Source of the DNA: Candidatus Margulisiibacteriota bacterium
Lineage (GTDB): Bacteria > Margulisbacteria > Marinamargulisbacteria > JBFWNS01
Length of the DNA stretch: 64,000 bases
Reading direction: 5' to 3'
Assembly: GCA_050250935.1 (NCBI GenBank)
Contig: JBFWNS010000002.1
Location: forward strand, 225,673 to 289,672
The notes beneath the pieces were generated by a model. It made no database searches. It was not told the origin of the DNA and saw nothing but the letters and a program-made list of their open reading frames with translations. Below are positions 1-64,000 of this stretch, in pieces. The first letter of the stretch is position 1. Every line of letters starts with the position of its first letter. The position numbers and the translations under genes were made by a program.

Positions 1-299
1 TCGGGATCGATTCCGGCTTTTTTGGCAAAGCCAATGGCCGGGGCAAGCCATTCGCCGTTGGTGCCTTTGGCTGCGGCCAATTGTGGGCCACGCAATCGGG
101 TTTTTCCGCCGGTTTGCTCGGTGGCCAAGTTGGCCATCAGAACAAAACGTCTGTAGGTTCCCAAGGTTCGGACCTCGGTTGCAGCCAATCGGTGGCTGGC
201 AAAGGCCGTCTCGGCTGCCGTTTTTAGTTGGTTTAAAAAGTCTGTCATAAAGCGGGCGGGAACCTCTTCCACACCCAGCTCGAATACAAATGGCCTCAT
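1..299 (-). CDS. glyS: Glycine--tRNA ligase beta subunit, N-terminal part (runs off window start)
   Basis: Not in ORF track. Manual translation from ATG at 299 gives [17 protein letters not shown]...TYRRFVL...RGP...AIGFAKKAG, matching the GlyS N-terminus; lies downstream of glyQ. Confidence 0.9.
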   Translation of the reverse strand, partial: MRPFVFELGVEEVPARFMTDFLNQLKTAAETAFASHRLAATEVRTLGTYRRFVLMANLATEQTGGKTRLRGPQLAAAKGTNGEWLAPAIGFAKKAGIDP

Positions 300-1417
300 G
301 GTTTGGATCCTTCTTGCGCTTTGGCTTTCAAACACACCACCCCACCCTCTGTGCGTTTGAACAACACGAGATTTTCGAGTTCAAATTCCCCAATCAAAAC
401 GGGATTTTGGACATCCAAGATCACCTGGGTCTGCTCGCTGGCAGCCAAAAACAGCCGATGCAACTGAGGCAAAAGACTGGCGTGAAGGCCAGCATCGGGA
501 AACTTAATGCCCATGACGGTCGGTTTTTGGGGATGCAAACACAACACCACCCAGCACAAAAATCGGACCCAAGCATCGGACCATTCGTAGATGGGCAACT
601 TCACCGAAACCTCTTGGACAGAGGCCAAAACCATGCACTCTCGACTTAGGCCTTTTTGATTGACGGTTAAGGACAGAATCGCAGGAAAAGCGGTTTTGAG
701 TTCCGCTTCGATGGCCTGAAACACGGTTGGGTTTTTGTGTTGTAATTCGTAAAGCAGGCTCGGCAAATTCGAGGCATCTTCGGCCAAAAAAGTGTCTTTT
801 CCGGCGTCTCCCACATCCATAAACCGTTTGGCAAAGAGGGTTTCTGCCTTGTACAAGCGCCATCCCGAAATAAAGTGCTTAACACTGGCAATCACACCCA
901 AGCTGGGGTCTTTGATCTGGGCCAGCCCCAGGCTGTTGGGCTCTCGGGTTCGAAACGTGTGTTTAATTCCCCAATGACTGACCGTGCCTTGGGTATTTTT
1001 TCGCTCGGGATCGTCGGCAATGCCCTCTTGGTTTTTCACTTGCATGAAGTCGAAACTGTGGTTTGGCGCCGTGCCTTTGATGCGTTCGGACACCACGGCC
1101 AACCGTTGCAAAGGACCTTTAAGCTCGCCTTGGTAAAACAAGTACGATTCGAGTTTGGCATCGGCCTCGATTTTAAGGCTCCATAACAGGGACGATTGGG
1201 CATTGAAAAACACCTTGGTCCCCACATGGGTTGCCCATAATTCGGGGGTCATTTGGCCTTCGTTTAGGCTGTCTCTGAGGGCGGACAAAAATCCAAACAC
1301 CGACGACTTGCCCACCCCATTTTCGCCCAAAAAAACCGAAAGTCGGTTCAAAGGAACGGTGATGTCGTCGAACAGGCGATAGCCCTGCAACCGAATGGAT
1401 TTGATTATGGATTTCAC
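296..1417 (-). CDS. AAA_21/ABC-type ATPase, apparently degenerate
   Basis: Walker A GENGVGKS intact; signature, Walker B and H-switch regions altered ([28 protein letters not shown]). Confidence 0.75.
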
Positions 1418-2274
1418 TCGGGCTCCTTGATGTACAACTCGGCACAGCCTCGGGCCAGTTTTCGAATGCGCAGAATGGTAGCCGTTCTTTCGGAAACTGA
1501 AATGGCGCCTCGGGCATCCAATAAATTAAAGGTATGCGAGCATTTTAAGCACCAATCATAGGCCGGAATGGCCAATCCAGCTGCCAAGACCCGCTGGGTT
1601 TCAGCCTCGTAAAGGGCAAACAATTGAAAAAGCATCTCGGTGGATGCCTCTGTAAAATTATAATGACAATTTTCGATTTCAGACTGCTTGTAAATGTCCC
1701 CATAGGTGACGATCTTGTCTTTGTGGGTTTGCCACACCAAATCGTAGACCGTTGGTTTTTGTTGAATAAACATGGCCAAGCGTTCTAGCCCATAGGTAAT
1801 TTCAACCGAAATGGGGTTCACATCCACCCCGCCGCATTGTTGGAAATAGGTAAATTGGGTCACTTCCATGCCATTTAGCCAGACTTCCCAGCCCACACCC
1901 CAAGCACCAAGGGTTGGCGATTCCCAGTTGTCTTCGACAAACCGAATGTCGTGTTCTTCGGGAATAATCCCCAACCCGCGCAAACTGTTTAAATAGAGTT
2001 CTTGGACGTTCAGCGGCGAAGGCTTCAAAATCACTTGAAATTGAAAATAGTGTTGAAGGCGATTGGGGTTTTCGGCATATCGACCATCGGTGGGACGGCG
2101 GCAGGGTTCGACATAGGCCACGTTCCAATCGCTGGGACCCAAGACCCTTAAAAAAGTGTGGGGGCTCATCGTGCCAGCCCCTTTTTCAGTGTCATAGGGG
2201 TTTAAAATCAGACACCCTTGTTCGTCCCAATATCGCTGTAAATTAAAAATGATTTCTTGAAAAGTAAGTGCCAC
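1414..2274 (-). CDS. glyQ: Glycine--tRNA ligase alpha subunit
   Basis: Motifs [44 protein letters not shown]. Confidence 0.98.
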
Positions 2275-2796
2275 TTATCGTCTCCGTTGGATGTTTCGAA
2301 TCAGCGTCATTTCGATTTCTCGTTGGACGGCTTTGATAAAAGACAAGCGCTTGTCGATGGGATCGACCAAAACAGTATGAGCCCGAACCCAACGCCCCAA
2401 GATGACATCGGTTAGCAGTTGATCGCCGACGACCACCGATTTTTCCAAATCGATGCCCTTTTCCCCAGCCAATTCTTGAAGGGCATAGACAAAGGGCTTC
2501 CAGGCCCGGTAAACACCGGTCACTTCGGCTTGTTTGCAGAACCGCTCGATGCGGCGTTGACTGCGGTTATTGGACACAAAAAACACCTCGAAGCCCAGGG
2601 CTTTGGCCTTGGACAACCAGTTGAGTTTTTGCAGGGATAAATTGCGCTCTTTAAGGGAAACCAGGGTGTTGTCGATATCCAAAAACAACGCCCGATACCC
2701 TTTGGCAATCAGGGCCTCCAGTTGAATATCTTCCACCCGCTCCAAAATTTCGCTGGGGCTTAGCAACTCGTAAACCACGGTTTTAAGCGACTTCAT
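2275..2796 (-). CDS. YqeG-family HAD IIIA phosphatase
   Basis: Motifs LDIDNTL, VSNN, KP, VVGDQLLTDV. Confidence 0.9.
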   Translation of the reverse strand: MKSLKTVVYELLSPSEILERVEDIQLEALIAKGYRALFLDIDNTLVSLKERNLSLQKLNWLSKAKALGFEVFFVSNNRSQRRIERFCKQAEVTGVYRAWKPFVYALQELAGEKGIDLEKSVVVGDQLLTDVILGRWVRAHTVLVDPIDKRLSFIKAVQREIEMTLIRNIQRRR

Positions 2797-3416
2797 GCAG
2801 GCACCACCGTCGACAGTCGGGCCACCAGCTCGAGAATGGCCTTGTGCTCGGTTTTGAAACTGACAGGATTGGCCACCAAATGCGCCGTAGAGCTAAACAC
2901 CGTGTCGATGATGTGCAAATGGTTTTCTTTTAAGGTTCGGCCAGTGGCGGTTAAATCGCAAATCAGATCGGACAACCCTGTATGAGGGCCCAACTCGACA
3001 GCCCCATACAATTTGATGAGATTGACCGACAATCCCCGCTTGCGAAAATAGGCTTCTGTGCAATGGGGGTACTTGGTGGCCACATGTAAGTTGTGGGTTA
3101 ACTGATCGGCGTTCATGGGATTTGGACCTGCCAACACCAAGGAACAGTTCCCAAATTTCAAATCCAACAATTGAATGACGGGTTCTTCGGGCTTTTCCAA
3201 CAGAACATCTTTGCCCACCACGCCCAAATCGGCTGCCCCTTGGCTGACATAGACCGTCACATCCCAAGGTCGAATTCGCAGCAGTCGCAGTCGGCCTTGG
3301 GCTTCGTCCACATACAATTGACGCTCGTCGTTGTCGGGAAAATGATAACCCAGTTTTTCGAACAAGTTCACCGCTTCGTTGTACAAATAGCCTTTGGCAA
3401 TGGCAATGGTAATCAT
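2793..3416 (-). CDS. hisG: ATP phosphoribosyltransferase, short form
   Basis: MITIAIAKG start overlapping the hisZ stop; ADLGVVGKDVLLE, VATKYP, GAVELGP, TGRTLKENHL. Confidence 0.95.
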   Translation of the reverse strand: MITIAIAKGYLYNEAVNLFEKLGYHFPDNDERQLYVDEAQGRLRLLRIRPWDVTVYVSQGAADLGVVGKDVLLEKPEEPVIQLLDLKFGNCSLVLAGPNPMNADQLTHNLHVATKYPHCTEAYFRKRGLSVNLIKLYGAVELGPHTGLSDLICDLTATGRTLKENHLHIIDTVFSSTAHLVANPVSFKTEHKAILELVARLSTVVPA

Positions 3417-4261
3417 AGGCTTACCTCGTCTAAAAGCACGTTCACATTCAAGGCAAATCCTACGGCTGGGCAATCATAGCCAAATTGTTGGATCAGGTTG
3501 TCGTAGCGACCCCCTTTGCCAATAATACGGCGAACCCCTTTGGCATAGACCTCGAAAACAATGCCGGTGTAGTAGTCGTGGTGATGAATCAGCGATTTAT
3601 TAAAGTGGACATAGTGGTCTTGGCCTTTGGCTTTTAAGGCCGAGTGTAGGACTACCAATTCGGGGTAATCTTGAACCACTTCTACCCCACCCCGCTCGGG
3701 AATATAGCCCAATTGCAGGTAGTCGCCGGCTAAAATGAGGGACCGTTGCTCGGCGCTCATGTGGGCCGAAAAGGTTTGGTGGCCAATATCGATACCAAAA
3801 TCCGTAAAGCCCAGGGCTTTCATCGCATCGATACAGGTCGAAATCACGCTGGCATCGACGGTTGGACCTTGCTCGCCAATCCATTCCAAACCCGCCTGAA
3901 AAACCTCGACCGGCTCGGCCGATTGAATAGCCCCCATCTGATAAACAGGATCCAAATAAAACAGTTTTAAAGGACGTTCTTGGTTCTGCATCCGAGCAGC
4001 CACCAACCGTGCAATCGGCGCGGTATGGTCGGGCCGAAGCATCAGTAAACGACCTTGATTGTCAAAAAAGCGAATGGTTTTTTCCACAAATTGCGGATCC
4101 AAAACCGGGGTCAGGGTTTCGGCATATTCCAAGGCTGGGGTTTTGATTTTTTTGAACCCATTAGCCTCAAAAATACCTTGAAGGGTCCGCACAATGGTCT
4201 GGTGTTGCTGGGCTTCTTCGGGGACAAAGTCCATCACGCCCAAGGGGGTTAAGGTTTTCAT
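3413..4261 (-). CDS. hisZ: ATP phosphoribosyltransferase regulatory subunit
   Basis: HisRS-like motifs TPLGVMDF, LRPDHTAPIAR, QAGLEWIG, YYTGIVFE, GGRYDNL; adjacent to short hisG. Confidence 0.92.
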   Translation of the reverse strand: MKTLTPLGVMDFVPEEAQQHQTIVRTLQGIFEANGFKKIKTPALEYAETLTPVLDPQFVEKTIRFFDNQGRLLMLRPDHTAPIARLVAARMQNQERPLKLFYLDPVYQMGAIQSAEPVEVFQAGLEWIGEQGPTVDASVISTCIDAMKALGFTDFGIDIGHQTFSAHMSAEQRSLILAGDYLQLGYIPERGGVEVVQDYPELVVLHSALKAKGQDHYVHFNKSLIHHHDYYTGIVFEVYAKGVRRIIGKGGRYDNLIQQFGYDCPAVGFALNVNVLLDEVSL

Positions 4262-4328
4262 GATCTCCAGACTATAGCATTTCTCCCCCAAGTTCTGGTA
4301 GACTATTGCAACTTTCTACCGTACCCGT

Positions 4329-4414
4329 GCGCGAGTGGCGAAATTGGTAGACGCACTAGACTTAGGATCTAGCGCCCGAAAGGCGTGGGGGTTCAAGTCC
4401 CTTCTCGCGCACCA
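4329..4414 (+). tRNA. tRNA-Leu (anticodon TAG)
   Basis: Acceptor GCGCGAG/CTCGCGC+ACCA, anticodon arm CTAGA-CTTAGGA-TCTAG, long variable arm, GTTCAAGTC T-loop. Confidence 0.97.
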
Positions 4415-4499
4415 GATTTAGCTCCGAAGGAGCTAATTTATAATCACAAAAATGGAATTTTTATGGGTCGGAATTTGAACTGAATTCAAATTCCTCGCT
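4415..4499 (+). repeat. Three-hairpin element downstream of the tRNA CCA; second copy at 51055-51148
   Basis: Core 4442-4470 matches 51089-51117 at 26/29 nt; flanking stems keep pairing with changed sequence. Confidence 0.75.
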
Positions 4500-4523
4500 A
4501 AAGTTGGGGTTCAGACTCTTTGC

Positions 4524-4835
4524 TTAAAGATAAACTGAATAAACCACCACCCCAACCCGCCCAATATGGTCTAAAAAAGAGGGGTCTTCTAAGTCATAAA
4601 AAAGCGATAAATCGATTTTATAAGGCAAAAAAAGGTCCTCTAACTCTTGGAAAATGCGATACAACGTCTCGGCGGTGAGGCGCTCTCCTTTTAGAGTTAA
4701 ATCGATATCCGACCCATTTTTGTAGGTTCCTTTAGCGCGGGACCCATAAAGAATCGCTTGTTCAATATCAGGATACTTGGCAAAAACGCCATTGATCTTT
4801 TGGAGGGTTTCTTCACTTAATCCAAAGCGGGTCAT
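4524..4835 (-). CDS. Minimal nucleotidyltransferase (MNT) antitoxin-like
   Basis: LYGSRAKG...SDIDL motif, 103 aa, paired with a HEPN-type gene. Confidence 0.9.
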   Translation of the reverse strand: MTRFGLSEETLQKINGVFAKYPDIEQAILYGSRAKGTYKNGSDIDLTLKGERLTAETLYRIFQELEDLFLPYKIDLSLFYDLEDPSFLDHIGRVGVVVYSVYL

Positions 4836-5254
4836 AAAGACTGGCCGTTTTCGAGCCTCTCAAAGTGACTTTTAAAGGTCTGAAACTCTGCCCAATACGA
4901 ATCGATAATGGTCTTTAGAATTCGCGCCGCGGTAGACTCGTTGTAGGTGTGGGTGGTTTGGTTTCGGCTTTGAATCATGTCCATCCAAATGTCACCTTTG
5001 GTAATAAGGCCCACTTTAAACGCCTCCTGGGTTGCATCTTTAGAGCCGTATAACCCTTGAACACCCCGATCTTCCAAAAAATCTTTGAGGGTGTTCCAGG
5101 CCAATTCGTGGGTGTATTCAAAGGCTTGAACAATGCCTTGTTCCTCAAGCTTGGAAAGTTGGCGCTGTTTGGACAACAAAACCCCTTCTTCCAATTGTGC
5201 ATAGGCTTTTTTGAAGTTATAAAAACGCTGAATCCAACGGATGTCTTTTGTCAT
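4832..5254 (-). CDS. HI0074-family HEPN / nucleotidyltransferase substrate-binding protein
   Basis: DIRWIQRF, QAFEYTHELAWNTLKDFL, RNQTTH (RxxxxH). Confidence 0.9.
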   Translation of the reverse strand: MTKDIRWIQRFYNFKKAYAQLEEGVLLSKQRQLSKLEEQGIVQAFEYTHELAWNTLKDFLEDRGVQGLYGSKDATQEAFKVGLITKGDIWMDMIQSRNQTTHTYNESTAARILKTIIDSYWAEFQTFKSHFERLENGQSL

Positions 5255-5259
5255 TATGG

Positions 5260-6036
5260 CTAAACCCGAATCGTAATCCCCACGGGACAGTGATCAGACC
5301 CCTTAATCTCCTGCTGAATAAACGCCGAAGTCACATTCGGCATAAACTCCTGATTCACCCAAAAATAATCGATTCTCCATCCAACATTACGCTGACGAGC
5401 CGCCATGCGATACGTCCACCACGAATACTGGTTAGGCTCTTGATTGAACTGTCGGAAGGTATCAACATAGCCCAAGGATTCGAGCTTATCCATCCAAGCC
5501 CTTTCGATGGGCAAAAAACCAGAATAATTGGCATTTTCTTTGGGATGTGCCAAGTCGATTTCTTTATGAGCCGTGTTGTAGTCCCCACAAATGACAATGT
5601 TTTTGCCTTGGGCCCGCAGGTCTTGGGCATAGTCGAAAAAGTCTTGGTAAAAATCGAGCTTGTATTGCAGTCGGGTATCGTCTTTTTGGCCGTTGGGAAA
5701 ATAGATGCCAAACAGCACAAAGTTGTCGTATTCGGCCATGGCCACGCGCCCTTCGCAATCGTATTTGGGGTTCCCAAATCCCTCAGACACAAAAATGGGT
5801 TTGAGCTTGGTTAAAATCGCCACACCGCTATACCCTTTGCGTTCCCCAGAATGCCAAATGCCATGATAGCCCGATGGGTTTAACAAGGTATCGTCCAAAT
5901 CGGTGGGCATGGCCTTGGTTTCTTGCAGGCAAATAATGTCGGGATCTTCGGTATTCAAATAGTCCAAAAACCCCTTTTGGGCACAGGCGCGAATGCCGTT
6001 GACGTTCCAAGAAATCAGTTTTAGTTCTTTTGGCAT
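5260..6036 (-). CDS. xth: Exodeoxyribonuclease III
   Basis: SWNVNGIRA, LQETK, GDYNTAH, GWRIDYF, GSDHCPV. Confidence 0.96.
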   Translation of the reverse strand: MPKELKLISWNVNGIRACAQKGFLDYLNTEDPDIICLQETKAMPTDLDDTLLNPSGYHGIWHSGERKGYSGVAILTKLKPIFVSEGFGNPKYDCEGRVAMAEYDNFVLFGIYFPNGQKDDTRLQYKLDFYQDFFDYAQDLRAQGKNIVICGDYNTAHKEIDLAHPKENANYSGFLPIERAWMDKLESLGYVDTFRQFNQEPNQYSWWTYRMAARQRNVGWRIDYFWVNQEFMPNVTSAFIQQEIKGSDHCPVGITIRV

Positions 6037-6037
6037 T

Positions 6038-6553
6038 TTAGTGTCCTTTTGAGGGTCTTGGCCCACGCCATTCGGTTTCTTTGGCCTTGGCTTCGACGGT
6101 GGTTTTGAGTCCGTGTTTGAACTGGATCAGCTTGGCAGCCAGGGCTGGATCGGTGGTGGCCACTATCTGAGCCGCAAGAATGCCTGCGTTTTTGGCGGCG
6201 TTAACGGCAACCGTTGCCACAGGAACCCCTTCTGGCATTTGAACAATCGACAGCAACGAATCCCAACCGTCGATGGAGTTGGACGACTTGACTGGGACAC
6301 CAATCACCGGCAGATGGGTGATGGCCGCCACCATGCCCGGCAAATGGGCCGCCCCACCTGCCCCAGCAATAATGACTTTAAGGCCCCGCTCGGCAGCGGT
6401 TTTGGCATAGTCCATCATGCGTTCGGGGGTGCGATGCGCCGACACAATGGTCAACTCGTAGGCCACGCCCATTTCGTCCAAAAACTGGGCCGCTTTTTCC
6501 AGGATCGGCAAGTCCGACTGGCTGCCCATGATGATGCCTACAGAACTGGTCAT
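6038..6553 (-). CDS. purE: N5-CAIR mutase
   Basis: [37 protein letters not shown]. Confidence 0.97.
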
Positions 6554-7680
6554 GAAATCACCCTCACTTTTTCTTTGATGGTGGCGAGTTGCGCCAAGGC
6601 TTCGGACACGGTTGGGGCGATGACGGTGACGTGCCCCATTTTTCTTAAGGGTTTGGTATGGGTTTTGCCATAGCTGTGAACAAAGGCTGTGGGCAAGGCC
6701 ATGCACTTGTCCACCCCTTCCCATTGGGCTGGACCTTCGAATCCAGGCTCGCCCAAGACATTGAACAAGGCCGCTGCACTACGGGCCTCTGTAGCGCCCA
6801 AGGGCATGCCCAACACACAGCGCAACAGTTGTTGATATTGAGAGGTCAGATTGGCCTCGATGGTGTGATGCCCGCTGTTGTGGGGACGGGGGGACATTTC
6901 GTTGACCAACACCCGATCCTTCACCACAAACATTTCGACAGCCAACAGACCGACATAGTCCAACACCGTTACAATTTTTTTTGCAATTTCAACCGCTTCT
7001 TGGGCGGTTTTCGACGAAATATTGGCCGGCGCAAACAACAAATCCACCAGGTCTTTGTGTTCGTGGGTTTGCCATTCAATGACGGGATACACCGCCATTT
7101 CGCCAGCAGCAGACCGGGCAATAATCACCGAAATTTCTTTGTCGAAGTCGATCTTTTTTTCCAATAATAAAGGCCCCGAAAAATGAGCAGGAAGGTCCTG
7201 GGCATCCTTCAAAACCGCAACACCATTGCCGTCGTATCCGGCGCGGCGGGTTTTAATCACCCCTGGAAAAAAATCGGTCTGTTGGGCCAAGGCTTCTGGG
7301 GTGTCCACCAAAACAAAAGGTGCTGTGGGGATGTTTTCTTGGACATAAAATTGTTTTTGAAGCCCTTTGTCTTGCACCATGGCCAGGACAGCTGCCGTGG
7401 GAAAAACGGGGATTCCTGCAGATTCCAAACGCTGCAAACCCGCTACAGACACATGTTCAAATTCCAAAACCACGGCATCCACAGCTTGGCCAAAGGCAAA
7501 TACCGTGTCGGCATCTTGAGCGTCACCTAGGGTAAAGGCCGAACAGTAGGGGCGACAGGGCGCCTCGGGATCGTTGTCCAACACATGAAAATGGAGTCCC
7601 AAGGGAATTCCGGCTTCGATTAACATGAGGGCCAATTGGCCGCCTTTGATCAGGCCAATGGTTTTGGGGGAGAAGGTCAT
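6550..7680 (-). CDS. purK: N5-CAIR synthetase
   Basis: [37 protein letters not shown]. Confidence 0.96.
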
Positions 7681-7723
7681 TTGGACCTATGGTAAAGGAC
7701 CCTGGCGTCCCTGTCCATTCTGT

Positions 7724-8320
7724 TTAGTGGCCCCAGTTTTTGCGAATAAACGCTGCTCGACCCGACCCTTGTTTGTAGGCGTTGTAGTGGAAAGGATTTT
7801 TTTTGTAGTAGCCTTGATGCCCTTCTTCGGCAGGATAGAAGGTTTTTTCGGGCAAAATTTGGGTGGCGATGGGATGGGAAAATTTACCGCTTTTTTCCAA
7901 GGCTTTTTTGGAAGCTTCGGCAATGGCTTTTTGGTCTGTGGTTTTGTAAAAAATCGCGGTTTGGTATTGGGTGCCTTGATCGGCAAATTGGCCGCCGGCA
8001 TCGGTGGGGTCGATCTGGGTCCAAAACCGCTCAATGAGTTGTTTAAACGAGACTTTTTGAGGGTTATACACCACTTCGATGGCTTCAAAATGCCCTGTTT
8101 TTCCAGTGCATACTGCTTCGTAGGTTGGATTGGGAACCGTTCCACCGCTATAACCAACCCGGGTTGAAATCACCCCTGGTAAATCGTCGAAGGGGGGCTG
8201 CATACACCAAAAACACCCGCCGGCGAAAACAGCTTTCTGCTCCACTGATTTTTCTGTGGCCATGACCCATCCTCCCAAAGTCAAACAAAGTAAAACAACC
8301 GTGACAAAACGATTCATCAT
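7724..8320 (-). CDS. msrA: Peptide-methionine (S)-S-oxide reductase with probable signal peptide
   Basis: FAGGCFWC, GHFEA, GGQFADQG, FYPAEEGHQGYY; hydrophobic N-terminus. Confidence 0.93.
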   Translation of the reverse strand: MMNRFVTVVLLCLTLGGWVMATEKSVEQKAVFAGGCFWCMQPPFDDLPGVISTRVGYSGGTVPNPTYEAVCTGKTGHFEAIEVVYNPQKVSFKQLIERFWTQIDPTDAGGQFADQGTQYQTAIFYKTTDQKAIAEASKKALEKSGKFSHPIATQILPEKTFYPAEEGHQGYYKKNPFHYNAYKQGSGRAAFIRKNWGH

Positions 8321-8348
8321 ATACTCTAGTTTATAGCACAATTTAACC

Positions 8349-10121
8349 CTAACCCGTAGATAAGTGTGCATTCAACTTTTCGGCCAAGACTGTCAGTATG
8401 GCAGCCACAGGCACTGTTTTATAGGCATAAACAACGTTTGCATCAGCCCATTGTTCAACATCCGTATAAGACTCAGACGTGATCAGTGCTCTTGGAATAA
8501 CCATTAAATCAGGATCAACGGTCATTGTCTCAAACAACTCCCGCACAGCCCTATCTTTCAACGAGTTATCGGAAATCAGGATATCCGGGGCTTGTTCTCT
8601 TATTTTAGATGCGAGCGCGACCACTGTTGTAAAAACCCTTGCATTAACCGCTGGCGAATAGGTTGTAAACGGCTCACCGTTGAGTGTCACAGAAATCTTG
8701 AGTTTTTTTATCAAAGTTTCCAATTGTTTTAAAAACTTCATCATATTTATTGGCTCATCTTCGGCATAATAAATTGATTTTCCATCCAAGACCGTTTTCA
8801 TCAACTCATCATTCGGGAGAAAATCTGAGGCGATAACAGGGTGCAGGGTTTTAACCTGTCTGGGGCATAGGTCTGGCAGCTGGATCAGATACAAACCCAG
8901 CTTTTCGATCACCGTTCCTCCCAAACAGTCCACATAAAGGCCTACCAAAGCCTTCATTTCTGAATGCTTTTTAAACACGGTTTCGGGCACTTCCAAGCGC
9001 ACACCAGTGGCCGTACACACCGCCGTTATGTCAACTTTTTCGGGATGGGCCAAGTCGTTTAAAACCCAAGCCAAATGGCTGAGTTTTTCTTCAAAAAAGC
9101 TTGTAATTTGAGGGTTGTCTCGATTGACTTGAACGGCAGGATGGAAGGCTTGGGACAGGGTAATGCGTCGAACATTCGATGATGGACTTAATGCCGGGCT
9201 GTGCTGAACCGTTTTTTGATCCAAAAACCGAACGGCATCCAAATACAGCGAAATGGTGGCGATCAATCGGTGATACGACTGAGACAACTCTGGCGTCGCG
9301 CCGACGGACTCCAATAAAAAGCCAACACTGTTCAGGGCCGTGCGAACATCGTGAATGCTTGCGGCGGATACCGGGGCAACCACCTCTGTTGTCGGGCAGG
9401 TTAAGGGCAAAGAACAGGTAAAGCAATTTTGACCCGCTTCATAGGTGTACCCCATGGTTCCGCCCAACGCTTGGGCCAATTTAAAACTGCTCGCCACCCC
9501 AAGCCCTGTGCCGGTGTGACGGGTATCGCTGGCTTGGTTAAATGCTTGGCCAAATTTACTGGCCACCTCGTCGGGAATTTTTGGACCGGGATTTTTCACC
9601 ACCAATCGAACCCCCGATTCATCCATTTCCATTAAAACGGTAATGCGCTGATCTTGAGGGCTCTCAAAATGACGCTGTACAGCCTCGGTTGCGTTCTTAA
9701 TCCCATTCAGCAAAATGCGCTCTACACAATCAACTGCCGTCCTAAAGCTGAGGCTAGGATCATGTTGAACCACCTGAATGTGCACCAGAACAGGGTTCAG
9801 TTCAAAAATACTTTGCAATTGATGTTGTAGTCCTCGGAGTTCCATCGACTCTACATCTGATGTGCCCCGAAGAATTTTTTCGGCCAGTGCCAGTTGATGA
9901 ACAATAGACAGCAGAACCTGTGCATGTGGCAAAGAGGATAAGCGTCGGCCGCTATCCGGCTGGCAAGAGGCTTCTCGGTTTGGTGCGGGAAGCGTTCTAA
10001 GCTGGTTTCTAAATTCGGATAAAGTATCCAATAAACTGGCTTTAACGACACCCACAAAATCCGGCATGAACTGGGAGCGAGCATCAGAGACTGAAACCCA
10101 TTTTTTAAAAAAAGACACCAA
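8349..10121 (-). CDS. Atypical hybrid histidine-kinase-like protein (HATPase, H-box, receiver), no sensor domain
   Basis: N-box LNGIKNATEA, G1 KNPGPKIP, G2 GTGLGV, later H-box IHDVRTALNSV, C-terminal REC (YAEDE...LISD...ITS...YK). Confidence 0.65.
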   Translation of the reverse strand: MVSFFKKWVSVSDARSQFMPDFVGVVKASLLDTLSEFRNQLRTLPAPNREASCQPDSGRRLSSLPHAQVLLSIVHQLALAEKILRGTSDVESMELRGLQHQLQSIFELNPVLVHIQVVQHDPSLSFRTAVDCVERILLNGIKNATEAVQRHFESPQDQRITVLMEMDESGVRLVVKNPGPKIPDEVASKFGQAFNQASDTRHTGTGLGVASSFKLAQALGGTMGYTYEAGQNCFTCSLPLTCPTTEVVAPVSAASIHDVRTALNSVGFLLESVGATPELSQSYHRLIATISLYLDAVRFLDQKTVQHSPALSPSSNVRRITLSQAFHPAVQVNRDNPQITSFFEEKLSHLAWVLNDLAHPEKVDITAVCTATGVRLEVPETVFKKHSEMKALVGLYVDCLGGTVIEKLGLYLIQLPDLCPRQVKTLHPVIASDFLPNDELMKTVLDGKSIYYAEDEPINMMKFLKQLETLIKKLKISVTLNGEPFTTYSPAVNARVFTTVVALASKIREQAPDILISDNSLKDRAVRELFETMTVDPDLMVIPRALITSESYTDVEQWADANVVYAYKTVPVAAILTVLAEKLNAHLSTG

Positions 10122-10152
10122 TAATCCTTGAACAAAGTCTCCCGCTTTACCC

Positions 10153-10181
10153 TTTATCGTAAAATTTTTAAAAAAATTTCA
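10153..10181 (-). promoter_or_regulatory. Shared promoter-like motif TGAAATT-N14-ACGATAAA
   Basis: Same spacing as four other copies upstream of orphan genes. Confidence 0.55.
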
Positions 10182-10207
10182 GTGCTTTTGTCATCTTGCA
10201 AGGGGAG

Positions 10208-11107
10208 CTACGTATCTAGCCACCGAGTTACTTCTAAAATCCCCAGCAAAACACCCCCGGAAACGGTGTTAAAACCCACTCTGGCCATCAAGCCCACTCC
10301 CATCATCTTTCGTAATTGCGTTACAGAACCCGTTTTTAAAAAATAAGTGTGTGCTCTTTTTAGTTCGGCCATGATCTCCGAGAGTTTTTCCCCTTGTTTT
10401 AGTCGCGTTGAAATCAAATCTGCTGGGTGATTAATGATCGTTGCAACACCGCCTAAACCAATGCCATATCCTGTTTGAACCCATATATTGTCTTTGCCAT
10501 TTGGAAAAAGATGATGATTGAGGTACCAAGTTCCCATAAAAAACGGGATGTTCCAGCTGATATCGGCGACCACCAGGGTCAAAAAACCTCGGTGTATCAC
10601 AGGCCCTGCATGTTTTAAGGCTTCCCCCAGACCACAGCGTCTTTGCGCTGCAACGGCTAGCCCCACTTCGCTGAATTGCCGCCATGTGGCCTCGGGAAGG
10701 GAGGCCCCCGTAATGCTGATAACTTGAGCTAAGCCCGATGAATGCCCTTCTTTAAAATGCTCCTTAAAATATTCTCTAAACCCAAAAAAAAGGGCTCCCC
10801 CAGGTACGCTCCATGCCGAAAAACCGATGCCTGGCCCAATGGTTCGACTCACCCTAAACCAAAAAGGCCGTTTCTGATGGGAAACAACTTGACGCACCAC
10901 CTGAGCTTGGCGCGCTCGCAGTATCAGTGGAAATGACGCTAAATTCGCCCCAAAAGTAGCCGTACCCCCTTCTGCCCCTTTTACAATACAATCCCAAAGA
11001 TTGGGTGTAGAAGGAGCCTTTGGATTTGGATCTGATTCATTTCGAAAACCCCATTGTGCTGTTCTAGAACTAGCATGGGCAACAGCAGGAACGGCGGCAA
11101 GACTCAT
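10208..11107 (-). CDS. Mitochondrial carrier family (SLC25)-like membrane protein
   Basis: 299 aa from ATG at 11107 (RBS AAAGGAG). Three-repeat carrier pattern: FPLILRARQAQ...VPGGALFFGFREYFK; IHRGFLTLVVADISWNIPFF; GGVATIINHPADLISTRLKQ (Px[DE]xxxR-like); GLMARV...GGVLLGILE. Confidence 0.72.
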   Translation of the reverse strand: MSLAAVPAVAHASSRTAQWGFRNESDPNPKAPSTPNLWDCIVKGAEGGTATFGANLASFPLILRARQAQVVRQVVSHQKRPFWFRVSRTIGPGIGFSAWSVPGGALFFGFREYFKEHFKEGHSSGLAQVISITGASLPEATWRQFSEVGLAVAAQRRCGLGEALKHAGPVIHRGFLTLVVADISWNIPFFMGTWYLNHHLFPNGKDNIWVQTGYGIGLGGVATIINHPADLISTRLKQGEKLSEIMAELKRAHTYFLKTGSVTQLRKMMGVGLMARVGFNTVSGGVLLGILEVTRWLDT

Positions 11108-11265
11108 GTCAAACTCCTTTAATTTGGAGGCCATCCTACCGAACATCTCTACAATCAATCAATAGCAAGGAATTTTTATTTTTTTTTACAAAAAATTCCA
11201 CTTTATTGATTTTTAATAAATTGATGCGTAGCATGACTGTTTTATCTTGTGTAAAGGGTTTTGAC

Positions 11266-12513
11266 ATGGGTTTTGCCAGTGCTGTTAGGGCTGCAGGTGT
11301 AGCCGCCTCACGTTTGACGTTACCAACTATCCGAGTAATCGCCAGACGCTGTTCTGACCATACTAGGGCTTTAGCTCGACCATCGGCTTTGGCTTTTTTG
11401 GACCGGTTTTCACACCCGCTCCCCCCCGATGTGGCTGCTTTTGTTCAAACTTGGCCAACCCGTTCCCTTCAAATTGACGATGTGTTTCGGGATTATTATC
11501 AAAACAGCGGGGACAAGGATTTTTCCTTGGAAACTTTGGAAGAAATCGCTCGGTTAAGTGCTTGTTTAATGGGTCCTGGCCGGGTTGAACTGGGGTCTTT
11601 TATTCGAGAACCCGCGCTAGGATCTCCACACCTTTTTAAACGAATGAACTACATGGCAACCCTTGCTGATAAATTGGTTCGTTTTCCCGAAGAAAGTCGG
11701 GGTCTTTTTCATGCTTTGGTGGCCCCGCATGTCCATCATTTTAGACGGTTTTCGGCCACGGCTACCTTTTTATCTGCGGCAGGTGTTGTTTTACACCCCT
11801 CGATTCCCCTGACTGCCAACCCCATTTATGCGGCCAGAAATTTAAAAATGTCCCCAGAAATGGCCTTAAAAGGGGCTTTGGACGGACTTTCTGAAATCGA
11901 TCCAAAGCTGTCCGTTGTGGTGTATTTTTCGGGCACACACGGCGTGAATGGTTTTCCCGGTGACTACCTCAATGAAGCCCGACAGATGTTTACCCAACTT
12001 CGACAAACAAACCGCGATATTTACTTTAATTATGGGGACACGACCGGGGAAGCTTCTCCAAAGATGATTCGGAAAGTGATTCAAGCTTTACTAGAAGATG
12101 GTGTTTCAGCAGACCACATTTATTTTCATTTTCACTTTAACCCGCGCTGGTCTCTCAGACAAAATCTGATTCTGCTTTCTGCCAAGGTTGGTGTTGCGAT
12201 GGCCATGGGTGTTCGAAAGTTTGATTGTAATGCGTTCGGAGAGGGTGGAAGCCCGCTGAATCCCCAACAGGGGCCGAATGGTAACGTTGGCATGAGTTAT
12301 TTTATTGGATTGGCCCAAGCCTTGAATTTATCGGTTAATGGTAACCTCGGCTCGGTCGAACATAGGACCCGTTTTTTAACCCAAACCTTTGAGTATCAAG
12401 ACTATCTCAATGAGCGCTTAGCCGTCCCAGTACAGGATATCGTGGCAACCCACCTACAACCGGCTTGGTTGGTAGACGGGTTGCGAATCGCTGCCCAAAC
12501 CGTTTCGGGTTAG
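11266..12513 (+). CDS. HMG-CoA lyase-like (DRE-TIM metallolyase) protein, divergent, with Arg/Ala-rich N-terminal extension
   Basis: FRDYYQN (cf. RDGLQN), [30 protein letters not shown] (cf. GLGGCP), GNV. Confidence 0.7.
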
Positions 12514-13907
12514 CGGGGTTTTAGCATGTCCTCGGGCTTCACATAAGCCTCAAATTGCTCTGCGGTTAAATAGCCCAATGCCAAACAGGCTGCTTTTAAA
12601 GAGGTGTGTTCTTTGTAGGCTTTTTTGGCCACTTGAGCCGCTTTGTCATAGCCGATGTGGGGATTTAGGGCCGTAACCAACATCAGCGAATTTTCAACGT
12701 AGTGGCCGATTTGTTTGTGATTCACTTCGATGCCCACCACGCAGTGCTCTACAAAATGGTGCATGGCGTCGCTCATCAGACGGATGGAATGCAAAACATT
12801 ATGAATCATAACGGGTTTAAACACGTTTAATTCGAAATTGCCTTGGGTCCCAGCAAAACCCACTGCTGCGTCGTTGCCGATGACCTGAACACAAACCATG
12901 GTCATGGCTTCGGATTGGGTGGGGTTCACTTTACCCGGCATAATGGACGAACCGGGCTCGTTTTCAGGCAAGGTAATTTCGGCCAACCCACAGCGAGGAC
13001 CAGAGCCCAACCAGCGAATGTCGTTGGCGATTTTCATTAGAGCGCAGGCCAAGGTTTTTAAAGCCCCACTGGTAAACACCAAGGCTTCGTGGCTGGCCAA
13101 AGCAGCAAATTTATTGGGGGCTGTCACAAACGGCAAATTGGTCAATTCGGCGATGCGCTTGGCGCCTTTTTCGGCAAATTGTGGATGGGTGTTTAAACCG
13201 GTTCCAACCGCCGTTCCACCCAAGGCCAATTCGTACAAACCGGGCAAGGTTTTTTTAACCGCATCAATGGCAAAATCCAACTGAGCCACATAGCCAGAAA
13301 ACTCTTGACCCAAAGTCAAAGGAACCGCGTCCATCAAATGGGTTCTGCCAATTTTAACGATGCTGGCAAATTCCTTTTCTTTGGCATGCAAGGCATCTCG
13401 AAGTTCTTTGGCGGCGGGTAGCAAGGCATGCACCACTTGTTCGGCGGCAGCAATGTGCATGGCGGTTGGGAAGGTGTCGTTGGAGGATTGAGACATGTTC
13501 ACATCATCGTTGGGATGCACGGGTTTTTTACTGCCCATTTCGCCGCCAGCAATTTCGATGGCGCGGTTGGAAATGACTTCGTTGCTGTTCATGTTGGTTT
13601 GGGTACCGCTTCCGGTCTGCCAAACCCGCAACGGAAAATGATCGTCGAGCTTACCGGCGATCACTTCGTCGGCGGCTTTAACAATCAGGTCTTTTTTTTC
13701 GGCGGGCATTTTGCCCAATTCTGAGTTTACTTCGGCTGCGGCTCTTTTCAGAATGCCTAGGGCGCGAATCATTTCTCGGGGCATCACATCGTGGCCGATG
13801 CCAAAATGGATCAAAGACCGGGCGGTTTGGGCCCCCCAGTACCGGTCGGTGGGCACTTCAATTTGCCCCATGGTGTCGGATTCAATGCGCACGGGTGTGG
13901 TTGTCAT
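12510..13907 (-). CDS. fumC: Fumarate hydratase class II
   Basis: [35 protein letters not shown]; start set at MTTTP. Confidence 0.98.
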
Positions 13908-14148
13908 GGTGTTTTCCTCGCTTTTGATTGGGGTAATAAGAAGTCGGATCTCGCGTGATCCGTAATAAGACCGAAAGCCCACCAATTCTCACAGAATCAG
14001 CGGGCTTTCGATGTTTTGAATAGTACTCTGTTTGGAGCTTGGTTTCAACCCATCTGTTGACCTTTAAATGGGACTATATTAGTTTCTTGCAATCCCCGTT
14101 TTTGGCGATTGTTAATTTCGGGAGAAATTTTTTTGGGAGGATCTGTCT

Positions 14149-14517
14149 ATGAAAGGGTTGTCAACGGCTGGGCGTGTTTTATATGCCATTCCGATGGGCA
14201 TTTTTGGGGTCGAGCATTTTATGTATGCGAAGATGATGACAGGGATTGTGCCTTCTTATTTTCCTCATCCAACCGTTTGGATTTATCTGACCGGTGCTGG
14301 CTTAATTGCCGCTTGTATTAGTATTCTGATTAACAAACACACCAAGTTGGCTTGTTTGGCCTTGGCCGCCATGCTGGCTGTGTTTATTCTGACCTTGCAT
14401 ATTCCTGGGCTAAGTTCCCCAGAACACATGCAAATGTCCCTGATTAGCCTGCTTAAAGACGTGGCCTTAATTGGTGGTGCTTTAATTATTGCTGCTCAGA
14501 GCGAAAACGCCGCTTAA
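14149..14517 (+). CDS. DoxX-like membrane protein
   Basis: GRVLYAIPMGIFGVEHF, four hydrophobic segments, LLKDVALIGGAL. Confidence 0.75.
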   Translation: MKGLSTAGRVLYAIPMGIFGVEHFMYAKMMTGIVPSYFPHPTVWIYLTGAGLIAACISILINKHTKLACLALAAMLAVFILTLHIPGLSSPEHMQMSLISLLKDVALIGGALIIAAQSENAA

Positions 14518-14531
14518 TTTTTGATTCTCCA

Positions 14532-14558
14532 GTGGGGTTGCTGTTGAGGCAGCCCCAC
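14532..14558 (+). terminator. GC-rich hairpin after the DoxX-like gene
   Basis: GTGGGGTTGCT...GGCAGCCCCAC stem; weak U tract. Confidence 0.4.
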
Positions 14559-14579
14559 ACGGTTTAACTGATTTTGATT

Positions 14580-15815
14580 ATGAACACACCCAAACCCATC
14601 AACGAAAAATTACTGCTACTAACCCTTGCCGCCATTCAGTTTAACCACATTCTCGACTTTGTGATTATGATGCCTTTGGGGCCTCAGCTGATGCGGTATT
14701 TTGCCATTACGCCCCATCAATTCGGGATGGCGGTCTCGGCTTACACCTTTAGTGCCAGTATTTTTGGGCTGATTGGCGCCTTTGTGATTGATCGATTCGA
14801 CCGCAAAAAACTGCTTTTAACCCTGTCACTCGGCTTTACCCTTGGGACGCTGCTGTGCGGATTTGCCACGCATTTTCATATTCTGCTTTTGGCTCGGATT
14901 TTAACAGGGGCTTTTGGCGGCGTCGCCAGTTCGGTGGTGTTGTCGATTATTGGGGATGTGATTCCCGAACAACGCCGAGCCGCCGCCACCGGGATTGTGA
15001 TGGCCTCTTTTTCGTTGGCTTCGGTAACGGGAGTTCCTTTGGGCATTTATTTGGCAGCCCGGTTTAATTGGCATATCCCCTTCTTTTGCATTGCGGGTTC
15101 CAGTTTGTTGGGGTTTTTGTTGGGGCTAAGAAGCTTGCCTAGCATGACATCCCATAAAGACAGCGGACTTTCCCATCCCGCAGACTTGTTTAAAACCATT
15201 TTTACCCTCCCCTCTGCCCGCTGGGCCTTGGCCTTGGGCATGATGGTGATGTTTGCAGGATTTTCAGTGATTCCCTTTATTAGCCCGTATATGGTGGCCA
15301 ATTTGGGGGTCAAAGAATCCCAGTTGTCGTACATGTATTTGGCTGGTGGGCTGTTAACCTTTTTTTCTTCCCAGTGGGTGGGTAAATTGGCAGATCGGTT
15401 TGGAAAACCCAAGGTTTTTGCCATTCTCTCGTCTGTGGCTTTAATTCCCATTTTGTGGATCACCCACATGACCTCGCATAATTTGGCCTTAATTTTATTT
15501 GTTTCGAGCTTCTTTTTTGTATTTGTTTCGGGCCGGGCTGTGCCTGCTTTGGCCATGATTACCACCGCCATTCCGCCCAACAAACGCGGCGGATTTATGA
15601 GCATCAATTCCTGCCTTCAACAATTGGCCTGTGGATTGGCCGCCTATTTGGCTGGGGTGATCATCCAAAAAGCCCCTAGTGGCGAATTGCTACAGTTTGG
15701 CCACGTGGGCGCCATTGCTGCTTTAAGTTCTTTGGTGGCCATGGCCATCGGGTTTATGATTAAACCCTTCCACCACTATTCCGAACCTGCCGCCCCAACC
15801 GATTCGGTAAACTAG
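14580..15815 (+). CDS. MFS transporter (DHA1-like)
   Basis: About 12 TM segments, DRFDRKK and GKLADRFGK motifs. Confidence 0.9.
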   Translation: MNTPKPINEKLLLLTLAAIQFNHILDFVIMMPLGPQLMRYFAITPHQFGMAVSAYTFSASIFGLIGAFVIDRFDRKKLLLTLSLGFTLGTLLCGFATHFHILLLARILTGAFGGVASSVVLSIIGDVIPEQRRAAATGIVMASFSLASVTGVPLGIYLAARFNWHIPFFCIAGSSLLGFLLGLRSLPSMTSHKDSGLSHPADLFKTIFTLPSARWALALGMMVMFAGFSVIPFISPYMVANLGVKESQLSYMYLAGGLLTFFSSQWVGKLADRFGKPKVFAILSSVALIPILWITHMTSHNLALILFVSSFFFVFVSGRAVPALAMITTAIPPNKRGGFMSINSCLQQLACGLAAYLAGVIIQKAPSGELLQFGHVGAIAALSSLVAMAIGFMIKPFHHYSEPAAPTDSVN

Positions 15816-17764
15816 CGCGCCCGAAGCACAGCTCCAAGGCTTCGCCCAACCGATTCAGAACACGCCATTCGAGGCAAAGACAACGCCTGTGCCCCCGGCA
15901 AAATTCTGGAACTGAGCTGCCCAGACAAAGACCCCATGGTGTTGGCCAACCCCATCACTTGATTTTGAGCAGACGCATAGGATCTGGCCAAATTAGAGTT
16001 TTGAATTTTGCTAAGCAAGCCACTTCCAGATTCTTTGATCCACAGGTTTTTAACCATTTGGGCAAAGTCCGGCAAACTCATTACCGACAAAATATTCCAC
16101 ATCGTATTGAAGTAGTCGCTGATATGCCCCATTGCCTTGTCCATGGCCATCAGCTGAGGCGCCATCGATCCGGCACCAGCGCCTGCCAAAACGGACACCA
16201 ATTCAGGATCATCTTGCAGTTGAAACGCCATGACACTTTCGTTGTAGAGCCGTTCAAATGCATCCAGGGTTGTGGGTGTAGGATGGGAGCCAGCGTTCAT
16301 TACCCGCTGGATGGACGACCATTGGTCAAACACGATTTTGATGCTGGTTTTGGCCGCATTGGCATAAAACAGGGCCGACTTAACCCGGACCATAAACTCT
16401 TGAACCATATCGGTTGAAAAAACAAGCTCCGTGTCCACGGATTGTTCTTGGTGAATGTCGGTGATGAGGTTCAAATCGGCTTCGATCATCTGCATCACTT
16501 CTGGGGTGATGGCCGCACCTTCGATACTGCCACCTGCCACAAGCTCGGGATCGAACATATGGATTTGATTTTTGGTGTGATAGACCATCCACATAAACAG
16601 AAAATCCAAGTCCGAAGAAAACAAGGACGGATTGCCAAAGGGACAAGCTTCCAAAAAGGGATCATAGACCACTTCTTCTGACTCTGGGTTGAATTTTTGT
16701 GGGGCTTCCATTTGGAGGTTATCCAGTAACAACCGGGTTCTGGACAAACCAAACCGAAGCACACGACCCGATTCGTCTTCACCCGCAAAAACCAAATTAA
16801 AACTGACCAATGGCGCAAAGGGTACCACCCCTTGTGGTGTGCACAGGGCCAAAGGCTGAACGGATTGGAACAAAGAGACCGAGACCCGTTTAAACGGAAC
16901 CCCAGATTGGGCAGCGGTCATCGTCATGGCGCTTGGGCCTGAAGGCGACATGAACAATTGTCGTCGCACATTGCCAGCTGCGGTTTCTGCGACATGTTGA
17001 AATTGCATAAACGCCGATAATTCTGGGCTGTCTGGAGAAGGAGCAGCCGAGTTTCGTTCCGCCCGTGCTTGGTTGTAACGTCCTGCTTGGCGATTCCAAC
17101 GGCTGGCTGCTGGCCCGGTGTCCGGATTCAAAATCGAAAACAGCCGGGAAGCCGACTGAACTTGTTGGGCGTGTTGTTGAAACGCCGGCAGAATTTCTAA
17201 AAAGGTTTGGCAAGCGTCCATCATGCCGGCCAAGGTCGATTCGGTTTGTCCCAACCACGATTCCAAGCGCACCAATTGGCCTTCCCAAGCCGCTGGAACC
17301 GATTGCAATACCTGCTCGGCCTTGGATTTTAACGCTTCGAGCTGGGCATCCCGAACTTGGCTTGGGGAACGGGCCAACAATTCGGTGGCTTCTTCAAACA
17401 AATATTGAAACTGACTAAAAAACCGAAAAACTTGCTGGTGATCGGCTGGGGCTGCCCCATCCACCGACACCCCACACAAATCGGCCAAGGCACTGGGCAA
17501 GCTCCCACCCAGTGGTTCTGGCGCCATCGGATAGTCGGCACTGATGCGCTGCCAAAACACCCGAGACTCGTTTAAAAACAATTGCATGGACCCCGACAGG
17601 CGCTCGGACAAACTGGGCATCAGCTGGGCGATGGGCATTTCAGTTAGGTTTTGTAAGGCACTTAGGGCCGTCATGGACAGCGGCATTCCCTGACCCAAAG
17701 CAGCCACGGGCACCAGGCGCGTGGCTTCGTCTAGCTGAATGGGAACAATAGGGGCGCTACTCAT
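15812..17764 (-). CDS. Hypothetical 650 aa protein, largely helical, no recognised domain
   Basis: Long ORF with RBS GGAG; Ala/Ser/Gln/Met rich. Confidence 0.75.
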   Translation of the reverse strand: MSSAPIVPIQLDEATRLVPVAALGQGMPLSMTALSALQNLTEMPIAQLMPSLSERLSGSMQLFLNESRVFWQRISADYPMAPEPLGGSLPSALADLCGVSVDGAAPADHQQVFRFFSQFQYLFEEATELLARSPSQVRDAQLEALKSKAEQVLQSVPAAWEGQLVRLESWLGQTESTLAGMMDACQTFLEILPAFQQHAQQVQSASRLFSILNPDTGPAASRWNRQAGRYNQARAERNSAAPSPDSPELSAFMQFQHVAETAAGNVRRQLFMSPSGPSAMTMTAAQSGVPFKRVSVSLFQSVQPLALCTPQGVVPFAPLVSFNLVFAGEDESGRVLRFGLSRTRLLLDNLQMEAPQKFNPESEEVVYDPFLEACPFGNPSLFSSDLDFLFMWMVYHTKNQIHMFDPELVAGGSIEGAAITPEVMQMIEADLNLITDIHQEQSVDTELVFSTDMVQEFMVRVKSALFYANAAKTSIKIVFDQWSSIQRVMNAGSHPTPTTLDAFERLYNESVMAFQLQDDPELVSVLAGAGAGSMAPQLMAMDKAMGHISDYFNTMWNILSVMSLPDFAQMVKNLWIKESGSGLLSKIQNSNLARSYASAQNQVMGLANTMGSLSGQLSSRILPGAQALSLPRMACSESVGRSLGAVLRAR

Positions 17765-17773
17765 GGATGTCTC

Positions 17774-18151
17774 CTATTTTTTCTCATAAATCCGGGCCTT
17801 TTGGCAGTGTATGTCCGCAATGATTTTTTGGATTCTGGGCATGACTTTTTGAAAAACGTTGATATCGACTTGCTTGTGGTTCAAGGTTAAAACGCCGGCT
17901 TCAAAATCGAGGCAAAAATGGACTTTTTTAACTTGATTTTTTTCGGCTAGAACCAGTTGTTGACGGTCTAAAACGAGGCAGTAATAGCGCTGTTTAAGCA
18001 AATTTTCTTCGGTGATATTGGTAATGAACACATTTTCCATTTCCTGGGTTAGCAACAGGTTAATGGTCTGACGAAGGGACAGAATAAAGTGATGAATTTT
18101 ATCTGCAAGCGATGTTGAAGACGACGGCGTTTTGTGGCGCTGTGTAGACAT
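17774..18151 (-). CDS. Hypothetical 125 aa protein
   Basis: ORF with strong RBS (AAGGGGGG), 9 nt upstream of the 650 aa ORF. Confidence 0.7.
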   Translation of the reverse strand: MSTQRHKTPSSSTSLADKIHHFILSLRQTINLLLTQEMENVFITNITEENLLKQRYYCLVLDRQQLVLAEKNQVKKVHFCLDFEAGVLTLNHKQVDINVFQKVMPRIQKIIADIHCQKARIYEKK

Positions 18152-18278
18152 CGTTCCCCCCCTTTAAGCTCCCCAGCATGGTGCTGAATGTGCTTATACA
18201 AATACCCAAGCCAAACGGGTCCTAAACATCTAATTTCTTGAATGTCTGCATCACGGTATACTGGTGCGAATTGTTGTT

Positions 18279-18929
18279 ATGAAAACCAAAATTTCCCAAA
18301 ACAAAGCCAGAGCCCAAACCATTTTTTCTCGTCTTGCGTCCCACTATCCTGGGGTTTCGACGTTTTTAGATCACGACACGCCGTTTCAGTTGTTGATTGC
18401 GACCATTTTATCGGCCCAGTGCACGGATGCACGGGTTAATTTGGTCACACCCGCTTTATTCGAAGCGTATCCTGACGCCAAAACCATGGCCCAAGCCTCG
18501 GTGGACGAGATTCGCGAGAAAATCAAATCCATTAACTTTTGCAACAACAAAGCCATTAACTTGCTCAAAACCGCCACCCTTTTACAAGATCAGTATCAAG
18601 GCGAAGTCCCCCCGGACCTGTCGGTTTTGGTAACCTTGCCTGGTGTGGGCCGAAAAACAGCCAATGTCGTCTTGGGCCAAGCCTTTGGGCTACCCGGCAT
18701 TACAGTGGACACCCATGTGAACCGCCTGTCTCGCCGACTGGGATTTACCACCCACACCGAGGCTGTCCCCATCGAAAAAGACCTGATGCAGTTGTGGCCC
18801 AAAACCATTTGGAGCGATTTTTCGACGGTGTTGATTGTGCACGGTCGTCAGGTCTGTTTTGCCAGAAAACCCCAGTGCGAGGGGTGTTTTTTATCCGATC
18901 TTTGTCCTAGGGTTGGGGTTAACGCCTAG
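18279..18929 (+). CDS. nth: Endonuclease III
   Basis: LLIATILSAQCTD, LPGVGRKTANVVL, VDTHV, C-x6-C-x2-C-x5-C Fe-S motif. Confidence 0.96.
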   Translation: MKTKISQNKARAQTIFSRLASHYPGVSTFLDHDTPFQLLIATILSAQCTDARVNLVTPALFEAYPDAKTMAQASVDEIREKIKSINFCNNKAINLLKTATLLQDQYQGEVPPDLSVLVTLPGVGRKTANVVLGQAFGLPGITVDTHVNRLSRRLGFTTHTEAVPIEKDLMQLWPKTIWSDFSTVLIVHGRQVCFARKPQCEGCFLSDLCPRVGVNA

Positions 18930-19255
18930 TTTAAAAGGACGCCCAACTTGTCCAAAACTTCTTTTAAAATGGTAGGGGTTACCTTGTGCTTAAAGGTTGC
19001 TTTTCGGCTTCGCCAATCCAAGCTTTTCACCTGATCAGCCAAGACAACAGACACCGAGGCTTGCGCTTCAACATGGACCTCAAAAGGATAGCCTTTTATT
19101 TTAGACGTCATGGGACAAACCAAACACAAGGATGTTTTTTGATTGTACGCTTTGGGCGATAAAACCAATGCGGGACGTTTTTTAGCCTGTTCATGACCTA
19201 GGGTTGGATCAAAGTCCATCCAAACCACATCCCCTCGATCTGGGACGTAGCTCAT
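18926..19255 (-). CDS. mazF: MazF/PemK endoribonuclease toxin
   Basis: YVPDRGDVVWMDFDP, GHEQAKKRPALVLSP, LADQVKSLDW. Confidence 0.93.
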   Translation of the reverse strand: MSYVPDRGDVVWMDFDPTLGHEQAKKRPALVLSPKAYNQKTSLCLVCPMTSKIKGYPFEVHVEAQASVSVVLADQVKSLDWRSRKATFKHKVTPTILKEVLDKLGVLLN

Positions 19256-19503
19256 TCGTCGATCACCTCGGCGCCAATGGCCTTGCTTGGACCTTGTTCG
19301 GCATGAAGGTTTTCGCGGGTAATGCCGGCCAACAACCCGTCTAGGGTAACCGATTGATCCCTAGGTCGAATCACCAAGGCATTGTTTTCGATCCACAGTT
19401 CTGCTGTGGTCCCTTCGGACACATGGAGAGATTCCACGGTCTTTTTAGGGACACGAATGGACAAACTATTTCCTATTTTTACAAATTTAATAATCCCTTG
19501 CAT
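19252..19503 (-). CDS. mazE: AbrB/MazE antitoxin
   Basis: KIGNSLSIRVPK, TLDGLLAGITRENLH; overlaps the toxin start. Confidence 0.88.
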   Translation of the reverse strand: MQGIIKFVKIGNSLSIRVPKKTVESLHVSEGTTAELWIENNALVIRPRDQSVTLDGLLAGITRENLHAEQGPSKAIGAEVIDE

Positions 19504-19686
19504 ATGGACTCCTTCATCAAAAAACTCAGTTGCCGTATATACAAATATATACCAACAATCCGACTTCATCACAAGTCTTCCCTACTTGCTCTTGAGACCC
19601 GCCCCCAACCAATGGTATTTTAGAAGGTACTTATAGAGCCTACCTTTTTACTTTAACCCCATAGATCGACTTGAAGGAGAACGAGA

Positions 19687-21084
19687 ATGAGCCTAGGAAG
19701 TTCAGAGCGTCCGTTACGTGTTGCAATAATTGGGGCTGGTCCCAGTGGTTTTTATGTGGCCGATGCGTTGTTTCGCTCTGCTTTGACGGTGCACATTGAT
19801 GCCTTTGACCGTTTGCCAACACCCTTTGGGTTGCTTCGGGGTGGGGTTGCACCAGACCATCAGCAAATGAAAACCGTTGGCAAATATTACGAGCGTGTAG
19901 CCGGCAGCAAGCCTGGTTGTTTTCAGTTTTTCGGCAACGTCAAAATTGGACAAGATCTTTCTGTATCCGAACTTCAACAATGTTACGATGCGATTGTGTT
20001 TACCTGTGGTGCCGAAACCGACAAACGGTTGGGGATCCCTGGCGAAGACCTTTTGGGCAGCCACACCGCAACCGAATTTGTGGGCTGGTACAACGGACAC
20101 CCTGACTATCAAACCCGCCAGTTCGACCTGAGCCAACCCTCAATTGCCATTATTGGACAAGGCAATGTGGCCATCGATGTGACCCGAATTTTGGCCAAAA
20201 CCCCTGCAGAACTCAAAGACTCGGACATTACCGAACACGCCTTGAAGAGCCTTGCCCAAAGTAGCATTAAAGAGATTCATTTGATCGGTCGGCGTGGCCC
20301 CGTTCAAGCCGCTTTTACCGAGCTTGAAATTAAAGAACTTGGGGAGCTGGAAGACTGCGATGTGGTGGTAAATCCTGCCGATGTGGTGTTAAGCGAAGCC
20401 GACCAAGCCGAGCTGGATGATCCCGCCAACAACAAAGCCCGCAAAAACTACGCCATTCTTAAAGGATTTGCCGAGCGTCCCAGAAAAACCGGGGTGTCTA
20501 AAACCATTTTTGTGCGGTTTTTGGAAAGCCCTCTGGAAATCAAAGGCGAAGGCCATGTTCAACACCTGACCCTTGAAAAAAACAAATTAACCGGCGCTGC
20601 AGGTTCCCAAAAAGCATCGGGTACCGGCGAAAAAACCGACTTGCCTTGCGGGTTGGTATTTCGCAGTGTGGGCTACCGCGGTGTGGCCATCGCCGGTGTT
20701 CCTTTTGACGACAAACGGGGCATTTTCCCCAACGAAGGGGGCCGCATTGTTGAAAACGGTCTGCCGGTTCCTGGCTTTTATGTCTCGGGTTGGATTAAGC
20801 GTGGACCCAGCGGTGTACTGGGCAGCAACAAGCCCGATGGAACGGCCACAGTCGAAGCTCTATTGGCCGATGTTGCCAGCCTTAAACCCGCCCCCTCCCC
20901 CAGCACCGACACTATGACGGCCCTTCTGAGCGGCCGCAACGTGCGCACCGTTAGCTGGGAAGACTGGAAAAAAATCGATGCCGAAGAAGTTGCCCGTGGC
21001 CAAGCCTTGGGTAAACCCCGCGAAAAATTTGTCAGCGCCGAAGAGGTATTTGCCTTTTTGGATCGGGTACAAGTCGGGGCATGA
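19687..21084 (+). CDS. Ferredoxin--NADP+ reductase (FprA/adrenodoxin-reductase-like)
   Basis: GAGPSGFY, PTPFGLLRGGVAPDH, FVGWYNGHPD, GQGNVAIDV, GWIKRGPSGV. Confidence 0.92.
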   Translation: MSLGSSERPLRVAIIGAGPSGFYVADALFRSALTVHIDAFDRLPTPFGLLRGGVAPDHQQMKTVGKYYERVAGSKPGCFQFFGNVKIGQDLSVSELQQCYDAIVFTCGAETDKRLGIPGEDLLGSHTATEFVGWYNGHPDYQTRQFDLSQPSIAIIGQGNVAIDVTRILAKTPAELKDSDITEHALKSLAQSSIKEIHLIGRRGPVQAAFTELEIKELGELEDCDVVVNPADVVLSEADQAELDDPANNKARKNYAILKGFAERPRKTGVSKTIFVRFLESPLEIKGEGHVQHLTLEKNKLTGAAGSQKASGTGEKTDLPCGLVFRSVGYRGVAIAGVPFDDKRGIFPNEGGRIVENGLPVPGFYVSGWIKRGPSGVLGSNKPDGTATVEALLADVASLKPAPSPSTDTMTALLSGRNVRTVSWEDWKKIDAEEVARGQALGKPREKFVSAEEVFAFLDRVQVGA

Positions 21085-21524
21085 GCCGGCACCTGAATTT
21101 TAAAAAATTTATTCCTCGGGTTGTACTGCCCCTTTTAAGTTTGGGGTTGGCGGCTTTAATTTTTAGTCTATTAAGTTCGAATACCGAAAAGCTTGACCTT
21201 CAGCCCCAACTCTCGACCGAAGATTTGGTTAAAATCGAAGCCACTCCCAAAACCTTTAACCCCGAAAAAGGGCTGGTGATTGAGTTGGACATCGAAACCT
21301 ATGCCGATCCCGATTTTATGAAGGAAAATTTGCCCGACATTGTGCTGTTGGAAGACAACACGGGAAAACCCTATGTTCCCAAATGGGTTTGCACCAGCAG
21401 TTCGGCAACCCACAAACACGGAAGCCTTACCTTCCCAATTCAAGCCCGACCCAAAACCATTAAGCTCACCATTTATCGGCTTGAGCCCGTCATTTTCGAA
21501 TGGAGACTGAAGCCCGTTTCTTAA
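21081..21524 (+). CDS. Hypothetical membrane-anchored protein
   Basis: N-terminal TM followed by a beta-rich domain; overlaps the upstream stop. Confidence 0.65.
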   Translation: MSRHLNFKKFIPRVVLPLLSLGLAALIFSLLSSNTEKLDLQPQLSTEDLVKIEATPKTFNPEKGLVIELDIETYADPDFMKENLPDIVLLEDNTGKPYVPKWVCTSSSATHKHGSLTFPIQARPKTIKLTIYRLEPVIFEWRLKPVS

Positions 21525-21548
21525 CCCCTACCCTACAAGGAGATTCTG

Positions 21549-21728
21549 ATGCCCTACGTTAGTGTTCGTGTTGCCGGCCCTTTATCCAAAGATCAAAAAA
21601 ATGCCATTGCCAAAGACATTACAGACAGTTTGGAACGCGTCGCTGGCAAGCCCCCAGCAGCCACCTATGTGGTGTTTGATGAGGTGCCACGGGGGAATTG
21701 GGCTAAAGCGGGACAAACGCTAGAATAG
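21549..21728 (+). CDS. 4-oxalocrotonate tautomerase family protein (59 aa, not in ORF track)
   Basis: MPYVSVRVAGPLSKDQKNAIAKDITDSLERVAGKPPAATYVVFDEVPRGNWAKAG; catalytic Pro1, RBS AAGGAG. Confidence 0.9.
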   Translation: MPYVSVRVAGPLSKDQKNAIAKDITDSLERVAGKPPAATYVVFDEVPRGNWAKAGQTLE

Positions 21729-21731
21729 TCC

Positions 21732-22982
21732 CTACCCTTCCAGCTTGGTAACACAAGCCCCGATGCAGGCATTGGTATACAGATCCACCGACACCCGAAC
21801 CATGTCGAAAAACACAGAAGACCCAATCAAAAACCCAACCCCTTGAACGGGTAATCCTACCAAATGCAGCACCATGGCCACGGCCACCAAGCCGGTTCCA
21901 GGAAGCCCTAAACAAACCAGAACCGACAGATAAGACGCCCCTAAAATTAAAATTTGTTTGAACAACGACACCTCGACCCCATAGAGTTGAATGATAAAAA
22001 ACACAGACACAATGGTGTAAATGAGGGTTCCTTGCAGGCAAAAAATGGATCCCAGGGACAGGGGAACCGCCGACAATCGCTGAGGCCCGCTGGTTTTTTT
22101 AATGACCCGGGTTAAAGCTGCAGGTAGGCCCAAGAACGGGTTTCGGGTCAAAGTTGCAATCAGGGTGGCTGGCAAAACCCTGGAAAAAAACCGCAGGGGT
22201 TTCAACTTGGCCAAAGCGGCAGACACAAACCCCAATACCACAAAGGTATGAACAAAATAGGCCAAAGCCAGGGTTCCCGCATAGACCAAAAAGGGGGCTG
22301 TCAGCTGGACATTGTTTTCGCCAATGGCTTGGGCCAACAAACATCCCAACCCCAGCGGTGATATCCACATTACCCCTTTTACCCAAACCAAAAAAATGGC
22401 GTGCAAACTCTCAAAAAACCGATGGGCGGCTTGGACCTTTGTACCCAAGGTCATTAAACTGAGGCCAAAAACCAAGGCAATGACCACCGATGCCCCCAAA
22501 TAGCCTTCGCCAAAGGCTTTAATAATGTGCTCGGGAAAGAACCGCCGAAACACATCGATCAGCAAGGCTTTGTCCAAGGGGATTTCCAGATTGGCTGGCA
22601 CTGCTTGCAGGGGCACAGTGGCGCCATGGCCGGGCATCAAGATCAAGGCAGCACACCAGGCCACAACGGCCGAAACCCCAGCGGTTGCAGCCACCAACAT
22701 CAAAAATTTGAAAACCGCCCAGGAAAATCGCCGAAGCGTCCCCAATTGCGCGACCCCCAAAATGACGGCACAAAAAACAAAGGGAATCAGTACCAACGAT
22801 AAAACCCGCACATAGGCTTCGGCCATCAAACCCACCACAGGCAAAGCAGATTGCCACCACAAGCCGGTTGCTATCCCCCAGAGGGCGCAAAACAATACCG
22901 TGATTTCAAAACGGTAAAAGGCAAACCGTGCTTTGGTTGGGCGATTCACGATGTTAACACCACAAGGGGCTACCTGTGGCAA
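21732..22982 (-). CDS. Dicarboxylate/amino acid:cation symporter (DAACS), divergent
   Basis: Multi-TM; LVLIPFVFCAVILGV, MWISPLG, GLPGTGLV, DMVRVSVD; start uncertain. Confidence 0.8.
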   Translation of the reverse strand: MPQVAPCGVNIVNRPTKARFAFYRFEITVLFCALWGIATGLWWQSALPVVGLMAEAYVRVLSLVLIPFVFCAVILGVAQLGTLRRFSWAVFKFLMLVAATAGVSAVVAWCAALILMPGHGATVPLQAVPANLEIPLDKALLIDVFRRFFPEHIIKAFGEGYLGASVVIALVFGLSLMTLGTKVQAAHRFFESLHAIFLVWVKGVMWISPLGLGCLLAQAIGENNVQLTAPFLVYAGTLALAYFVHTFVVLGFVSAALAKLKPLRFFSRVLPATLIATLTRNPFLGLPAALTRVIKKTSGPQRLSAVPLSLGSIFCLQGTLIYTIVSVFFIIQLYGVEVSLFKQILILGASYLSVLVCLGLPGTGLVAVAMVLHLVGLPVQGVGFLIGSSVFFDMVRVSVDLYTNACIGACVTKLEG

Positions 22983-23059
22983 CGTCCACCGGTTTTGACC
23001 CCATTTTGTCTCTCATTGGTGCTAGTGTATCGCTTTTCTTGGGGGTCCGACAAGCTCGT

Positions 23060-23872
23060 TTAGTCGGGAACTTCATAGCTGATGCCCCCACATTTTCCCG
23101 ATCGCACATCGGTTAAAAATTGGGTGGCGGTTTTTTCGAGGTTCACCTCTCCGCCAGGGATCAGGAGTCCACGTTTTTGGCCCAATTGCTGCAACAATTC
23201 GGCAGGGCTGTGGTCCAGATTCAAAAACGGATAGCGGGCCAACAGCGCTTTGGGATAGTGCTGAACCAAATGTGTCATCACCCAGAGGGCCAGCTCTTGG
23301 GGATCAATTAAATCCGAGGAAATGGTGCCTGTGGCGGCCAACATGGCCCCTTGCTCTTCCGAAGCAATTTTGGGCCAGAGCAACCCCGGCGAATCCAACA
23401 ACTTGATGTTTTTCAACGCATCGATCCACCGCAATTGGCGGGTGACACCAGGTCTATTTTCGGCTTTGGCAGTTTTTTTGCCGACCAAGATATTAATTAA
23501 GGTGGATTTGCCCACGTTGGGAATGCCAATGACCATGACATTGACCGGACCCTTTTTAGCGTGTTTTTCGCAGGCTTTAACCAAGTCGAGCTTGCCTTGT
23601 CCTGTTTTTCCGTTGACTTGAACCACGGTTTCTTTTTGCAAAGCCAACGCTTTTTTCCACTGCTGGGTTTTGGCAGGATCGGCCAAATCGGATTTGGTAA
23701 AAACCACAATTCGGGGTTTATGCGGAGCCAGTTCCAACAACACAGGATTTCGGCTGGCCAAAGGACAGCGGGCATCCACCACCTCGACCACCACATCGGT
23801 AAATTTGAGGTTGGATTTCAGTTCTGAAATTGCTTTGGCCATGTGGCCTGGAAACCATTGAACCCCCTTCAC
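23060..23872 (-). CDS. ylqF: Ribosome biogenesis GTPase YlqF/RbgA
   Basis: QWFPGHMAKA, DARCPLASRNP, GIPNVGKSTLIN, LLDSPG. Confidence 0.95.
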   Translation of the reverse strand: MKGVQWFPGHMAKAISELKSNLKFTDVVVEVVDARCPLASRNPVLLELAPHKPRIVVFTKSDLADPAKTQQWKKALALQKETVVQVNGKTGQGKLDLVKACEKHAKKGPVNVMVIGIPNVGKSTLINILVGKKTAKAENRPGVTRQLRWIDALKNIKLLDSPGLLWPKIASEEQGAMLAATGTISSDLIDPQELALWVMTHLVQHYPKALLARYPFLNLDHSPAELLQQLGQKRGLLIPGGEVNLEKTATQFLTDVRSGKCGGISYEVPD

Positions 23873-24954
23873 AACCGATACTCCGAGGCCAGGACCACTT
23901 TTCGGCGGTATTCCATTTCATCGTAGACCTGTTTGATGACAACGTTGATGGTTCCAGCAACCGGCAGGGCAAACAACATGCCCCAAAAACCAAATAGGCT
24001 GCCACCGAGCATCACCGAAAACAGAATCAACAAGGGATGTAGGTTAATGCTTCGGGAATGAATGACGGGTTGGATAAACACATTGTCGATCAGCTGAACC
24101 ACGGCAAAGGCCACCACCACCCAAATCATGCGCTCCCAAGAATGGGTATTCATGTACACCATCACCACAGCCGGCAAGGTGCCGCTGACAGGTCCCAAAT
24201 AGGGCACCAAGTTACAAATACCGGCAAAGGTGCCGATTAGCAAGGCATAGGGGACATCCAACATCAACAAGGCTGCAATGGACAAAACAGCCACCAGAAC
24301 AGACTCCAAAAAAATCCCCCGCAAATAGTTGCCCAACTGGGTACCGATGCGGTGCATTAAATTCAAGGTGATTTCGAAATATTGATTCGGAATGGCGGCC
24401 AACACTTGTCGTTTCATGTCGTGACGCTGGAGTAAGAAAAAAAACAAAATAAAGGGCACCAACAACAGCGACGAAATGGTGGCGACCAAGGACAAAATAA
24501 AGGTTGGAATTTGCTTGATGGTCCCCAAAATCCAGGTTTGAAGGCGCTGCTGGGCTTCGTCGACCAAATGAAACCGATCCAACCAGCCATAGTGTTGATC
24601 GAAATTCTGTTGGACCATGGTGACCAAGGCCTCGGTTTTTGACACATCTTGGGGCATATTTTGAATTAACAATTGCACTTCTTTGGTGGCCAAAGGGGTC
24701 ACCAGCATCACCACGCTGCCCACCAAAACGAGGGCGGTCACATACAAAATGATCACTGCCACCAAGCGGTTTTTAACCACAGATTCCAATCGGTTAACCA
24801 AGGGTGTCAGCAAATAGGCCAAGACAAAGGCCACCGCAAAAGGCATTAACACATCTTGAATGGCCCAAAGCCCCAAGACCAAAACCACCCCAACAATCCC
24901 CCAAATCAGCAAGCGCTGAAACGGGGATAAGCCAAACACATTACTCATGCCCAA
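23869..24954 (-). CDS. AI-2E family transporter
   Basis: LAYLLTPLV, NLVPYLGP, VQLIDNVFIQP, LHPLLI, GMLFALP. Confidence 0.9.
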   Translation of the reverse strand: MGMSNVFGLSPFQRLLIWGIVGVVLVLGLWAIQDVLMPFAVAFVLAYLLTPLVNRLESVVKNRLVAVIILYVTALVLVGSVVMLVTPLATKEVQLLIQNMPQDVSKTEALVTMVQQNFDQHYGWLDRFHLVDEAQQRLQTWILGTIKQIPTFILSLVATISSLLLVPFILFFFLLQRHDMKRQVLAAIPNQYFEITLNLMHRIGTQLGNYLRGIFLESVLVAVLSIAALLMLDVPYALLIGTFAGICNLVPYLGPVSGTLPAVVMVYMNTHSWERMIWVVVAFAVVQLIDNVFIQPVIHSRSINLHPLLILFSVMLGGSLFGFWGMLFALPVAGTINVVIKQVYDEMEYRRKVVLASEYRL

Positions 24955-25420
24955 AAACCCTGTGTTTGGCCTGAAGGCGAAGGCTTAAAATACGAACCAT
25001 GCCCCGAAGCAATTTTCTGGCCAGTGCCGGATCCCGTTCTTCGAGTCCAGACAAATCGGCTTGAAAAAAGCCCCAAACCACCGTGTCTTCCAAGGCCGTG
25101 GCTTGGGCCAAGCGTGGCAAGGGTTCGATTAAGGAGATTTCGCCAAAAACGGCACCGGGTTGTAATTCAACACTGCCCGACAAGGTGACGCCTTGGATGC
25201 GAACCCGCCCAGACAGCACAATATAGAATCCCGTTCCCGGTTCTTTTTCATGAAAAATCGTCTCGAAAGCGTGGTAACGTCGTTCGTGCAAATAATCCAA
25301 CAAGGCCGCCAATTCAAATCGAGAAAATTCTGCCAAAAGCGGGGCCTGAGCCAAAATAGCCAGTTTGTCCCCTTCGGTTAACTGTCGAACCACATTTCCC
25401 CACATCCAAGACGTCGCCAT
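24941..25420 (-). CDS. Cyclic nucleotide-binding domain protein
   Basis: IFHEKEPG, FYIVLSGRV, FGEISL...PRLAQATA. Confidence 0.88.
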   Translation of the reverse strand: MATSWMWGNVVRQLTEGDKLAILAQAPLLAEFSRFELAALLDYLHERRYHAFETIFHEKEPGTGFYIVLSGRVRIQGVTLSGSVELQPGAVFGEISLIEPLPRLAQATALEDTVVWGFFQADLSGLEERDPALARKLLRGMVRILSLRLQAKHRVFGHE

Positions 25421-25462
25421 GTTGATTATCCTTACTCAAAAATCTGTGAAGTAGCGTTTATT

Positions 25463-26230
25463 CTAGCCTTTTCGCAATAAAATCGCCATAAACAGCGGAA
25501 ATTCTTGGCGGGCCCGGTTTTCGCGCTGGGCATGTCGGCCTTGGCTTTGTTTGTCCGAGGCCCATTCTTCGAGGGTTTCGATAAACAAATTGTTTTTGGC
25601 AAAAACAGAACAATAGTCCTGCAAAGACCGGTGAAAAGACCAGGTTAAAGTCGATTTGGTTTTGCCTGGCGTCATGTCGATGGGAATTTTTTGGGGGGAT
25701 AAATAGGCGTCTACGCGGCGGAATTGGGTATCGGTTTGGTCGTCGATTTCCCAAGAAGTTGATTTGGGGATGCGAAAATAAGGGTGATTGAGCACAATCA
25801 AACACTGGCCATCTTTTTTGAGATGTTTGCGCACATTGGCCATGACAGTCCCCAAATCGGCCATGTTTTGCAGGCATAAAATCATGACGACATGGGTGAA
25901 ATTGGTTTTGGTTAGGCCAAAAGGTTGGGCCACATTTTGAACCTTAAAAAACCGGGTAGAGGTTGCCGATGTTTTTAGGGTTTTGGCCGATTCAATTAAA
26001 GAGGGCGAAGCATCCAGTCCAAAATAGGTTACCGCATCGGGAATCACCCGAGACAGCACCCCTTGGCCACAGCCCAAATCCAAGACCGAACTCTTGGCAT
26101 CGAGATTCAACAAGCGCAACACCCCAGGCAAAATAACGTTCTGGTGATAATAGCTGCCCAGCTCGCCAACTTGGTCTGAATAGGTTTTGGCAACCGGTTC
26201 CCAGGATGTTTTTCCTTTTGGCTTTGGCAT
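25463..26230 (-). CDS. Class I SAM-dependent methyltransferase
   Basis: VLDLGCGQG motif I, NHPYF; start set at MPKPK. Confidence 0.88.
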   Translation of the reverse strand: MPKPKGKTSWEPVAKTYSDQVGELGSYYHQNVILPGVLRLLNLDAKSSVLDLGCGQGVLSRVIPDAVTYFGLDASPSLIESAKTLKTSATSTRFFKVQNVAQPFGLTKTNFTHVVMILCLQNMADLGTVMANVRKHLKKDGQCLIVLNHPYFRIPKSTSWEIDDQTDTQFRRVDAYLSPQKIPIDMTPGKTKSTLTWSFHRSLQDYCSVFAKNNLFIETLEEWASDKQSQGRHAQRENRARQEFPLFMAILLRKG

Positions 26231-26817
26231 TAGGGATACAACCGTTGGGACACCCATTGCCCCGATTCTAGGGTATAGCGAAACCGGTCGTGTAATCGAA
26301 AGGCCCCTTCGATCCAAAATTCAAATTCGACGGGAACCACCCGGTAACCGTGCCAATGGTCTGGCCTTGGAATTTCCCGATTCAAAAAGTGTTGATTAAG
26401 CTCGGAAACGGCTTGTTCCAGGGTTTGTCGGCTATCCAAAACCCGGCTTTGTTGAGAGGCTACGGCCCCCAGCTGACTTTCTTTGGGTCTGGAATGAAAA
26501 TAATCGTCGGCAGCTCTGCCCTCTACGGGTTCAACCCGACCCCGAATGCGCACTTGTTTTTTTAAAGACTCCCAAAAAAACAACAAGGCCACATTGGGAT
26601 TGGCGTCCAGTTCATGGCCTTTAACCGATTGGGCATTGGTGTAGAACACAAACCCAGATTCATCCATGTCTTTAAGCAATAAGATTCTGCTATTGGGTCG
26701 ACCTGCGGCATCAACCGTAGAAACCGTCATGGCATTGGGATAGGTTAATCCGGTTTGGGTGAGGGCTTCTTGGTACCAAATTTTGAATTGGTTGAAGGGG
26801 TTGGAATCCAGAATCAT
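26230..26817 (-). CDS. pdxH: Pyridoxine/pyridoxamine 5'-phosphate oxidase
   Basis: RILLLK, FVFYTN, YFHSRP, EFW...RLHDR. Confidence 0.95.
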   Translation of the reverse strand: MILDSNPFNQFKIWYQEALTQTGLTYPNAMTVSTVDAAGRPNSRILLLKDMDESGFVFYTNAQSVKGHELDANPNVALLFFWESLKKQVRIRGRVEPVEGRAADDYFHSRPKESQLGAVASQQSRVLDSRQTLEQAVSELNQHFLNREIPRPDHWHGYRVVPVEFEFWIEGAFRLHDRFRYTLESGQWVSQRLYP

Positions 26818-26840
26818 GGGGCTTCAGTATATCGAAAGGG

Positions 26841-26869
26841 TGCAATTTCCGGCAAATCCGCCCGATGAC
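26841..26869 (+). promoter_or_regulatory. Shared promoter-like motif TGCAATT-N14-CCGATGAC
   Basis: Ends 8 nt before the ATG at 26878; same spacing as four other copies. Confidence 0.55.
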
Positions 26870-26877
26870 TTAATACC

Positions 26878-28299
26878 ATGATTAAGAAACTGGTTGCGGT
26901 TTCAAGCCGACTCCCTTGGCTATCGGGAGATGCCGACCTGATACCCCTGACCCAAACCGATGTCATTCGTGACTTTCCAAGGACGGTCGGACATTCTTTT
27001 CACTATATTCGCGACCTTGGGGTTGTCCGCCCGGACGGGGTCGCCCTGCTGCCTTTCCATTGTTTTGAGGAGCAATGCGTGTTTTTGGGTACCTATATGG
27101 ACCATTTTTGCGAAGGCACCCCTTGGAACTACGAACTCGGAAAAGGGATTTATATGGACCAAAAACAACAAGCACGCTCAGCTTTTTTAAATTCTGGGCA
27201 TCGGCTCTATCAAACCAACCTTTGCCTGGAGGGTGGAAACGTTCAGTACTTTTTAACTGCCAATGGTGAGCAGGGAGCTGTCGTTGGAATGAGCACCCTT
27301 TTAATGAGCTACGCCTACCTTAAATCCACAAAACATCTTAACAGGAAATCGACTTTTAGCCCATTTTCGGCCAAGCTTCCGGAAACCCTGACCCTTGATT
27401 TTCTCAAAAATCTGGCTCTTCGATTTAAAGTGTACGAATTATTTGAAAAATTGAAACAGAAAAACAAGGAATACCAGTTTTGTCTGGACTGGGGAACAAA
27501 CCCAATAAAAGAGAGAAACACCCTTTTAAACGTCATTGGAAAAATGATGGCCTTGCAAACAGCTTTTCGAGGTTCAGAGTCCCCATCCCCTACCCTTTTA
27601 GGATATTATAATCAGCTTAATGCTCTGAAACTGACCTATCCTAATTACACCCAATGGGCGACCGCCACCCTCCAAAACGCCCCTCTTAGGTTGGCCTCGG
27701 GTTTAGAAAACACCTGTCAGGCCTTGGCACTCGCCTTGGGTGTTTCTGTTGGGAACTTGGGGATTCTTCTCCCCATCGAGTATCACTTGGACATGTTCAT
27801 GGCGATTTCTCCTGAAGGAAAAGCGTTACTAAACGATCCCCAACGGGTTGAACAGGCACTTAAAAAAAGTCCCCACTATTCGGCCTATCCCACAGTGGAA
27901 GAAGGTAGACCCCATCATGAGAGCGAAATTTTAGAGATCCAGGAAGCGGTCAGGGTCAACGAAGCCGTCTTACAAGATTTGGGGCTCGAGGTTTTCAGGG
28001 TGGCTGGGACCTTTAAATTAAACCCGACGATGCCCCGTACTTTCCCTGAAGACACGGTTATGAATTTGATGAATGGGGTTTTTATCGATTATAGAGGTTC
28101 GAAGCTTTTTGTCACCGCAGGTCCTGCCCAGGGGTTCCAAGAATTGATGCCTTTTGCAGAGTCGTTTAAAACCCAACTCGAGTCGCTTGGCTACAGCCTC
28201 TTTTTGTTGCCACCCGAGCTATCAACAGCCCTTCTGGCACAGAATGCGGGGTTTCATTGTGTGACCCAATCAAGAGACTTCAGCCCCTCGGATTTCTAA
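26878..28299 (+). CDS. Pentein-fold (amidinotransferase/deiminase) protein, paralog 1
   Basis: YIRD, LEGGN, YHLDM, NLMNG, AGFHCVT motifs with a large helical insert. Confidence 0.72.
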   Translation: MIKKLVAVSSRLPWLSGDADLIPLTQTDVIRDFPRTVGHSFHYIRDLGVVRPDGVALLPFHCFEEQCVFLGTYMDHFCEGTPWNYELGKGIYMDQKQQARSAFLNSGHRLYQTNLCLEGGNVQYFLTANGEQGAVVGMSTLLMSYAYLKSTKHLNRKSTFSPFSAKLPETLTLDFLKNLALRFKVYELFEKLKQKNKEYQFCLDWGTNPIKERNTLLNVIGKMMALQTAFRGSESPSPTLLGYYNQLNALKLTYPNYTQWATATLQNAPLRLASGLENTCQALALALGVSVGNLGILLPIEYHLDMFMAISPEGKALLNDPQRVEQALKKSPHYSAYPTVEEGRPHHESEILEIQEAVRVNEAVLQDLGLEVFRVAGTFKLNPTMPRTFPEDTVMNLMNGVFIDYRGSKLFVTAGPAQGFQELMPFAESFKTQLESLGYSLFLLPPELSTALLAQNAGFHCVTQSRDFSPSDF

Positions 28300-28320
28300 G
28301 GAAGGATTAGCTTAAAACCG

Positions 28321-29721
28321 ATGGGCCTCAATAAACAGATAGCATTTTGTACCCGTCCTACTTGGATATCTGACATTCCAGAAGTCACGACCCCCGACAA
28401 GCTTCCGATTCCTTTTTTGCTGCCCAGGATTTCTTGCGGCTCTTTCACTTTTATTCGAGATTTGGGGATTATTGGGTTTGATGGGGTTGCACTTATCCCC
28501 ACCCGATTTGAAGAATCGTTCCACCCTTTTCTAGAAGGTTATCTTCGTTGCTTTTCCCATGAGACCCAGCAGTGTGCCTATTATGGGACATCCCTGGGGA
28601 TTGAAAACACAGCACTGGCCTACTCGGTTTTCAAACAAATGGGGCTGGCTACACGACAAACCGACCTCTGCCTGGAAGGGGGAAATGTTCAGTGTTTTGT
28701 AACCCCCGATGGCCGCCGGGGCGCTGTGATTGGCATTGGATCACTTTTGATGAACTACGCTTATCACAAATCCAACAAAACCCTTAAACGAGATCTGCAC
28801 TTCACCGGATTTTCAGCAAAGTTTCCGAAAACCATAACGCCGGATTTCCTTAGAACCTTGGCCCTTCGGTTTAAACTTCACGAATTATTTACACAAAAGA
28901 TCGATCTTACACGTCGTCTTGACGAACAACGGCGACAGGTTCGCGTACCAACACCCGACTCAGAAACCATTTCAACGGTTGTTTCGAAGCTTTGGGCACT
29001 TCGTCTGGCCATTCTGAAGACGCGATTTAGCAACGACATTTTGGATCCCTTTCGGGTTTTGTATTGCCAGATGCCTTTTGTAATAAAAGAAAGCCATGAT
29101 TACACAACTTGGGCCGAGCTTTGCATCGAAAGATTACCCCAGAAATTGTCGAGGGGGTTGGAAGCCACCAGTCAGACCATGGCAACCGTCTTGGGCATCC
29201 CAGCAGATCGCATGGGCTTTGTTCTCCAAACCGCCTACCATATCGACATGGCCATGAACACGTCTCCCCATGGCGATGTGTTGCTCCACGATCCCCAAAA
29301 AGTTAGCCCCCAAGCTTCTCCCGTTTTTCAATCGAACCGGACCATCGTAGATGACATCGTCTTTAGCACCTTTGGCATGCCAACCCTGGCCGATGACACC
29401 ACCATCAACGAATCGGTTTTACACGCACTGGGATTGCGGGTCTTCAGAGTCGCTGGCGCTTTTACAAGAAACAAAGCGACCGTTCTGAACCTGATTAATG
29501 GGGTATTTATCGACCACGGGGAGCATCGCATTTTTTTAGCCGCTGGCTGCGCAGACGATTCCGACTTTAGCGAACAGATCGATGCGTTTCGTCGGGTTTT
29601 GCAAGACCACTTTGGGTATACGCTCGCATTAATTCCTCAAGCTCCCTCGAAGTGGCTTTATGACCATTGGGCTGGGGTTCGTTGTATTACCCTCGAGACC
29701 TCGCCTGGGGACGTGGGTTAA
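28321..29721 (+). CDS. Pentein-fold protein, paralog 2
   Basis: FIRD, LEGGN, YHIDM, NLING, AGVRCIT; clear similarity to paralog 1. Confidence 0.72.
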   Translation: MGLNKQIAFCTRPTWISDIPEVTTPDKLPIPFLLPRISCGSFTFIRDLGIIGFDGVALIPTRFEESFHPFLEGYLRCFSHETQQCAYYGTSLGIENTALAYSVFKQMGLATRQTDLCLEGGNVQCFVTPDGRRGAVIGIGSLLMNYAYHKSNKTLKRDLHFTGFSAKFPKTITPDFLRTLALRFKLHELFTQKIDLTRRLDEQRRQVRVPTPDSETISTVVSKLWALRLAILKTRFSNDILDPFRVLYCQMPFVIKESHDYTTWAELCIERLPQKLSRGLEATSQTMATVLGIPADRMGFVLQTAYHIDMAMNTSPHGDVLLHDPQKVSPQASPVFQSNRTIVDDIVFSTFGMPTLADDTTINESVLHALGLRVFRVAGAFTRNKATVLNLINGVFIDHGEHRIFLAAGCADDSDFSEQIDAFRRVLQDHFGYTLALIPQAPSKWLYDHWAGVRCITLETSPGDVG

Positions 29722-29771
29722 GGAAGACTAGGCATATCCCTCAAAGGTTGTTACCTTTGTGGGTTACCTTT

Positions 29772-30992
29772 ATGCCAAAGAAAAAAGCCCAGATCGTTAT
29801 TCCAGAATCGCTGAAAAGCACCTCGAATTGTGTGCATTTTCCCACTTGTGGCGGCTGCCAGATGATGGACGTACCCTACCCCAACCAACTGGTGTTTAAA
29901 CAGGCCCAGCTTTCGGATCTTTTCGCCAAAACCTTGCCGGATTTATTGCCCACGTTAAAGCCCATTATTGGGGCCGAGGTCACCCAATTCCACCGCAACA
30001 AAATGGAATTTTCCTTTGGCCAAGGCCGAAAAGAAGGCGACATCATCGACCCTACCCAGCTGGTTTTGGGGCTTAAACAACGGGGCCGTTTTGACGAGGT
30101 TGTGCCCATTTCCGACTGCAAACTTCAAGACCCGCAAACCAATGCGATTTTAGCTTTTACCCAAACCTTTTTCCAAAACCGTGGGCTACCCGGTTGGAGT
30201 GCTTTAAAACGCGGCGGGGTGTTGCGCCAATTGCTGTTGCGCCATGCCAAAGCCAGCGATACCTGGCTGGTGGTGGTGACGGCCAGCGAGTTTCACGAGG
30301 CGATTTTTAACGACTACGCTCGAGAGCTTCAAGCCAAATTTCCCAATGTGGTCAGTGTTTCCCATGCCCTCAACACCGGCCTTGGCGATGGCATTTTGGG
30401 CCTGCACCCCCAAACATTGTTGGCCGGGACGACCCACATTGAAGAACAACTGGGCCCTTACCGCTTTCGCATTTCCCCAGCCTCTTTTTTCCAAACCCAT
30501 TCCAAACAAGCCGAAGTACTCTATGCCACCATTGCCAACGCGGTGACCATCACCCCCAACGATGTGGTGTTCGATTTGTATTGCGGCACCGGCACCATCG
30601 GGCTGTTTGTGGCCGACAAAGCCAAACATGTGTACGGCATCGAAGAAAACCCTGCGGCCATTTTAAACGCCATCGAAAACGCCAAACAAAACGGCATTCA
30701 CAACGTGACCTTCAAAACCGAAAATGTCAAAAATTTCCTCAAATTCACCGATCTTAAACCCGATGTCGTGATTGTAGACCCACCCCGAGACGGCCTGATT
30801 CCCAAAGCCCTGCGGCGTTTGGTGGCCGCCCAACCCCAGCAGTTGGTCTATGTCTCTTGCAACCCCAACACCCTGGTGCGGGATTTGCCCGAGATTTTGG
30901 CCGGGGGCTATCGGGTGTTAAGCATTCAACCCGTGGACATGTTCCCCCACTCCCTACACGTGGAAGTGGTGGTTGGGCTTGCTCGGGTTTAG
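29772..30992 (+). CDS. rlmD: 23S rRNA (uracil-C5)-methyltransferase
   Basis: CVHFPTCGGCQ, RNKMEFSF, SFFQ, DLYCGTGTIG, VDPPRDG, YVSCNP, DMFPHSLHVE. Confidence 0.9.
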   Translation: MPKKKAQIVIPESLKSTSNCVHFPTCGGCQMMDVPYPNQLVFKQAQLSDLFAKTLPDLLPTLKPIIGAEVTQFHRNKMEFSFGQGRKEGDIIDPTQLVLGLKQRGRFDEVVPISDCKLQDPQTNAILAFTQTFFQNRGLPGWSALKRGGVLRQLLLRHAKASDTWLVVVTASEFHEAIFNDYARELQAKFPNVVSVSHALNTGLGDGILGLHPQTLLAGTTHIEEQLGPYRFRISPASFFQTHSKQAEVLYATIANAVTITPNDVVFDLYCGTGTIGLFVADKAKHVYGIEENPAAILNAIENAKQNGIHNVTFKTENVKNFLKFTDLKPDVVIVDPPRDGLIPKALRRLVAAQPQQLVYVSCNPNTLVRDLPEILAGGYRVLSIQPVDMFPHSLHVEVVVGLARV

Positions 30993-31834
30993 TTCAAACT
31001 AACGTCTTGGCCGTTGTTGTCTTTAAAGGTCAATGAGCCATCTTGATGGAACGTAAGGGTTCCGATTTTGACGCCATTGCGGAGCAACGAGCCTGACATG
31101 TATTGGTCTGGAGGCGTACCGCCCTCTAAAATATTGCCTGAATCGTAGGCTATATTGAGCACCGCGGAATAACTTGCATTTGAGTATGTAAATTGCATAT
31201 TCATCGAACCAGAAACCGTTTGACGATTGGAAATAGGATGATAATTTGTATCCATTACAAACGCCCCAGATCCTGATATATCAGCACTAACATTGAGTAT
31301 AAAACTGTTGCTTTTGTAGGTGACGGTTCCAGACAACACTTGATTGTGAAATTGAGAGGCATAAACATGGGTGGTATCGTTTCCGGTCACCATAAAGGTT
31401 TGATCACACAACATGTTCACGCTAACCGTATACAAAGGCAAATCACCAATCTGGGTCATTTCATAAACATCGTGGTTCCAATTCACCTGATTGGGGTCCA
31501 ACACCGATTTTGTCACCGGATCCAAATGCCGCATTTTGCCTGTGAAAACGCCTTGATCGGTCGTCCAAGTATACGGTTCCCAACCATCTGCATCCACGGT
31601 CAGCAATTGGCGTTTTCCTGTGCTGGCACTTTGTACATTTGAACTTGAAGGCGTACTCATCCCCGCCTGTGCAGCAGAGACACCTTGGGCCATTTGTTTA
31701 ACGGCAGCAACATCCTGGGCTGTTATGGCTGAATCAGAGGCCGCCGCCGTTGCTTGACCGCACCCTTGCAAAAACAACACCAAGCACAATCCTACAACAC
31801 CCAACACAGCTGATTTTATTTTAAAAGATGTCAT
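30989..31834 (-). CDS. Hypothetical lipoprotein
   Basis: Signal peptide with lipobox FLQGC; beta-rich body; RBS AAGGAG. Confidence 0.75.
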   Translation of the reverse strand: MTSFKIKSAVLGVVGLCLVLFLQGCGQATAAASDSAITAQDVAAVKQMAQGVSAAQAGMSTPSSSNVQSASTGKRQLLTVDADGWEPYTWTTDQGVFTGKMRHLDPVTKSVLDPNQVNWNHDVYEMTQIGDLPLYTVSVNMLCDQTFMVTGNDTTHVYASQFHNQVLSGTVTYKSNSFILNVSADISGSGAFVMDTNYHPISNRQTVSGSMNMQFTYSNASYSAVLNIAYDSGNILEGGTPPDQYMSGSLLRNGVKIGTLTFHQDGSLTFKDNNGQDVSLN

Positions 31835-31902
31835 CCCTTACTCCTTTTATAGATCCCTTTAATTAAGTTTCGATATAAGCTTCACTATTTCATTAACTAT
31901 CA

Positions 31903-31931
31903 ATTATCGATTTTTAGAAAAATAAATTGCA
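31903..31931 (-). promoter_or_regulatory. Shared promoter-like motif TGCAATT-N14-TCGATAAT
   Basis: Upstream of the lipoprotein gene; exact spacing match. Confidence 0.55.
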
Positions 31932-31961
31932 AAATTTTAAGGATCAATACTTTAAACTAAA

Positions 31962-31990
31962 TGAAATTATTTGAATTTTCAAACGAAAAA
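31962..31990 (+). promoter_or_regulatory. Shared promoter-like motif TGAAATT-N14-ACGAAAAA
   Basis: Upstream of ATG 32024; exact spacing match. Confidence 0.5.
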
Positions 31991-32023
31991 TTTATAGTAA
32001 AGTCAAACACAAAGCAAGAAACC

Positions 32024-33757
32024 ATGAATTTAAAACTCATTTCACATCGCAGCAAGCGTCTTTCAGAGTCTCCAACAGCTTTTTTAGCCCAAAATCCATC
32101 TGTTTTAAGAAACCTGACTGCTGCCAATATTTCGGCCACCCCTTTGGATTTACCCCCATATATGTACGCCCGCGATTCGGCTGTAACGTTACCGGACGGG
32201 TCTTTTTTAGTCCCTTTTCCTTTGGATATTCAACAAGAAACAACCGCATTGACCTATTTAGAGGCCTATCGCGGACTTGCCAATTTTAGTGTGCCTGGCG
32301 TGGTGGAAGGCGGTGCCGGCTGCGGAAAAGGATTCGAACCCCGCCGAGTTGCTGCTATGACAACCGCCTTACAAGCGCATGGCTATGTCGTTCGGCAATC
32401 CTCTGTTTGTATTGAAGGCGGTAATTTTGCCTGGGCCACCAACAAGTTCGGACGAACCTATGCCGTGGTGGGAGAAAACAGTGTGCTGCTCTCCATGCTC
32501 GCCCTTCGACAACAAAACAGACTCCCCAACTGGGACACCCAGGTTTTAAATGCAGAGGTTCCCGAACCGTTTCACCGTATGGCCCGTCATGAGGCGCTTC
32601 TGGAACTGATCCAAACCATCGAAAAACTCATGCGTTTTTTTGAAGCGTTTAAAGCACTTTGTGAACCTGTTTATCCGATTGGGTTATCAGAAACCAGTTT
32701 GAATTTGGGGTTAATGCTTCTGGAAAGACAGGCTCCGGACCGAGCTGCTTTTGGGCGTCATGAAGTGCCTTATTTGTTAAAAATGAGAGACGAAATTAAA
32801 GCCACCTATCTTTATTTGTTATCTTTCAAAGAAGATACCGATTTTTACCGCAACATGCGCATTGCGATTAAAAACCTTTACGACGAACACACAGATTTGA
32901 AAACTTTTTTAGAGCTTCCCTCCAAAAGTGATCTTCAGAAAAACGCAACCCACCCCCATCACAGCCTTCACGCCAACCTAACCCTTGCCCGAAACTATCC
33001 AGACCTGTATATCGCCCAAGAACAACGTGCCGCCCGACTTTATGCCGACTACCAATTCACCAAAGACAAAATGGCCCAAGAACTTGGGGCCCCCGTTTTA
33101 GATGTCCCTCAAATTTATTATCACCTTGATTTATACCTGGCACCCCGCCAAGCCGGCACCATCACCCTCAATTCCACCCACGATACCCTGGTGTTTGTAG
33201 AGAACCTGATTTTAAAACGTATCCAAGGCAATCGACATGCCGAACTAGCTGAGCTTGCCCCCTATCACCATCACCTTCAGAAACTGCATTTACACCACCA
33301 AACCGCTGAACGTGCTGTTCGCAATATCCTGGAAACCGCAGGCTTTGACGTGATCAGCACCCCCGGTATTTTGCCAATTCCTGGTAACGAAACGGTTCAT
33401 ATTAATCTTCAAAACAGCGTCACCACCCTCGAAGAAAAACCCGACGGCCGCAGGGTGCTGGTTTGGTGCACCCAACACCCCGGCACCCGAGACTTTCAAG
33501 CCTATTTTGAAACCGTCACCCGAACGCGCTTGACCCAAAGCGGGTTCCCCTACCCTGTTGAGTTCCGCTATCTGGACGCCCAAACCTCGGCCAGCCTGCG
33601 CGACAACAACGCCGGAGTCCACTGTGAAACCGCCGATGACCCCAATCCGCCTTCACCCCAACCACCAGCACCCAAGCGCAGGGCTTTGAATTTATCCCTC
33701 CGCCAGCCCACCTTGCTTGAGCTTCCCCAAACACAAAAAAAAGTGACAGGATGCTAA
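32024..33757 (+). CDS. Pentein-fold protein, paralog 3, with Pro/basic C-terminal tail
   Basis: YARD, IEGGN, YHLDL, NLQNS, AGVHCET; tail PPSPQPPAPKRRAL; start set at MNLKL. Confidence 0.7.
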   Translation: MNLKLISHRSKRLSESPTAFLAQNPSVLRNLTAANISATPLDLPPYMYARDSAVTLPDGSFLVPFPLDIQQETTALTYLEAYRGLANFSVPGVVEGGAGCGKGFEPRRVAAMTTALQAHGYVVRQSSVCIEGGNFAWATNKFGRTYAVVGENSVLLSMLALRQQNRLPNWDTQVLNAEVPEPFHRMARHEALLELIQTIEKLMRFFEAFKALCEPVYPIGLSETSLNLGLMLLERQAPDRAAFGRHEVPYLLKMRDEIKATYLYLLSFKEDTDFYRNMRIAIKNLYDEHTDLKTFLELPSKSDLQKNATHPHHSLHANLTLARNYPDLYIAQEQRAARLYADYQFTKDKMAQELGAPVLDVPQIYYHLDLYLAPRQAGTITLNSTHDTLVFVENLILKRIQGNRHAELAELAPYHHHLQKLHLHHQTAERAVRNILETAGFDVISTPGILPIPGNETVHINLQNSVTTLEEKPDGRRVLVWCTQHPGTRDFQAYFETVTRTRLTQSGFPYPVEFRYLDAQTSASLRDNNAGVHCETADDPNPPSPQPPAPKRRALNLSLRQPTLLELPQTQKKVTGC

Positions 33758-33872
33758 GAGAAATATTTTTGATGACTTAACAAGCGTTTTATCAAATCAA
33801 GCTCAAAAGTTCCTGGAGACAGCTTCTGGTCTTGCGGGTGAACTCCCACGCAGATATACTTAAAAAAGCAAT

Positions 33873-34252
33873 GGGGGTGTAAAGGTTTCGACGGGATTGA
33901 TCTTTCACTTCAGGCGCGCGTCGAGGAGCTGCCCGGCCTCGTAAAAAGGCAGAAAACAATATCTGGCAAAGTACATACTTTCCCAGGCGCGGCCGTTTAC
34001 GGTCACGCTTCAGCCCAAGCCGCTTAATTAAGTAACTTGGCCCGGCCTGTGGCGTTGGCCCGCAGGATTCGGACAACAGTCAACTCGCCGCTGTTGGGAT
34101 GATCTGACAACAGCCGGTTAAATCACCAGATCTCGCCTGGTTTGATCCTGTTTTTGGGAGCTTACCAAGTTAAATTAAATCAAAAACTACACGCGTAGGG
34201 CCTGTTGCGGCAGCAGTTTCGGACACCGGTTCAACTCCGGTCACCTCCACCA
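33873..34252 (+). ncRNA. ssrA: tmRNA; tag reading frame 33965-34027 (GKVHTFPGAAVYGHASAQAA*)
   Basis: 5' GGGGGTGTAAAGGTTTCGAC, 3' GACACCGGTTCAACTCCGGTCACCTCCACCA, G3-U wobble in the acceptor stem, tag ending AA-stop. Confidence 0.95.
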
Positions 34253-35815
34253 TAATTCGTTTTGGGCGAATTCTTCGTTTAGTTTTGCCTGTTTTAGCCT
34301 CGGATTCTTGGCGAAAACAGGTTCTAATTTGGATATAATTGATTTGGCTTCTGGGGCCATAGCTTTTATGAGGCTTAAGGGCTCGTTGAGCTCAACACGC
34401 AAGGTTCTTTCCGCTAAAAAGAGGTTCGAACCTAGGGCTTGAAGGATTCGGCGTTTTTCTTCGTGGGTGCCGATTTCAAATCGGGTTTTGGCTGTTTTGG
34501 CGAAGATGAATAACTCCTCTGCTCTTGTGATCCAGGTATCAATTCTGGTTTGGGTGTCTTCAAGGATTTCTTTTAATCTACATTTTTCTTCCATTAACTC
34601 GTTTTTGCGCTTGATGTAGTCGTCTGCATCGAGTTCGTTATTTAGCCTCATGGATAATAGAGTTTCTAGCTTTCGGTTGCAGAGGCTGAGATTGTCTTGA
34701 TGAACTTGGATAATATCGTGATTGTTGGTTTCCTCTTTTAGCTTATCTTCTTTAAGCGTTTTGATGGCCCATTGATGGAAGTCATCGGGGATGTGGATGC
34801 TTTCCAGGATGTCGGCCATTTGGGCTTCTAAAACTTCTTCCCGGATTGTTTTTTGCGTGCACGTGGGATGCATTTGTTTGGTGCAGTGGTAATAGGTGTA
34901 ATGGTGAATGTTTCCGTTTTTCTGGTTTTTGGTCTTTTTCTCGGCTGTAATCGCGGCTCCACATTCTCCACAACGCATTAGCCCAGTGTAGGAAAAGGTG
35001 CGGTGATGGGGTCTGGATTTAAGCTTTCCAGAGATAATGTCTTGGGCTAAATCAAATTCTTGTTTAGTGAGCATGGGCTCGTGTTTGCCTTCGTATAGTT
35101 CGTCGTTCCATAAGAAGTGGCCGTAATAGAATGGGTTTTTGAAGAGGGCGTAGAATTGGCTTTCGACGATCTTTTTTCCGTTGGGCATTCGGAGGCCCAT
35201 GTCGGTTGCGATGGTGCGGAGTTGTTCGACAGTTACTTTTTTATCGATGAGGATTTGCCAGCATTTTTTTAGGATTAGGAATCGAAGTGGGTCGGGATAA
35301 ATTGGGGGCTTATCTGTATCGTGATATTTGTTGTTGAGGTAACCGAGTGGCGGTTTGTGGGGAAGCCAGCCTTCGGCGAGTTTTTGGCGTTGTCCGCGTT
35401 TAATGTTGAGGCTTAGGTCGATGATGTATTGGTTGGCCATACCGAATTCTAAGTTCATCATGAGGACGTTATCGGTTGGGTAATAGCTGCGTTGGTAGGT
35501 TTGGATGTGTTGGATGATGCCTTGTTGGAGCATCCAGGAGATGCTGCCGCCGTCTATTGGGTTTCGGGCGAGACGGTCTAGTTTCCAGCAGAGGATTCCG
35601 TTGGCTTCGCCGTTGTGGATTCGGCCTAGCATTTCGGCGAAGATGGGTCGGCCCGGGGCTTTGGCGGATTTTTCTTCGATAAAGATATCTGCGATTTGTA
35701 GGTTGTTGAGTTTGGCTAGTTTTTTGAGTTCTTCGATTTGGGCAGGAATGGAGGCTACTTGGCGGTCTTCGCCTTCGGAGGATTTGCGGGTGTAGAGGAA
35801 GTAATGAATAGTCAT
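34241..35815 (-). CDS. Large serine recombinase (resolvase + recombinase + zinc ribbon + coiled coil)
   Basis: YTRKSS catalytic Ser, WKLDRLARN, CGECG/YYHC; stop codon lies inside the tmRNA 3' end. Confidence 0.93.
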   Translation of the reverse strand: MTIHYFLYTRKSSEGEDRQVASIPAQIEELKKLAKLNNLQIADIFIEEKSAKAPGRPIFAEMLGRIHNGEANGILCWKLDRLARNPIDGGSISWMLQQGIIQHIQTYQRSYYPTDNVLMMNLEFGMANQYIIDLSLNIKRGQRQKLAEGWLPHKPPLGYLNNKYHDTDKPPIYPDPLRFLILKKCWQILIDKKVTVEQLRTIATDMGLRMPNGKKIVESQFYALFKNPFYYGHFLWNDELYEGKHEPMLTKQEFDLAQDIISGKLKSRPHHRTFSYTGLMRCGECGAAITAEKKTKNQKNGNIHHYTYYHCTKQMHPTCTQKTIREEVLEAQMADILESIHIPDDFHQWAIKTLKEDKLKEETNNHDIIQVHQDNLSLCNRKLETLLSMRLNNELDADDYIKRKNELMEEKCRLKEILEDTQTRIDTWITRAEELFIFAKTAKTRFEIGTHEEKRRILQALGSNLFLAERTLRVELNEPLSLIKAMAPEAKSIISKLEPVFAKNPRLKQAKLNEEFAQNELWWR

Positions 35816-36522
35816 AGCTTTATACCTTTTATCCAGCGTTTTGCAATTGGTATTACTTGTTTAAGTTTAAGTAATTCGGACCGTCGGTATAGTCTGTAAT
35901 TATTCCCTGGCTTGCGAACTGCAGTTAATATCCCGTCTTTGTCCCAATTTCTCAAAGTTTGTTTTGTTACTCCAAGCAGTTCAGAGGCTTCTTTAATTGT
36001 TAAACATTCGTTTAGAAATTCCCCATCAACTTTATACGCTAATATCCGGCCATTTTTTTCATGATAGCCTAAGGCTGTTCGCTCATCCCATTTTCTAATA
36101 AGGGTTTCAGGAATTTTGTCATACAAGTTTCTCCAAATTTTTTGGAGTGGCATAAATGTGTCTTGTCCAATTTCATTCGCGCCGTGAACACTTGGGAACC
36201 TTTGCTCACAGAATCTATCCAAAACCTTAATAAATTCAGAGTCGCCATCCACTAAGCTTATTTCTGCATCACTGCATAGCTGGACAAGATTATGTGTTTT
36301 GATACAGCGTTTTTTTGATTCTAAAGCAATAGCTTTTAGCAGCAATTCGATAGCAAGATGCCCAAGGTAGATAGCCGAATCTAAATAAGAAAATTTATAC
36401 TCTTCGCTTACTCGATTTACTAAACAGATAGAACTTGCATAATGATCCTTTGCGAAATGCAAAAACTCTAACGCTTCGTATCCTTCTTCATTTTTTAAAT
36501 AGGTTATTTTATTTTTACTCAT
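35812..36522 (-). CDS. HEPN-domain protein fused to a C-terminal MerR-type HTH
   Basis: HLAIELLLKAI...THNL (HEPN-like) plus LTIKEASELLGVTKQTLRNWDK...NNYRLY. Confidence 0.72.
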   Translation of the reverse strand: MSKNKITYLKNEEGYEALEFLHFAKDHYASSICLVNRVSEEYKFSYLDSAIYLGHLAIELLLKAIALESKKRCIKTHNLVQLCSDAEISLVDGDSEFIKVLDRFCEQRFPSVHGANEIGQDTFMPLQKIWRNLYDKIPETLIRKWDERTALGYHEKNGRILAYKVDGEFLNECLTIKEASELLGVTKQTLRNWDKDGILTAVRKPGNNYRLYRRSELLKLKQVIPIAKRWIKGIKL

Positions 36523-36552
36523 ATCGCATAAGATTATAAAATTTTATAATGT

Positions 36553-37444
36553 TTAGATGTTAGTTCTAGATTGAATTTCCTTCAAGAGTGCCGCAGTAGA
36601 AACAGATTTTAAGCTTTCAACTTGTTCTTCTGTTTTCTGGAAGTTCATCTTGGATACAATTTCATTTACTCGACTGACATCTAGGTAGCCATAAGAAAAC
36701 AAAGTTTTGCTCTGAACATTGTGTGACCTTGGTTCTTGGAAATAAAGGAGCCGTATCGTCAAATAGCTTGGTAGTTCTTAGCATTTCCTGCCATTCCAAA
36801 ATGTAGCCAAGCAAGGTCTCATCGAACCTAAACAGAGTGGTCATAATCTGCTTCGAAAATTTGGTTTTCACGCCATCTTTTGGGGACTGAAAAACCTCAA
36901 GTGTATGGGGATTAAAACATTTTAATGGGAGACTAAGAATAGCAAATACTCGCATCCCACTAAGAAAATGGAAGGCAATCAAAGCCCGGTCGCGGAGATC
37001 AACTTCGGTCTTGATCTCGATTGAGGCGCAAAGCTTTTTCACATAAAAAACTGTGGGGTATTTAACTGGTCGAATACTTTTGGCAATGCGAGATTGTTGT
37101 TTATCCAAGCTAAGAAGCTGAACATCAAAGACGCTCACCCTCGACTTGTATCCGGGCTGGCCAGAAAGCCAAAGAAAAAAGGATTTTACATGCCTGAGGT
37201 AGTGATACTGGCTGACTAGAGATAAAGCCTTACCTTGGTGGGTTTGTCTCGATAACCAAGACTTAAATTCTTTGGCCTGCTTTTGATTAAATGCTGCATA
37301 GTCGGCTTCTTTAGAAAACGCCTCAAATTTCCACAACGACTTTTCTACTTCATAAATGGTTTTATCCGAATAGCCTTGGGCCTCTTTTAGCCATTGAAGA
37401 TGCCGCCGCTTTATTTTTTCATTTTTGGCTTTGAATTTGGTCAT
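36553..37444 (-). pseudogene. Tyrosine recombinase with internal deletion/frameshift
   Basis: RDRALIAF..LSGMR and KTK are present but HxxR is missing; the TLFSYGYL C-terminal piece is in another frame (36553-36762). Confidence 0.65.
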
Positions 37445-37772
37445 TTTTTGCACTCCATCATGATGGGGCTTAGTGTCAGTCCATACGAGAGGATTGCAGG
37501 TCTGGAATAATAGTCTGTTACGAATCGTAAACACGATAGCTGTGAAGCATTCCATCGACGATTTAATCTCTGTTTTTTTGTCTCAATCTTTATCATTGTT
37601 TTATCCTCCGAAAACGAAATGGAGTGGCATTCGAGCGCGCCACTTTTTGACCCCTCCAAGCTCAAAAATCATCAAAAAAAACGAAACGAAATGAATTTTT
37701 TTGTGCACCCAAACATTGTTTTTCGCGGTCCCGTATAACCCGCAACCCATACCCCCTGCGGAAGGACCCGTG

Positions 37773-38213
37773 CTAGTTGGAGAGTGCCATTTGAGTTTGG
37801 GATTTCTCATGGATTGGCTCCCCTTTTAAAAGTGTGATGCTGCTAAGGCGAAAGACATTTCTGTGGCACAGTGGGCATGCCCCGGTCCTTACTACAGATT
37901 CTTTATTGCCACCCAATGTCTTGTGATTGGAGTATGTGGTTTGATTCATTGGAACAACCGCTTTGCGACATCCAAGGCAATAACACTCATCTGGACCCAA
38001 AGTTACCCTACGTTGCAGTTCTTTCTGTCTGATATACGCCTTTGCATCCTTGCCTAGAATTAGGAAGGGATTGCAGGTACCTTCGATAATAGGCAAGCCA
38101 TTTCGGTACCAATCTTGGACCGTTCGGATGTGCACACCTAAAGCATTGGCTAATTCTTTTGGGGAATAGGACCGTTTATCTCGGATGGCTTGGAGTCGAA
38201 GGTTCTTTGGCAT
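37773..38213 (-). CDS. HTH DNA-binding protein with C-terminal zinc finger
   Basis: YSPKELANALGVHIRTVQDW; CLGC...CPLC. Confidence 0.75.
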   Translation of the reverse strand: MPKNLRLQAIRDKRSYSPKELANALGVHIRTVQDWYRNGLPIIEGTCNPFLILGKDAKAYIRQKELQRRVTLGPDECYCLGCRKAVVPMNQTTYSNHKTLGGNKESVVRTGACPLCHRNVFRLSSITLLKGEPIHEKSQTQMALSN

Positions 38214-38367
38214 AATCAGGTTTCATTTTCATAGTGGGTTCTAAGACAGCTTTGTAGAGTCGGAGCAAGCTGGTGGCTTTTTCAAATGCTTCTTTATCGG
38301 ACAACGTTATTCCGTAATGTTGTTGATACAGTTGCTTGAATTCAGCAATGGCTTGCTGGGACGGCAT
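38176..38367 (-). CDS. Small hypothetical protein of integrated elements
   Basis: SQQAIAEFKQLYQQHYGITLSDKEA helical pattern; in series with neighbours. Confidence 0.6.
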   Translation of the reverse strand: MPSQQAIAEFKQLYQQHYGITLSDKEAFEKATSLLRLYKAVLEPTMKMKPDYAKEPSTPSHPR

Positions 38368-38370
38368 GGT

Positions 38371-38628
38371 TTATCTGGCAGAGTCGCTGTAGAGGCGGCT
38401 TTTTATGAATTTTAGGCTGTCGAATATAGTGTGGGGATTGAGGAGTAGGTCTTGCTTCCAGTAGGCGGTGACGTCGGATTCTAGTTTCTGGGATCGTTGG
38501 AATAGGAATTGGGAGCGGTTACCTTCGGTTTTTTGGATTTTTTCGAGGGGATGGCCTAGGGCGACTATACAGGCGGTGAGGTTGAGATCGAATGTTGAAA
38601 AACAATCGGTTTGGGTGTTCATATGCAT
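38371..38628 (-). CDS. DUF5659-like small protein
   Basis: STFDLNLTACIVALG...FLF...YW...KFIKSRLY pattern; RBS AAGGAG. Confidence 0.6.
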   Translation of the reverse strand: MHMNTQTDCFSTFDLNLTACIVALGHPLEKIQKTEGNRSQFLFQRSQKLESDVTAYWKQDLLLNPHTIFDSLKFIKSRLYSDSAR

Positions 38629-38754
38629 TCTCCTTTTTCATTTGCCGAATACGGCTATGAAATGATTAAAGGAGATTTTGAGCAGTTTGCAGTGCCCAGA
38701 AGATTAGGAATTTAGGCAGGAATTTTTTCTACAATCTCGGACATTTCAGACATT

Positions 38755-39735
38755 TTATATCCGAAAAAGTTGATAGTACCCTCGGTTATCATGGAGAAAA
38801 AGTTGCTTGAATAATGGATGTTGAACTGTTTTCTTATTTTCTGTTCTCCTAAAAATTTCTCGAAGTTTGGGACGATGGGAACCAATGGCTTCTGTAATTT
38901 CAGTTTGCGGAATCCATTGCTTACCTAGCTTGTACTCTTGAACCATGTAAGCCAGTGCTTTAGTTTGATTTGGGCTAAAAACTTCAGATAATTGGCTTCC
39001 ATCTGAATAAAATACCTGGATATTTTTAAACTGATTATCAAAGGTGTAAGACTGAATATTTCGTGCCTTTAGAGGTTCAGTGGTTTTAGCATTTTGGAGC
39101 CCAAGTTTTTCTAAAGTCTGTCTCTTTTTTATGATTGTTTGTCGTCTTGCTTCAATTTTTTGGATAAGTTTGGGATTCCAGTCTTCTTCAAATGTTCGAA
39201 TAACACGATTAGATTTTTCGATCACTGAATTCAGTTGGTAAAGTGTTGACTCAATCTGATCGATTTCGTGGTCCGAAAAAAGTAGCATAATAACGTTTTG
39301 GCTACATGAATGACTTGTAAAACCTGTTCCAGCCCAATTGATTTTTGGATCATATTTTCTTGCATCTTCAACGTTATGAACCTCTGCCAAAATTTTGGGT
39401 ATGTTGTGGATAAACTTATTGGGGCAGTAGAACAGCGTAGACATTGTACCAATTAGAGGAATATGAATATCTGTCATGCTATTGTCGTCATAATCTATGA
39501 ATGAGGTGTATACCGGTTTCAAAAGCTCGATTGTTGTCAATTCAACGGTCTTTATTGCTCGAAGCACTTCATCGCTTTGCTTCTCAACTATATACTCGTC
39601 TGGCAGTCGATTAAGTTCTCGCCCTTCATAGCATTCGTATGCGGATTCTAGCCATTCTTCTAAGGATTTTGCAGATCTTGAAAAGGTCTCAATAAATAGA
39701 GGGATTTTACGACCAAAGGTGCGGTGATCTTTCAT
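38755..39735 (-). CDS. Hypothetical protein, possible C-terminal winged helix
   Basis: Coiled coil then FSPNQTKAL...EITEAIGS...RGYYQL. Confidence 0.65.
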   Translation of the reverse strand: MKDHRTFGRKIPLFIETFSRSAKSLEEWLESAYECYEGRELNRLPDEYIVEKQSDEVLRAIKTVELTTIELLKPVYTSFIDYDDNSMTDIHIPLIGTMSTLFYCPNKFIHNIPKILAEVHNVEDARKYDPKINWAGTGFTSHSCSQNVIMLLFSDHEIDQIESTLYQLNSVIEKSNRVIRTFEEDWNPKLIQKIEARRQTIIKKRQTLEKLGLQNAKTTEPLKARNIQSYTFDNQFKNIQVFYSDGSQLSEVFSPNQTKALAYMVQEYKLGKQWIPQTEITEAIGSHRPKLREIFRRTENKKTVQHPLFKQLFLHDNRGYYQLFRI

Positions 39736-39738
39736 ATC

Positions 39739-40797
39739 TCATCCCAGCTTATTCTTTTCGGTTTGATCAAGGAGACGATGCCGAGCAATTTCAATAGCCT
39801 GGTGGAGCTTAGTTTGCAGAACATCTTTCGAGGGCAATTGAGTTAAATATTCTGCAACACGAATATTACTTTTATCCAACTGCATAAGCTCAATATGTTC
39901 CTTATTTTTACCAGCACATAAAATCAGCCCGATCGGCTGGTTTTCTCCTGAAACCATCTCATGTTTTTCGAGGTATCGAAGATATAGTTCCATTTGGCCC
40001 TTGAAACCAGCCTCAAATTCTCCAATCTTCAGATCAATAGCCACCAAACATTTTAGGCGTCGGTGATAAAATAATAGGTCAATGTAATAGTCTCGATTGT
40101 CTATTGAAATACGCTTTTGTCTTGCTAAAAAGGCAAAATCTTGCCCCAATTCGATGATAAATCGTTCTAGCTCATGGATGATCGAGGACTCCAAATCTTT
40201 TTCAGAATAGGTGTCCGACAGCCCTAAAAAATCCAGAAAATAAGGATCTCGAAAGACAATGTCTGAAGAAGGTTCTTTTTGCTCTCGAAGTACCTGAAGG
40301 TCTTGGCTTATCGTCTTGTCTGGTTTTTTGGAAATTGCGGTACGTTCGTATAGCATAGATTGAATACGTTCTTGTAGTTGTCGGGAAGACCAGTTTTCTA
40401 GTTTGCAAAGCTCGATGTAGAAACTGCGTTTGAGTTCGTCTTCTATGGGTAAAAGCAACCTCAAATGGGACCAACTCAATTTTGCACACACTGTGTTCAG
40501 AATCTGCTTTTCAGGAAAAATATCGGCAAATTTTAAGCAGTAATGCAGTTGCCGTTCACTCCAACCTTTCCCGAATTCCTCAGTCAAACGTTGGGATAAT
40601 GTGGCGATTACTTGTTTACCGTACTCGGCACGGTCTGAGTTTAAGATATCCTGACGGATATGCTGGCCAATAGCCCAGTACAAGGCTACCAATTCCTGAT
40701 TGATTGTTGATGCAACTCGGGTACGGGCATGCGTAATGAGATCGCGGATTTGGGTAAAAAGAGGGTAGCTATTCTCTTTTGAAATATTATTGTTCAT
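39739..40797 (-). CDS. YhcG/DUF1016 PD-(D/E)XK nuclease-domain protein
   Basis: LYWAIG, LSWSH, RDPYFLDFL, IDLLFYHRRLKCLVAIDLK, GQMELYL. Confidence 0.92.
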   Translation of the reverse strand: MNNNISKENSYPLFTQIRDLITHARTRVASTINQELVALYWAIGQHIRQDILNSDRAEYGKQVIATLSQRLTEEFGKGWSERQLHYCLKFADIFPEKQILNTVCAKLSWSHLRLLLPIEDELKRSFYIELCKLENWSSRQLQERIQSMLYERTAISKKPDKTISQDLQVLREQKEPSSDIVFRDPYFLDFLGLSDTYSEKDLESSIIHELERFIIELGQDFAFLARQKRISIDNRDYYIDLLFYHRRLKCLVAIDLKIGEFEAGFKGQMELYLRYLEKHEMVSGENQPIGLILCAGKNKEHIELMQLDKSNIRVAEYLTQLPSKDVLQTKLHQAIEIARHRLLDQTEKNKLG

Positions 40798-41737
40798 TTT
40801 CTGACTCCATTTGATCAAAAAGCTCGGGCTGATGAAAAATCGGGATTCCAATAATTTTTAGCTTCGGTTTTTGGTAAAGCGACTTTCGAAGAATTTCTGC
40901 TTTAAAAACAATGTCTTTACCATAAAATCGCAGGTAATCATCAGAAGCATGATCGTCATCTGGATAGCCCACCAATAATGAATATTCTTTCTCTATGCCA
41001 TGTACACGTATGCTTAAAGAATCCCCTTTTGATTTTTGAAGGCCAACAAGTTTTCCCGTCAAATCCACCGTTTGGCCATTTTGATATTGAGGAAGTATCC
41101 GGGCATCTTCCGGTAAATAATTTTCAAAATTTTGAGATGTGATTTCTGAAAAATGGTCGAAATTCCGTTCAGGTGATATCTGAATACTACGGAGTTCATC
41201 TTCAACAAATGGCTTCAGCGCCTTTTTAAAAACTTTATCTTTGTTAATCATTCGGTATAGTGCTTTGGCATAGGTTTTTTCAGGTAAGTCTTCGCCTTTA
41301 TCATCACTTATTTGAATGCTTTTCTTTTGTCGTTTGGCATATTCAATGATTTTCGATACAAACCACCCAATCAATGCACAATCTAAAGGGTATTTTGCAA
41401 CCAAATCATTTACAGTTTCATGAATACTCTTAAAATCTGAAAAACCATTTATGATCTGTGCATAGATATCTGGGTTTGCGACCTTATAAAAGACCAGCAT
41501 ATCTTGGATCGAGACAAACGGCAGTTCTGTAGAAATTTTGAGAGCTATTTCAACAACAATTGAACCAGGCGCTAAATTTTTTGCCTTAACTTCCAAATTT
41601 CCATCGATTTTTGAAATCTTGAAGCACTCTTTAATGACCTTTTCAAACCCAATTAAGGATGTGCCTAGCAATTGGAGGTCTATATCTGATTGGGGTTGAG
41701 GAGTATATTTGATAAAAAGGTTAGGCGACGTCGTCAT
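40787..41737 (-). CDS. Hypothetical protein in the defence operon
   Basis: 316 aa ORF overlapping both neighbours; PGSIVVEI motif. Confidence 0.7.
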   Translation of the reverse strand: MTTSPNLFIKYTPQPQSDIDLQLLGTSLIGFEKVIKECFKISKIDGNLEVKAKNLAPGSIVVEIALKISTELPFVSIQDMLVFYKVANPDIYAQIINGFSDFKSIHETVNDLVAKYPLDCALIGWFVSKIIEYAKRQKKSIQISDDKGEDLPEKTYAKALYRMINKDKVFKKALKPFVEDELRSIQISPERNFDHFSEITSQNFENYLPEDARILPQYQNGQTVDLTGKLVGLQKSKGDSLSIRVHGIEKEYSLLVGYPDDDHASDDYLRFYGKDIVFKAEILRKSLYQKPKLKIIGIPIFHQPELFDQMESENEQ

Positions 41738-42723
41738 GAAGTTGGCTTCTTTGAATAGTGTTTATCGAATTCTTTTAGAATATCAGGGCAATAAAACCAC
41801 TGTTTAACACCCGTCTTATTATTCCAATCAAGGTGCCGCTCGCCACAAAAATTTGGGTCTTTTTTCAATTGGCTTATAATATTTCTAAACGCCCCATCTT
41901 GCTTAAAATCTGTATATCGTTTCTTTAGCTCTGGCAAAAGTTTCGCTTTCCAAGACCAACGATATTTATTTTGAAATTTTTCCTCTGAATCGATAGTTAT
42001 AGATGCGCCGGTTCCATCTTTTGTATGATGGACTGGCAAACCCGTCGTTTTCCTTGAGAACTGAATATCGACCGTCAATGAAATGGAATGCTTGTTTTCG
42101 TCTCCGTTATACTCTTTTTCTTGGACATCGAGATATTCTAATAACTTTCTGTGATTTGAAGATTCCTTTGCCAAAGCGGTTGCATCAAAATGGGGCGGGA
42201 TATCAAATGCCATGGGAATCAAAAATAAATTATGATCCGATGTAGATCGATCAAACCACTCTCCCAACATTTCAACATAACTTTTGAGTGTAGCTGTTCC
42301 AACCTCAAGTAGCTTTTTATCAAACAACTTACTTTCATTATAAAAATGGATGGCGTTATCACGTATTTCAATCAGAGTTTCAAGTTGCGCAGTTAAATCT
42401 TTTGGCAAGCTAAGTTTGGCCATCGCACCACAAATGTCGATGGTAAAAAAGTTACCTGAACGGTTTTCCTTGTATCTTGGTTTTTTGTAGGGAGTCCCAT
42501 CATTTTTCTTTTTTGTAGCATCAACAATATAAAGCGCTGCCATTTCCTGGTTGGAGTCATTTACGATTTTCGCTTTCAGAAGCAGTTCCCAGGCATTGAC
42601 AATCAAAATGGTAAAACTCTCTTCTCGGTAAGAAAAATTAGGTTTGTTGTACAATTCAATGGCAGAAAGCGCGGCTTGAATCGATTTGTCCAATAGCAAA
42701 TCACTCTTGGCCTTGCGTCCCAT
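41734..42723 (-). CDS. DUF3644 protein (HEPN-like)
   Basis: KSIQAALSAIELYNKP, NAWELLLKA, RDNAIH (RxxxxH). Confidence 0.8.
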   Translation of the reverse strand: MGRKAKSDLLLDKSIQAALSAIELYNKPNFSYREESFTILIVNAWELLLKAKIVNDSNQEMAALYIVDATKKKNDGTPYKKPRYKENRSGNFFTIDICGAMAKLSLPKDLTAQLETLIEIRDNAIHFYNESKLFDKKLLEVGTATLKSYVEMLGEWFDRSTSDHNLFLIPMAFDIPPHFDATALAKESSNHRKLLEYLDVQEKEYNGDENKHSISLTVDIQFSRKTTGLPVHHTKDGTGASITIDSEEKFQNKYRWSWKAKLLPELKKRYTDFKQDGAFRNIISQLKKDPNFCGERHLDWNNKTGVKQWFYCPDILKEFDKHYSKKPTS

Positions 42724-43343
42724 TAGTTACTTTCCTTAGCTTCGATAGTAAAAGTTTTTACGGGTTCTCTCTTTAAGTCACTTGGTAAAAAAGCATCGAT
42801 TTCTGCATCAGAAAAAGTGAGATCCTCGTATTTTTTCAAAGCCTGCTGGGCTTTTTTATATGCTTTGAAGGTTGTGCTTGGTGCACCGGTATATGCAGTG
42901 TGTAATTGCTGAACCAATACATCACGTTTTTCTATAATTTCCTCTAACGATTTGCTCTCCATTTTTAAGTCTGTTAGTAGGGATAGATACTTTTCTCTAA
43001 CAAGCCATAATTCATTCGCTGTTTGCTTGTGTTTTTGAGCTAATTCGCCTAAATCATAATCCTTTGTATACGCATTTAGTGTTAGGAGGATTGTAGAAAT
43101 AACAATTCCAATTAACCCGGCAACTCTGCCTTCTCCAAAAATAGCGGCAACGAAACCCGCTGCCGTTATAGACGAAAGAATAATCTGCCACAGTTTAATA
43201 CTCGCAGATCGAGCTAAAAGAATATCAGCACATTTTTCATGAGTCTTGTGAGAGTAAACCACTCGCCCATAACATTCGCGAAGCTGCCCTTCCAAAACCT
43301 GCATATTATGTTCAACGTTGTTAATTTGGGAATGTGGTTCCAA
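42723..43343 (-). CDS. SLATT-domain 2TM effector (CBASS-associated)
   Basis: QLRECYGRVVYSHKTHEK, two TM helices, LWLVREKYLSLLTD; TTG start overlapping the cyclase stop. Confidence 0.82.
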   Translation of the reverse strand: MEPHSQINNVEHNMQVLEGQLRECYGRVVYSHKTHEKCADILLARSASIKLWQIILSSITAAGFVAAIFGEGRVAGLIGIVISTILLTLNAYTKDYDLGELAQKHKQTANELWLVREKYLSLLTDLKMESKSLEEIIEKRDVLVQQLHTAYTGAPSTTFKAYKKAQQALKKYEDLTFSDAEIDAFLPSDLKREPVKTFTIEAKESN

Positions 43344-44202
43344 AGATTTCCCTCCATTTAGACTTTGCAGAATATTCTCTTTTTGGGTCAGCAGATTCAT
43401 GTGCAATTGCTTCCAGCGCTAGGTTGTAACACTGCTTTGCCTTGTACTGAAAAAGCTCTTTTCCATTAACACGCTGCCCGCTACCAGGGGCGAGCCAATA
43501 TTCTTGATCGCGACTTTGATTAGCCATCCATTCGAAGAAGTCTCGACACATGTAGTCATAGTACAGATATGATTTATCACGGTGAGTCCAATTCCCTATA
43601 AATTGATATGCGAGGGCGTCTATTAACAACCCTCCAATAGGCACGCCCCACTGGTTTTTCCAGGCTCGCATCATCCGGCAAAGGGGTATAAGGTTCCGAT
43701 TGCAAGCACTATTACGATCTCGAATTGCTTGGATTTCAGGTCGTGGATTAGTCGTTTTCCAAGTGCCTCCATTGTTAGAACATGGATGAATATACCCACC
43801 GGATTGACTCAAAAAAACTGGAACTATTTCAAATGTTATTCCATCTTGGAAACTCACACTAACAACTTGGCCGTCTCCTGATATATCTGAGGTTGAATAT
43901 GTTTTCTTCATAGATGTCCGCACAACCTGTAACAAGGACGACTGCCCATTCCCATAGTAGTCGTTGTATTGACTATATAAATTCGCTGGCAATTCAAACA
44001 CCATATCGAGATCGCTAAAACCTTGGATTGCCGTATTTCGTCCATAAGAGCCAACACACAAGCTATGAGAAGTTTCAGAATCTGTATCCCAAAAATCAGA
44101 ATTGAGCTGTCTCGTTATTCGTTTATAACGATAAGAAATGGTGCCTCCATCTTGTACTTGCAGGGTTGAACAAAAAGTTGAAAACCAATCTGCGACACTC
44201 AT
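43321..44202 (-). CDS. SMODS/CD-NTase nucleotide cyclase
   Basis: VGSYGRNTAI...SDLD, DGQVV, FEIVP, WKTTNP, KWREIFG..FP. Confidence 0.88.
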   Translation of the reverse strand: MSVADWFSTFCSTLQVQDGGTISYRYKRITRQLNSDFWDTDSETSHSLCVGSYGRNTAIQGFSDLDMVFELPANLYSQYNDYYGNGQSSLLQVVRTSMKKTYSTSDISGDGQVVSVSFQDGITFEIVPVFLSQSGGYIHPCSNNGGTWKTTNPRPEIQAIRDRNSACNRNLIPLCRMMRAWKNQWGVPIGGLLIDALAYQFIGNWTHRDKSYLYYDYMCRDFFEWMANQSRDQEYWLAPGSGQRVNGKELFQYKAKQCYNLALEAIAHESADPKREYSAKSKWREIFGTTFPN

Positions 44203-47200
44203 TGTTTTCTTCCCTCCACGATCGCAATTTCTTCATCCGTTAGACCATAGAACTGGTAGACGAGTTGGTTGATTTGGGATTCAAGTTTTGGGACGTTGGG
44301 GCTGGTTGGGTTTGATAGGATTTCTTTCACTAACACTGTTATCTTCTCTTGATCTTCTTCAGAAACTATAGGTAATGGAATTTGATCCATATATTGCTTT
44401 TTAAATCTTAGAGTAGCTCCACGCACAGATGATGTAATGCGGATAAAGAAAAATTCAATTAATTTTGAATTCAGGAGACCTACTAAAAAATAATCGCCTA
44501 ACGGTATAAAAAAAGCAGTCATATCTAAAAGAAATTGTTCTCTATCAAGATAAAATCTGGGACTAGGGGATAAATCAGGGACAATAATTTTAGGCTCACC
44601 AAAGAGTTCTATATAACCATCAGCAGGATTGTTATCTAATTCCAGCCAGTGATGCTGCCTTGTTCCCGGCTTATTAGGTAATCCTTCACATTGTCCACGA
44701 GCTCGAAGCTTAGTTTCATATTTACTTAGGTGATTGTGAATCGCGAAATATTGTTTCAAATTCAAGTGAAAACCTTTTGGAATACATATCAAGTAAAGAT
44801 TAGTAGGTTTAATAACCCACCTTTTTATATCTTTTCCACGTAGCCAAGGTTTGATCAGCTCTTTACTTCTGGGATCTGTTGCAATGAGCTCCTCTTTTGT
44901 TTTCTCATCGATTACAAATGCATCATTAAACCCTGTTTTAATTCCAGAATAGATTTTCTTTCCTTTCAACTTAAGCATTTGGCTTAGAGTGCTGCCTGAT
45001 TTTTTAAGTTTATGCAATAAATCTAAGAAATCGGGCTTATCAAATACCCAAGTATCATCTGTAAAATCATTTATAAGAATATCAATGCCATTAGCTTTTA
45101 TTGTTTCTGAAAGATTTCTAATGTCAGAAATGTTTTCGATAGAAACACAGGTTGCATAAGAATTTTGAAATTTCTGTTTTTTACCACCAATAAATACAGA
45201 TGGGTATGCAGTTGCATCAAATATCGGCAATTCACCGAAATCCACAATCACTTTTGGCAAGCATTTTTCGACTAAATATTGCCGAAGTTTTTTTCCATAC
45301 CCTGCTCGGAAATATTTATTTGATGTTATGTAACACAATCCCCCCTCGCTTTTAAGAAGATTGATTCCTTTTTCATAAAATAAGCAGTACAAATCACCCC
45401 TAGCTGAAAAAACAGAGTAGATTTTTTTCCAGATTCTTTGTTCAGGAGTACCTGAAAACTTCTCTATTGAAACATACGGCGGATTCCCAATCACCACATC
45501 AAACCCGCCATTCTCCCGAAACACTTCACTAAAATAAATCTCAAAATCAAAGACTTCCGATTGACCAGTCAATTCATTGATCAAATTATCGATTTTGGTT
45601 TTTAGATTGGCTTTTTTGGAAGGGCTGGTTTCGTCAAAATATAGCGCTTTTTGTTTCTCTAAATCTTCAAACAAATGGTTGTTAAATAGGTTCCGTTCCA
45701 CCTGTAACAATGAATTCCCAACCCTAATCTTATACTCCAAATTCGGCAAAGGCTTAATAGTTCCAAAATCATCTTCATCCACGACCAATGACAACCACAA
45801 CCGCAATTTGGCAATATCCACGGCTGATGTCTCAATATCTACACCATAAATCGATTCCTGAATCGCATGACGTTTAAAATCGTAAAGTGTTCTATCTGGT
45901 TCATTGATAAAGGGGGTTAGTGCACATCGCACCCGTACAATTTCATTCATCATGCCTACCGGGAAAGCCCCAGACCCAATCGCCGGATCACAAATTTTGA
46001 TATGTGCCAGTGCATCATCGATTACTTTAGCGTTATTACGAATACTTTCAGGCAGTTTCGGCTTATAGTCTTTAGTGTAGCTTCCTTTTTCGAGATTTTT
46101 TGATTCTGCCGTTCTATTATGCTCAATAGCAGTGTCCCCTTCATGAACCAAGGCTTCAATATCACTACGCGAAATAGAATTTCCTGCAATTTTGGTTTCC
46201 AGATAATTAATCAAACTTTCTTGGCACATGTAGTGCACAATTTCACGCGGCGTATAATAGGTACCACTCCCTTTACGCTCGTTTTCCGGGATCAGGTTTT
46301 CAAATACTTTCCCTAGCATTTCAGGATCGACCGCCACCTCTTTATCGAGCGGCTCATCTTCTCGTACCGTAAAATTGTACAAATCAAAAACCTCAAAAAT
46401 ATCTTTGAAGATATCGTTATCCAGCAAAATATCCGTATTTACCCAATCGTATGCACGAATAGGTTCGAACAAACCCCCGTTTAAAAACGGAATTTTGCTA
46501 TTGAATCGTTGATAAAAATGATCAGCTCGCTCTGTCGCTAAGGCTTCATAAAAAAGTGGCTCCAGCATGTCATTAAAGAAATTTTGATAGTTACTTTTTT
46601 GCTCGTATAGGTGTTGCAAAAATTCTTTGGGTCCGCTTCCCCAATTTTGCCCTTTGGCCACACCCAACCATCCCTTTTTCTGAAGAAAGTATAAAAACAC
46701 AATTTGGCCTAACAAACGTTTTGCAAAATCACCTGTTTTTACGCCTTTTGAATCAAATTCTTTTTGAACAACGGAATCTTTTTCAATATGTTTATCTAAG
46801 GCTTCTTTTAATCGCAAATAAAGCGTTTTGTATTGGGTGAAAAACTCTTTGGTAACGGTTTCGATATTGAAGGCACTCTCGAGCTCTGAGAGAGTTGTTT
46901 CAGTTTCCGAAACTAAAACCGGCAACAATTGCTTTCTAGCTGTATGTGTTTTTTCATTTTGGCCAACAAGAAATGAATACCGTCTAGCAGGAGTTAATTC
47001 TTTTTTAACCTTTTGTTGCTCCGCATCTAGCACGTAATCCATCTTAATAAGCGAAAATCGCCAGTCGTTTGACTGATCCGTATAGAATGCCACTAACGCT
47101 GCATCTTTAAGCTGCCCACCGCGACTACCGTTTAAGTAGCGTGCGATAAAATTACGTTGCAGAGTGCGGGCATTTTCAAGTTGCCCCTTTGTTTTTAGCT

Positions 47201-47432
47201 TAACAGCCAGGACATCAATTTCACGGTTTTCAGGGTCCATAAATTTAGCTAAGCGTTTAAATGAGACAATGTGATCTCGAAAGGATTCGGGGATATGGTT
47301 ACCGGTAGCTGCATTTTCATCCAGGGATTCATAGTCAATGAACAGTTGTTGAACAACTCCGCGAAATTGAGTTTCATCATAGGGCTTTGTAAAACAGTCA
47401 TTGACTAGTTTTTCAGCATCTTGTTTTTTCAT
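44199..47432 (-). CDS. Type IIG restriction-modification enzyme (Eco57I-like N6-adenine MTase with target recognition domain)
   Basis: DPEMLGKVFE, YYTPREIV, DPAIGSGAF, VIGNPPY, GIKTG, LLNSKL. Confidence 0.9.
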   Translation of the reverse strand: MKKQDAEKLVNDCFTKPYDETQFRGVVQQLFIDYESLDENAATGNHIPESFRDHIVSFKRLAKFMDPENREIDVLAVKLKTKGQLENARTLQRNFIARYLNGSRGGQLKDAALVAFYTDQSNDWRFSLIKMDYVLDAEQQKVKKELTPARRYSFLVGQNEKTHTARKQLLPVLVSETETTLSELESAFNIETVTKEFFTQYKTLYLRLKEALDKHIEKDSVVQKEFDSKGVKTGDFAKRLLGQIVFLYFLQKKGWLGVAKGQNWGSGPKEFLQHLYEQKSNYQNFFNDMLEPLFYEALATERADHFYQRFNSKIPFLNGGLFEPIRAYDWVNTDILLDNDIFKDIFEVFDLYNFTVREDEPLDKEVAVDPEMLGKVFENLIPENERKGSGTYYTPREIVHYMCQESLINYLETKIAGNSISRSDIEALVHEGDTAIEHNRTAESKNLEKGSYTKDYKPKLPESIRNNAKVIDDALAHIKICDPAIGSGAFPVGMMNEIVRVRCALTPFINEPDRTLYDFKRHAIQESIYGVDIETSAVDIAKLRLWLSLVVDEDDFGTIKPLPNLEYKIRVGNSLLQVERNLFNNHLFEDLEKQKALYFDETSPSKKANLKTKIDNLINELTGQSEVFDFEIYFSEVFRENGGFDVVIGNPPYVSIEKFSGTPEQRIWKKIYSVFSARGDLYCLFYEKGINLLKSEGGLCYITSNKYFRAGYGKKLRQYLVEKCLPKVIVDFGELPIFDATAYPSVFIGGKKQKFQNSYATCVSIENISDIRNLSETIKANGIDILINDFTDDTWVFDKPDFLDLLHKLKKSGSTLSQMLKLKGKKIYSGIKTGFNDAFVIDEKTKEELIATDPRSKELIKPWLRGKDIKRWVIKPTNLYLICIPKGFHLNLKQYFAIHNHLSKYETKLRARGQCEGLPNKPGTRQHHWLELDNNPADGYIELFGEPKIIVPDLSPSPRFYLDREQFLLDMTAFFIPLGDYFLVGLLNSKLIEFFFIRITSSVRGATLRFKKQYMDQIPLPIVSEEDQEKITVLVKEILSNPTSPNVPKLESQINQLVYQFYGLTDEEIAIVEGRKQ

Positions 47433-50400
47433 TGTGTAGTATCTCCTACAAAGTAAACAGATAAAATGATTTCTCGCTTGTCGCTATGATCTTTTTTGGG
47501 CTGAAGAGATGATAAGTCAGATTCTGAAAGATGTTGTTTTAAGCAATGAAGAATAGCCAATGGTTGTAGATTCTGTTGCAATGCCGCTTTAACTTTTTTA
47601 CAGGTATTTTTGGCGATTATGCCATTTTCAAGTGCATTTCGGACTTGGCTTAAATACGATTCGTCATCCTCAGTAAACCCTTTAAATGCCCGAATGGCAG
47701 ACGACTTTAGGGTTCGAATGATAAATGCTTCATTCGAGGAGCCAGTTTTTGGAATATTTAAATCAATGGGGTCTACTTGGGTAATCTCATCCAGAAATGA
47801 CTTGTTGACTTTTAACAGCGTATAAAAGTGATTGGGGATGGGTAATGAGGTTATATCGGGTTTGCATTCAAACCGTTTTGCGGCTTCTATAAAAGATAAC
47901 TCGCGCGAAACCTTATCGTCCGCAACAGTAAACTTCTTTAAGCGTCCTTTTCTAAAAAAAGTGAGTAGCCCGTGATCTTCACTAGCTCTCGCACAACGTG
48001 CCTTTTTAGGTAAGCGTTTAACGCTTTCAAACACATCTGGCGATTTGTCTCGAATATTACGGATGACTTGTAAATATCTCAGTTCAGAATCGGGTTCATC
48101 TTCCTGCTCAAAGGTATGTTTGTCATTTAGCTTTCTGAACAATCGATCGCCAAAGAGTTCATGGGTAGATATTTCTTCTTCCTCACTTAAATACTTAGAA
48201 TCTTCCCCGAGAATAGTATGAAACGCTTGTAGCTTACCCTTAATGTTGTCTTCTAAGCCCAAATGAGCATCTGATTGGGCGGTTGGGAAAAAGTTAAATA
48301 CATAGATGGTGTCGTGCTGGGTACCAACACGATTAACCCGCCCGACTCGCTGTAATACCCGTGTTGGGTTCCAGGGCAAATCGTAATTGATAATAATATG
48401 AGACCGATGAAGATTAATCCCTTCTGCTAATACGTCAGTTGTTATTAGAATGCGAATGTCGTCTTTTGAATTTGCAATTCCTGGTTGATAATTGGCTCTA
48501 ATAACTTCTCTGAGAGTTTCTTTTTGATGAGATTCTCCGGCGGCCATGCCACCATGACTAGAGTATGAAAGCACTTGATGTGGAAATTCTGCTTCTAATG
48601 TTTCATACAAATAATGAACAGTTTCCTTAGATTCGCTAAATACAATTACTTTTTTGTTTTGGAGAGTGGGATTACTTCTTAATTCGTTGATAAAATGCTC
48701 AATTTTGGGGTCTGATTGCACATTCTTCCAATAGGTAGATATTTGATTTAATAGCGCCAAGTCCATCTGAAGTTTTTCACGAAATTCAGGATAAAAATCT
48801 TCCGAAGTATATTGCTGGGCCTTTTCTTCTTCTACCAATTTCAGGAGTGCGTCTTCATCATCAGCGTCCAATAATTCATAGACATCCACGTCTTTACTGA
48901 TCCAAACCGTTCCTTTATCCAACATAGCGATAAATTGTTCATACGATAAAGTAAAACGGCGCAGTGTCTTACGAAATGCGTAAAAGCTGCTTTCCAAGCG
49001 TTTCACCAAAATCCCTTTCATAAATCCACCAATATTTTTTTGGCTGATTTGATCAAATGAGCTAATAGGTTTTTTCAGAAATAGAAGTGGGGTATATCGG
49101 GCATATGAAAATTGAGTTAGCAGCTCGATGGTCTTATCAAATACAGACTCAGTTGCAGAATCGAAGGCATAAACAATGCGTTGTGGATCAGCCATTTTCG
49201 GAAAAGTCAGGCCTTGTTTCTTAATGTCAGTCTCAAAAAACTGTTTAATCTCAGATCTGGTTCGCCGAACCATCACATGCTTCAAAACCTGATCTCGTAT
49301 TTTTCCAGAGACTTTTTTTAACTCCGCAAAATACTCATCTGTACCTTTTTCAAATTGATTAACATCCCGTTGGAGTCCTTTAAAAAAGGCTTCTAAGTTT
49401 CGAATACCCGGAATTAAACTGTTTTTAGCAGGCTGAAACAATTTGATTTGGGCTAAAATATCCTCAATCTTATTATTAAGTGGGGTAGCAGAAACCAAAA
49501 TAACTTTCTTTCCAAGGCATATCTTGTGCAAGGCTTCATAACTTTTAGTCATTTCATTTCTGAATCTGTGCGCCTCATCAACCACGATATATGTATATTT
49601 GTCGGTGCCTTTTTCTAGGATCCGATCTAATTTGCCTAGAGATTCAATTTCAAACCCAGGAACATAAAATTGGTTCAATGTTTCTCGCCAGTAATCGGCC
49701 AAGACAGGGGGACATATAATCAACTTCCTGCCGGTTGGTAATTTTTGTAGTAAGAGTGCGGTTATAAATGTTTTACCTAATCCCACCACATCTGATAAAA
49801 ACACTCCATTATAGAGATCTAAAATACGCTTCGCAGATATTACAGCTTGCTTTTGGTATGACAAATCCATAAAACCATCTGGAAGATTAAGCTCAATATC
49901 CTCTTCCAAATTTATATCTTCTTTAAAGTATTCATATAAAAACTTTAAATACACTTGATAGGGTGTGATCTGGTCATTCAACCAGGTTTTTGTGTGAATT
50001 GTTTCGATATATTCAGCATGGATATCAATACCTTCCTGCCACAATATTTCAAATTGATCCAATGCAAAAACTACATCTGTTTTGTCTTTTAGCTCAACGT
50101 TAAATTCGCGCTGTGCGATCAATCCAGATTCTGAAAAATTGCTAGAACCGGTAATGACTCTACCGAAATCTATAAAGCCCTCAGGATGTCGGGTGATATA
50201 GACTTTGGCATGTAGGTTTCGGCTTGGATGAACACGTAATTCCAATTTTCCAGATTGGATAAATTCAATAAATTTTCGGGCTGCTATTTCAACATCTGGG
50301 GAATCTTCTGATGTATCCATTTCTTGAGTAAGCGTTTCAACATATACCTCTTTACACCGTTTGTGAGATTCAAAATCAAAAGCCACTTGCCCGGACGCTT

Positions 50401-50626
50401 TTTCAAACAACAGAACGCTTTTACGATCCGTACTCAATCCAATCAGAATCCGGATTTTCTCAGTGCTTTCCAAGGCCTTCCAGAGCCGATTAAATCCGCT
50501 TGTTCTGAAATATCCCACCAAGACATCAAAGAATTGTGCATATTTGAGCGTCGACACAAATCGATCATGCAAAGAGTTGGATTCAGTATTTGTAAAAAAT
50601 TTAAGATCTTTGGAAGGTGTGCTCAT
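47429..50626 (-). CDS. PLD-nuclease-SNF2 helicase fusion
   Basis: LHAKVY...GSSNFS (PLD), DVVGLGKT, DEAH, SATP, TDVLAEGINL, QRVGRVNR. Confidence 0.9.
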   Translation of the reverse strand: MSTPSKDLKFFTNTESNSLHDRFVSTLKYAQFFDVLVGYFRTSGFNRLWKALESTEKIRILIGLSTDRKSVLLFEKASGQVAFDFESHKRCKEVYVETLTQEMDTSEDSPDVEIAARKFIEFIQSGKLELRVHPSRNLHAKVYITRHPEGFIDFGRVITGSSNFSESGLIAQREFNVELKDKTDVVFALDQFEILWQEGIDIHAEYIETIHTKTWLNDQITPYQVYLKFLYEYFKEDINLEEDIELNLPDGFMDLSYQKQAVISAKRILDLYNGVFLSDVVGLGKTFITALLLQKLPTGRKLIICPPVLADYWRETLNQFYVPGFEIESLGKLDRILEKGTDKYTYIVVDEAHRFRNEMTKSYEALHKICLGKKVILVSATPLNNKIEDILAQIKLFQPAKNSLIPGIRNLEAFFKGLQRDVNQFEKGTDEYFAELKKVSGKIRDQVLKHVMVRRTRSEIKQFFETDIKKQGLTFPKMADPQRIVYAFDSATESVFDKTIELLTQFSYARYTPLLFLKKPISSFDQISQKNIGGFMKGILVKRLESSFYAFRKTLRRFTLSYEQFIAMLDKGTVWISKDVDVYELLDADDEDALLKLVEEEKAQQYTSEDFYPEFREKLQMDLALLNQISTYWKNVQSDPKIEHFINELRSNPTLQNKKVIVFSESKETVHYLYETLEAEFPHQVLSYSSHGGMAAGESHQKETLREVIRANYQPGIANSKDDIRILITTDVLAEGINLHRSHIIINYDLPWNPTRVLQRVGRVNRVGTQHDTIYVFNFFPTAQSDAHLGLEDNIKGKLQAFHTILGEDSKYLSEEEEISTHELFGDRLFRKLNDKHTFEQEDEPDSELRYLQVIRNIRDKSPDVFESVKRLPKKARCARASEDHGLLTFFRKGRLKKFTVADDKVSRELSFIEAAKRFECKPDITSLPIPNHFYTLLKVNKSFLDEITQVDPIDLNIPKTGSSNEAFIIRTLKSSAIRAFKGFTEDDESYLSQVRNALENGIIAKNTCKKVKAALQQNLQPLAILHCLKQHLSESDLSSLQPKKDHSDKREIILSVYFVGDTTQ

Positions 50627-50826
50627 GCTTTAGTGTTTTCCTCAATCCATCGATCAATATCTTTTTTACGAAAGCGCCATGTCCCACCTATTTTAAATCC
50701 TGGAATTTTACCGCTAGCTGCTAATCGATAAGCTGTTTTTTCATTAAGTTTTAAATATGCAGCGACATCCTTAACAGTAAGGATATCCGTATCAATTGGT
50801 GGGTTATGACTCTTCTTTTTAGGCAT
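50623..50826 (-). CDS. Excisionase-type HTH DNA-binding protein
   Basis: LTVKDVAAYLKL..KTAYRL..GKIPGFKIGGTWRF. Confidence 0.88.
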   Translation of the reverse strand: MPKKKSHNPPIDTDILTVKDVAAYLKLNEKTAYRLAASGKIPGFKIGGTWRFRKKDIDRWIEENTKA

Positions 50827-51047
50827 ATTTGAGAATTTACAGGAAAATTAAGGAATAATCAATTTTGCGGGGTTCCCAACTCTAAATTCACCTAACTAAA
50901 AAGAGTATGTGCAAAAATTGCACCAACCGATTGGCAGATGAATTTGGCTACAGTCTCTGTTAGATTCCAATGCAATTAAAAATCAAACAACTCTAAATAA
51001 AGGCGACCGATTCCCAACGAAATAAGTTCTAATCTGGCTTAAGTAGG

Positions 51048-51148
51048 TCCACCAAATTAAGCTGTGCTTAATTTGGTGGAAGGATTTGAATCACAAAAAT
51101 GCCATTTTTGTGGGTCGTTGGTTGAAACAAGTTCAACCATCTCCCGCT
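51048..51148 (+). repeat. att repeat followed by the three-hairpin element (original tmRNA 3' flank)
   Basis: TCCACCAAATTAAGC-TGT-GCTTAATTTGGTGGA perfect 15 bp stem, then a core shared with 4442-4470. Confidence 0.75.
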
Positions 51149-51357
51149 GCGCGGCTTTGGGTGGGCGGACACGGGTAGGGGTTATGGGTTTTGGCAATGG
51201 ATTTGTTTAACCCTTATCCGACCACACCGCCATCTCTTGACCAGAAGGGATCTTGAAATGAAAGCGTCTTCCGCCAGGGAACTGAAAAATTTTTCGGACA
51301 ATGGGGCGCAGGCTTCTTTGATGTCGTGGTAGACCTGGCATTTAATCAAAAATAATT

Positions 51358-51386
51358 TGCAATTTACTCTCTATTATTGCGACAAT
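51358..51386 (+). promoter_or_regulatory. Shared promoter-like motif TGCAATT-N14-GCGACAAT
   Basis: Upstream of the orphan ORF (TTG 51419); exact spacing match. Confidence 0.55.
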
Positions 51387-51418
51387 TATTTAACACCCCT
51401 AAAGAAAGAAGACTGACT

Positions 51419-52552
51419 TTGAACACCCAATCAAGCCGTTTTATTCAAAAAAAACACATTGCTACTCCCGATACTGCTCTTACTATCGATAGCCCCCCAA
51501 AAAACACCCCTCTTTTGAATGAACCTATTCCATACAACCTTCTTTTGGACACCGTTTTTAACAGAGGACTTTCAGCTTTTTTACGGGAAATGTTACCCCA
51601 ATTGAATACACTTTCTTTAGAAAGATCGTTGTTTGCACATAGCCTCCAAACCCCTTTGATTAATGCTTTAACCCTTGCCTTTTCTCGACAGGCCTATGCT
51701 GACCTTGAAAAGGCAGATCGAATTCGGGCCCATGCAGCTGGGCAGTTTATCATCAGACACTGTGCAGAGCTGGGGGACTTATTTACAAAAAAGCCCTCTG
51801 AGCCGGAACTAACTGAATTCTTAGAAGGCCTCTTACAACGACATAAGGTCACAACGTTTTCTGTGGGTGATTTACAAAGAGCACTGAGCGCCTTTAGGAC
51901 AACAGCCCAAGGGCTGGAACCTTCTTTACTGCAATTCGTGGATGCAAGCCACCGTCATCCTGATGTTGCAACCCCAGATGTTGCCGCAGCGACTGCTATT
52001 CGGAACGATTTTCCAGCAAACTCGCGCTATACCAGTAACCATCAATATTCAACTAGAGAAGTTGCACGTTCTTTGGCCGAACTCTATTGGGTTTCTCAAA
52101 CTTTTCCTGGTGAAGCTCAGGCTCTGATCTTGGAAACAGTTGAAAATTTTATAGATCGAAGAAAAACTGAAATTGACCGAGAGCGTGGCGGCTATAGCAT
52201 TAGAAGCGAACGTAGCGCCTCAAATTGTCGGGAAAAACTACAAAACGTTGTCAACGCACTCAGAAGCAGCACTGTAGAGGATCGTATTTTCAATGCTGTT
52301 TTAGCCGAAATGAATCATCCCAACACCCTTGCTGCCGTTAACAAGCAAATCACAGATTTCAACAAGTATTTTGACACGACGGAGCCCGCTGTTAAGCCTT
52401 TTTCAGCTTCCATGGTTTCTCGTTTCACCCATGCCACATTGGGGGTTAGGGACTCCGCCACAGAAATTCTATCTCGATTGTCCCGTACAGCCTCTTCCGT
52501 TTCAGCGGCATTGGCTAGAGTCGTTCAAAGACTCTCGTTTTTTCGCAGATAA
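51419..52552 (+). CDS. Hypothetical helical protein
   Basis: Long ORF, no recognised domain; start placed at TTG after a purine-rich RBS. Confidence 0.65.
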   Translation: MNTQSSRFIQKKHIATPDTALTIDSPPKNTPLLNEPIPYNLLLDTVFNRGLSAFLREMLPQLNTLSLERSLFAHSLQTPLINALTLAFSRQAYADLEKADRIRAHAAGQFIIRHCAELGDLFTKKPSEPELTEFLEGLLQRHKVTTFSVGDLQRALSAFRTTAQGLEPSLLQFVDASHRHPDVATPDVAAATAIRNDFPANSRYTSNHQYSTREVARSLAELYWVSQTFPGEAQALILETVENFIDRRKTEIDRERGGYSIRSERSASNCREKLQNVVNALRSSTVEDRIFNAVLAEMNHPNTLAAVNKQITDFNKYFDTTEPAVKPFSASMVSRFTHATLGVRDSATEILSRLSRTASSVSAALARVVQRLSFFRR

Positions 52553-52556
52553 GCCC

Positions 52557-54272
52557 CTATAACCGATAAATAAAATCGCAGTTTTTGAGTGTGGCTTCGC
52601 GGTGGGAGATGATGATGAGGGTTTTTTTGCCCTGCAACCTTGCAATGGCGTTCATGATTTCGGCTTCGGTTTCGGAATCCAGGGCCGAGGTGGCTTCGTC
52701 CATGATGATGACATTGCGTTGGTGATAAAACGCCCGGGCCAAGGCCACGCGTTGTCGCTGGCCCCCCGACAATTTGATGCCATTTTCGCCCAGCATCGTC
52801 TCTAGGCCCTGGGGCAAATTTTCGACGACCCTGTCTAGCCAGGCCAACCGGATAGCCTCTTGTAGTCTTTGGAGATCCACAGCCTCTGGGTCCTGTCCAA
52901 AAACGATATTGGCCTTTACCGTGTCTTCCAACAGAAAAATGTCTTGGGGGATATAGGCGATTTGGCGTAACCAATAGGCCGAATGGGTAGGAAGATCGCG
53001 ACCATTGACCTCGATTTTTCCAGCGGTTGGGGCCAACAATCCAATCAATACATTAATCAGGGTTGTTTTACCCGCACCGGTTTCTCCCACAATGCCTACA
53101 CATTGGCCAGCCAAAATCTCGAGGTTGATGTGTTGGAGGGCTGCTGTTTTGGCTTCGGGATATATAAAAGATACGTCTTTAAACGCAACTTGCCTGAAAG
53201 ATCCCCAATCGACATCTGGCGACGCTGATTTTTTACTGTGCTTTATTTGAGCAATTCGGTTTAATTCGTCGTAGATGGCTGTTACGGTGTAGGCGGCATA
53301 GGTCATTTGACCGCTATAGGTTAGGGCTTGATTCACCAGAGGCATCATTCTGGCCCCCGAAACGGCAAACAAACCGATCAGCGGCACCACGCTTTCTGGC
53401 GAATACCCCAGGGTTAACAGTGCAGCCGATAATCCAACCAAAAAAACCACCAAAACCAGTTCCACCAAATACCTGGGCATCGATTGATAAATGGCAAATT
53501 TGGCTTGGGTTTGGGTTATGCTTTGGGAGGTTGTGTGCAGTTGGTTAATAAAAAAATCTTCTTTTTGAAGCACTTTGATTTCTTTATACCCATAAAAAAA
53601 CTCCCTTAATTGCCTAAACAAGTACACATTGGTGTGGTAATTGGTTTTGGAAAGACCTTGAATGCGGCTTTTCAGAAATCGGGAATACAGCCCATAAAAA
53701 GCGGACAGCACAATCAACAACATCGCTGTGGCCATAAAATGGGTAAAAAACAGCAGCCCAGAAATGGTTAGAATGCTGACCAGGTTTGCCAAAAAATGCA
53801 GTCCAGCCAAGACATAGTACTGGGAATAATTGCCCAGCTGCGGCCCCAAAAGGTTCGAAATCGTGGCCGAAGACCGGTTTAAAATGAACAGATAATCAAC
53901 ATCTTGATAAAAAGAGAGCAAATGCAGCCGAAGCCGATGTTCTTGGCGGGTGCTAAATTGGGCAAGTTTGCGATTTTGATAGGTCCCAACCAAAACCTTA
54001 ACCGAAAAAACCACTAAGATGCTGAATGCCGACACCGTCATCAGGGTGTGGGCAGAAAGGGAGTTGGCTTGAAGAACAGCCCAAAAAAAATGTGGCAAAT
54101 GGGCTAGAATCAGTTGCGGATCCAGTAAGATTGAAATAAAAACCGCTAGCAATCCAACGCTGGCCATATCCAATAGCGAGGAAAAGAAAATCAAAAGCAC
54201 CAAAAAAATTAGGTTCCTTTTGGCCCCACTATCCCTTAAAAGCCCGGTGTATTCAGCGACAAATTTCTTCAA
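52557..54272 (-). CDS. ABC exporter (fused permease-ATPase), probable glycan flippase
   Basis: TM domain plus GETGAGKT, LSGGQRQR, DEATSALD; next to glycosyltransferases. Confidence 0.88.
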   Translation of the reverse strand: MKKFVAEYTGLLRDSGAKRNLIFLVLLIFFSSLLDMASVGLLAVFISILLDPQLILAHLPHFFWAVLQANSLSAHTLMTVSAFSILVVFSVKVLVGTYQNRKLAQFSTRQEHRLRLHLLSFYQDVDYLFILNRSSATISNLLGPQLGNYSQYYVLAGLHFLANLVSILTISGLLFFTHFMATAMLLIVLSAFYGLYSRFLKSRIQGLSKTNYHTNVYLFRQLREFFYGYKEIKVLQKEDFFINQLHTTSQSITQTQAKFAIYQSMPRYLVELVLVVFLVGLSAALLTLGYSPESVVPLIGLFAVSGARMMPLVNQALTYSGQMTYAAYTVTAIYDELNRIAQIKHSKKSASPDVDWGSFRQVAFKDVSFIYPEAKTAALQHINLEILAGQCVGIVGETGAGKTTLINVLIGLLAPTAGKIEVNGRDLPTHSAYWLRQIAYIPQDIFLLEDTVKANIVFGQDPEAVDLQRLQEAIRLAWLDRVVENLPQGLETMLGENGIKLSGGQRQRVALARAFYHQRNVIIMDEATSALDSETEAEIMNAIARLQGKKTLIIISHREATLKNCDFIYRL

Positions 54273-54339
54273 TTTTTACCCTTAACTGCTTTCGAATTAA
54301 CCTACCATGCATTGTCTTGGAAATAAAAGCGTTTCATAA

Positions 54340-55302
54340 TTGGCACTTATGAAAACTCCCCAACCCCCTGTTTCTGCAGAAAATACAGCCATAGTCTTTC
54401 TTTTTGGGGGGCGAACCTATGTGGAAACGCCAGAGCGTCAGCAGCTTTTTTTGGGGGCATTAAAAAGCCTTCGCAGCCCCGAATTTGGGGCCTGGCGTGG
54501 CTCGGTTTTGGTGCTTACAGACCATCCCAAACTTGTCCGAAACCTGCTGGAGGCCAATGCCGCTCTCCTGCCCAACCTGGATCTGAGTCTCTACACGGTC
54601 AAAACCGTTCCTTTACATGCCATGGGCTATAAAGTGGTTAAAACCGATATTCCCAGCTGTATGGAATTGGAGAATCGGTCTCGAGAAATCCAGGGTTTGT
54701 CAGAGTTGCATTACGCGCTTTATGTCGATGTTGATATTTTTACCCTATGCCCAGTTCAAGGGTTTATCGATTACTTGACTACGCATTACCGCGGCGAAGA
54801 ATTTATCTGTTTTGAACAACCCAATGTTCCCCGGCAAGTTCTTCATGGCGGCTTATGGTGTGTGCATTACAAACAGTCCCGGCGCTTTTTGGACCAATGG
54901 CGTTCGGCCATGCATCGCTGCCAATGGTTTCGCATTTCGTTGGACCAAATTGCCTTGGCCAATGTTATCGAGTCTCGTGGCGGGCGAGCCCAGCTGTCGG
55001 AATTTGTCCATTTGCTTCCTTTTGGGGATCTTTACCCCTATGTTTTGGATGGAGACGATTGGCGCCGGGGCATTTTTATTCACCTTAACCGACGTCTGTG
55101 GGCGGGAAGCCCAGACGAAGCTGTGCACCAAGAACTGCTTCAGGCATTGGGGTTGATTGCCTTTCATCCTATTCCCCCATCTTGGCTATCCAGGGCCGTG
55201 ATAACCCCCTTTTACAGGGTGCTCGATCGGATAGACCGCAACATTGCAAAGTTATGGCAGGGCTTTTATTATGTGCGCAGAAAATTGGGGTTTTCCGTCT
55301 AA
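54340..55302 (+). CDS. Putative GT-A fold glycosyltransferase-like protein
   Basis: VLTD, YVDVD, HGG, DQ motifs; divergent. Confidence 0.5.
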   Translation: MALMKTPQPPVSAENTAIVFLFGGRTYVETPERQQLFLGALKSLRSPEFGAWRGSVLVLTDHPKLVRNLLEANAALLPNLDLSLYTVKTVPLHAMGYKVVKTDIPSCMELENRSREIQGLSELHYALYVDVDIFTLCPVQGFIDYLTTHYRGEEFICFEQPNVPRQVLHGGLWCVHYKQSRRFLDQWRSAMHRCQWFRISLDQIALANVIESRGGRAQLSEFVHLLPFGDLYPYVLDGDDWRRGIFIHLNRRLWAGSPDEAVHQELLQALGLIAFHPIPPSWLSRAVITPFYRVLDRIDRNIAKLWQGFYYVRRKLGFSV

Positions 55303-56397
55303 ATGAAGATTAATATTGTTAACTATGAGTTAGGGAATGATAACCCTTGGATCTTGGGCAAGTTTTCCACAGAACTTGAAAAGCACTTAAAACGCCTGGG
55401 TTACGAGACTGTGGTAACGGGAAAACCAGATCCGCAATACGACGTTAATCATCACATCATTTATAGTGGCTACGAGAATGGGGGTGATTCAATCCATACC
55501 CTCATGATTACCCATATTGATTACGTGGCCAAAGCCTTTTCCATTAAAGAAAAAATGCGTCACGCCAATCTTGGCATTTGTATGTCCAAAGAAACCATGG
55601 ACAGGCTCGTAGGCATTGGCATTCCAAAAGAAAAACTGTACTACATCAGCCCAGCGCACAACGACCTTATTGAACCCAAAAAATGGGTGATTGGACTTAC
55701 CGCACGGTTGTATATGAACGACCTAAAACGTGAGTCTTTTTTGGTTAGACTCTCGGCAGAACTCGACCCAACTTGTTTTAAATTTGTCATTATGGGCGAC
55801 GGTTGGTGGCAAGTAATTTTAAAACTTAAAAAACGGGGCTTCGAGGTCGACTATTATCCAGAATTTATACTTGAAACCTATACCACCTTGTTTAAGCAGA
55901 TGGACTATTACCTGTATATGGGAGAAGACGAGGGGTCGATGGGGTTTGTGGATGCTGTGCACAGTGGGGTTAAAACCATTGCCACAGCCCAGGGATTTCA
56001 TTTGGATGCCAGGCTAGGATTGACCCATGGCTTTCAAACTTTCGAGGACCTGTCTTCGATTTTTCAACATTTGCAAACAGAACTCCAAACACGGCGTTCG
56101 GCTGTTCAACACTGGACTTGGGAACAGTATGCCCGCAAACACCTTGCGCTTTGGCACTATCTGAGCCAGACGCCACCCCTGGATGTACCCGGCGACGATG
56201 GCCTGCAAAGTTTGATCTCGGTTTACGAAAACCCCGTCTCCAAGCAAGATGCCTGGCGCGCCATCATCAAAACCGATTTTAGGTTGCTCTTGGCGAATTG
56301 GCGAACCTATCCCCTTCGGGTGTTAAGGCGATTAATACCCCGACCCATTGTGACTTATTTAAAGCAGCGCATTCAGAATAAAGTGAACTCGTTGTGA
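55303..56397 (+). CDS. Putative GT-B glycosyltransferase
   Basis: FVIMGDGW, EDEGSMGFVDA, WTWEQYA; locus context. Confidence 0.6.
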   Translation: MKINIVNYELGNDNPWILGKFSTELEKHLKRLGYETVVTGKPDPQYDVNHHIIYSGYENGGDSIHTLMITHIDYVAKAFSIKEKMRHANLGICMSKETMDRLVGIGIPKEKLYYISPAHNDLIEPKKWVIGLTARLYMNDLKRESFLVRLSAELDPTCFKFVIMGDGWWQVILKLKKRGFEVDYYPEFILETYTTLFKQMDYYLYMGEDEGSMGFVDAVHSGVKTIATAQGFHLDARLGLTHGFQTFEDLSSIFQHLQTELQTRRSAVQHWTWEQYARKHLALWHYLSQTPPLDVPGDDGLQSLISVYENPVSKQDAWRAIIKTDFRLLLANWRTYPLRVLRRLIPRPIVTYLKQRIQNKVNSL

Positions 56398-57242
56398 TTA
56401 AAGATTTTTTGACAAAGCGCAAACGGAATCACCTCGCTACCGAAATGGGACTGCGCTTTTCTAGGGCTACCCTTACTTCGGCGCGGCGGAAACTGGATGC
56501 CACAAATCCCACCAGTTGGGAATTCGCTGGATTTTGCCAAAACCAAGAAGATGGCATATCCGACTATCTCTTGTCCCAATTAAAACAGAAGAATAGGTAT
56601 TTTATAGAAATCGGGTCTTCGAATGGCTTGGAAAACAATACGGCCTGGCTCGCCTTTGGCCTCAAATACAGTGGTCTTATGGTCGAGGGGAGCGAAGCCC
56701 TTGTTCGAGACGCCCAAACCCACTTGCGTCCCTACAATTGGGGGGTTAAATACCTGCCTTTGTTTGTAACCCAGTCCACTGCTCAAAACATTGTCGATGC
56801 CGCCTTGTTCAAAGATCCCGATTTTTTCTCTTTGGATATTGATGGCAATGACTATTACATCTTAAAAACGATGATGACCCAGGGATTAAGACCCAAAATT
56901 ATCGTGGTGGAATACAACGCAGCTTTTGGGCCAGATGCGGCGCTAACCATTCCCTATGACGATCGGTTTTCGTATCAAAAAGCCCATGCCAGTGAGTGTT
57001 ATTTTGGGGTATCCATTTCGGCTTGGCGGCAACTGCTCGAAGCTGCCGGCTATGCCTTTGTCACGGTTGAATCCAATGGGGTTAACGCCTTTTTTATAGA
57101 CAAAGCCTGCTTCGAACCCCACTTTATTTCTGCCTTAAAAGGGCTTGCCTTTGCAGAAAATTTTGCCCTCCGCCGCAAACATGGCTTGGGCTGGGAAACC
57201 CATTTTCAACTTGTCAAAGACATGCCGTATGTAAGGCTATGA
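56394..57242 (+). CDS. FkbM-like methyltransferase
   Basis: QNQEDGI, FIEIG, SLDIDGNDY, VVEYN, GVNAFF. Confidence 0.7.
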   Translation: MIKDFLTKRKRNHLATEMGLRFSRATLTSARRKLDATNPTSWEFAGFCQNQEDGISDYLLSQLKQKNRYFIEIGSSNGLENNTAWLAFGLKYSGLMVEGSEALVRDAQTHLRPYNWGVKYLPLFVTQSTAQNIVDAALFKDPDFFSLDIDGNDYYILKTMMTQGLRPKIIVVEYNAAFGPDAALTIPYDDRFSYQKAHASECYFGVSISAWRQLLEAAGYAFVTVESNGVNAFFIDKACFEPHFISALKGLAFAENFALRRKHGLGWETHFQLVKDMPYVRL

Positions 57243-57258
57243 GACAGGGTATTTAGGG

Positions 57259-58269
57259 GTGTTTTTATCGGTCATTGTTCCAACTCAAAACAGGGCTCGG
57301 TTATTGGACCCCATGTTGGCCTCTTTGTTAACCCAAACCTATCCTGACAGCCAATTCGAAGTCATTGTTGTCGACAATGGCTCTAGCGACGATACGCAAG
57401 CGGTCTGCAGCAACTATGCAGAAAAAATCACCAACTTTCGTACGATTTATGCCCCCGCTCCGGGCTTGCATGTGGGTCGGCATACCGGGCTTTATGCGGC
57501 AAAAGGCGACATTTTGGTGTATGCCGATGACGATATCGTTGCCCTTCCAACCTGGTTGGAAGGTATTTACGAATCCTTTTTGAACCGACCAGAGGTTGCC
57601 TTGGTCGGCGGAAAAAATAATCCAGACTTTGAAACCCCGCCGCCACTATGGGTCAAACAATTGTGGTCCGAACACAATGGACAGCGGTCTTGCGCCCTGT
57701 TTAGCATTGTAGATCTTGGGGACGACATTTTAGAGGTATCGCCATTTGTGGTTTGGGGCTGTAACTTTTCAATTCGAAAATCGGTTTTGCTGCGCATCGG
57801 CGGCTTTAACCCGGACGGCATGCCCAAAGATTGGATGCAGTATCGCGGGGATGGCGAAAGCGCCGTATGCCGGGGTGTTTTGTCCTTAGGCTATAAAACC
57901 CTTTACAACCCCAAAGCATCGGTAAACCATTTTGTTTCGACCCAACGCATGACTTTTGATTATCTGTACGAACGCGGTATTCGTTCCGGGGTCTCGGCAT
58001 CGTATTTTAGAATTCGAACCCAAGGCAAACTGCCCTTTTGGCATGCCTATTTTTTATTTAAGGCCACTTTTAGTACCTGGATAGCCTGGACAAAAACAGG
58101 TCTAAAAGATCAAAAAAAACAGGTCCTCAAGGCTTATCAAAGTGGCTTTTTGGCAGGCTACTGGTTCCATGTTAACGCTGTGAAAAAAGACCCAGAATTG
58201 TTAAAGTGGGTTTTAAAAGAATGCTATTTAGACCCCCCAACACCCTCCCAAAGGACACTTGATGATTGA
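57259..58269 (+). CDS. Glycosyltransferase family 2
   Basis: SVIVPT, VVDNGSSD, YADDD, GCNFSIRK. Confidence 0.92.
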   Translation: MFLSVIVPTQNRARLLDPMLASLLTQTYPDSQFEVIVVDNGSSDDTQAVCSNYAEKITNFRTIYAPAPGLHVGRHTGLYAAKGDILVYADDDIVALPTWLEGIYESFLNRPEVALVGGKNNPDFETPPPLWVKQLWSEHNGQRSCALFSIVDLGDDILEVSPFVVWGCNFSIRKSVLLRIGGFNPDGMPKDWMQYRGDGESAVCRGVLSLGYKTLYNPKASVNHFVSTQRMTFDYLYERGIRSGVSASYFRIRTQGKLPFWHAYFLFKATFSTWIAWTKTGLKDQKKQVLKAYQSGFLAGYWFHVNAVKKDPELLKWVLKECYLDPPTPSQRTLDD

Positions 58270-58699
58270 AACTGTAAGCTTTGATGGGCAAGACTATGCC
58301 CTGATTTTGCGCACCCACTATCACGCAGAAGGCATCCAATTTTTTACGCCAGAGCACGCTGCCTTTCAACTGGGATACATGAACCGACCCAAATCGCATC
58401 GCATTACACCCCACTCTCACAACCCCGTCCGTCGTGAAATCCACGAGACCATGGAAGTGTTGTGGATTAAATCAGGCAAAGTTCGGGTGGATTTTTATAA
58501 CGAAGCACAACGCTATTTGCAAAGCCGAATTCTGGAACAAGGCGATGTTGTTTTGCTGACTTTTGGCAGCCATGGGTTTGAAATGCTCGAGGCCAGCGAA
58601 ATGATCGAAGTCAAACAAGGTCCCTTTGTAGGCGTCCAAGATAAAACCACCTTTACCCCTACCCTACCCGAAACACTTGATTTTGGAACCCCTTCATGA
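58262..58699 (+). CDS. Cupin-fold sugar-modification protein
   Basis: PHSH, EVL, GKVRVDFY, GSHGF, EVKQGP. Confidence 0.7.
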   Translation: MIETVSFDGQDYALILRTHYHAEGIQFFTPEHAAFQLGYMNRPKSHRITPHSHNPVRREIHETMEVLWIKSGKVRVDFYNEAQRYLQSRILEQGDVVLLTFGSHGFEMLEASEMIEVKQGPFVGVQDKTTFTPTLPETLDFGTPS

Positions 58700-59457
58700 C
58701 CCATAAAGCCCCTGTTTTTCAGGACTATGCCTTGTACTATCAAGCGCTGTATCAAGACAAAGATTACGATGCTGAAGTCGGCTATGTGGATGGACTGTTA
58801 ACCCGATGGGGCGTTTTGGGAAAACAAGTGCTAGAGCTGGGTTCGGGCAATGGTATCCATGGACAACATCTTGCCAAACGGGGCTACAAGGTTCATGGCA
58901 TCGAGCGCAGCGAAGCGATGTTGGGCCAGGCACAACCCACCCAGGGGTTTACTTGCGAATGCGGGGATATCCGCGACATTTCGCTTGGCCGATCGTTTGA
59001 TGTGGTATTGGCTTTGTTTCATGTTATGAGCTATCAAGTTCAAAACGAGGACATCGCAGCCGTTTTTGAACGGGTCCAAGAGCATCTGAATCCAGGTGGA
59101 CTTTTTATATTTGATGTTTGGTATAGCCCCGCCGTTTTGACACAAGGGGCGGATGTTCGACTCAAGACCATGTCTTTGGACACCCTCGAACTCTCGAGAA
59201 TTGCTGAACCCCACTGTTATCCCAATGAAAATCGGATTGATGTTCACTACACGGTTTTTGTCCAAGACCGTGCTAAACAAGACTGTAGGGTTTTAAAAGA
59301 AACCCATGCCATGCGCCATTTTTCGTTGCCTGAATTGGATTTATGGGCTTCCCATTATGGCTTCGAAAGGGTGGCTGCCGAAGAATTTTTGTCTGGGCAA
59401 GATCCCAGCGAACACACCTGGGGTGTTTGTGTCGTCTTGCGAAAGGAAACTAAATGA
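58696..59457 (+). CDS. SAM-dependent (NDP-sugar) methyltransferase
   Basis: YQDKDY, VLELGSGNG, LFHVMSY, GGLFIFDVW. Confidence 0.85.
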   Translation: MTHKAPVFQDYALYYQALYQDKDYDAEVGYVDGLLTRWGVLGKQVLELGSGNGIHGQHLAKRGYKVHGIERSEAMLGQAQPTQGFTCECGDIRDISLGRSFDVVLALFHVMSYQVQNEDIAAVFERVQEHLNPGGLFIFDVWYSPAVLTQGADVRLKTMSLDTLELSRIAEPHCYPNENRIDVHYTVFVQDRAKQDCRVLKETHAMRHFSLPELDLWASHYGFERVAAEEFLSGQDPSEHTWGVCVVLRKETK

Positions 59458-60572
59458 GCCCTTTTATTCCGGTTAACGAACCCCGGCTGGATGGCAACGA
59501 GAAAGCCTATTTAATGCGCTGCATTGACGATGGCTGGATTTCTTTCGAAGGGCCTTTTGTCAAAGAATTCGAGGTTAAATTTGCCAGTCTTTTGGGCCGA
59601 AAACACGCGATTTCTGTGACCAACGGAACGGCGGCCTTGGATGTGGCCATTGAAGCCCTGGGAATCGGCCCAGGTGATGAAGTTATTCTACCCACTTTGA
59701 CCATTATTTCTTGTATAACCCAGATTATTCGTTCTGGGGCTACCCCCGTTTTGGTGGACAGTGACCCGGATACCTGGAACATGGACGTCTCTCAAATTGA
59801 AGAAAAAATAACCCCAAAAACCAAGGCCATTATGGCGGTACATCTCTATGGGCTTCCGGTGGACATGGACCCTTTATTGGAGATTGCAAAACGACACAAC
59901 CTTTTTGTGATTGAAGATGCTGCCCAGATGCTGGGGCAACACTACAAGGGCAAACCCTGTGGTAGTTTCGGGGATATCAGCACCTTCAGTTTTTATCCCA
60001 ACAAACACATCACCACTGGCGAAGGCGGCATGTTGGTGACCAACACCGAAGCCTTGTTTGAAACTTGTTGTAGTTTGCGAAACCTGTGTTTCCAGCCACA
60101 AGATCGATTTGTCCATGAGCAACTGGGTTGGAACCTGCGTATGACCAATATCCAAGCCGCGCTTGGGCTGGCTCAATTGGAGCGTTTGGACACCTTTGTC
60201 AGCCAAAAAAGAGCCATGGGGAACCGCTATAGTTCGCTTTTAAAAAACTTGAAAGGCGTAACTTTACCCCTGGAAAAAACAGACTATGCCCACAATATTT
60301 ATTGGGTGTTTGGACTCGTTTTAGATAAGGCCCATCCCCTGAATGCCAAATCGGTGATGAAAGCTTTGGCCAAAGAAGGGATCGGAACGAGGCCTTTTTT
60401 TTATCCCATGCATCAGCAGCCTGTGTTAAACCGGATGGGGCTTTTTGAAGGCAAGCACTTTCCTGTCGCAGAGCATCTTGCGAGACAGGGATTTTATCTG
60501 CCCAGTGGCCTGGCTTTGAGTACGGCACAGCAAGAACGCGTTTCGGACGTACTCTTGGAGCTCTTGTCATGA
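59454..60572 (+). CDS. DegT/DnrJ/EryC1 aminotransferase (perosamine-synthase-like)
   Basis: NGTAAL, VHLYG, IEDAAQ, FSFYPNKHITTGEGGM. Confidence 0.92.
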   Translation: MSPFIPVNEPRLDGNEKAYLMRCIDDGWISFEGPFVKEFEVKFASLLGRKHAISVTNGTAALDVAIEALGIGPGDEVILPTLTIISCITQIIRSGATPVLVDSDPDTWNMDVSQIEEKITPKTKAIMAVHLYGLPVDMDPLLEIAKRHNLFVIEDAAQMLGQHYKGKPCGSFGDISTFSFYPNKHITTGEGGMLVTNTEALFETCCSLRNLCFQPQDRFVHEQLGWNLRMTNIQAALGLAQLERLDTFVSQKRAMGNRYSSLLKNLKGVTLPLEKTDYAHNIYWVFGLVLDKAHPLNAKSVMKALAKEGIGTRPFFYPMHQQPVLNRMGLFEGKHFPVAEHLARQGFYLPSGLALSTAQQERVSDVLLELLS

Positions 60573-61519
60573 CCGTTTTGGTGACGGGTGGTGCGGGGTT
60601 TATTGGGTCTTCGCTGGTCGATCGACTATTGGCTTTGGGACATCACGTGGTGGTGCTGGATAATCTTAACGACTATTACTCCCCAGCCATTAAACGAGCC
60701 AATTTAAGCCAAGCCAACCAACACCCCAACTTCACCTTTTATGAAGGGGATATTTTGGACGACACCCTTCTTCATCGCATTTTTAAAAACCATACCACTG
60801 AGATTCTGATTCACTTGGCCGCTCGGGCTGGGGTTCGGGAGTCGCTTAAACAAGCGGATTTGTACACACAAGTGAATGTTATTGGAACGGCCAAACTTCT
60901 AGACTGTGCTAAAAATTATGGTGTCAAAAAGGTTTTGAATGCCTCTTCTTCGTCTGTGTATGGCAATAATCCCAAGGTCCCATTTTCGGAATCTGATCCT
61001 GTCGATACCCCTATTTCCCCCTATGCTGCAACCAAAAAATCGGCCGAATTATTGGCCCATGTCTACCATGCCACCCATGGTCTAGCCATTGCCAATTTAC
61101 GCTTCTTTACCGTCTATGGCCCTCGACAGCGGCCCGAAATGGCGATTCACTACTTTACCCAACTGATTGACCAAGGCAAAGTTATTCCGGTTTACAACAA
61201 GGGGCTCTGTTTTCGAGACTATACCTACATCGATGATATTGTTCAGGGGATTTTACAGGTGATGGATCATCCCACTATCGGCTACGACATTGTCAATCTT
61301 GGCGGAGCGAAAACCATCTCTACCCTTGAACTGATTGCGTTAATCGAACTCAACCTGGGTAAAAAAGCCATCATCGATTTACTCCCCTCTCAAAGTGGGG
61401 ACGTCGATCGAACGTTTGCCGATGTTGCTCATGCACAAACAAAATACGGTTATATTCCAACCGTAGAAATCGCAGAAGGGATCTCGCGTTTTGTGGCATG
61501 GTATCGCCATTCTTTTTAG
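60569..61519 (+). CDS. NAD-dependent epimerase (UDP-glucuronate 4-epimerase-like)
   Basis: TGGAGFIG, HLAARAGVR, ASSSSVYG, YAATK, RFFTVYGPRQRPEMA. Confidence 0.92.
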   Translation: MTVLVTGGAGFIGSSLVDRLLALGHHVVVLDNLNDYYSPAIKRANLSQANQHPNFTFYEGDILDDTLLHRIFKNHTTEILIHLAARAGVRESLKQADLYTQVNVIGTAKLLDCAKNYGVKKVLNASSSSVYGNNPKVPFSESDPVDTPISPYAATKKSAELLAHVYHATHGLAIANLRFFTVYGPRQRPEMAIHYFTQLIDQGKVIPVYNKGLCFRDYTYIDDIVQGILQVMDHPTIGYDIVNLGGAKTISTLELIALIELNLGKKAIIDLLPSQSGDVDRTFADVAHAQTKYGYIPTVEIAEGISRFVAWYRHSF

Positions 61520-61653
61520 TGCTTGACGATACAGCCCAAACACTAGAAGCTTGTCGACACTCCCCGTTTTTTAGTTTTGTTTTAAATGCCTCTTTTTGGG
61601 GTAGTTGTAGGTATTAAGACCCTTTTAATCACTATTTTTTGGAGCCCACTATC

Positions 61654-64000
61654 GTGAAATTTCCATTTTCGCTTCGAAGCCTACTGATTGGGACTCTTGT
61701 TTTATTGGGCATTGGATTATCCGCATCGCCCATTCAGGCCATTGCCGTTACCAGCAATGTGTCTTCTGCGGGCATTATCACCAGCAGCAACCTTAACGGT
61801 TCGACCAAAATGATGCGGGCTTTGCCTGACGGGTCCATTTATTTTTTGGGAACATCAGCAGCGAACTTTGGGGTGCTATCTGCAGATAAAAGCTCGTTTT
61901 CCCTGATCTCTTATGACCAAGCTCTGGGCACACATTCCTCCAGCGATTTTGTGGTCACTGGCAATACAATTTATGTTTCTATTGGCGGCGTCTCTACCTT
62001 TAAAGTCTACAAATATTCTATTGATGGGAACGTTGCCACTTATGAATCGGAAGCTGTGGCACAATCTGGGGCACAGGCCATTGCTTTGGGCCCCGATGGA
62101 CGAATTTATAATTCGAGAAGCTCGACCATTAACATCTATGAATCTGATTTAAGTTCGGCTAGCCCACAGGCTACCTATAAAGCCTTTTCTGTGCCAAGCA
62201 AGATGTTTATTAGCGGCACCAACCTGTACTACTTTGCAATCACTGGGGCACTTCGTAAAATAACGGACTACAGCACAGGCTCTATTGGGGTCAATGGGTC
62301 TACTGATGTTTCGCTAACCACTGGGTTAAGCACGCCCGCTGCTCTTCATGTTGTCGGCGATACGTCCTATGTTGCTACAGCCGGGGCTGTTCTTAAAATT
62401 TCTTCGGCAGGAAGCATACTGTGGCGTTTACCGGTTTCGCTGTTATCCATGACCGTGGATACGTCCGGGAATATTAGTGTTGTGAACAGCGCAGGAACCG
62501 TAACAACCTTTGCCCCTATTGGTCCAGCCTCGTCGTTTACTGCAACATCGAATGTTTCTGCTGTCACCTTAAATTGGACGGCGGGTTCCAGCGCAAGTGG
62601 GTCCGACTTTGTTGGATCTGTAATCGTCCGCAGTACCAGCGGAATCCCAACCTCGGTAAGCGACGGGACAGTGGTGACCCAAAACAACAGGGGGTCTTCG
62701 TACCAAGATACGGGACTGGAAGCCAGTACCACCTACTACTACACCATTTTTAATCAAACCTCAGACGGGTTCTACAGCTCTGGGGTGACACTCTCTGTTA
62801 CAACCGCCGCCGGAACCCCGGATGCCCCCGTGCTTTCGGCAAGCCTGCCAGCGCCAAACAGCGGTTCGGTGTCTTTGTCGTGGACTGCCCCAGCCTTAAC
62901 CGCTACGTTTTTATTGCAACGGTCCCAAGACGGGGCGCCAGCCACCACCATCAGCAGCAATATGGATGTGTCGGTGACCAGCTATTCAGACACCGGACTA
63001 AACGATGGATCTTATGTGTATTCGCTCTACGCCATTAGTGCTTCGGGGGTTACCTCGGATGCCGGTGTTGCGGCCACGGTGAACATCGACACCACGGCAC
63101 CTTCTGCGCCAACCCTGGAAGCCTCCAAACCCATCGCCAACGGTACCACCATTTCCCTATCCTGGACCGTGCCCAGCACCACAGCAACCTTTTTACTGCA
63201 ACGGTCGATGGATGGAAATTCGGCCACACTGGTCAGTTCTAATATGGCTTCGTCGGTCAGCAGCTACACGGACACGGGCTTAACCGACGGGGACTATGTG
63301 TATTCTCTGTATGCCATCGACGAAGTGGGGAATACGTCCAATGCCGGCCTTTCCACCACCGTGACCATCGACACCATCGCTCCCTCTGCTCCCAGCCTTG
63401 AAGTGTCCAAACCCACGCCCAACGGCACCACGGTTTCGTTGGCCTGGAGCACGCCATCGGGGGCCGCCAAGTTTGCCTTGTTCCGGTCCAAAGACAACGC
63501 CGACCCGGTTTCTGTGAGTTCAAACATTTCTCTGTCCACCACCAGCTATACCGACACGGACCTAACCGACGGCTACTACATCTATTCGATCTACGCCATC
63601 GACGAGGTGGGGAATACCTCGAATGCCGAAACCTCCATCACCATGACCATCGACACCACAGCCCCGGATGCCCCTTCAACCCTGTACACGCAAAAAAATG
63701 CCCCGAATGGATCCAGCGTCGAGATTACCTGGGATGTACCCACCGGCACAGCGACCTTTTTACTGCAACGGTCCAAAGACGGGGCCGACCCGGTTTCTGT
63801 GAGTTCCAATATAGCCTCGTCTGTGACCAGCTACACGGACACGGACCTAACCGACGGCTACTACATCTATTCGATCTACGCCATCGACGAAGTGGGCAAT
63901 ACGTCCAATGCCAGTGTTTCGGCCACGGTGAACATCGACCTAACGGCCCCGGATGCCCCCAGCCTCGAAGCGTCCAAACCAACAGCGAACGGCAGCACGG
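61654..64000 (+). CDS. Secreted surface protein with fibronectin type III repeats (runs off window end; not in ORF track)
   Basis: GTG start after GGAG, signal peptide (LLIGTLVLLGIGLSASPIQA), beta-rich N-terminus, YQDTGLEASTTYYY, repeated SYTDTGL-DG-Y-YS-YA-D units. Confidence 0.85.
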   Translation, partial: MKFPFSLRSLLIGTLVLLGIGLSASPIQAIAVTSNVSSAGIITSSNLNGSTKMMRALPDGSIYFLGTSAANFGVLSADKSSFSLISYDQALGTHSSSDFVVTGNTIYVSIGGVSTFKVYKYSIDGNVATYESEAVAQSGAQAIALGPDGRIYNSRSSTINIYESDLSSASPQATYKAFSVPSKMFISGTNLYYFAITGALRKITDYSTGSIGVNGSTDVSLTTGLSTPAALHVVGDTSYVATAGAVLKISSAGSILWRLPVSLLSMTVDTSGNISVVNSAGTVTTFAPIGPASSFTATSNVSAVTLNWTAGSSASGSDFVGSVIVRSTSGIPTSVSDGTVVTQNNRGSSYQDTGLEASTTYYYTIFNQTSDGFYSSGVTLSVTTAAGTPDAPVLSASLPAPNSGSVSLSWTAPALTATFLLQRSQDGAPATTISSNMDVSVTSYSDTGLNDGSYVYSLYAISASGVTSDAGVAATVNIDTTAPSAPTLEASKPIANGTTISLSWTVPSTTATFLLQRSMDGNSATLVSSNMASSVSSYTDTGLTDGDYVYSLYAIDEVGNTSNAGLSTTVTIDTIAPSAPSLEVSKPTPNGTTVSLAWSTPSGAAKFALFRSKDNADPVSVSSNISLSTTSYTDTDLTDGYYIYSIYAIDEVGNTSNAETSITMTIDTTAPDAPSTLYTQKNAPNGSSVEITWDVPTGTATFLLQRSKDGADPVSVSSNIASSVTSYTDTDLTDGYYIYSIYAIDEVGNTSNASVSATVNIDLTAPDAPSLEASKPTANGST
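62800..64000 (+). repeat. Tandem 282-285 nt coding repeats (~94 aa Fn3 units)
   Basis: Anchor (A/C)CGGTC at 62919, 63201, 63483, 63768; long near-identical stretches between the later units. Confidence 0.85.

Follow-up and report, generated by a model that had tools for sequence, protein, structure and literature searches.

A tmRNA-borne defence island with a large serine integrase gene that appears to span its own attachment site

Introduction

In the myxophage Mx8, attP lies inside the integrase gene int, and integration swaps the C-terminal 112 residues of the enzyme for 13 and lowers its activity (PMC4701971, PMC4383910). The idea is described likewise for the streptococcal rumA ICEs (PMC4701971). 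For the DsiB islands, the authors propose that full function of the integrase may be limited to the circle or to a position behind a tandem island (PMC3146451).

Here we analyse a 16.8-kb island of phage-defence genes that is seated in the last bases of a tmRNA gene and whose integrase gene runs across the point of insertion. A preliminary description of this DNA cited SSV-type and mycobacteriophage systems as precedents and overlooked the closest ones, namely DsiB (PMC3146451) as well as the rumA ICEs and Mx8 (PMC4701971). The design is known from a few mobile elements; here, a large tRNA-targeting family shares it. Our literature search found no paper on a clade targeting tRNA tips, although such islands might be listed in supplementary material to the DsiB, TIGER, and LSR-survey studies. 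All coordinates are positions within the window, the whole 64,000-nt stretch of DNA analysed.

Results

The integrase gene ends in the tmRNA gene and has an in-frame tail at the far island end

33873..34252, plus strand: tmRNA gene, the target (ARAGORN); its last bases come from the P arm of the island
34246..34252, plus strand: left core TCCACCA, in which homologs confine the crossover to 34247-34249
34241..35815, minus strand: 524-aa integrated form of the large serine integrase, ending NELWWR-stop
50983..51047, minus strand: orphan integrase tail exon of 21 codons and a stop, corresponding to the P' arm of attP
51048..51054, plus strand: right core TCCACCA, the original 3' end of the tmRNA gene, now displaced
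51048..51155, plus strand: host tRNA-trailer, with a 15-bp hairpin at 51048-51080 that takes in the gene end, and a genomic repeat starting at 51083

As the preliminary description had noted, the integrase ORF (34241-35815, minus strand) ends within the 3' end of the tmRNA gene (33873-34252) and stops after NELWWR. At the other end of the island, 51054-50983 (minus strand) translates as WWTYLSQIRTYFVGNRSPLFRVV followed by a stop. Computed rejoining at TCCACCA replaces the last residue of the integrase by a 21-residue tail and yields a 544-aa form (523 common residues plus 21), which agrees with the tail that had been proposed; the boundary at 51048-51054 is backed by the host trailer, a relic, and homologs. 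As insertion takes place within the integrase gene that the island carries, only the free circle would encode the conserved tail. Motif geometry places the probable crossover within the left core at 34247-34248.

Pfam matches above cut-off comprise, in order, the Resolvase, Recombinase, and zinc-ribbon domains. The catalytic serine and arginines (S12, R10, R81, R84) and the four zinc cysteines (C282, C285, C311, C319) are conserved, and the helices at 344-448 are predicted to form the coiled coil. For the 524-aa form a normal fold is predicted (mean pLDDT 91) with catalytic, DNA-binding, and coiled-coil parts intact, and the truncated enzyme therefore need not be impaired. The best fold match of P0004, a 65% identical homolog of 544 aa with the tail in frame, is the SPbeta integrase (E 8.5e-21). 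Membership of the SCC Ccr or XisF groups was rejected, as the NCBIfam scores of 80.7 for CcrB and 86.8 for XisF lie below the cut-offs of 900 and 375.

The right boundary

TCCACCA occurs 11 times on the plus strand of the window, with one extra copy inside the island, at 49025 in the helicase ORF. Each of the five downstream copies yields a tail that stays open for 15-92 residues. The 7-bp repeat alone is at chance level and proves nothing. The right boundary is instead fixed by three lines of sequence evidence: the displaced host trailer, the relic in G019, and the tails at the far ends of homologs. A perfect 15-bp hairpin stands at 51048-51080, with the repeat 28 nt later. This combination is found at 6 of the 41 t(m)RNA genes of the genome and the repeat at 11 of 41, while the tmRNA gene itself now has neither. 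The tmRNA relic G019, whose integrase is 89% identical, matches the window at its far end at the same base (window 51007-51056; blastn 84%, E 1e-8), and the tail that it encodes is almost the same. The GC content is 39.3% in the island and 49.0% and 47.8% in its flanks.

A profile of the tail built from 11 database proteins places 51054 at rank 3 among 28,185 positions, 17 of which have at least 6 nt in common with the junction. The best profile match of the window lies inside the helicase ORF, lacks core identity, and is attributed to chance. Other right ends at 49025 (inside the helicase ORF), 53461, 63352, and 63535 lack the tail motif and were ruled out. The stretch 51110-51138, considered as an inverted tail remnant, is a piece of the host tRNA-trailer repeat; the repeat from 51083 also stands behind other tRNA genes of the genome. 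The contigs of four runs, a form of data that drops rare forms, contain neither a circle joint nor an empty-ssrA joint of the island, and the search for an island-free close relative returned as nearest genomes ones that share only the class.

Targets and natural tails in the family

The integrase runs into a tRNA or tmRNA call in 78 of 120 matches (fetched loci, window included, some redundant), and 10 of the 120 closest proteins carry a natural in-frame tail, as judged by eye. Contigs L124 and L142 have terminal repeats of 126 and 127 nt, lack a tRNA, carry the tail in frame, and are probably circular. Matching tails are found at the far ends of homologs, in natural proteins, and on these two contigs, which bears out the proposal that attP lies inside the integrase gene and that integrated and excised forms differ in their C-terminus. 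Past about codon 12 the tails diverge in sequence and length (12-66 residues). The far end of G022 (8-nt match, stop-interrupted tail) was left uncounted, as the DNA rule described below did not recover it. The earlier view was of a tmRNA-targeting large serine recombinase; the family is not tmRNA-specific, however, and relatives stand at many tRNA 3' tips. Searches of viral contigs gave 0, then 3 loci, with one clear relative only; matches in phage and plasmid collections were all below 60% identity (20-28% among the matches listed). The tree, a quick version with long branches, serves only to identify the neighbour of the window and the mixing of targets.

The tail codons carry a probable copy of the T-loop word

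34229..34235, plus strand: T-loop word of the tmRNA (minus-strand reading GTTGAAC) at B-arm nt 18-24; candidate attB zinc-ribbon motif
51026..51032, minus strand: TTAGAAC spelled by the I-R-T codons at P'-arm nt 23-29; candidate attP zinc-ribbon motif
34321..34327, minus strand: second direct TTAGAAC copy inside the integrase gene, read L-E-P

TTAGAAC probably copies the T-loop word of tRNAs with a 5-bp shift, as a zinc-ribbon binding motif would. The candidate motif lies 5 bp closer to the centre in attB than in attP, in one arm per site only, and for far ends selected at the protein level the similarity to the T-arm peaks at offset 5 (0.46 versus 0.15-0.34; 27 loci). On the same 48 loci from which it was derived, a DNA-only rule (core, 16 nt, TT(A/C)GAA) gives 35 matches (24 of 48 loci), whereas 12 other spacers give 2-11; on a held-out set it gives 7 versus 0-4 (5 of 12 loci). 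Even synonymous choices follow the word: the third base of the motif is T in 32 of 37 cases versus 50% background, and its Arg codon is AGA or CGA in 32 of 37 versus 43%. The internal copy is separated from the junction Trp codon by 75 nt here and by 66 nt in most relatives, and it is read L-E-P in 50 of 53 genes and V-R-T in the other three. A search for an inverted P-arm copy of the motif at the canonical distance gave no more than a weak GGCGAAT here and nothing in the logo of 65 junctions.

The R-T residues are under DNA-level constraint, as their codons spell out the word that the zinc ribbon probably binds, and DNA constraint accounts for the most conserved residues of the tail. R-T by itself is therefore not evidence of protein function; protein selection is indicated by other codons. 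On these codon data, the conservation of the tail is partly DNA, not protein. The W-x-RT-x-F-like tail that homologs had been expected to share is indeed conserved, but its R-T pair is no proof of a protein role.

Evidence of protein selection and predicted structure of the tail

At codons 3-7 of 21 thinned far ends, identity is 0.55 at second codon positions, compared with 0.32 at first and 0.28 at third positions. A stop is present in 2 of the 21, versus 6.4 in shuffles (P 0.024); the shuffles replace a comparison with open frames +1 and +2, which was dropped because the motif itself creates stops there. A hydrophobic-pattern score (5.0 versus 3.1) was defined post hoc and is not counted as a test. 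The non-motif tail codons vary like those of a selected amphipathic helix.

All tail structures were predicted for the homolog P0004 rather than for the excised form of the island itself. AlphaFold2 predicts a single helix at 509-536, with confidence of 60-74 rising to 89 at 521-530. In complex prediction, residues 508-544 on residues 1-502 score 0.52 versus 0.00 for the best control, with at least 75% contact agreement between runs and a partner pLDDT of 61-63. This lends weak support to docking: the mark is reached by 116 of 157 solved pairs and 2 of 215 mismatched pairs, yet at scores up to 0.60 by only 18 solved pairs and by both mismatches. Moreover, the fragment holds 16 residues common to both forms, so that the weak pass is not tail-specific.

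Other genes of the island

35812..36522, minus strand: HEPN-like and MerR/excisionase-type HTH protein, whose stop overlaps the integrase start
36553..37555, minus strand: broken tyrosine-recombinase gene (two frames), part of the core module of the element
37773..38628, minus strand: HTH protein, 63-aa ORF, DUF5659 protein
38755..42723, minus strand: cargo of two ORFs, DUF1016/YhcG nuclease (PDC-S02), and DUF3644 (PDC-S19)
42723..44202, minus strand: CBASS-type pair of SMODS oligonucleotide cyclase and SLATT 2TM effector
44199..50826, minus strand: type IIG-like restriction-modification protein, PLD-SNF2 helicase, MAD1-like HTH protein

The C-terminal part of the broken tyrosine recombinase is shorter than that of the intact 368-aa copy in L124, where the HTH and DUF5659 genes are syntenic. 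No island ORF is named an RDF by Pfam or NCBIfam, and the island ORFs scanned include no conjugation genes and no DsiA, ParB, Mom, or tRNA-like locus. Promoter and terminator scans remain at chance level.

Discussion

The integrase gene ends in the tmRNA gene, and an in-frame tail stands at the far end of the island. From this we infer a defence island whose integrase spans its own att site, with a tailed 544-residue enzyme made from the circle, a 524-residue enzyme made after insertion, and recombination likely reduced in the latter state, a reading that we regard as evenly balanced. The enzyme would find its target by the T-loop word of a tRNA-like gene (bp 13-19), and the tail-coding arm would carry the T-loop mimic 5 bp further out (bp 18-24). 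Crossover would take place at two bases just inside CCA, which the Trp522 codon would restore. The tail codons may perform double duty, I-R-T serving as a DNA site and the remainder encoding an amphipathic helix for which docking on the enzyme is predicted. By analogy to Mx8, the full-length form from the incoming circle would be the efficient integrase, while the truncated form may keep low activity, enough for rare excision. A wider and more doubtful reading extends this to a large clade, in which the T-loop would be the zinc-ribbon site, changes of the crossover bases would retarget the element among tRNAs and tmRNA, a tail exon (attP arm plus regulatory helix) would replace the RDF, integration would turn the integrase into its own form for excision or locking, and some members would stack one-gene cassettes in integron fashion by means of repeated P' arms.

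Alternatively, the swap could set direction, the tailed form integrating and the tail-less form being biased toward excision without a separate directionality factor. The tail follows the zinc-ribbon domain, which is the RDF-binding domain in the SPbeta integrase (PMC11722253). The probable circles imply that something excises these elements, and no annotated RDF is present; the small ORFs 38176-38367, 38371-38628, and 35812-36522 could however encode one. In large serine recombinases, attP x attB recombination runs one way and is reversed by an RDF, and RDFs are hard to recognise by sequence. An excisionase that is always active would make the island unstable, but most of the copies found are integrated. 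We consider this model unlikely. The fixed synonymous bases of the motif and the internal copy, read mostly as L-E-P, would suit a compact dual coding, in which the tail is open and helical only to give a clean end to the circle-encoded protein and both forms behave alike. Such a trivial reading is among those listed by the DsiB authors (PMC3146451). It leaves aside that second-position bias and hydrophobic periodicity persist outside the motif across integrases of 27-100% identity to that of the island and at least eight target RNAs, and we rate it improbable as well.

Finally, the tail might be mainly a C-terminal degradation tag that renders the circle-encoded enzyme short-lived and the integrated form stable, with a precedent in mycobacteriophage repressors (PMC9262239). 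Two terminal Ala/Val residues are found in 11 of 52 distinct tails compared with 26 of 1,279 ORFs in the genome and 1 of 233 other forms, an enrichment that is overstated since the tails are related. The end is absent from the other 41 tails, including that of the closest relic G019 (ending DSFY), and conservation is concentrated where the tail begins instead of where it ends. We consider it very unlikely that the tail is mainly such a tag. The tail of the island itself ends RVV.

Databases hold mostly truncated forms of these integrases and would lead enzyme miners to clone the tail-less protein. A clade inserting at tRNA/tmRNA tips with no more than 3-7 bp of identity would also be easily missed by repeat-based island finders. 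The definition of exact att sites and of both isoforms opens the 2011 DsiB hypothesis to direct testing. T-loop recognition, if true, would explain easy target switching and could yield integrases for universally conserved landing sites.

The DsiB islands resemble this one in a serine integrase of about 540 aa on the reverse strand beside ssrA, whose 3' end always overlaps attL (PMC3146451). They differ in T-loop insertion with a 20-bp repeat, compared with the last bases and a 7-bp repeat here, and in a module of six genes that includes DsiA, ParB, and Mom homologs and a tRNA-like locus, none of which was seen among the ORFs scanned in this island (PMC3146451). Unlike the DsiB islands, beside which we set it by description, the present clade moves among many tRNAs, and its conserved tail and T-loop mimic have no described equivalent in the available part of that report (PMC3146451). 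The rumA ICEs are conjugative and use a protein-coding target instead of a tmRNA/tRNA tip (PMC4701971). Mx8 likewise carries attP inside its integrase gene and has the C-terminus replaced on integration, but its enzyme is a tyrosine recombinase with a much longer replaced segment, whereas ours is of the serine family (PMC4701971, PMC4383910). The same difference separates the SSV-type split integrases, which share attP within the gene. In mycobacteriophage integration-dependent immunity, integration into a tRNA gene also removes a C-terminal segment of an element-encoded protein; there, however, it is the repressor that is clipped, the integrase belongs to the tyrosine class, and the lost segment has been shown to act as a degradation tag (PMC9262239). 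The LI/A118 integrase and SPbeta SprA share domain order, fold, and the 5-bp inward shift of the attB zinc-ribbon motif (PMC3783163, PMC11722253). The family profile matches LI only to residue 481 of 534, so that the C-terminal extension and the swapped tail have no counterpart in that match. In contrast to LI and SprA, the motif here occupies one arm per site, with a second direct copy 66-75 nt inside the gene (PMC3783163, PMC11722253).

Integrase gene is split across its att site

The integrase of the 16.8-kb island belongs to the large serine recombinases (LSRs), and its gene extends into the tmRNA gene at which the island is inserted.

Features of the split (window positions)
34241-35815, minus strand: large serine integrase, integrated form, 524 aa (ORF call; Resolvase, Recombinase and zinc-ribbon domains)
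33873-34252: tmRNA gene, containing the integrase 3′ end (NELWWR, stop)
34246-34252: core TCCACCA, left copy
51048-51054: core TCCACCA, right copy

The minus-strand reading of 51054-50983 is WWTYLSQIRTYFVGNRSPLFRVV, followed by a stop. The preliminary description had placed attP within the integrase gene, with a different C-terminus in each state. This is borne out: the inserted form has 524 aa, while rejoining the island ends in silico at TCCACCA computes a 544-aa integrase. The gene is split across its att site, and the split is real and well bounded.

The tmRNA tag peptide, called as GKVHTFPGAAVYGHASAQAA (window 33964-34026), is long and unusual. Three more, distant LSR genes (22-25% identity) lie in the same genome, G000 (C1:27624-29009, C4:215-1132, C15:2172-3089).

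Right boundary is marked by the displaced tmRNA trailer

TCCACCA occurs 11 times on the window plus strand, and some open tail can be read from each of the five downstream copies. The repeat alone is at chance level, and the boundary therefore requires independent proof. Positions 51048-51080 form a perfect 15-bp hairpin with TCCACCA at its base, followed 28 nt on by a genomic repeat. This repeat lies within 260 nt of 11 of the genome's 41 t(m)RNA genes, one case being borderline and another shared with an adjoining gene; 6 of the 41 combine it with a hairpin that takes in the gene end. As both elements are found here and neither at the tmRNA in its present position, the sequence from 51048 on is the displaced native tmRNA trailer. 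The repeat family is represented at window 51048-51155 and on G000 C1, C2, C3, C7 and C8, and some of its copies lie away from tRNAs. Behind t(m)RNA genes, the preceding hairpin often pairs with the last 5-8 bases of the gene itself.

Moreover, G019, a genome of the same class, has a 5′-deleted integrase relic at the tmRNA, with 89.5% identity across residues 401-524. The relic's far end, 13.5 kb off, matches window 51007-51056 (plain blastn, 84%, E 1e-8), and the tail encoded there starts NYLGRIRTFFIGNR. In this remnant of a near-identical element (C15, ~21222-21700), a single deletion joins the beginning of DUF5659 in frame with the final part of the integrase; the two att ends are retained, as is type I RM-like cargo. 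GC content is 39.3% in the island and 49.0% and 47.8% in its flanks. Four sequencing runs, searched as contigs, contained neither the joint of a circle nor an empty ssrA site, and no close island-free relative was found among the genomes compared.

The cargo is defensive, comprising a CBASS-type cyclase with a 2TM effector, a type IIG-like RM protein with a PLD-SNF2 helicase, and PDC-S02 and PDC-S19 candidates. As the tyrosine recombinase of the island module (window 36553-37555) is broken, this copy may be ageing. Tyrosine recombinases are regular neighbours of the serine integrase, intact in the metagenome contig L124 and present in genome G065. A 37-nt stretch upstream of the HTH gene (window 37665-37701) recurs on another contig of the sequencing run that is probably the source and is partly repeated at G000 C1:39462-39492.

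Tail is conserved among integrases that target tRNA ends

The family is large: 5,812 of 7,999 scored candidate proteins reach E 1e-50, and a profile search yields 4,037 clusters (50% identity) at 1e-30, more distant LSRs included. Among 120 integrase hits at fetched loci (window included, some loci redundant, tRNA threshold relaxed), 78 extend into a tRNA or tmRNA call and 12 fit a tail pattern; the remainder comprises 24 other cases and 6 cut hits. Targets include tRNAs Gln, His, Asn, Ser, Gly, Trp, Met, Ala, Arg, Tyr, Asp and Lys. They are intermixed on a quick tree, which pairs the island integrase with a tRNA-Gln integrase as its sister (support 99). At the junction, the Trp codon is complementary to the CCA end. 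Since the bases shared at far ends can shrink to the three past this codon (genomes G060, G061, G054), the crossover here is confined to 34247-34249.

The predicted conservation of the tail in homologs holds, both in natural proteins and at far ends. Among the closest 120 database proteins, 10 have, by eye, an in-frame W-x7-R-[TN] tail; one naturally tailed protein, P0004, has 544 aa and is 65% identical to the island integrase. In 6 of 29 loci (0.007 expected), the best match of a profile of 11 naturally tailed proteins, scored without the core codons, falls on a site with at least 6 nt of core identity; in the window, this profile places 51054 third among 28,185 positions. With a broader profile, 27 of 54 loci (7 expected) have a top-5 match that shares the three core bases; the misses include contigs too short for the far end.

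Two tRNA-free metagenome contigs with tailed genes are probably circles: L142 has an exact 127-nt terminal repeat, and L124 a 126-nt one plus 31 unmatched nt. Alternatively, the repeats may reflect assembly of tandem copies. The L124 integrase is 64-66% identical to that of the island, and tyrosine-recombinase, HTH and DUF5659 genes are common to both, in the same order across the contig join.

Far ends of some relatives (L193, 2279-5085; G054:C1; G052:C23; G065:C5) hold arrays of 2-5 copies of core plus tail-coding attP arm, spaced 0.6-2.3 kb, unlike the single site in our island. The intervals mostly hold one gene each, opposite to the integrase, resembling an integron-like cassette stack with alternative tails. 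In L002 (11550-12906; G042:C7) and L061, the integrase reads into another tail type (...[YC]FWEW...A) 1.3 kb before tRNA-Gln, and its cognate tail sits at the element's own far end; the tail is probably chimeric via a small element inserted later in tandem.

Tail arm carries a T-loop word

Tail conservation is partly conservation of DNA. Counted from the junction codon, the V/I-R-T codons read TT[AC]GAAC at nt 23-29. In all 65 junctions, the tRNA T-loop complement reads T[CT]GAAC at nt 19-24, part of that word having been used to locate them. The two words are offset by 5 bp, and similarity to the cognate T-arm is highest at this offset (0.46 versus 0.15-0.34; 27 far ends picked by protein score alone). 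A DNA-only rule (core, 16 nt, TT[AC]GAA) gives 35 matches versus 2-11 at 12 other spacers in the 48 loci from which it was derived, and 7 versus 0-4 in 12 held-out loci, five of which matched. Further, synonymous positions are fixed: the third base is T (background 50%) and the Arg codon AGA/CGA (background 43%) in 32 of 37 rows each, two rows being internal copies and two doubtful tails. PMC3783163 places the zinc-ribbon motif of LI integrase at attP bp 16-24 and attB bp 11-19; with the crossover at 34247-34248, the putative island motifs have the same outer edges, 24 and 19. We infer recognition of the tRNA T-loop by the integrase and mimicry of this loop by the tail-coding arm, an arrangement that would account for easy target switching.

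In 53 of 65 junction regions, versus 44 of 1,659 control windows, the word has another direct copy within the gene, at exactly -66 in 46 and at -75 in our island. It is translated L-E-P in 50 genes and V-R-T in three, recurs, always at -66, in 6 of 14 held-out junctions, and might be an accessory binding site.

Tail as protein and possible consequences of its loss

Codon patterns indicate that the tail is also under protein selection. In 21 DNA-chosen far ends thinned to <70% identity, codons 3-7, outside the motif, show identity of 0.55 at codon position 2 versus 0.32 and 0.28 at the others, and two ends contain a stop versus 6.4 in shuffles (P 0.024). Hydrophobic residues occupy tail positions 4, 5, 8, 11 and 12 in 77-100% of 35 sites, and positions 6, 7, 9 and 10 in 0-15%. 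An AlphaFold2 model of P0004 shows residues 509-536 as a single helix, its confidence climbing from 60-74 to 89 directly past the junction; the 524-aa form is predicted to fold normally, with confidence of 59-77 at its C-terminal end. Complex prediction of P0004 508-544, which holds 16 residues common to both forms, on 1-502 gives 0.52 versus 0.00 for the top of three controls. This lends weak support: 116 of 157 solved pairs attain the mark, versus 2 of 215 mismatched ones, but at ≤0.60 it is attained by only 18 solved pairs plus both mismatches. Agreement between runs is 75% or more of contacts, with a partner pLDDT of 61-63.

A tail switch is plausible and precisely testable. The free circle would encode the full-length integrase, which would insert the island at the tmRNA tip; insertion would clip the tail helix and leave a weaker enzyme, as reported for Mx8. 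We infer every functional step, and give the whole, as the most likely reading, an even chance. That the clipped integrase is instead an excisionase needing no directionality factor appears unlikely, and we regard it as similarly improbable that the overlap of gene and att site is neutral compact coding. A tail serving chiefly as degron seems very unlikely, even if two-Ala/Val ends, found in 11 of 52 tails (related sequences) versus 26 of 1,279 genome ORFs, hint at a degradation tag in a minority.

Relation to known self-splitting integrases

McMurdie et al (PMC3146451) describe the Dehalococcoides ssrA serine integrase DsiB, the gene for which invariably overlaps attL at its 3′ end; they suggest that full function may be restricted to the circular form. 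PMC4701971 reports att sites inside serine integrase genes of Streptococcus rumA ICEs and cites Mx8, whose integrase is reported to be weaker after integration. The concept of the preliminary description is thus already in print, even for a serine enzyme at ssrA. Searches of open-access main texts, and passages of PMC12884075, PMC13626063, PMC10083194 and PMC12424338, yielded no description of the clade that targets tRNA tips, of its tail or of the T-loop mimic. Our island has neither the module nor the insertion-site features of the DsiB islands and is not filed with them; its integrase is a variant of the already known self-splitting integrases.
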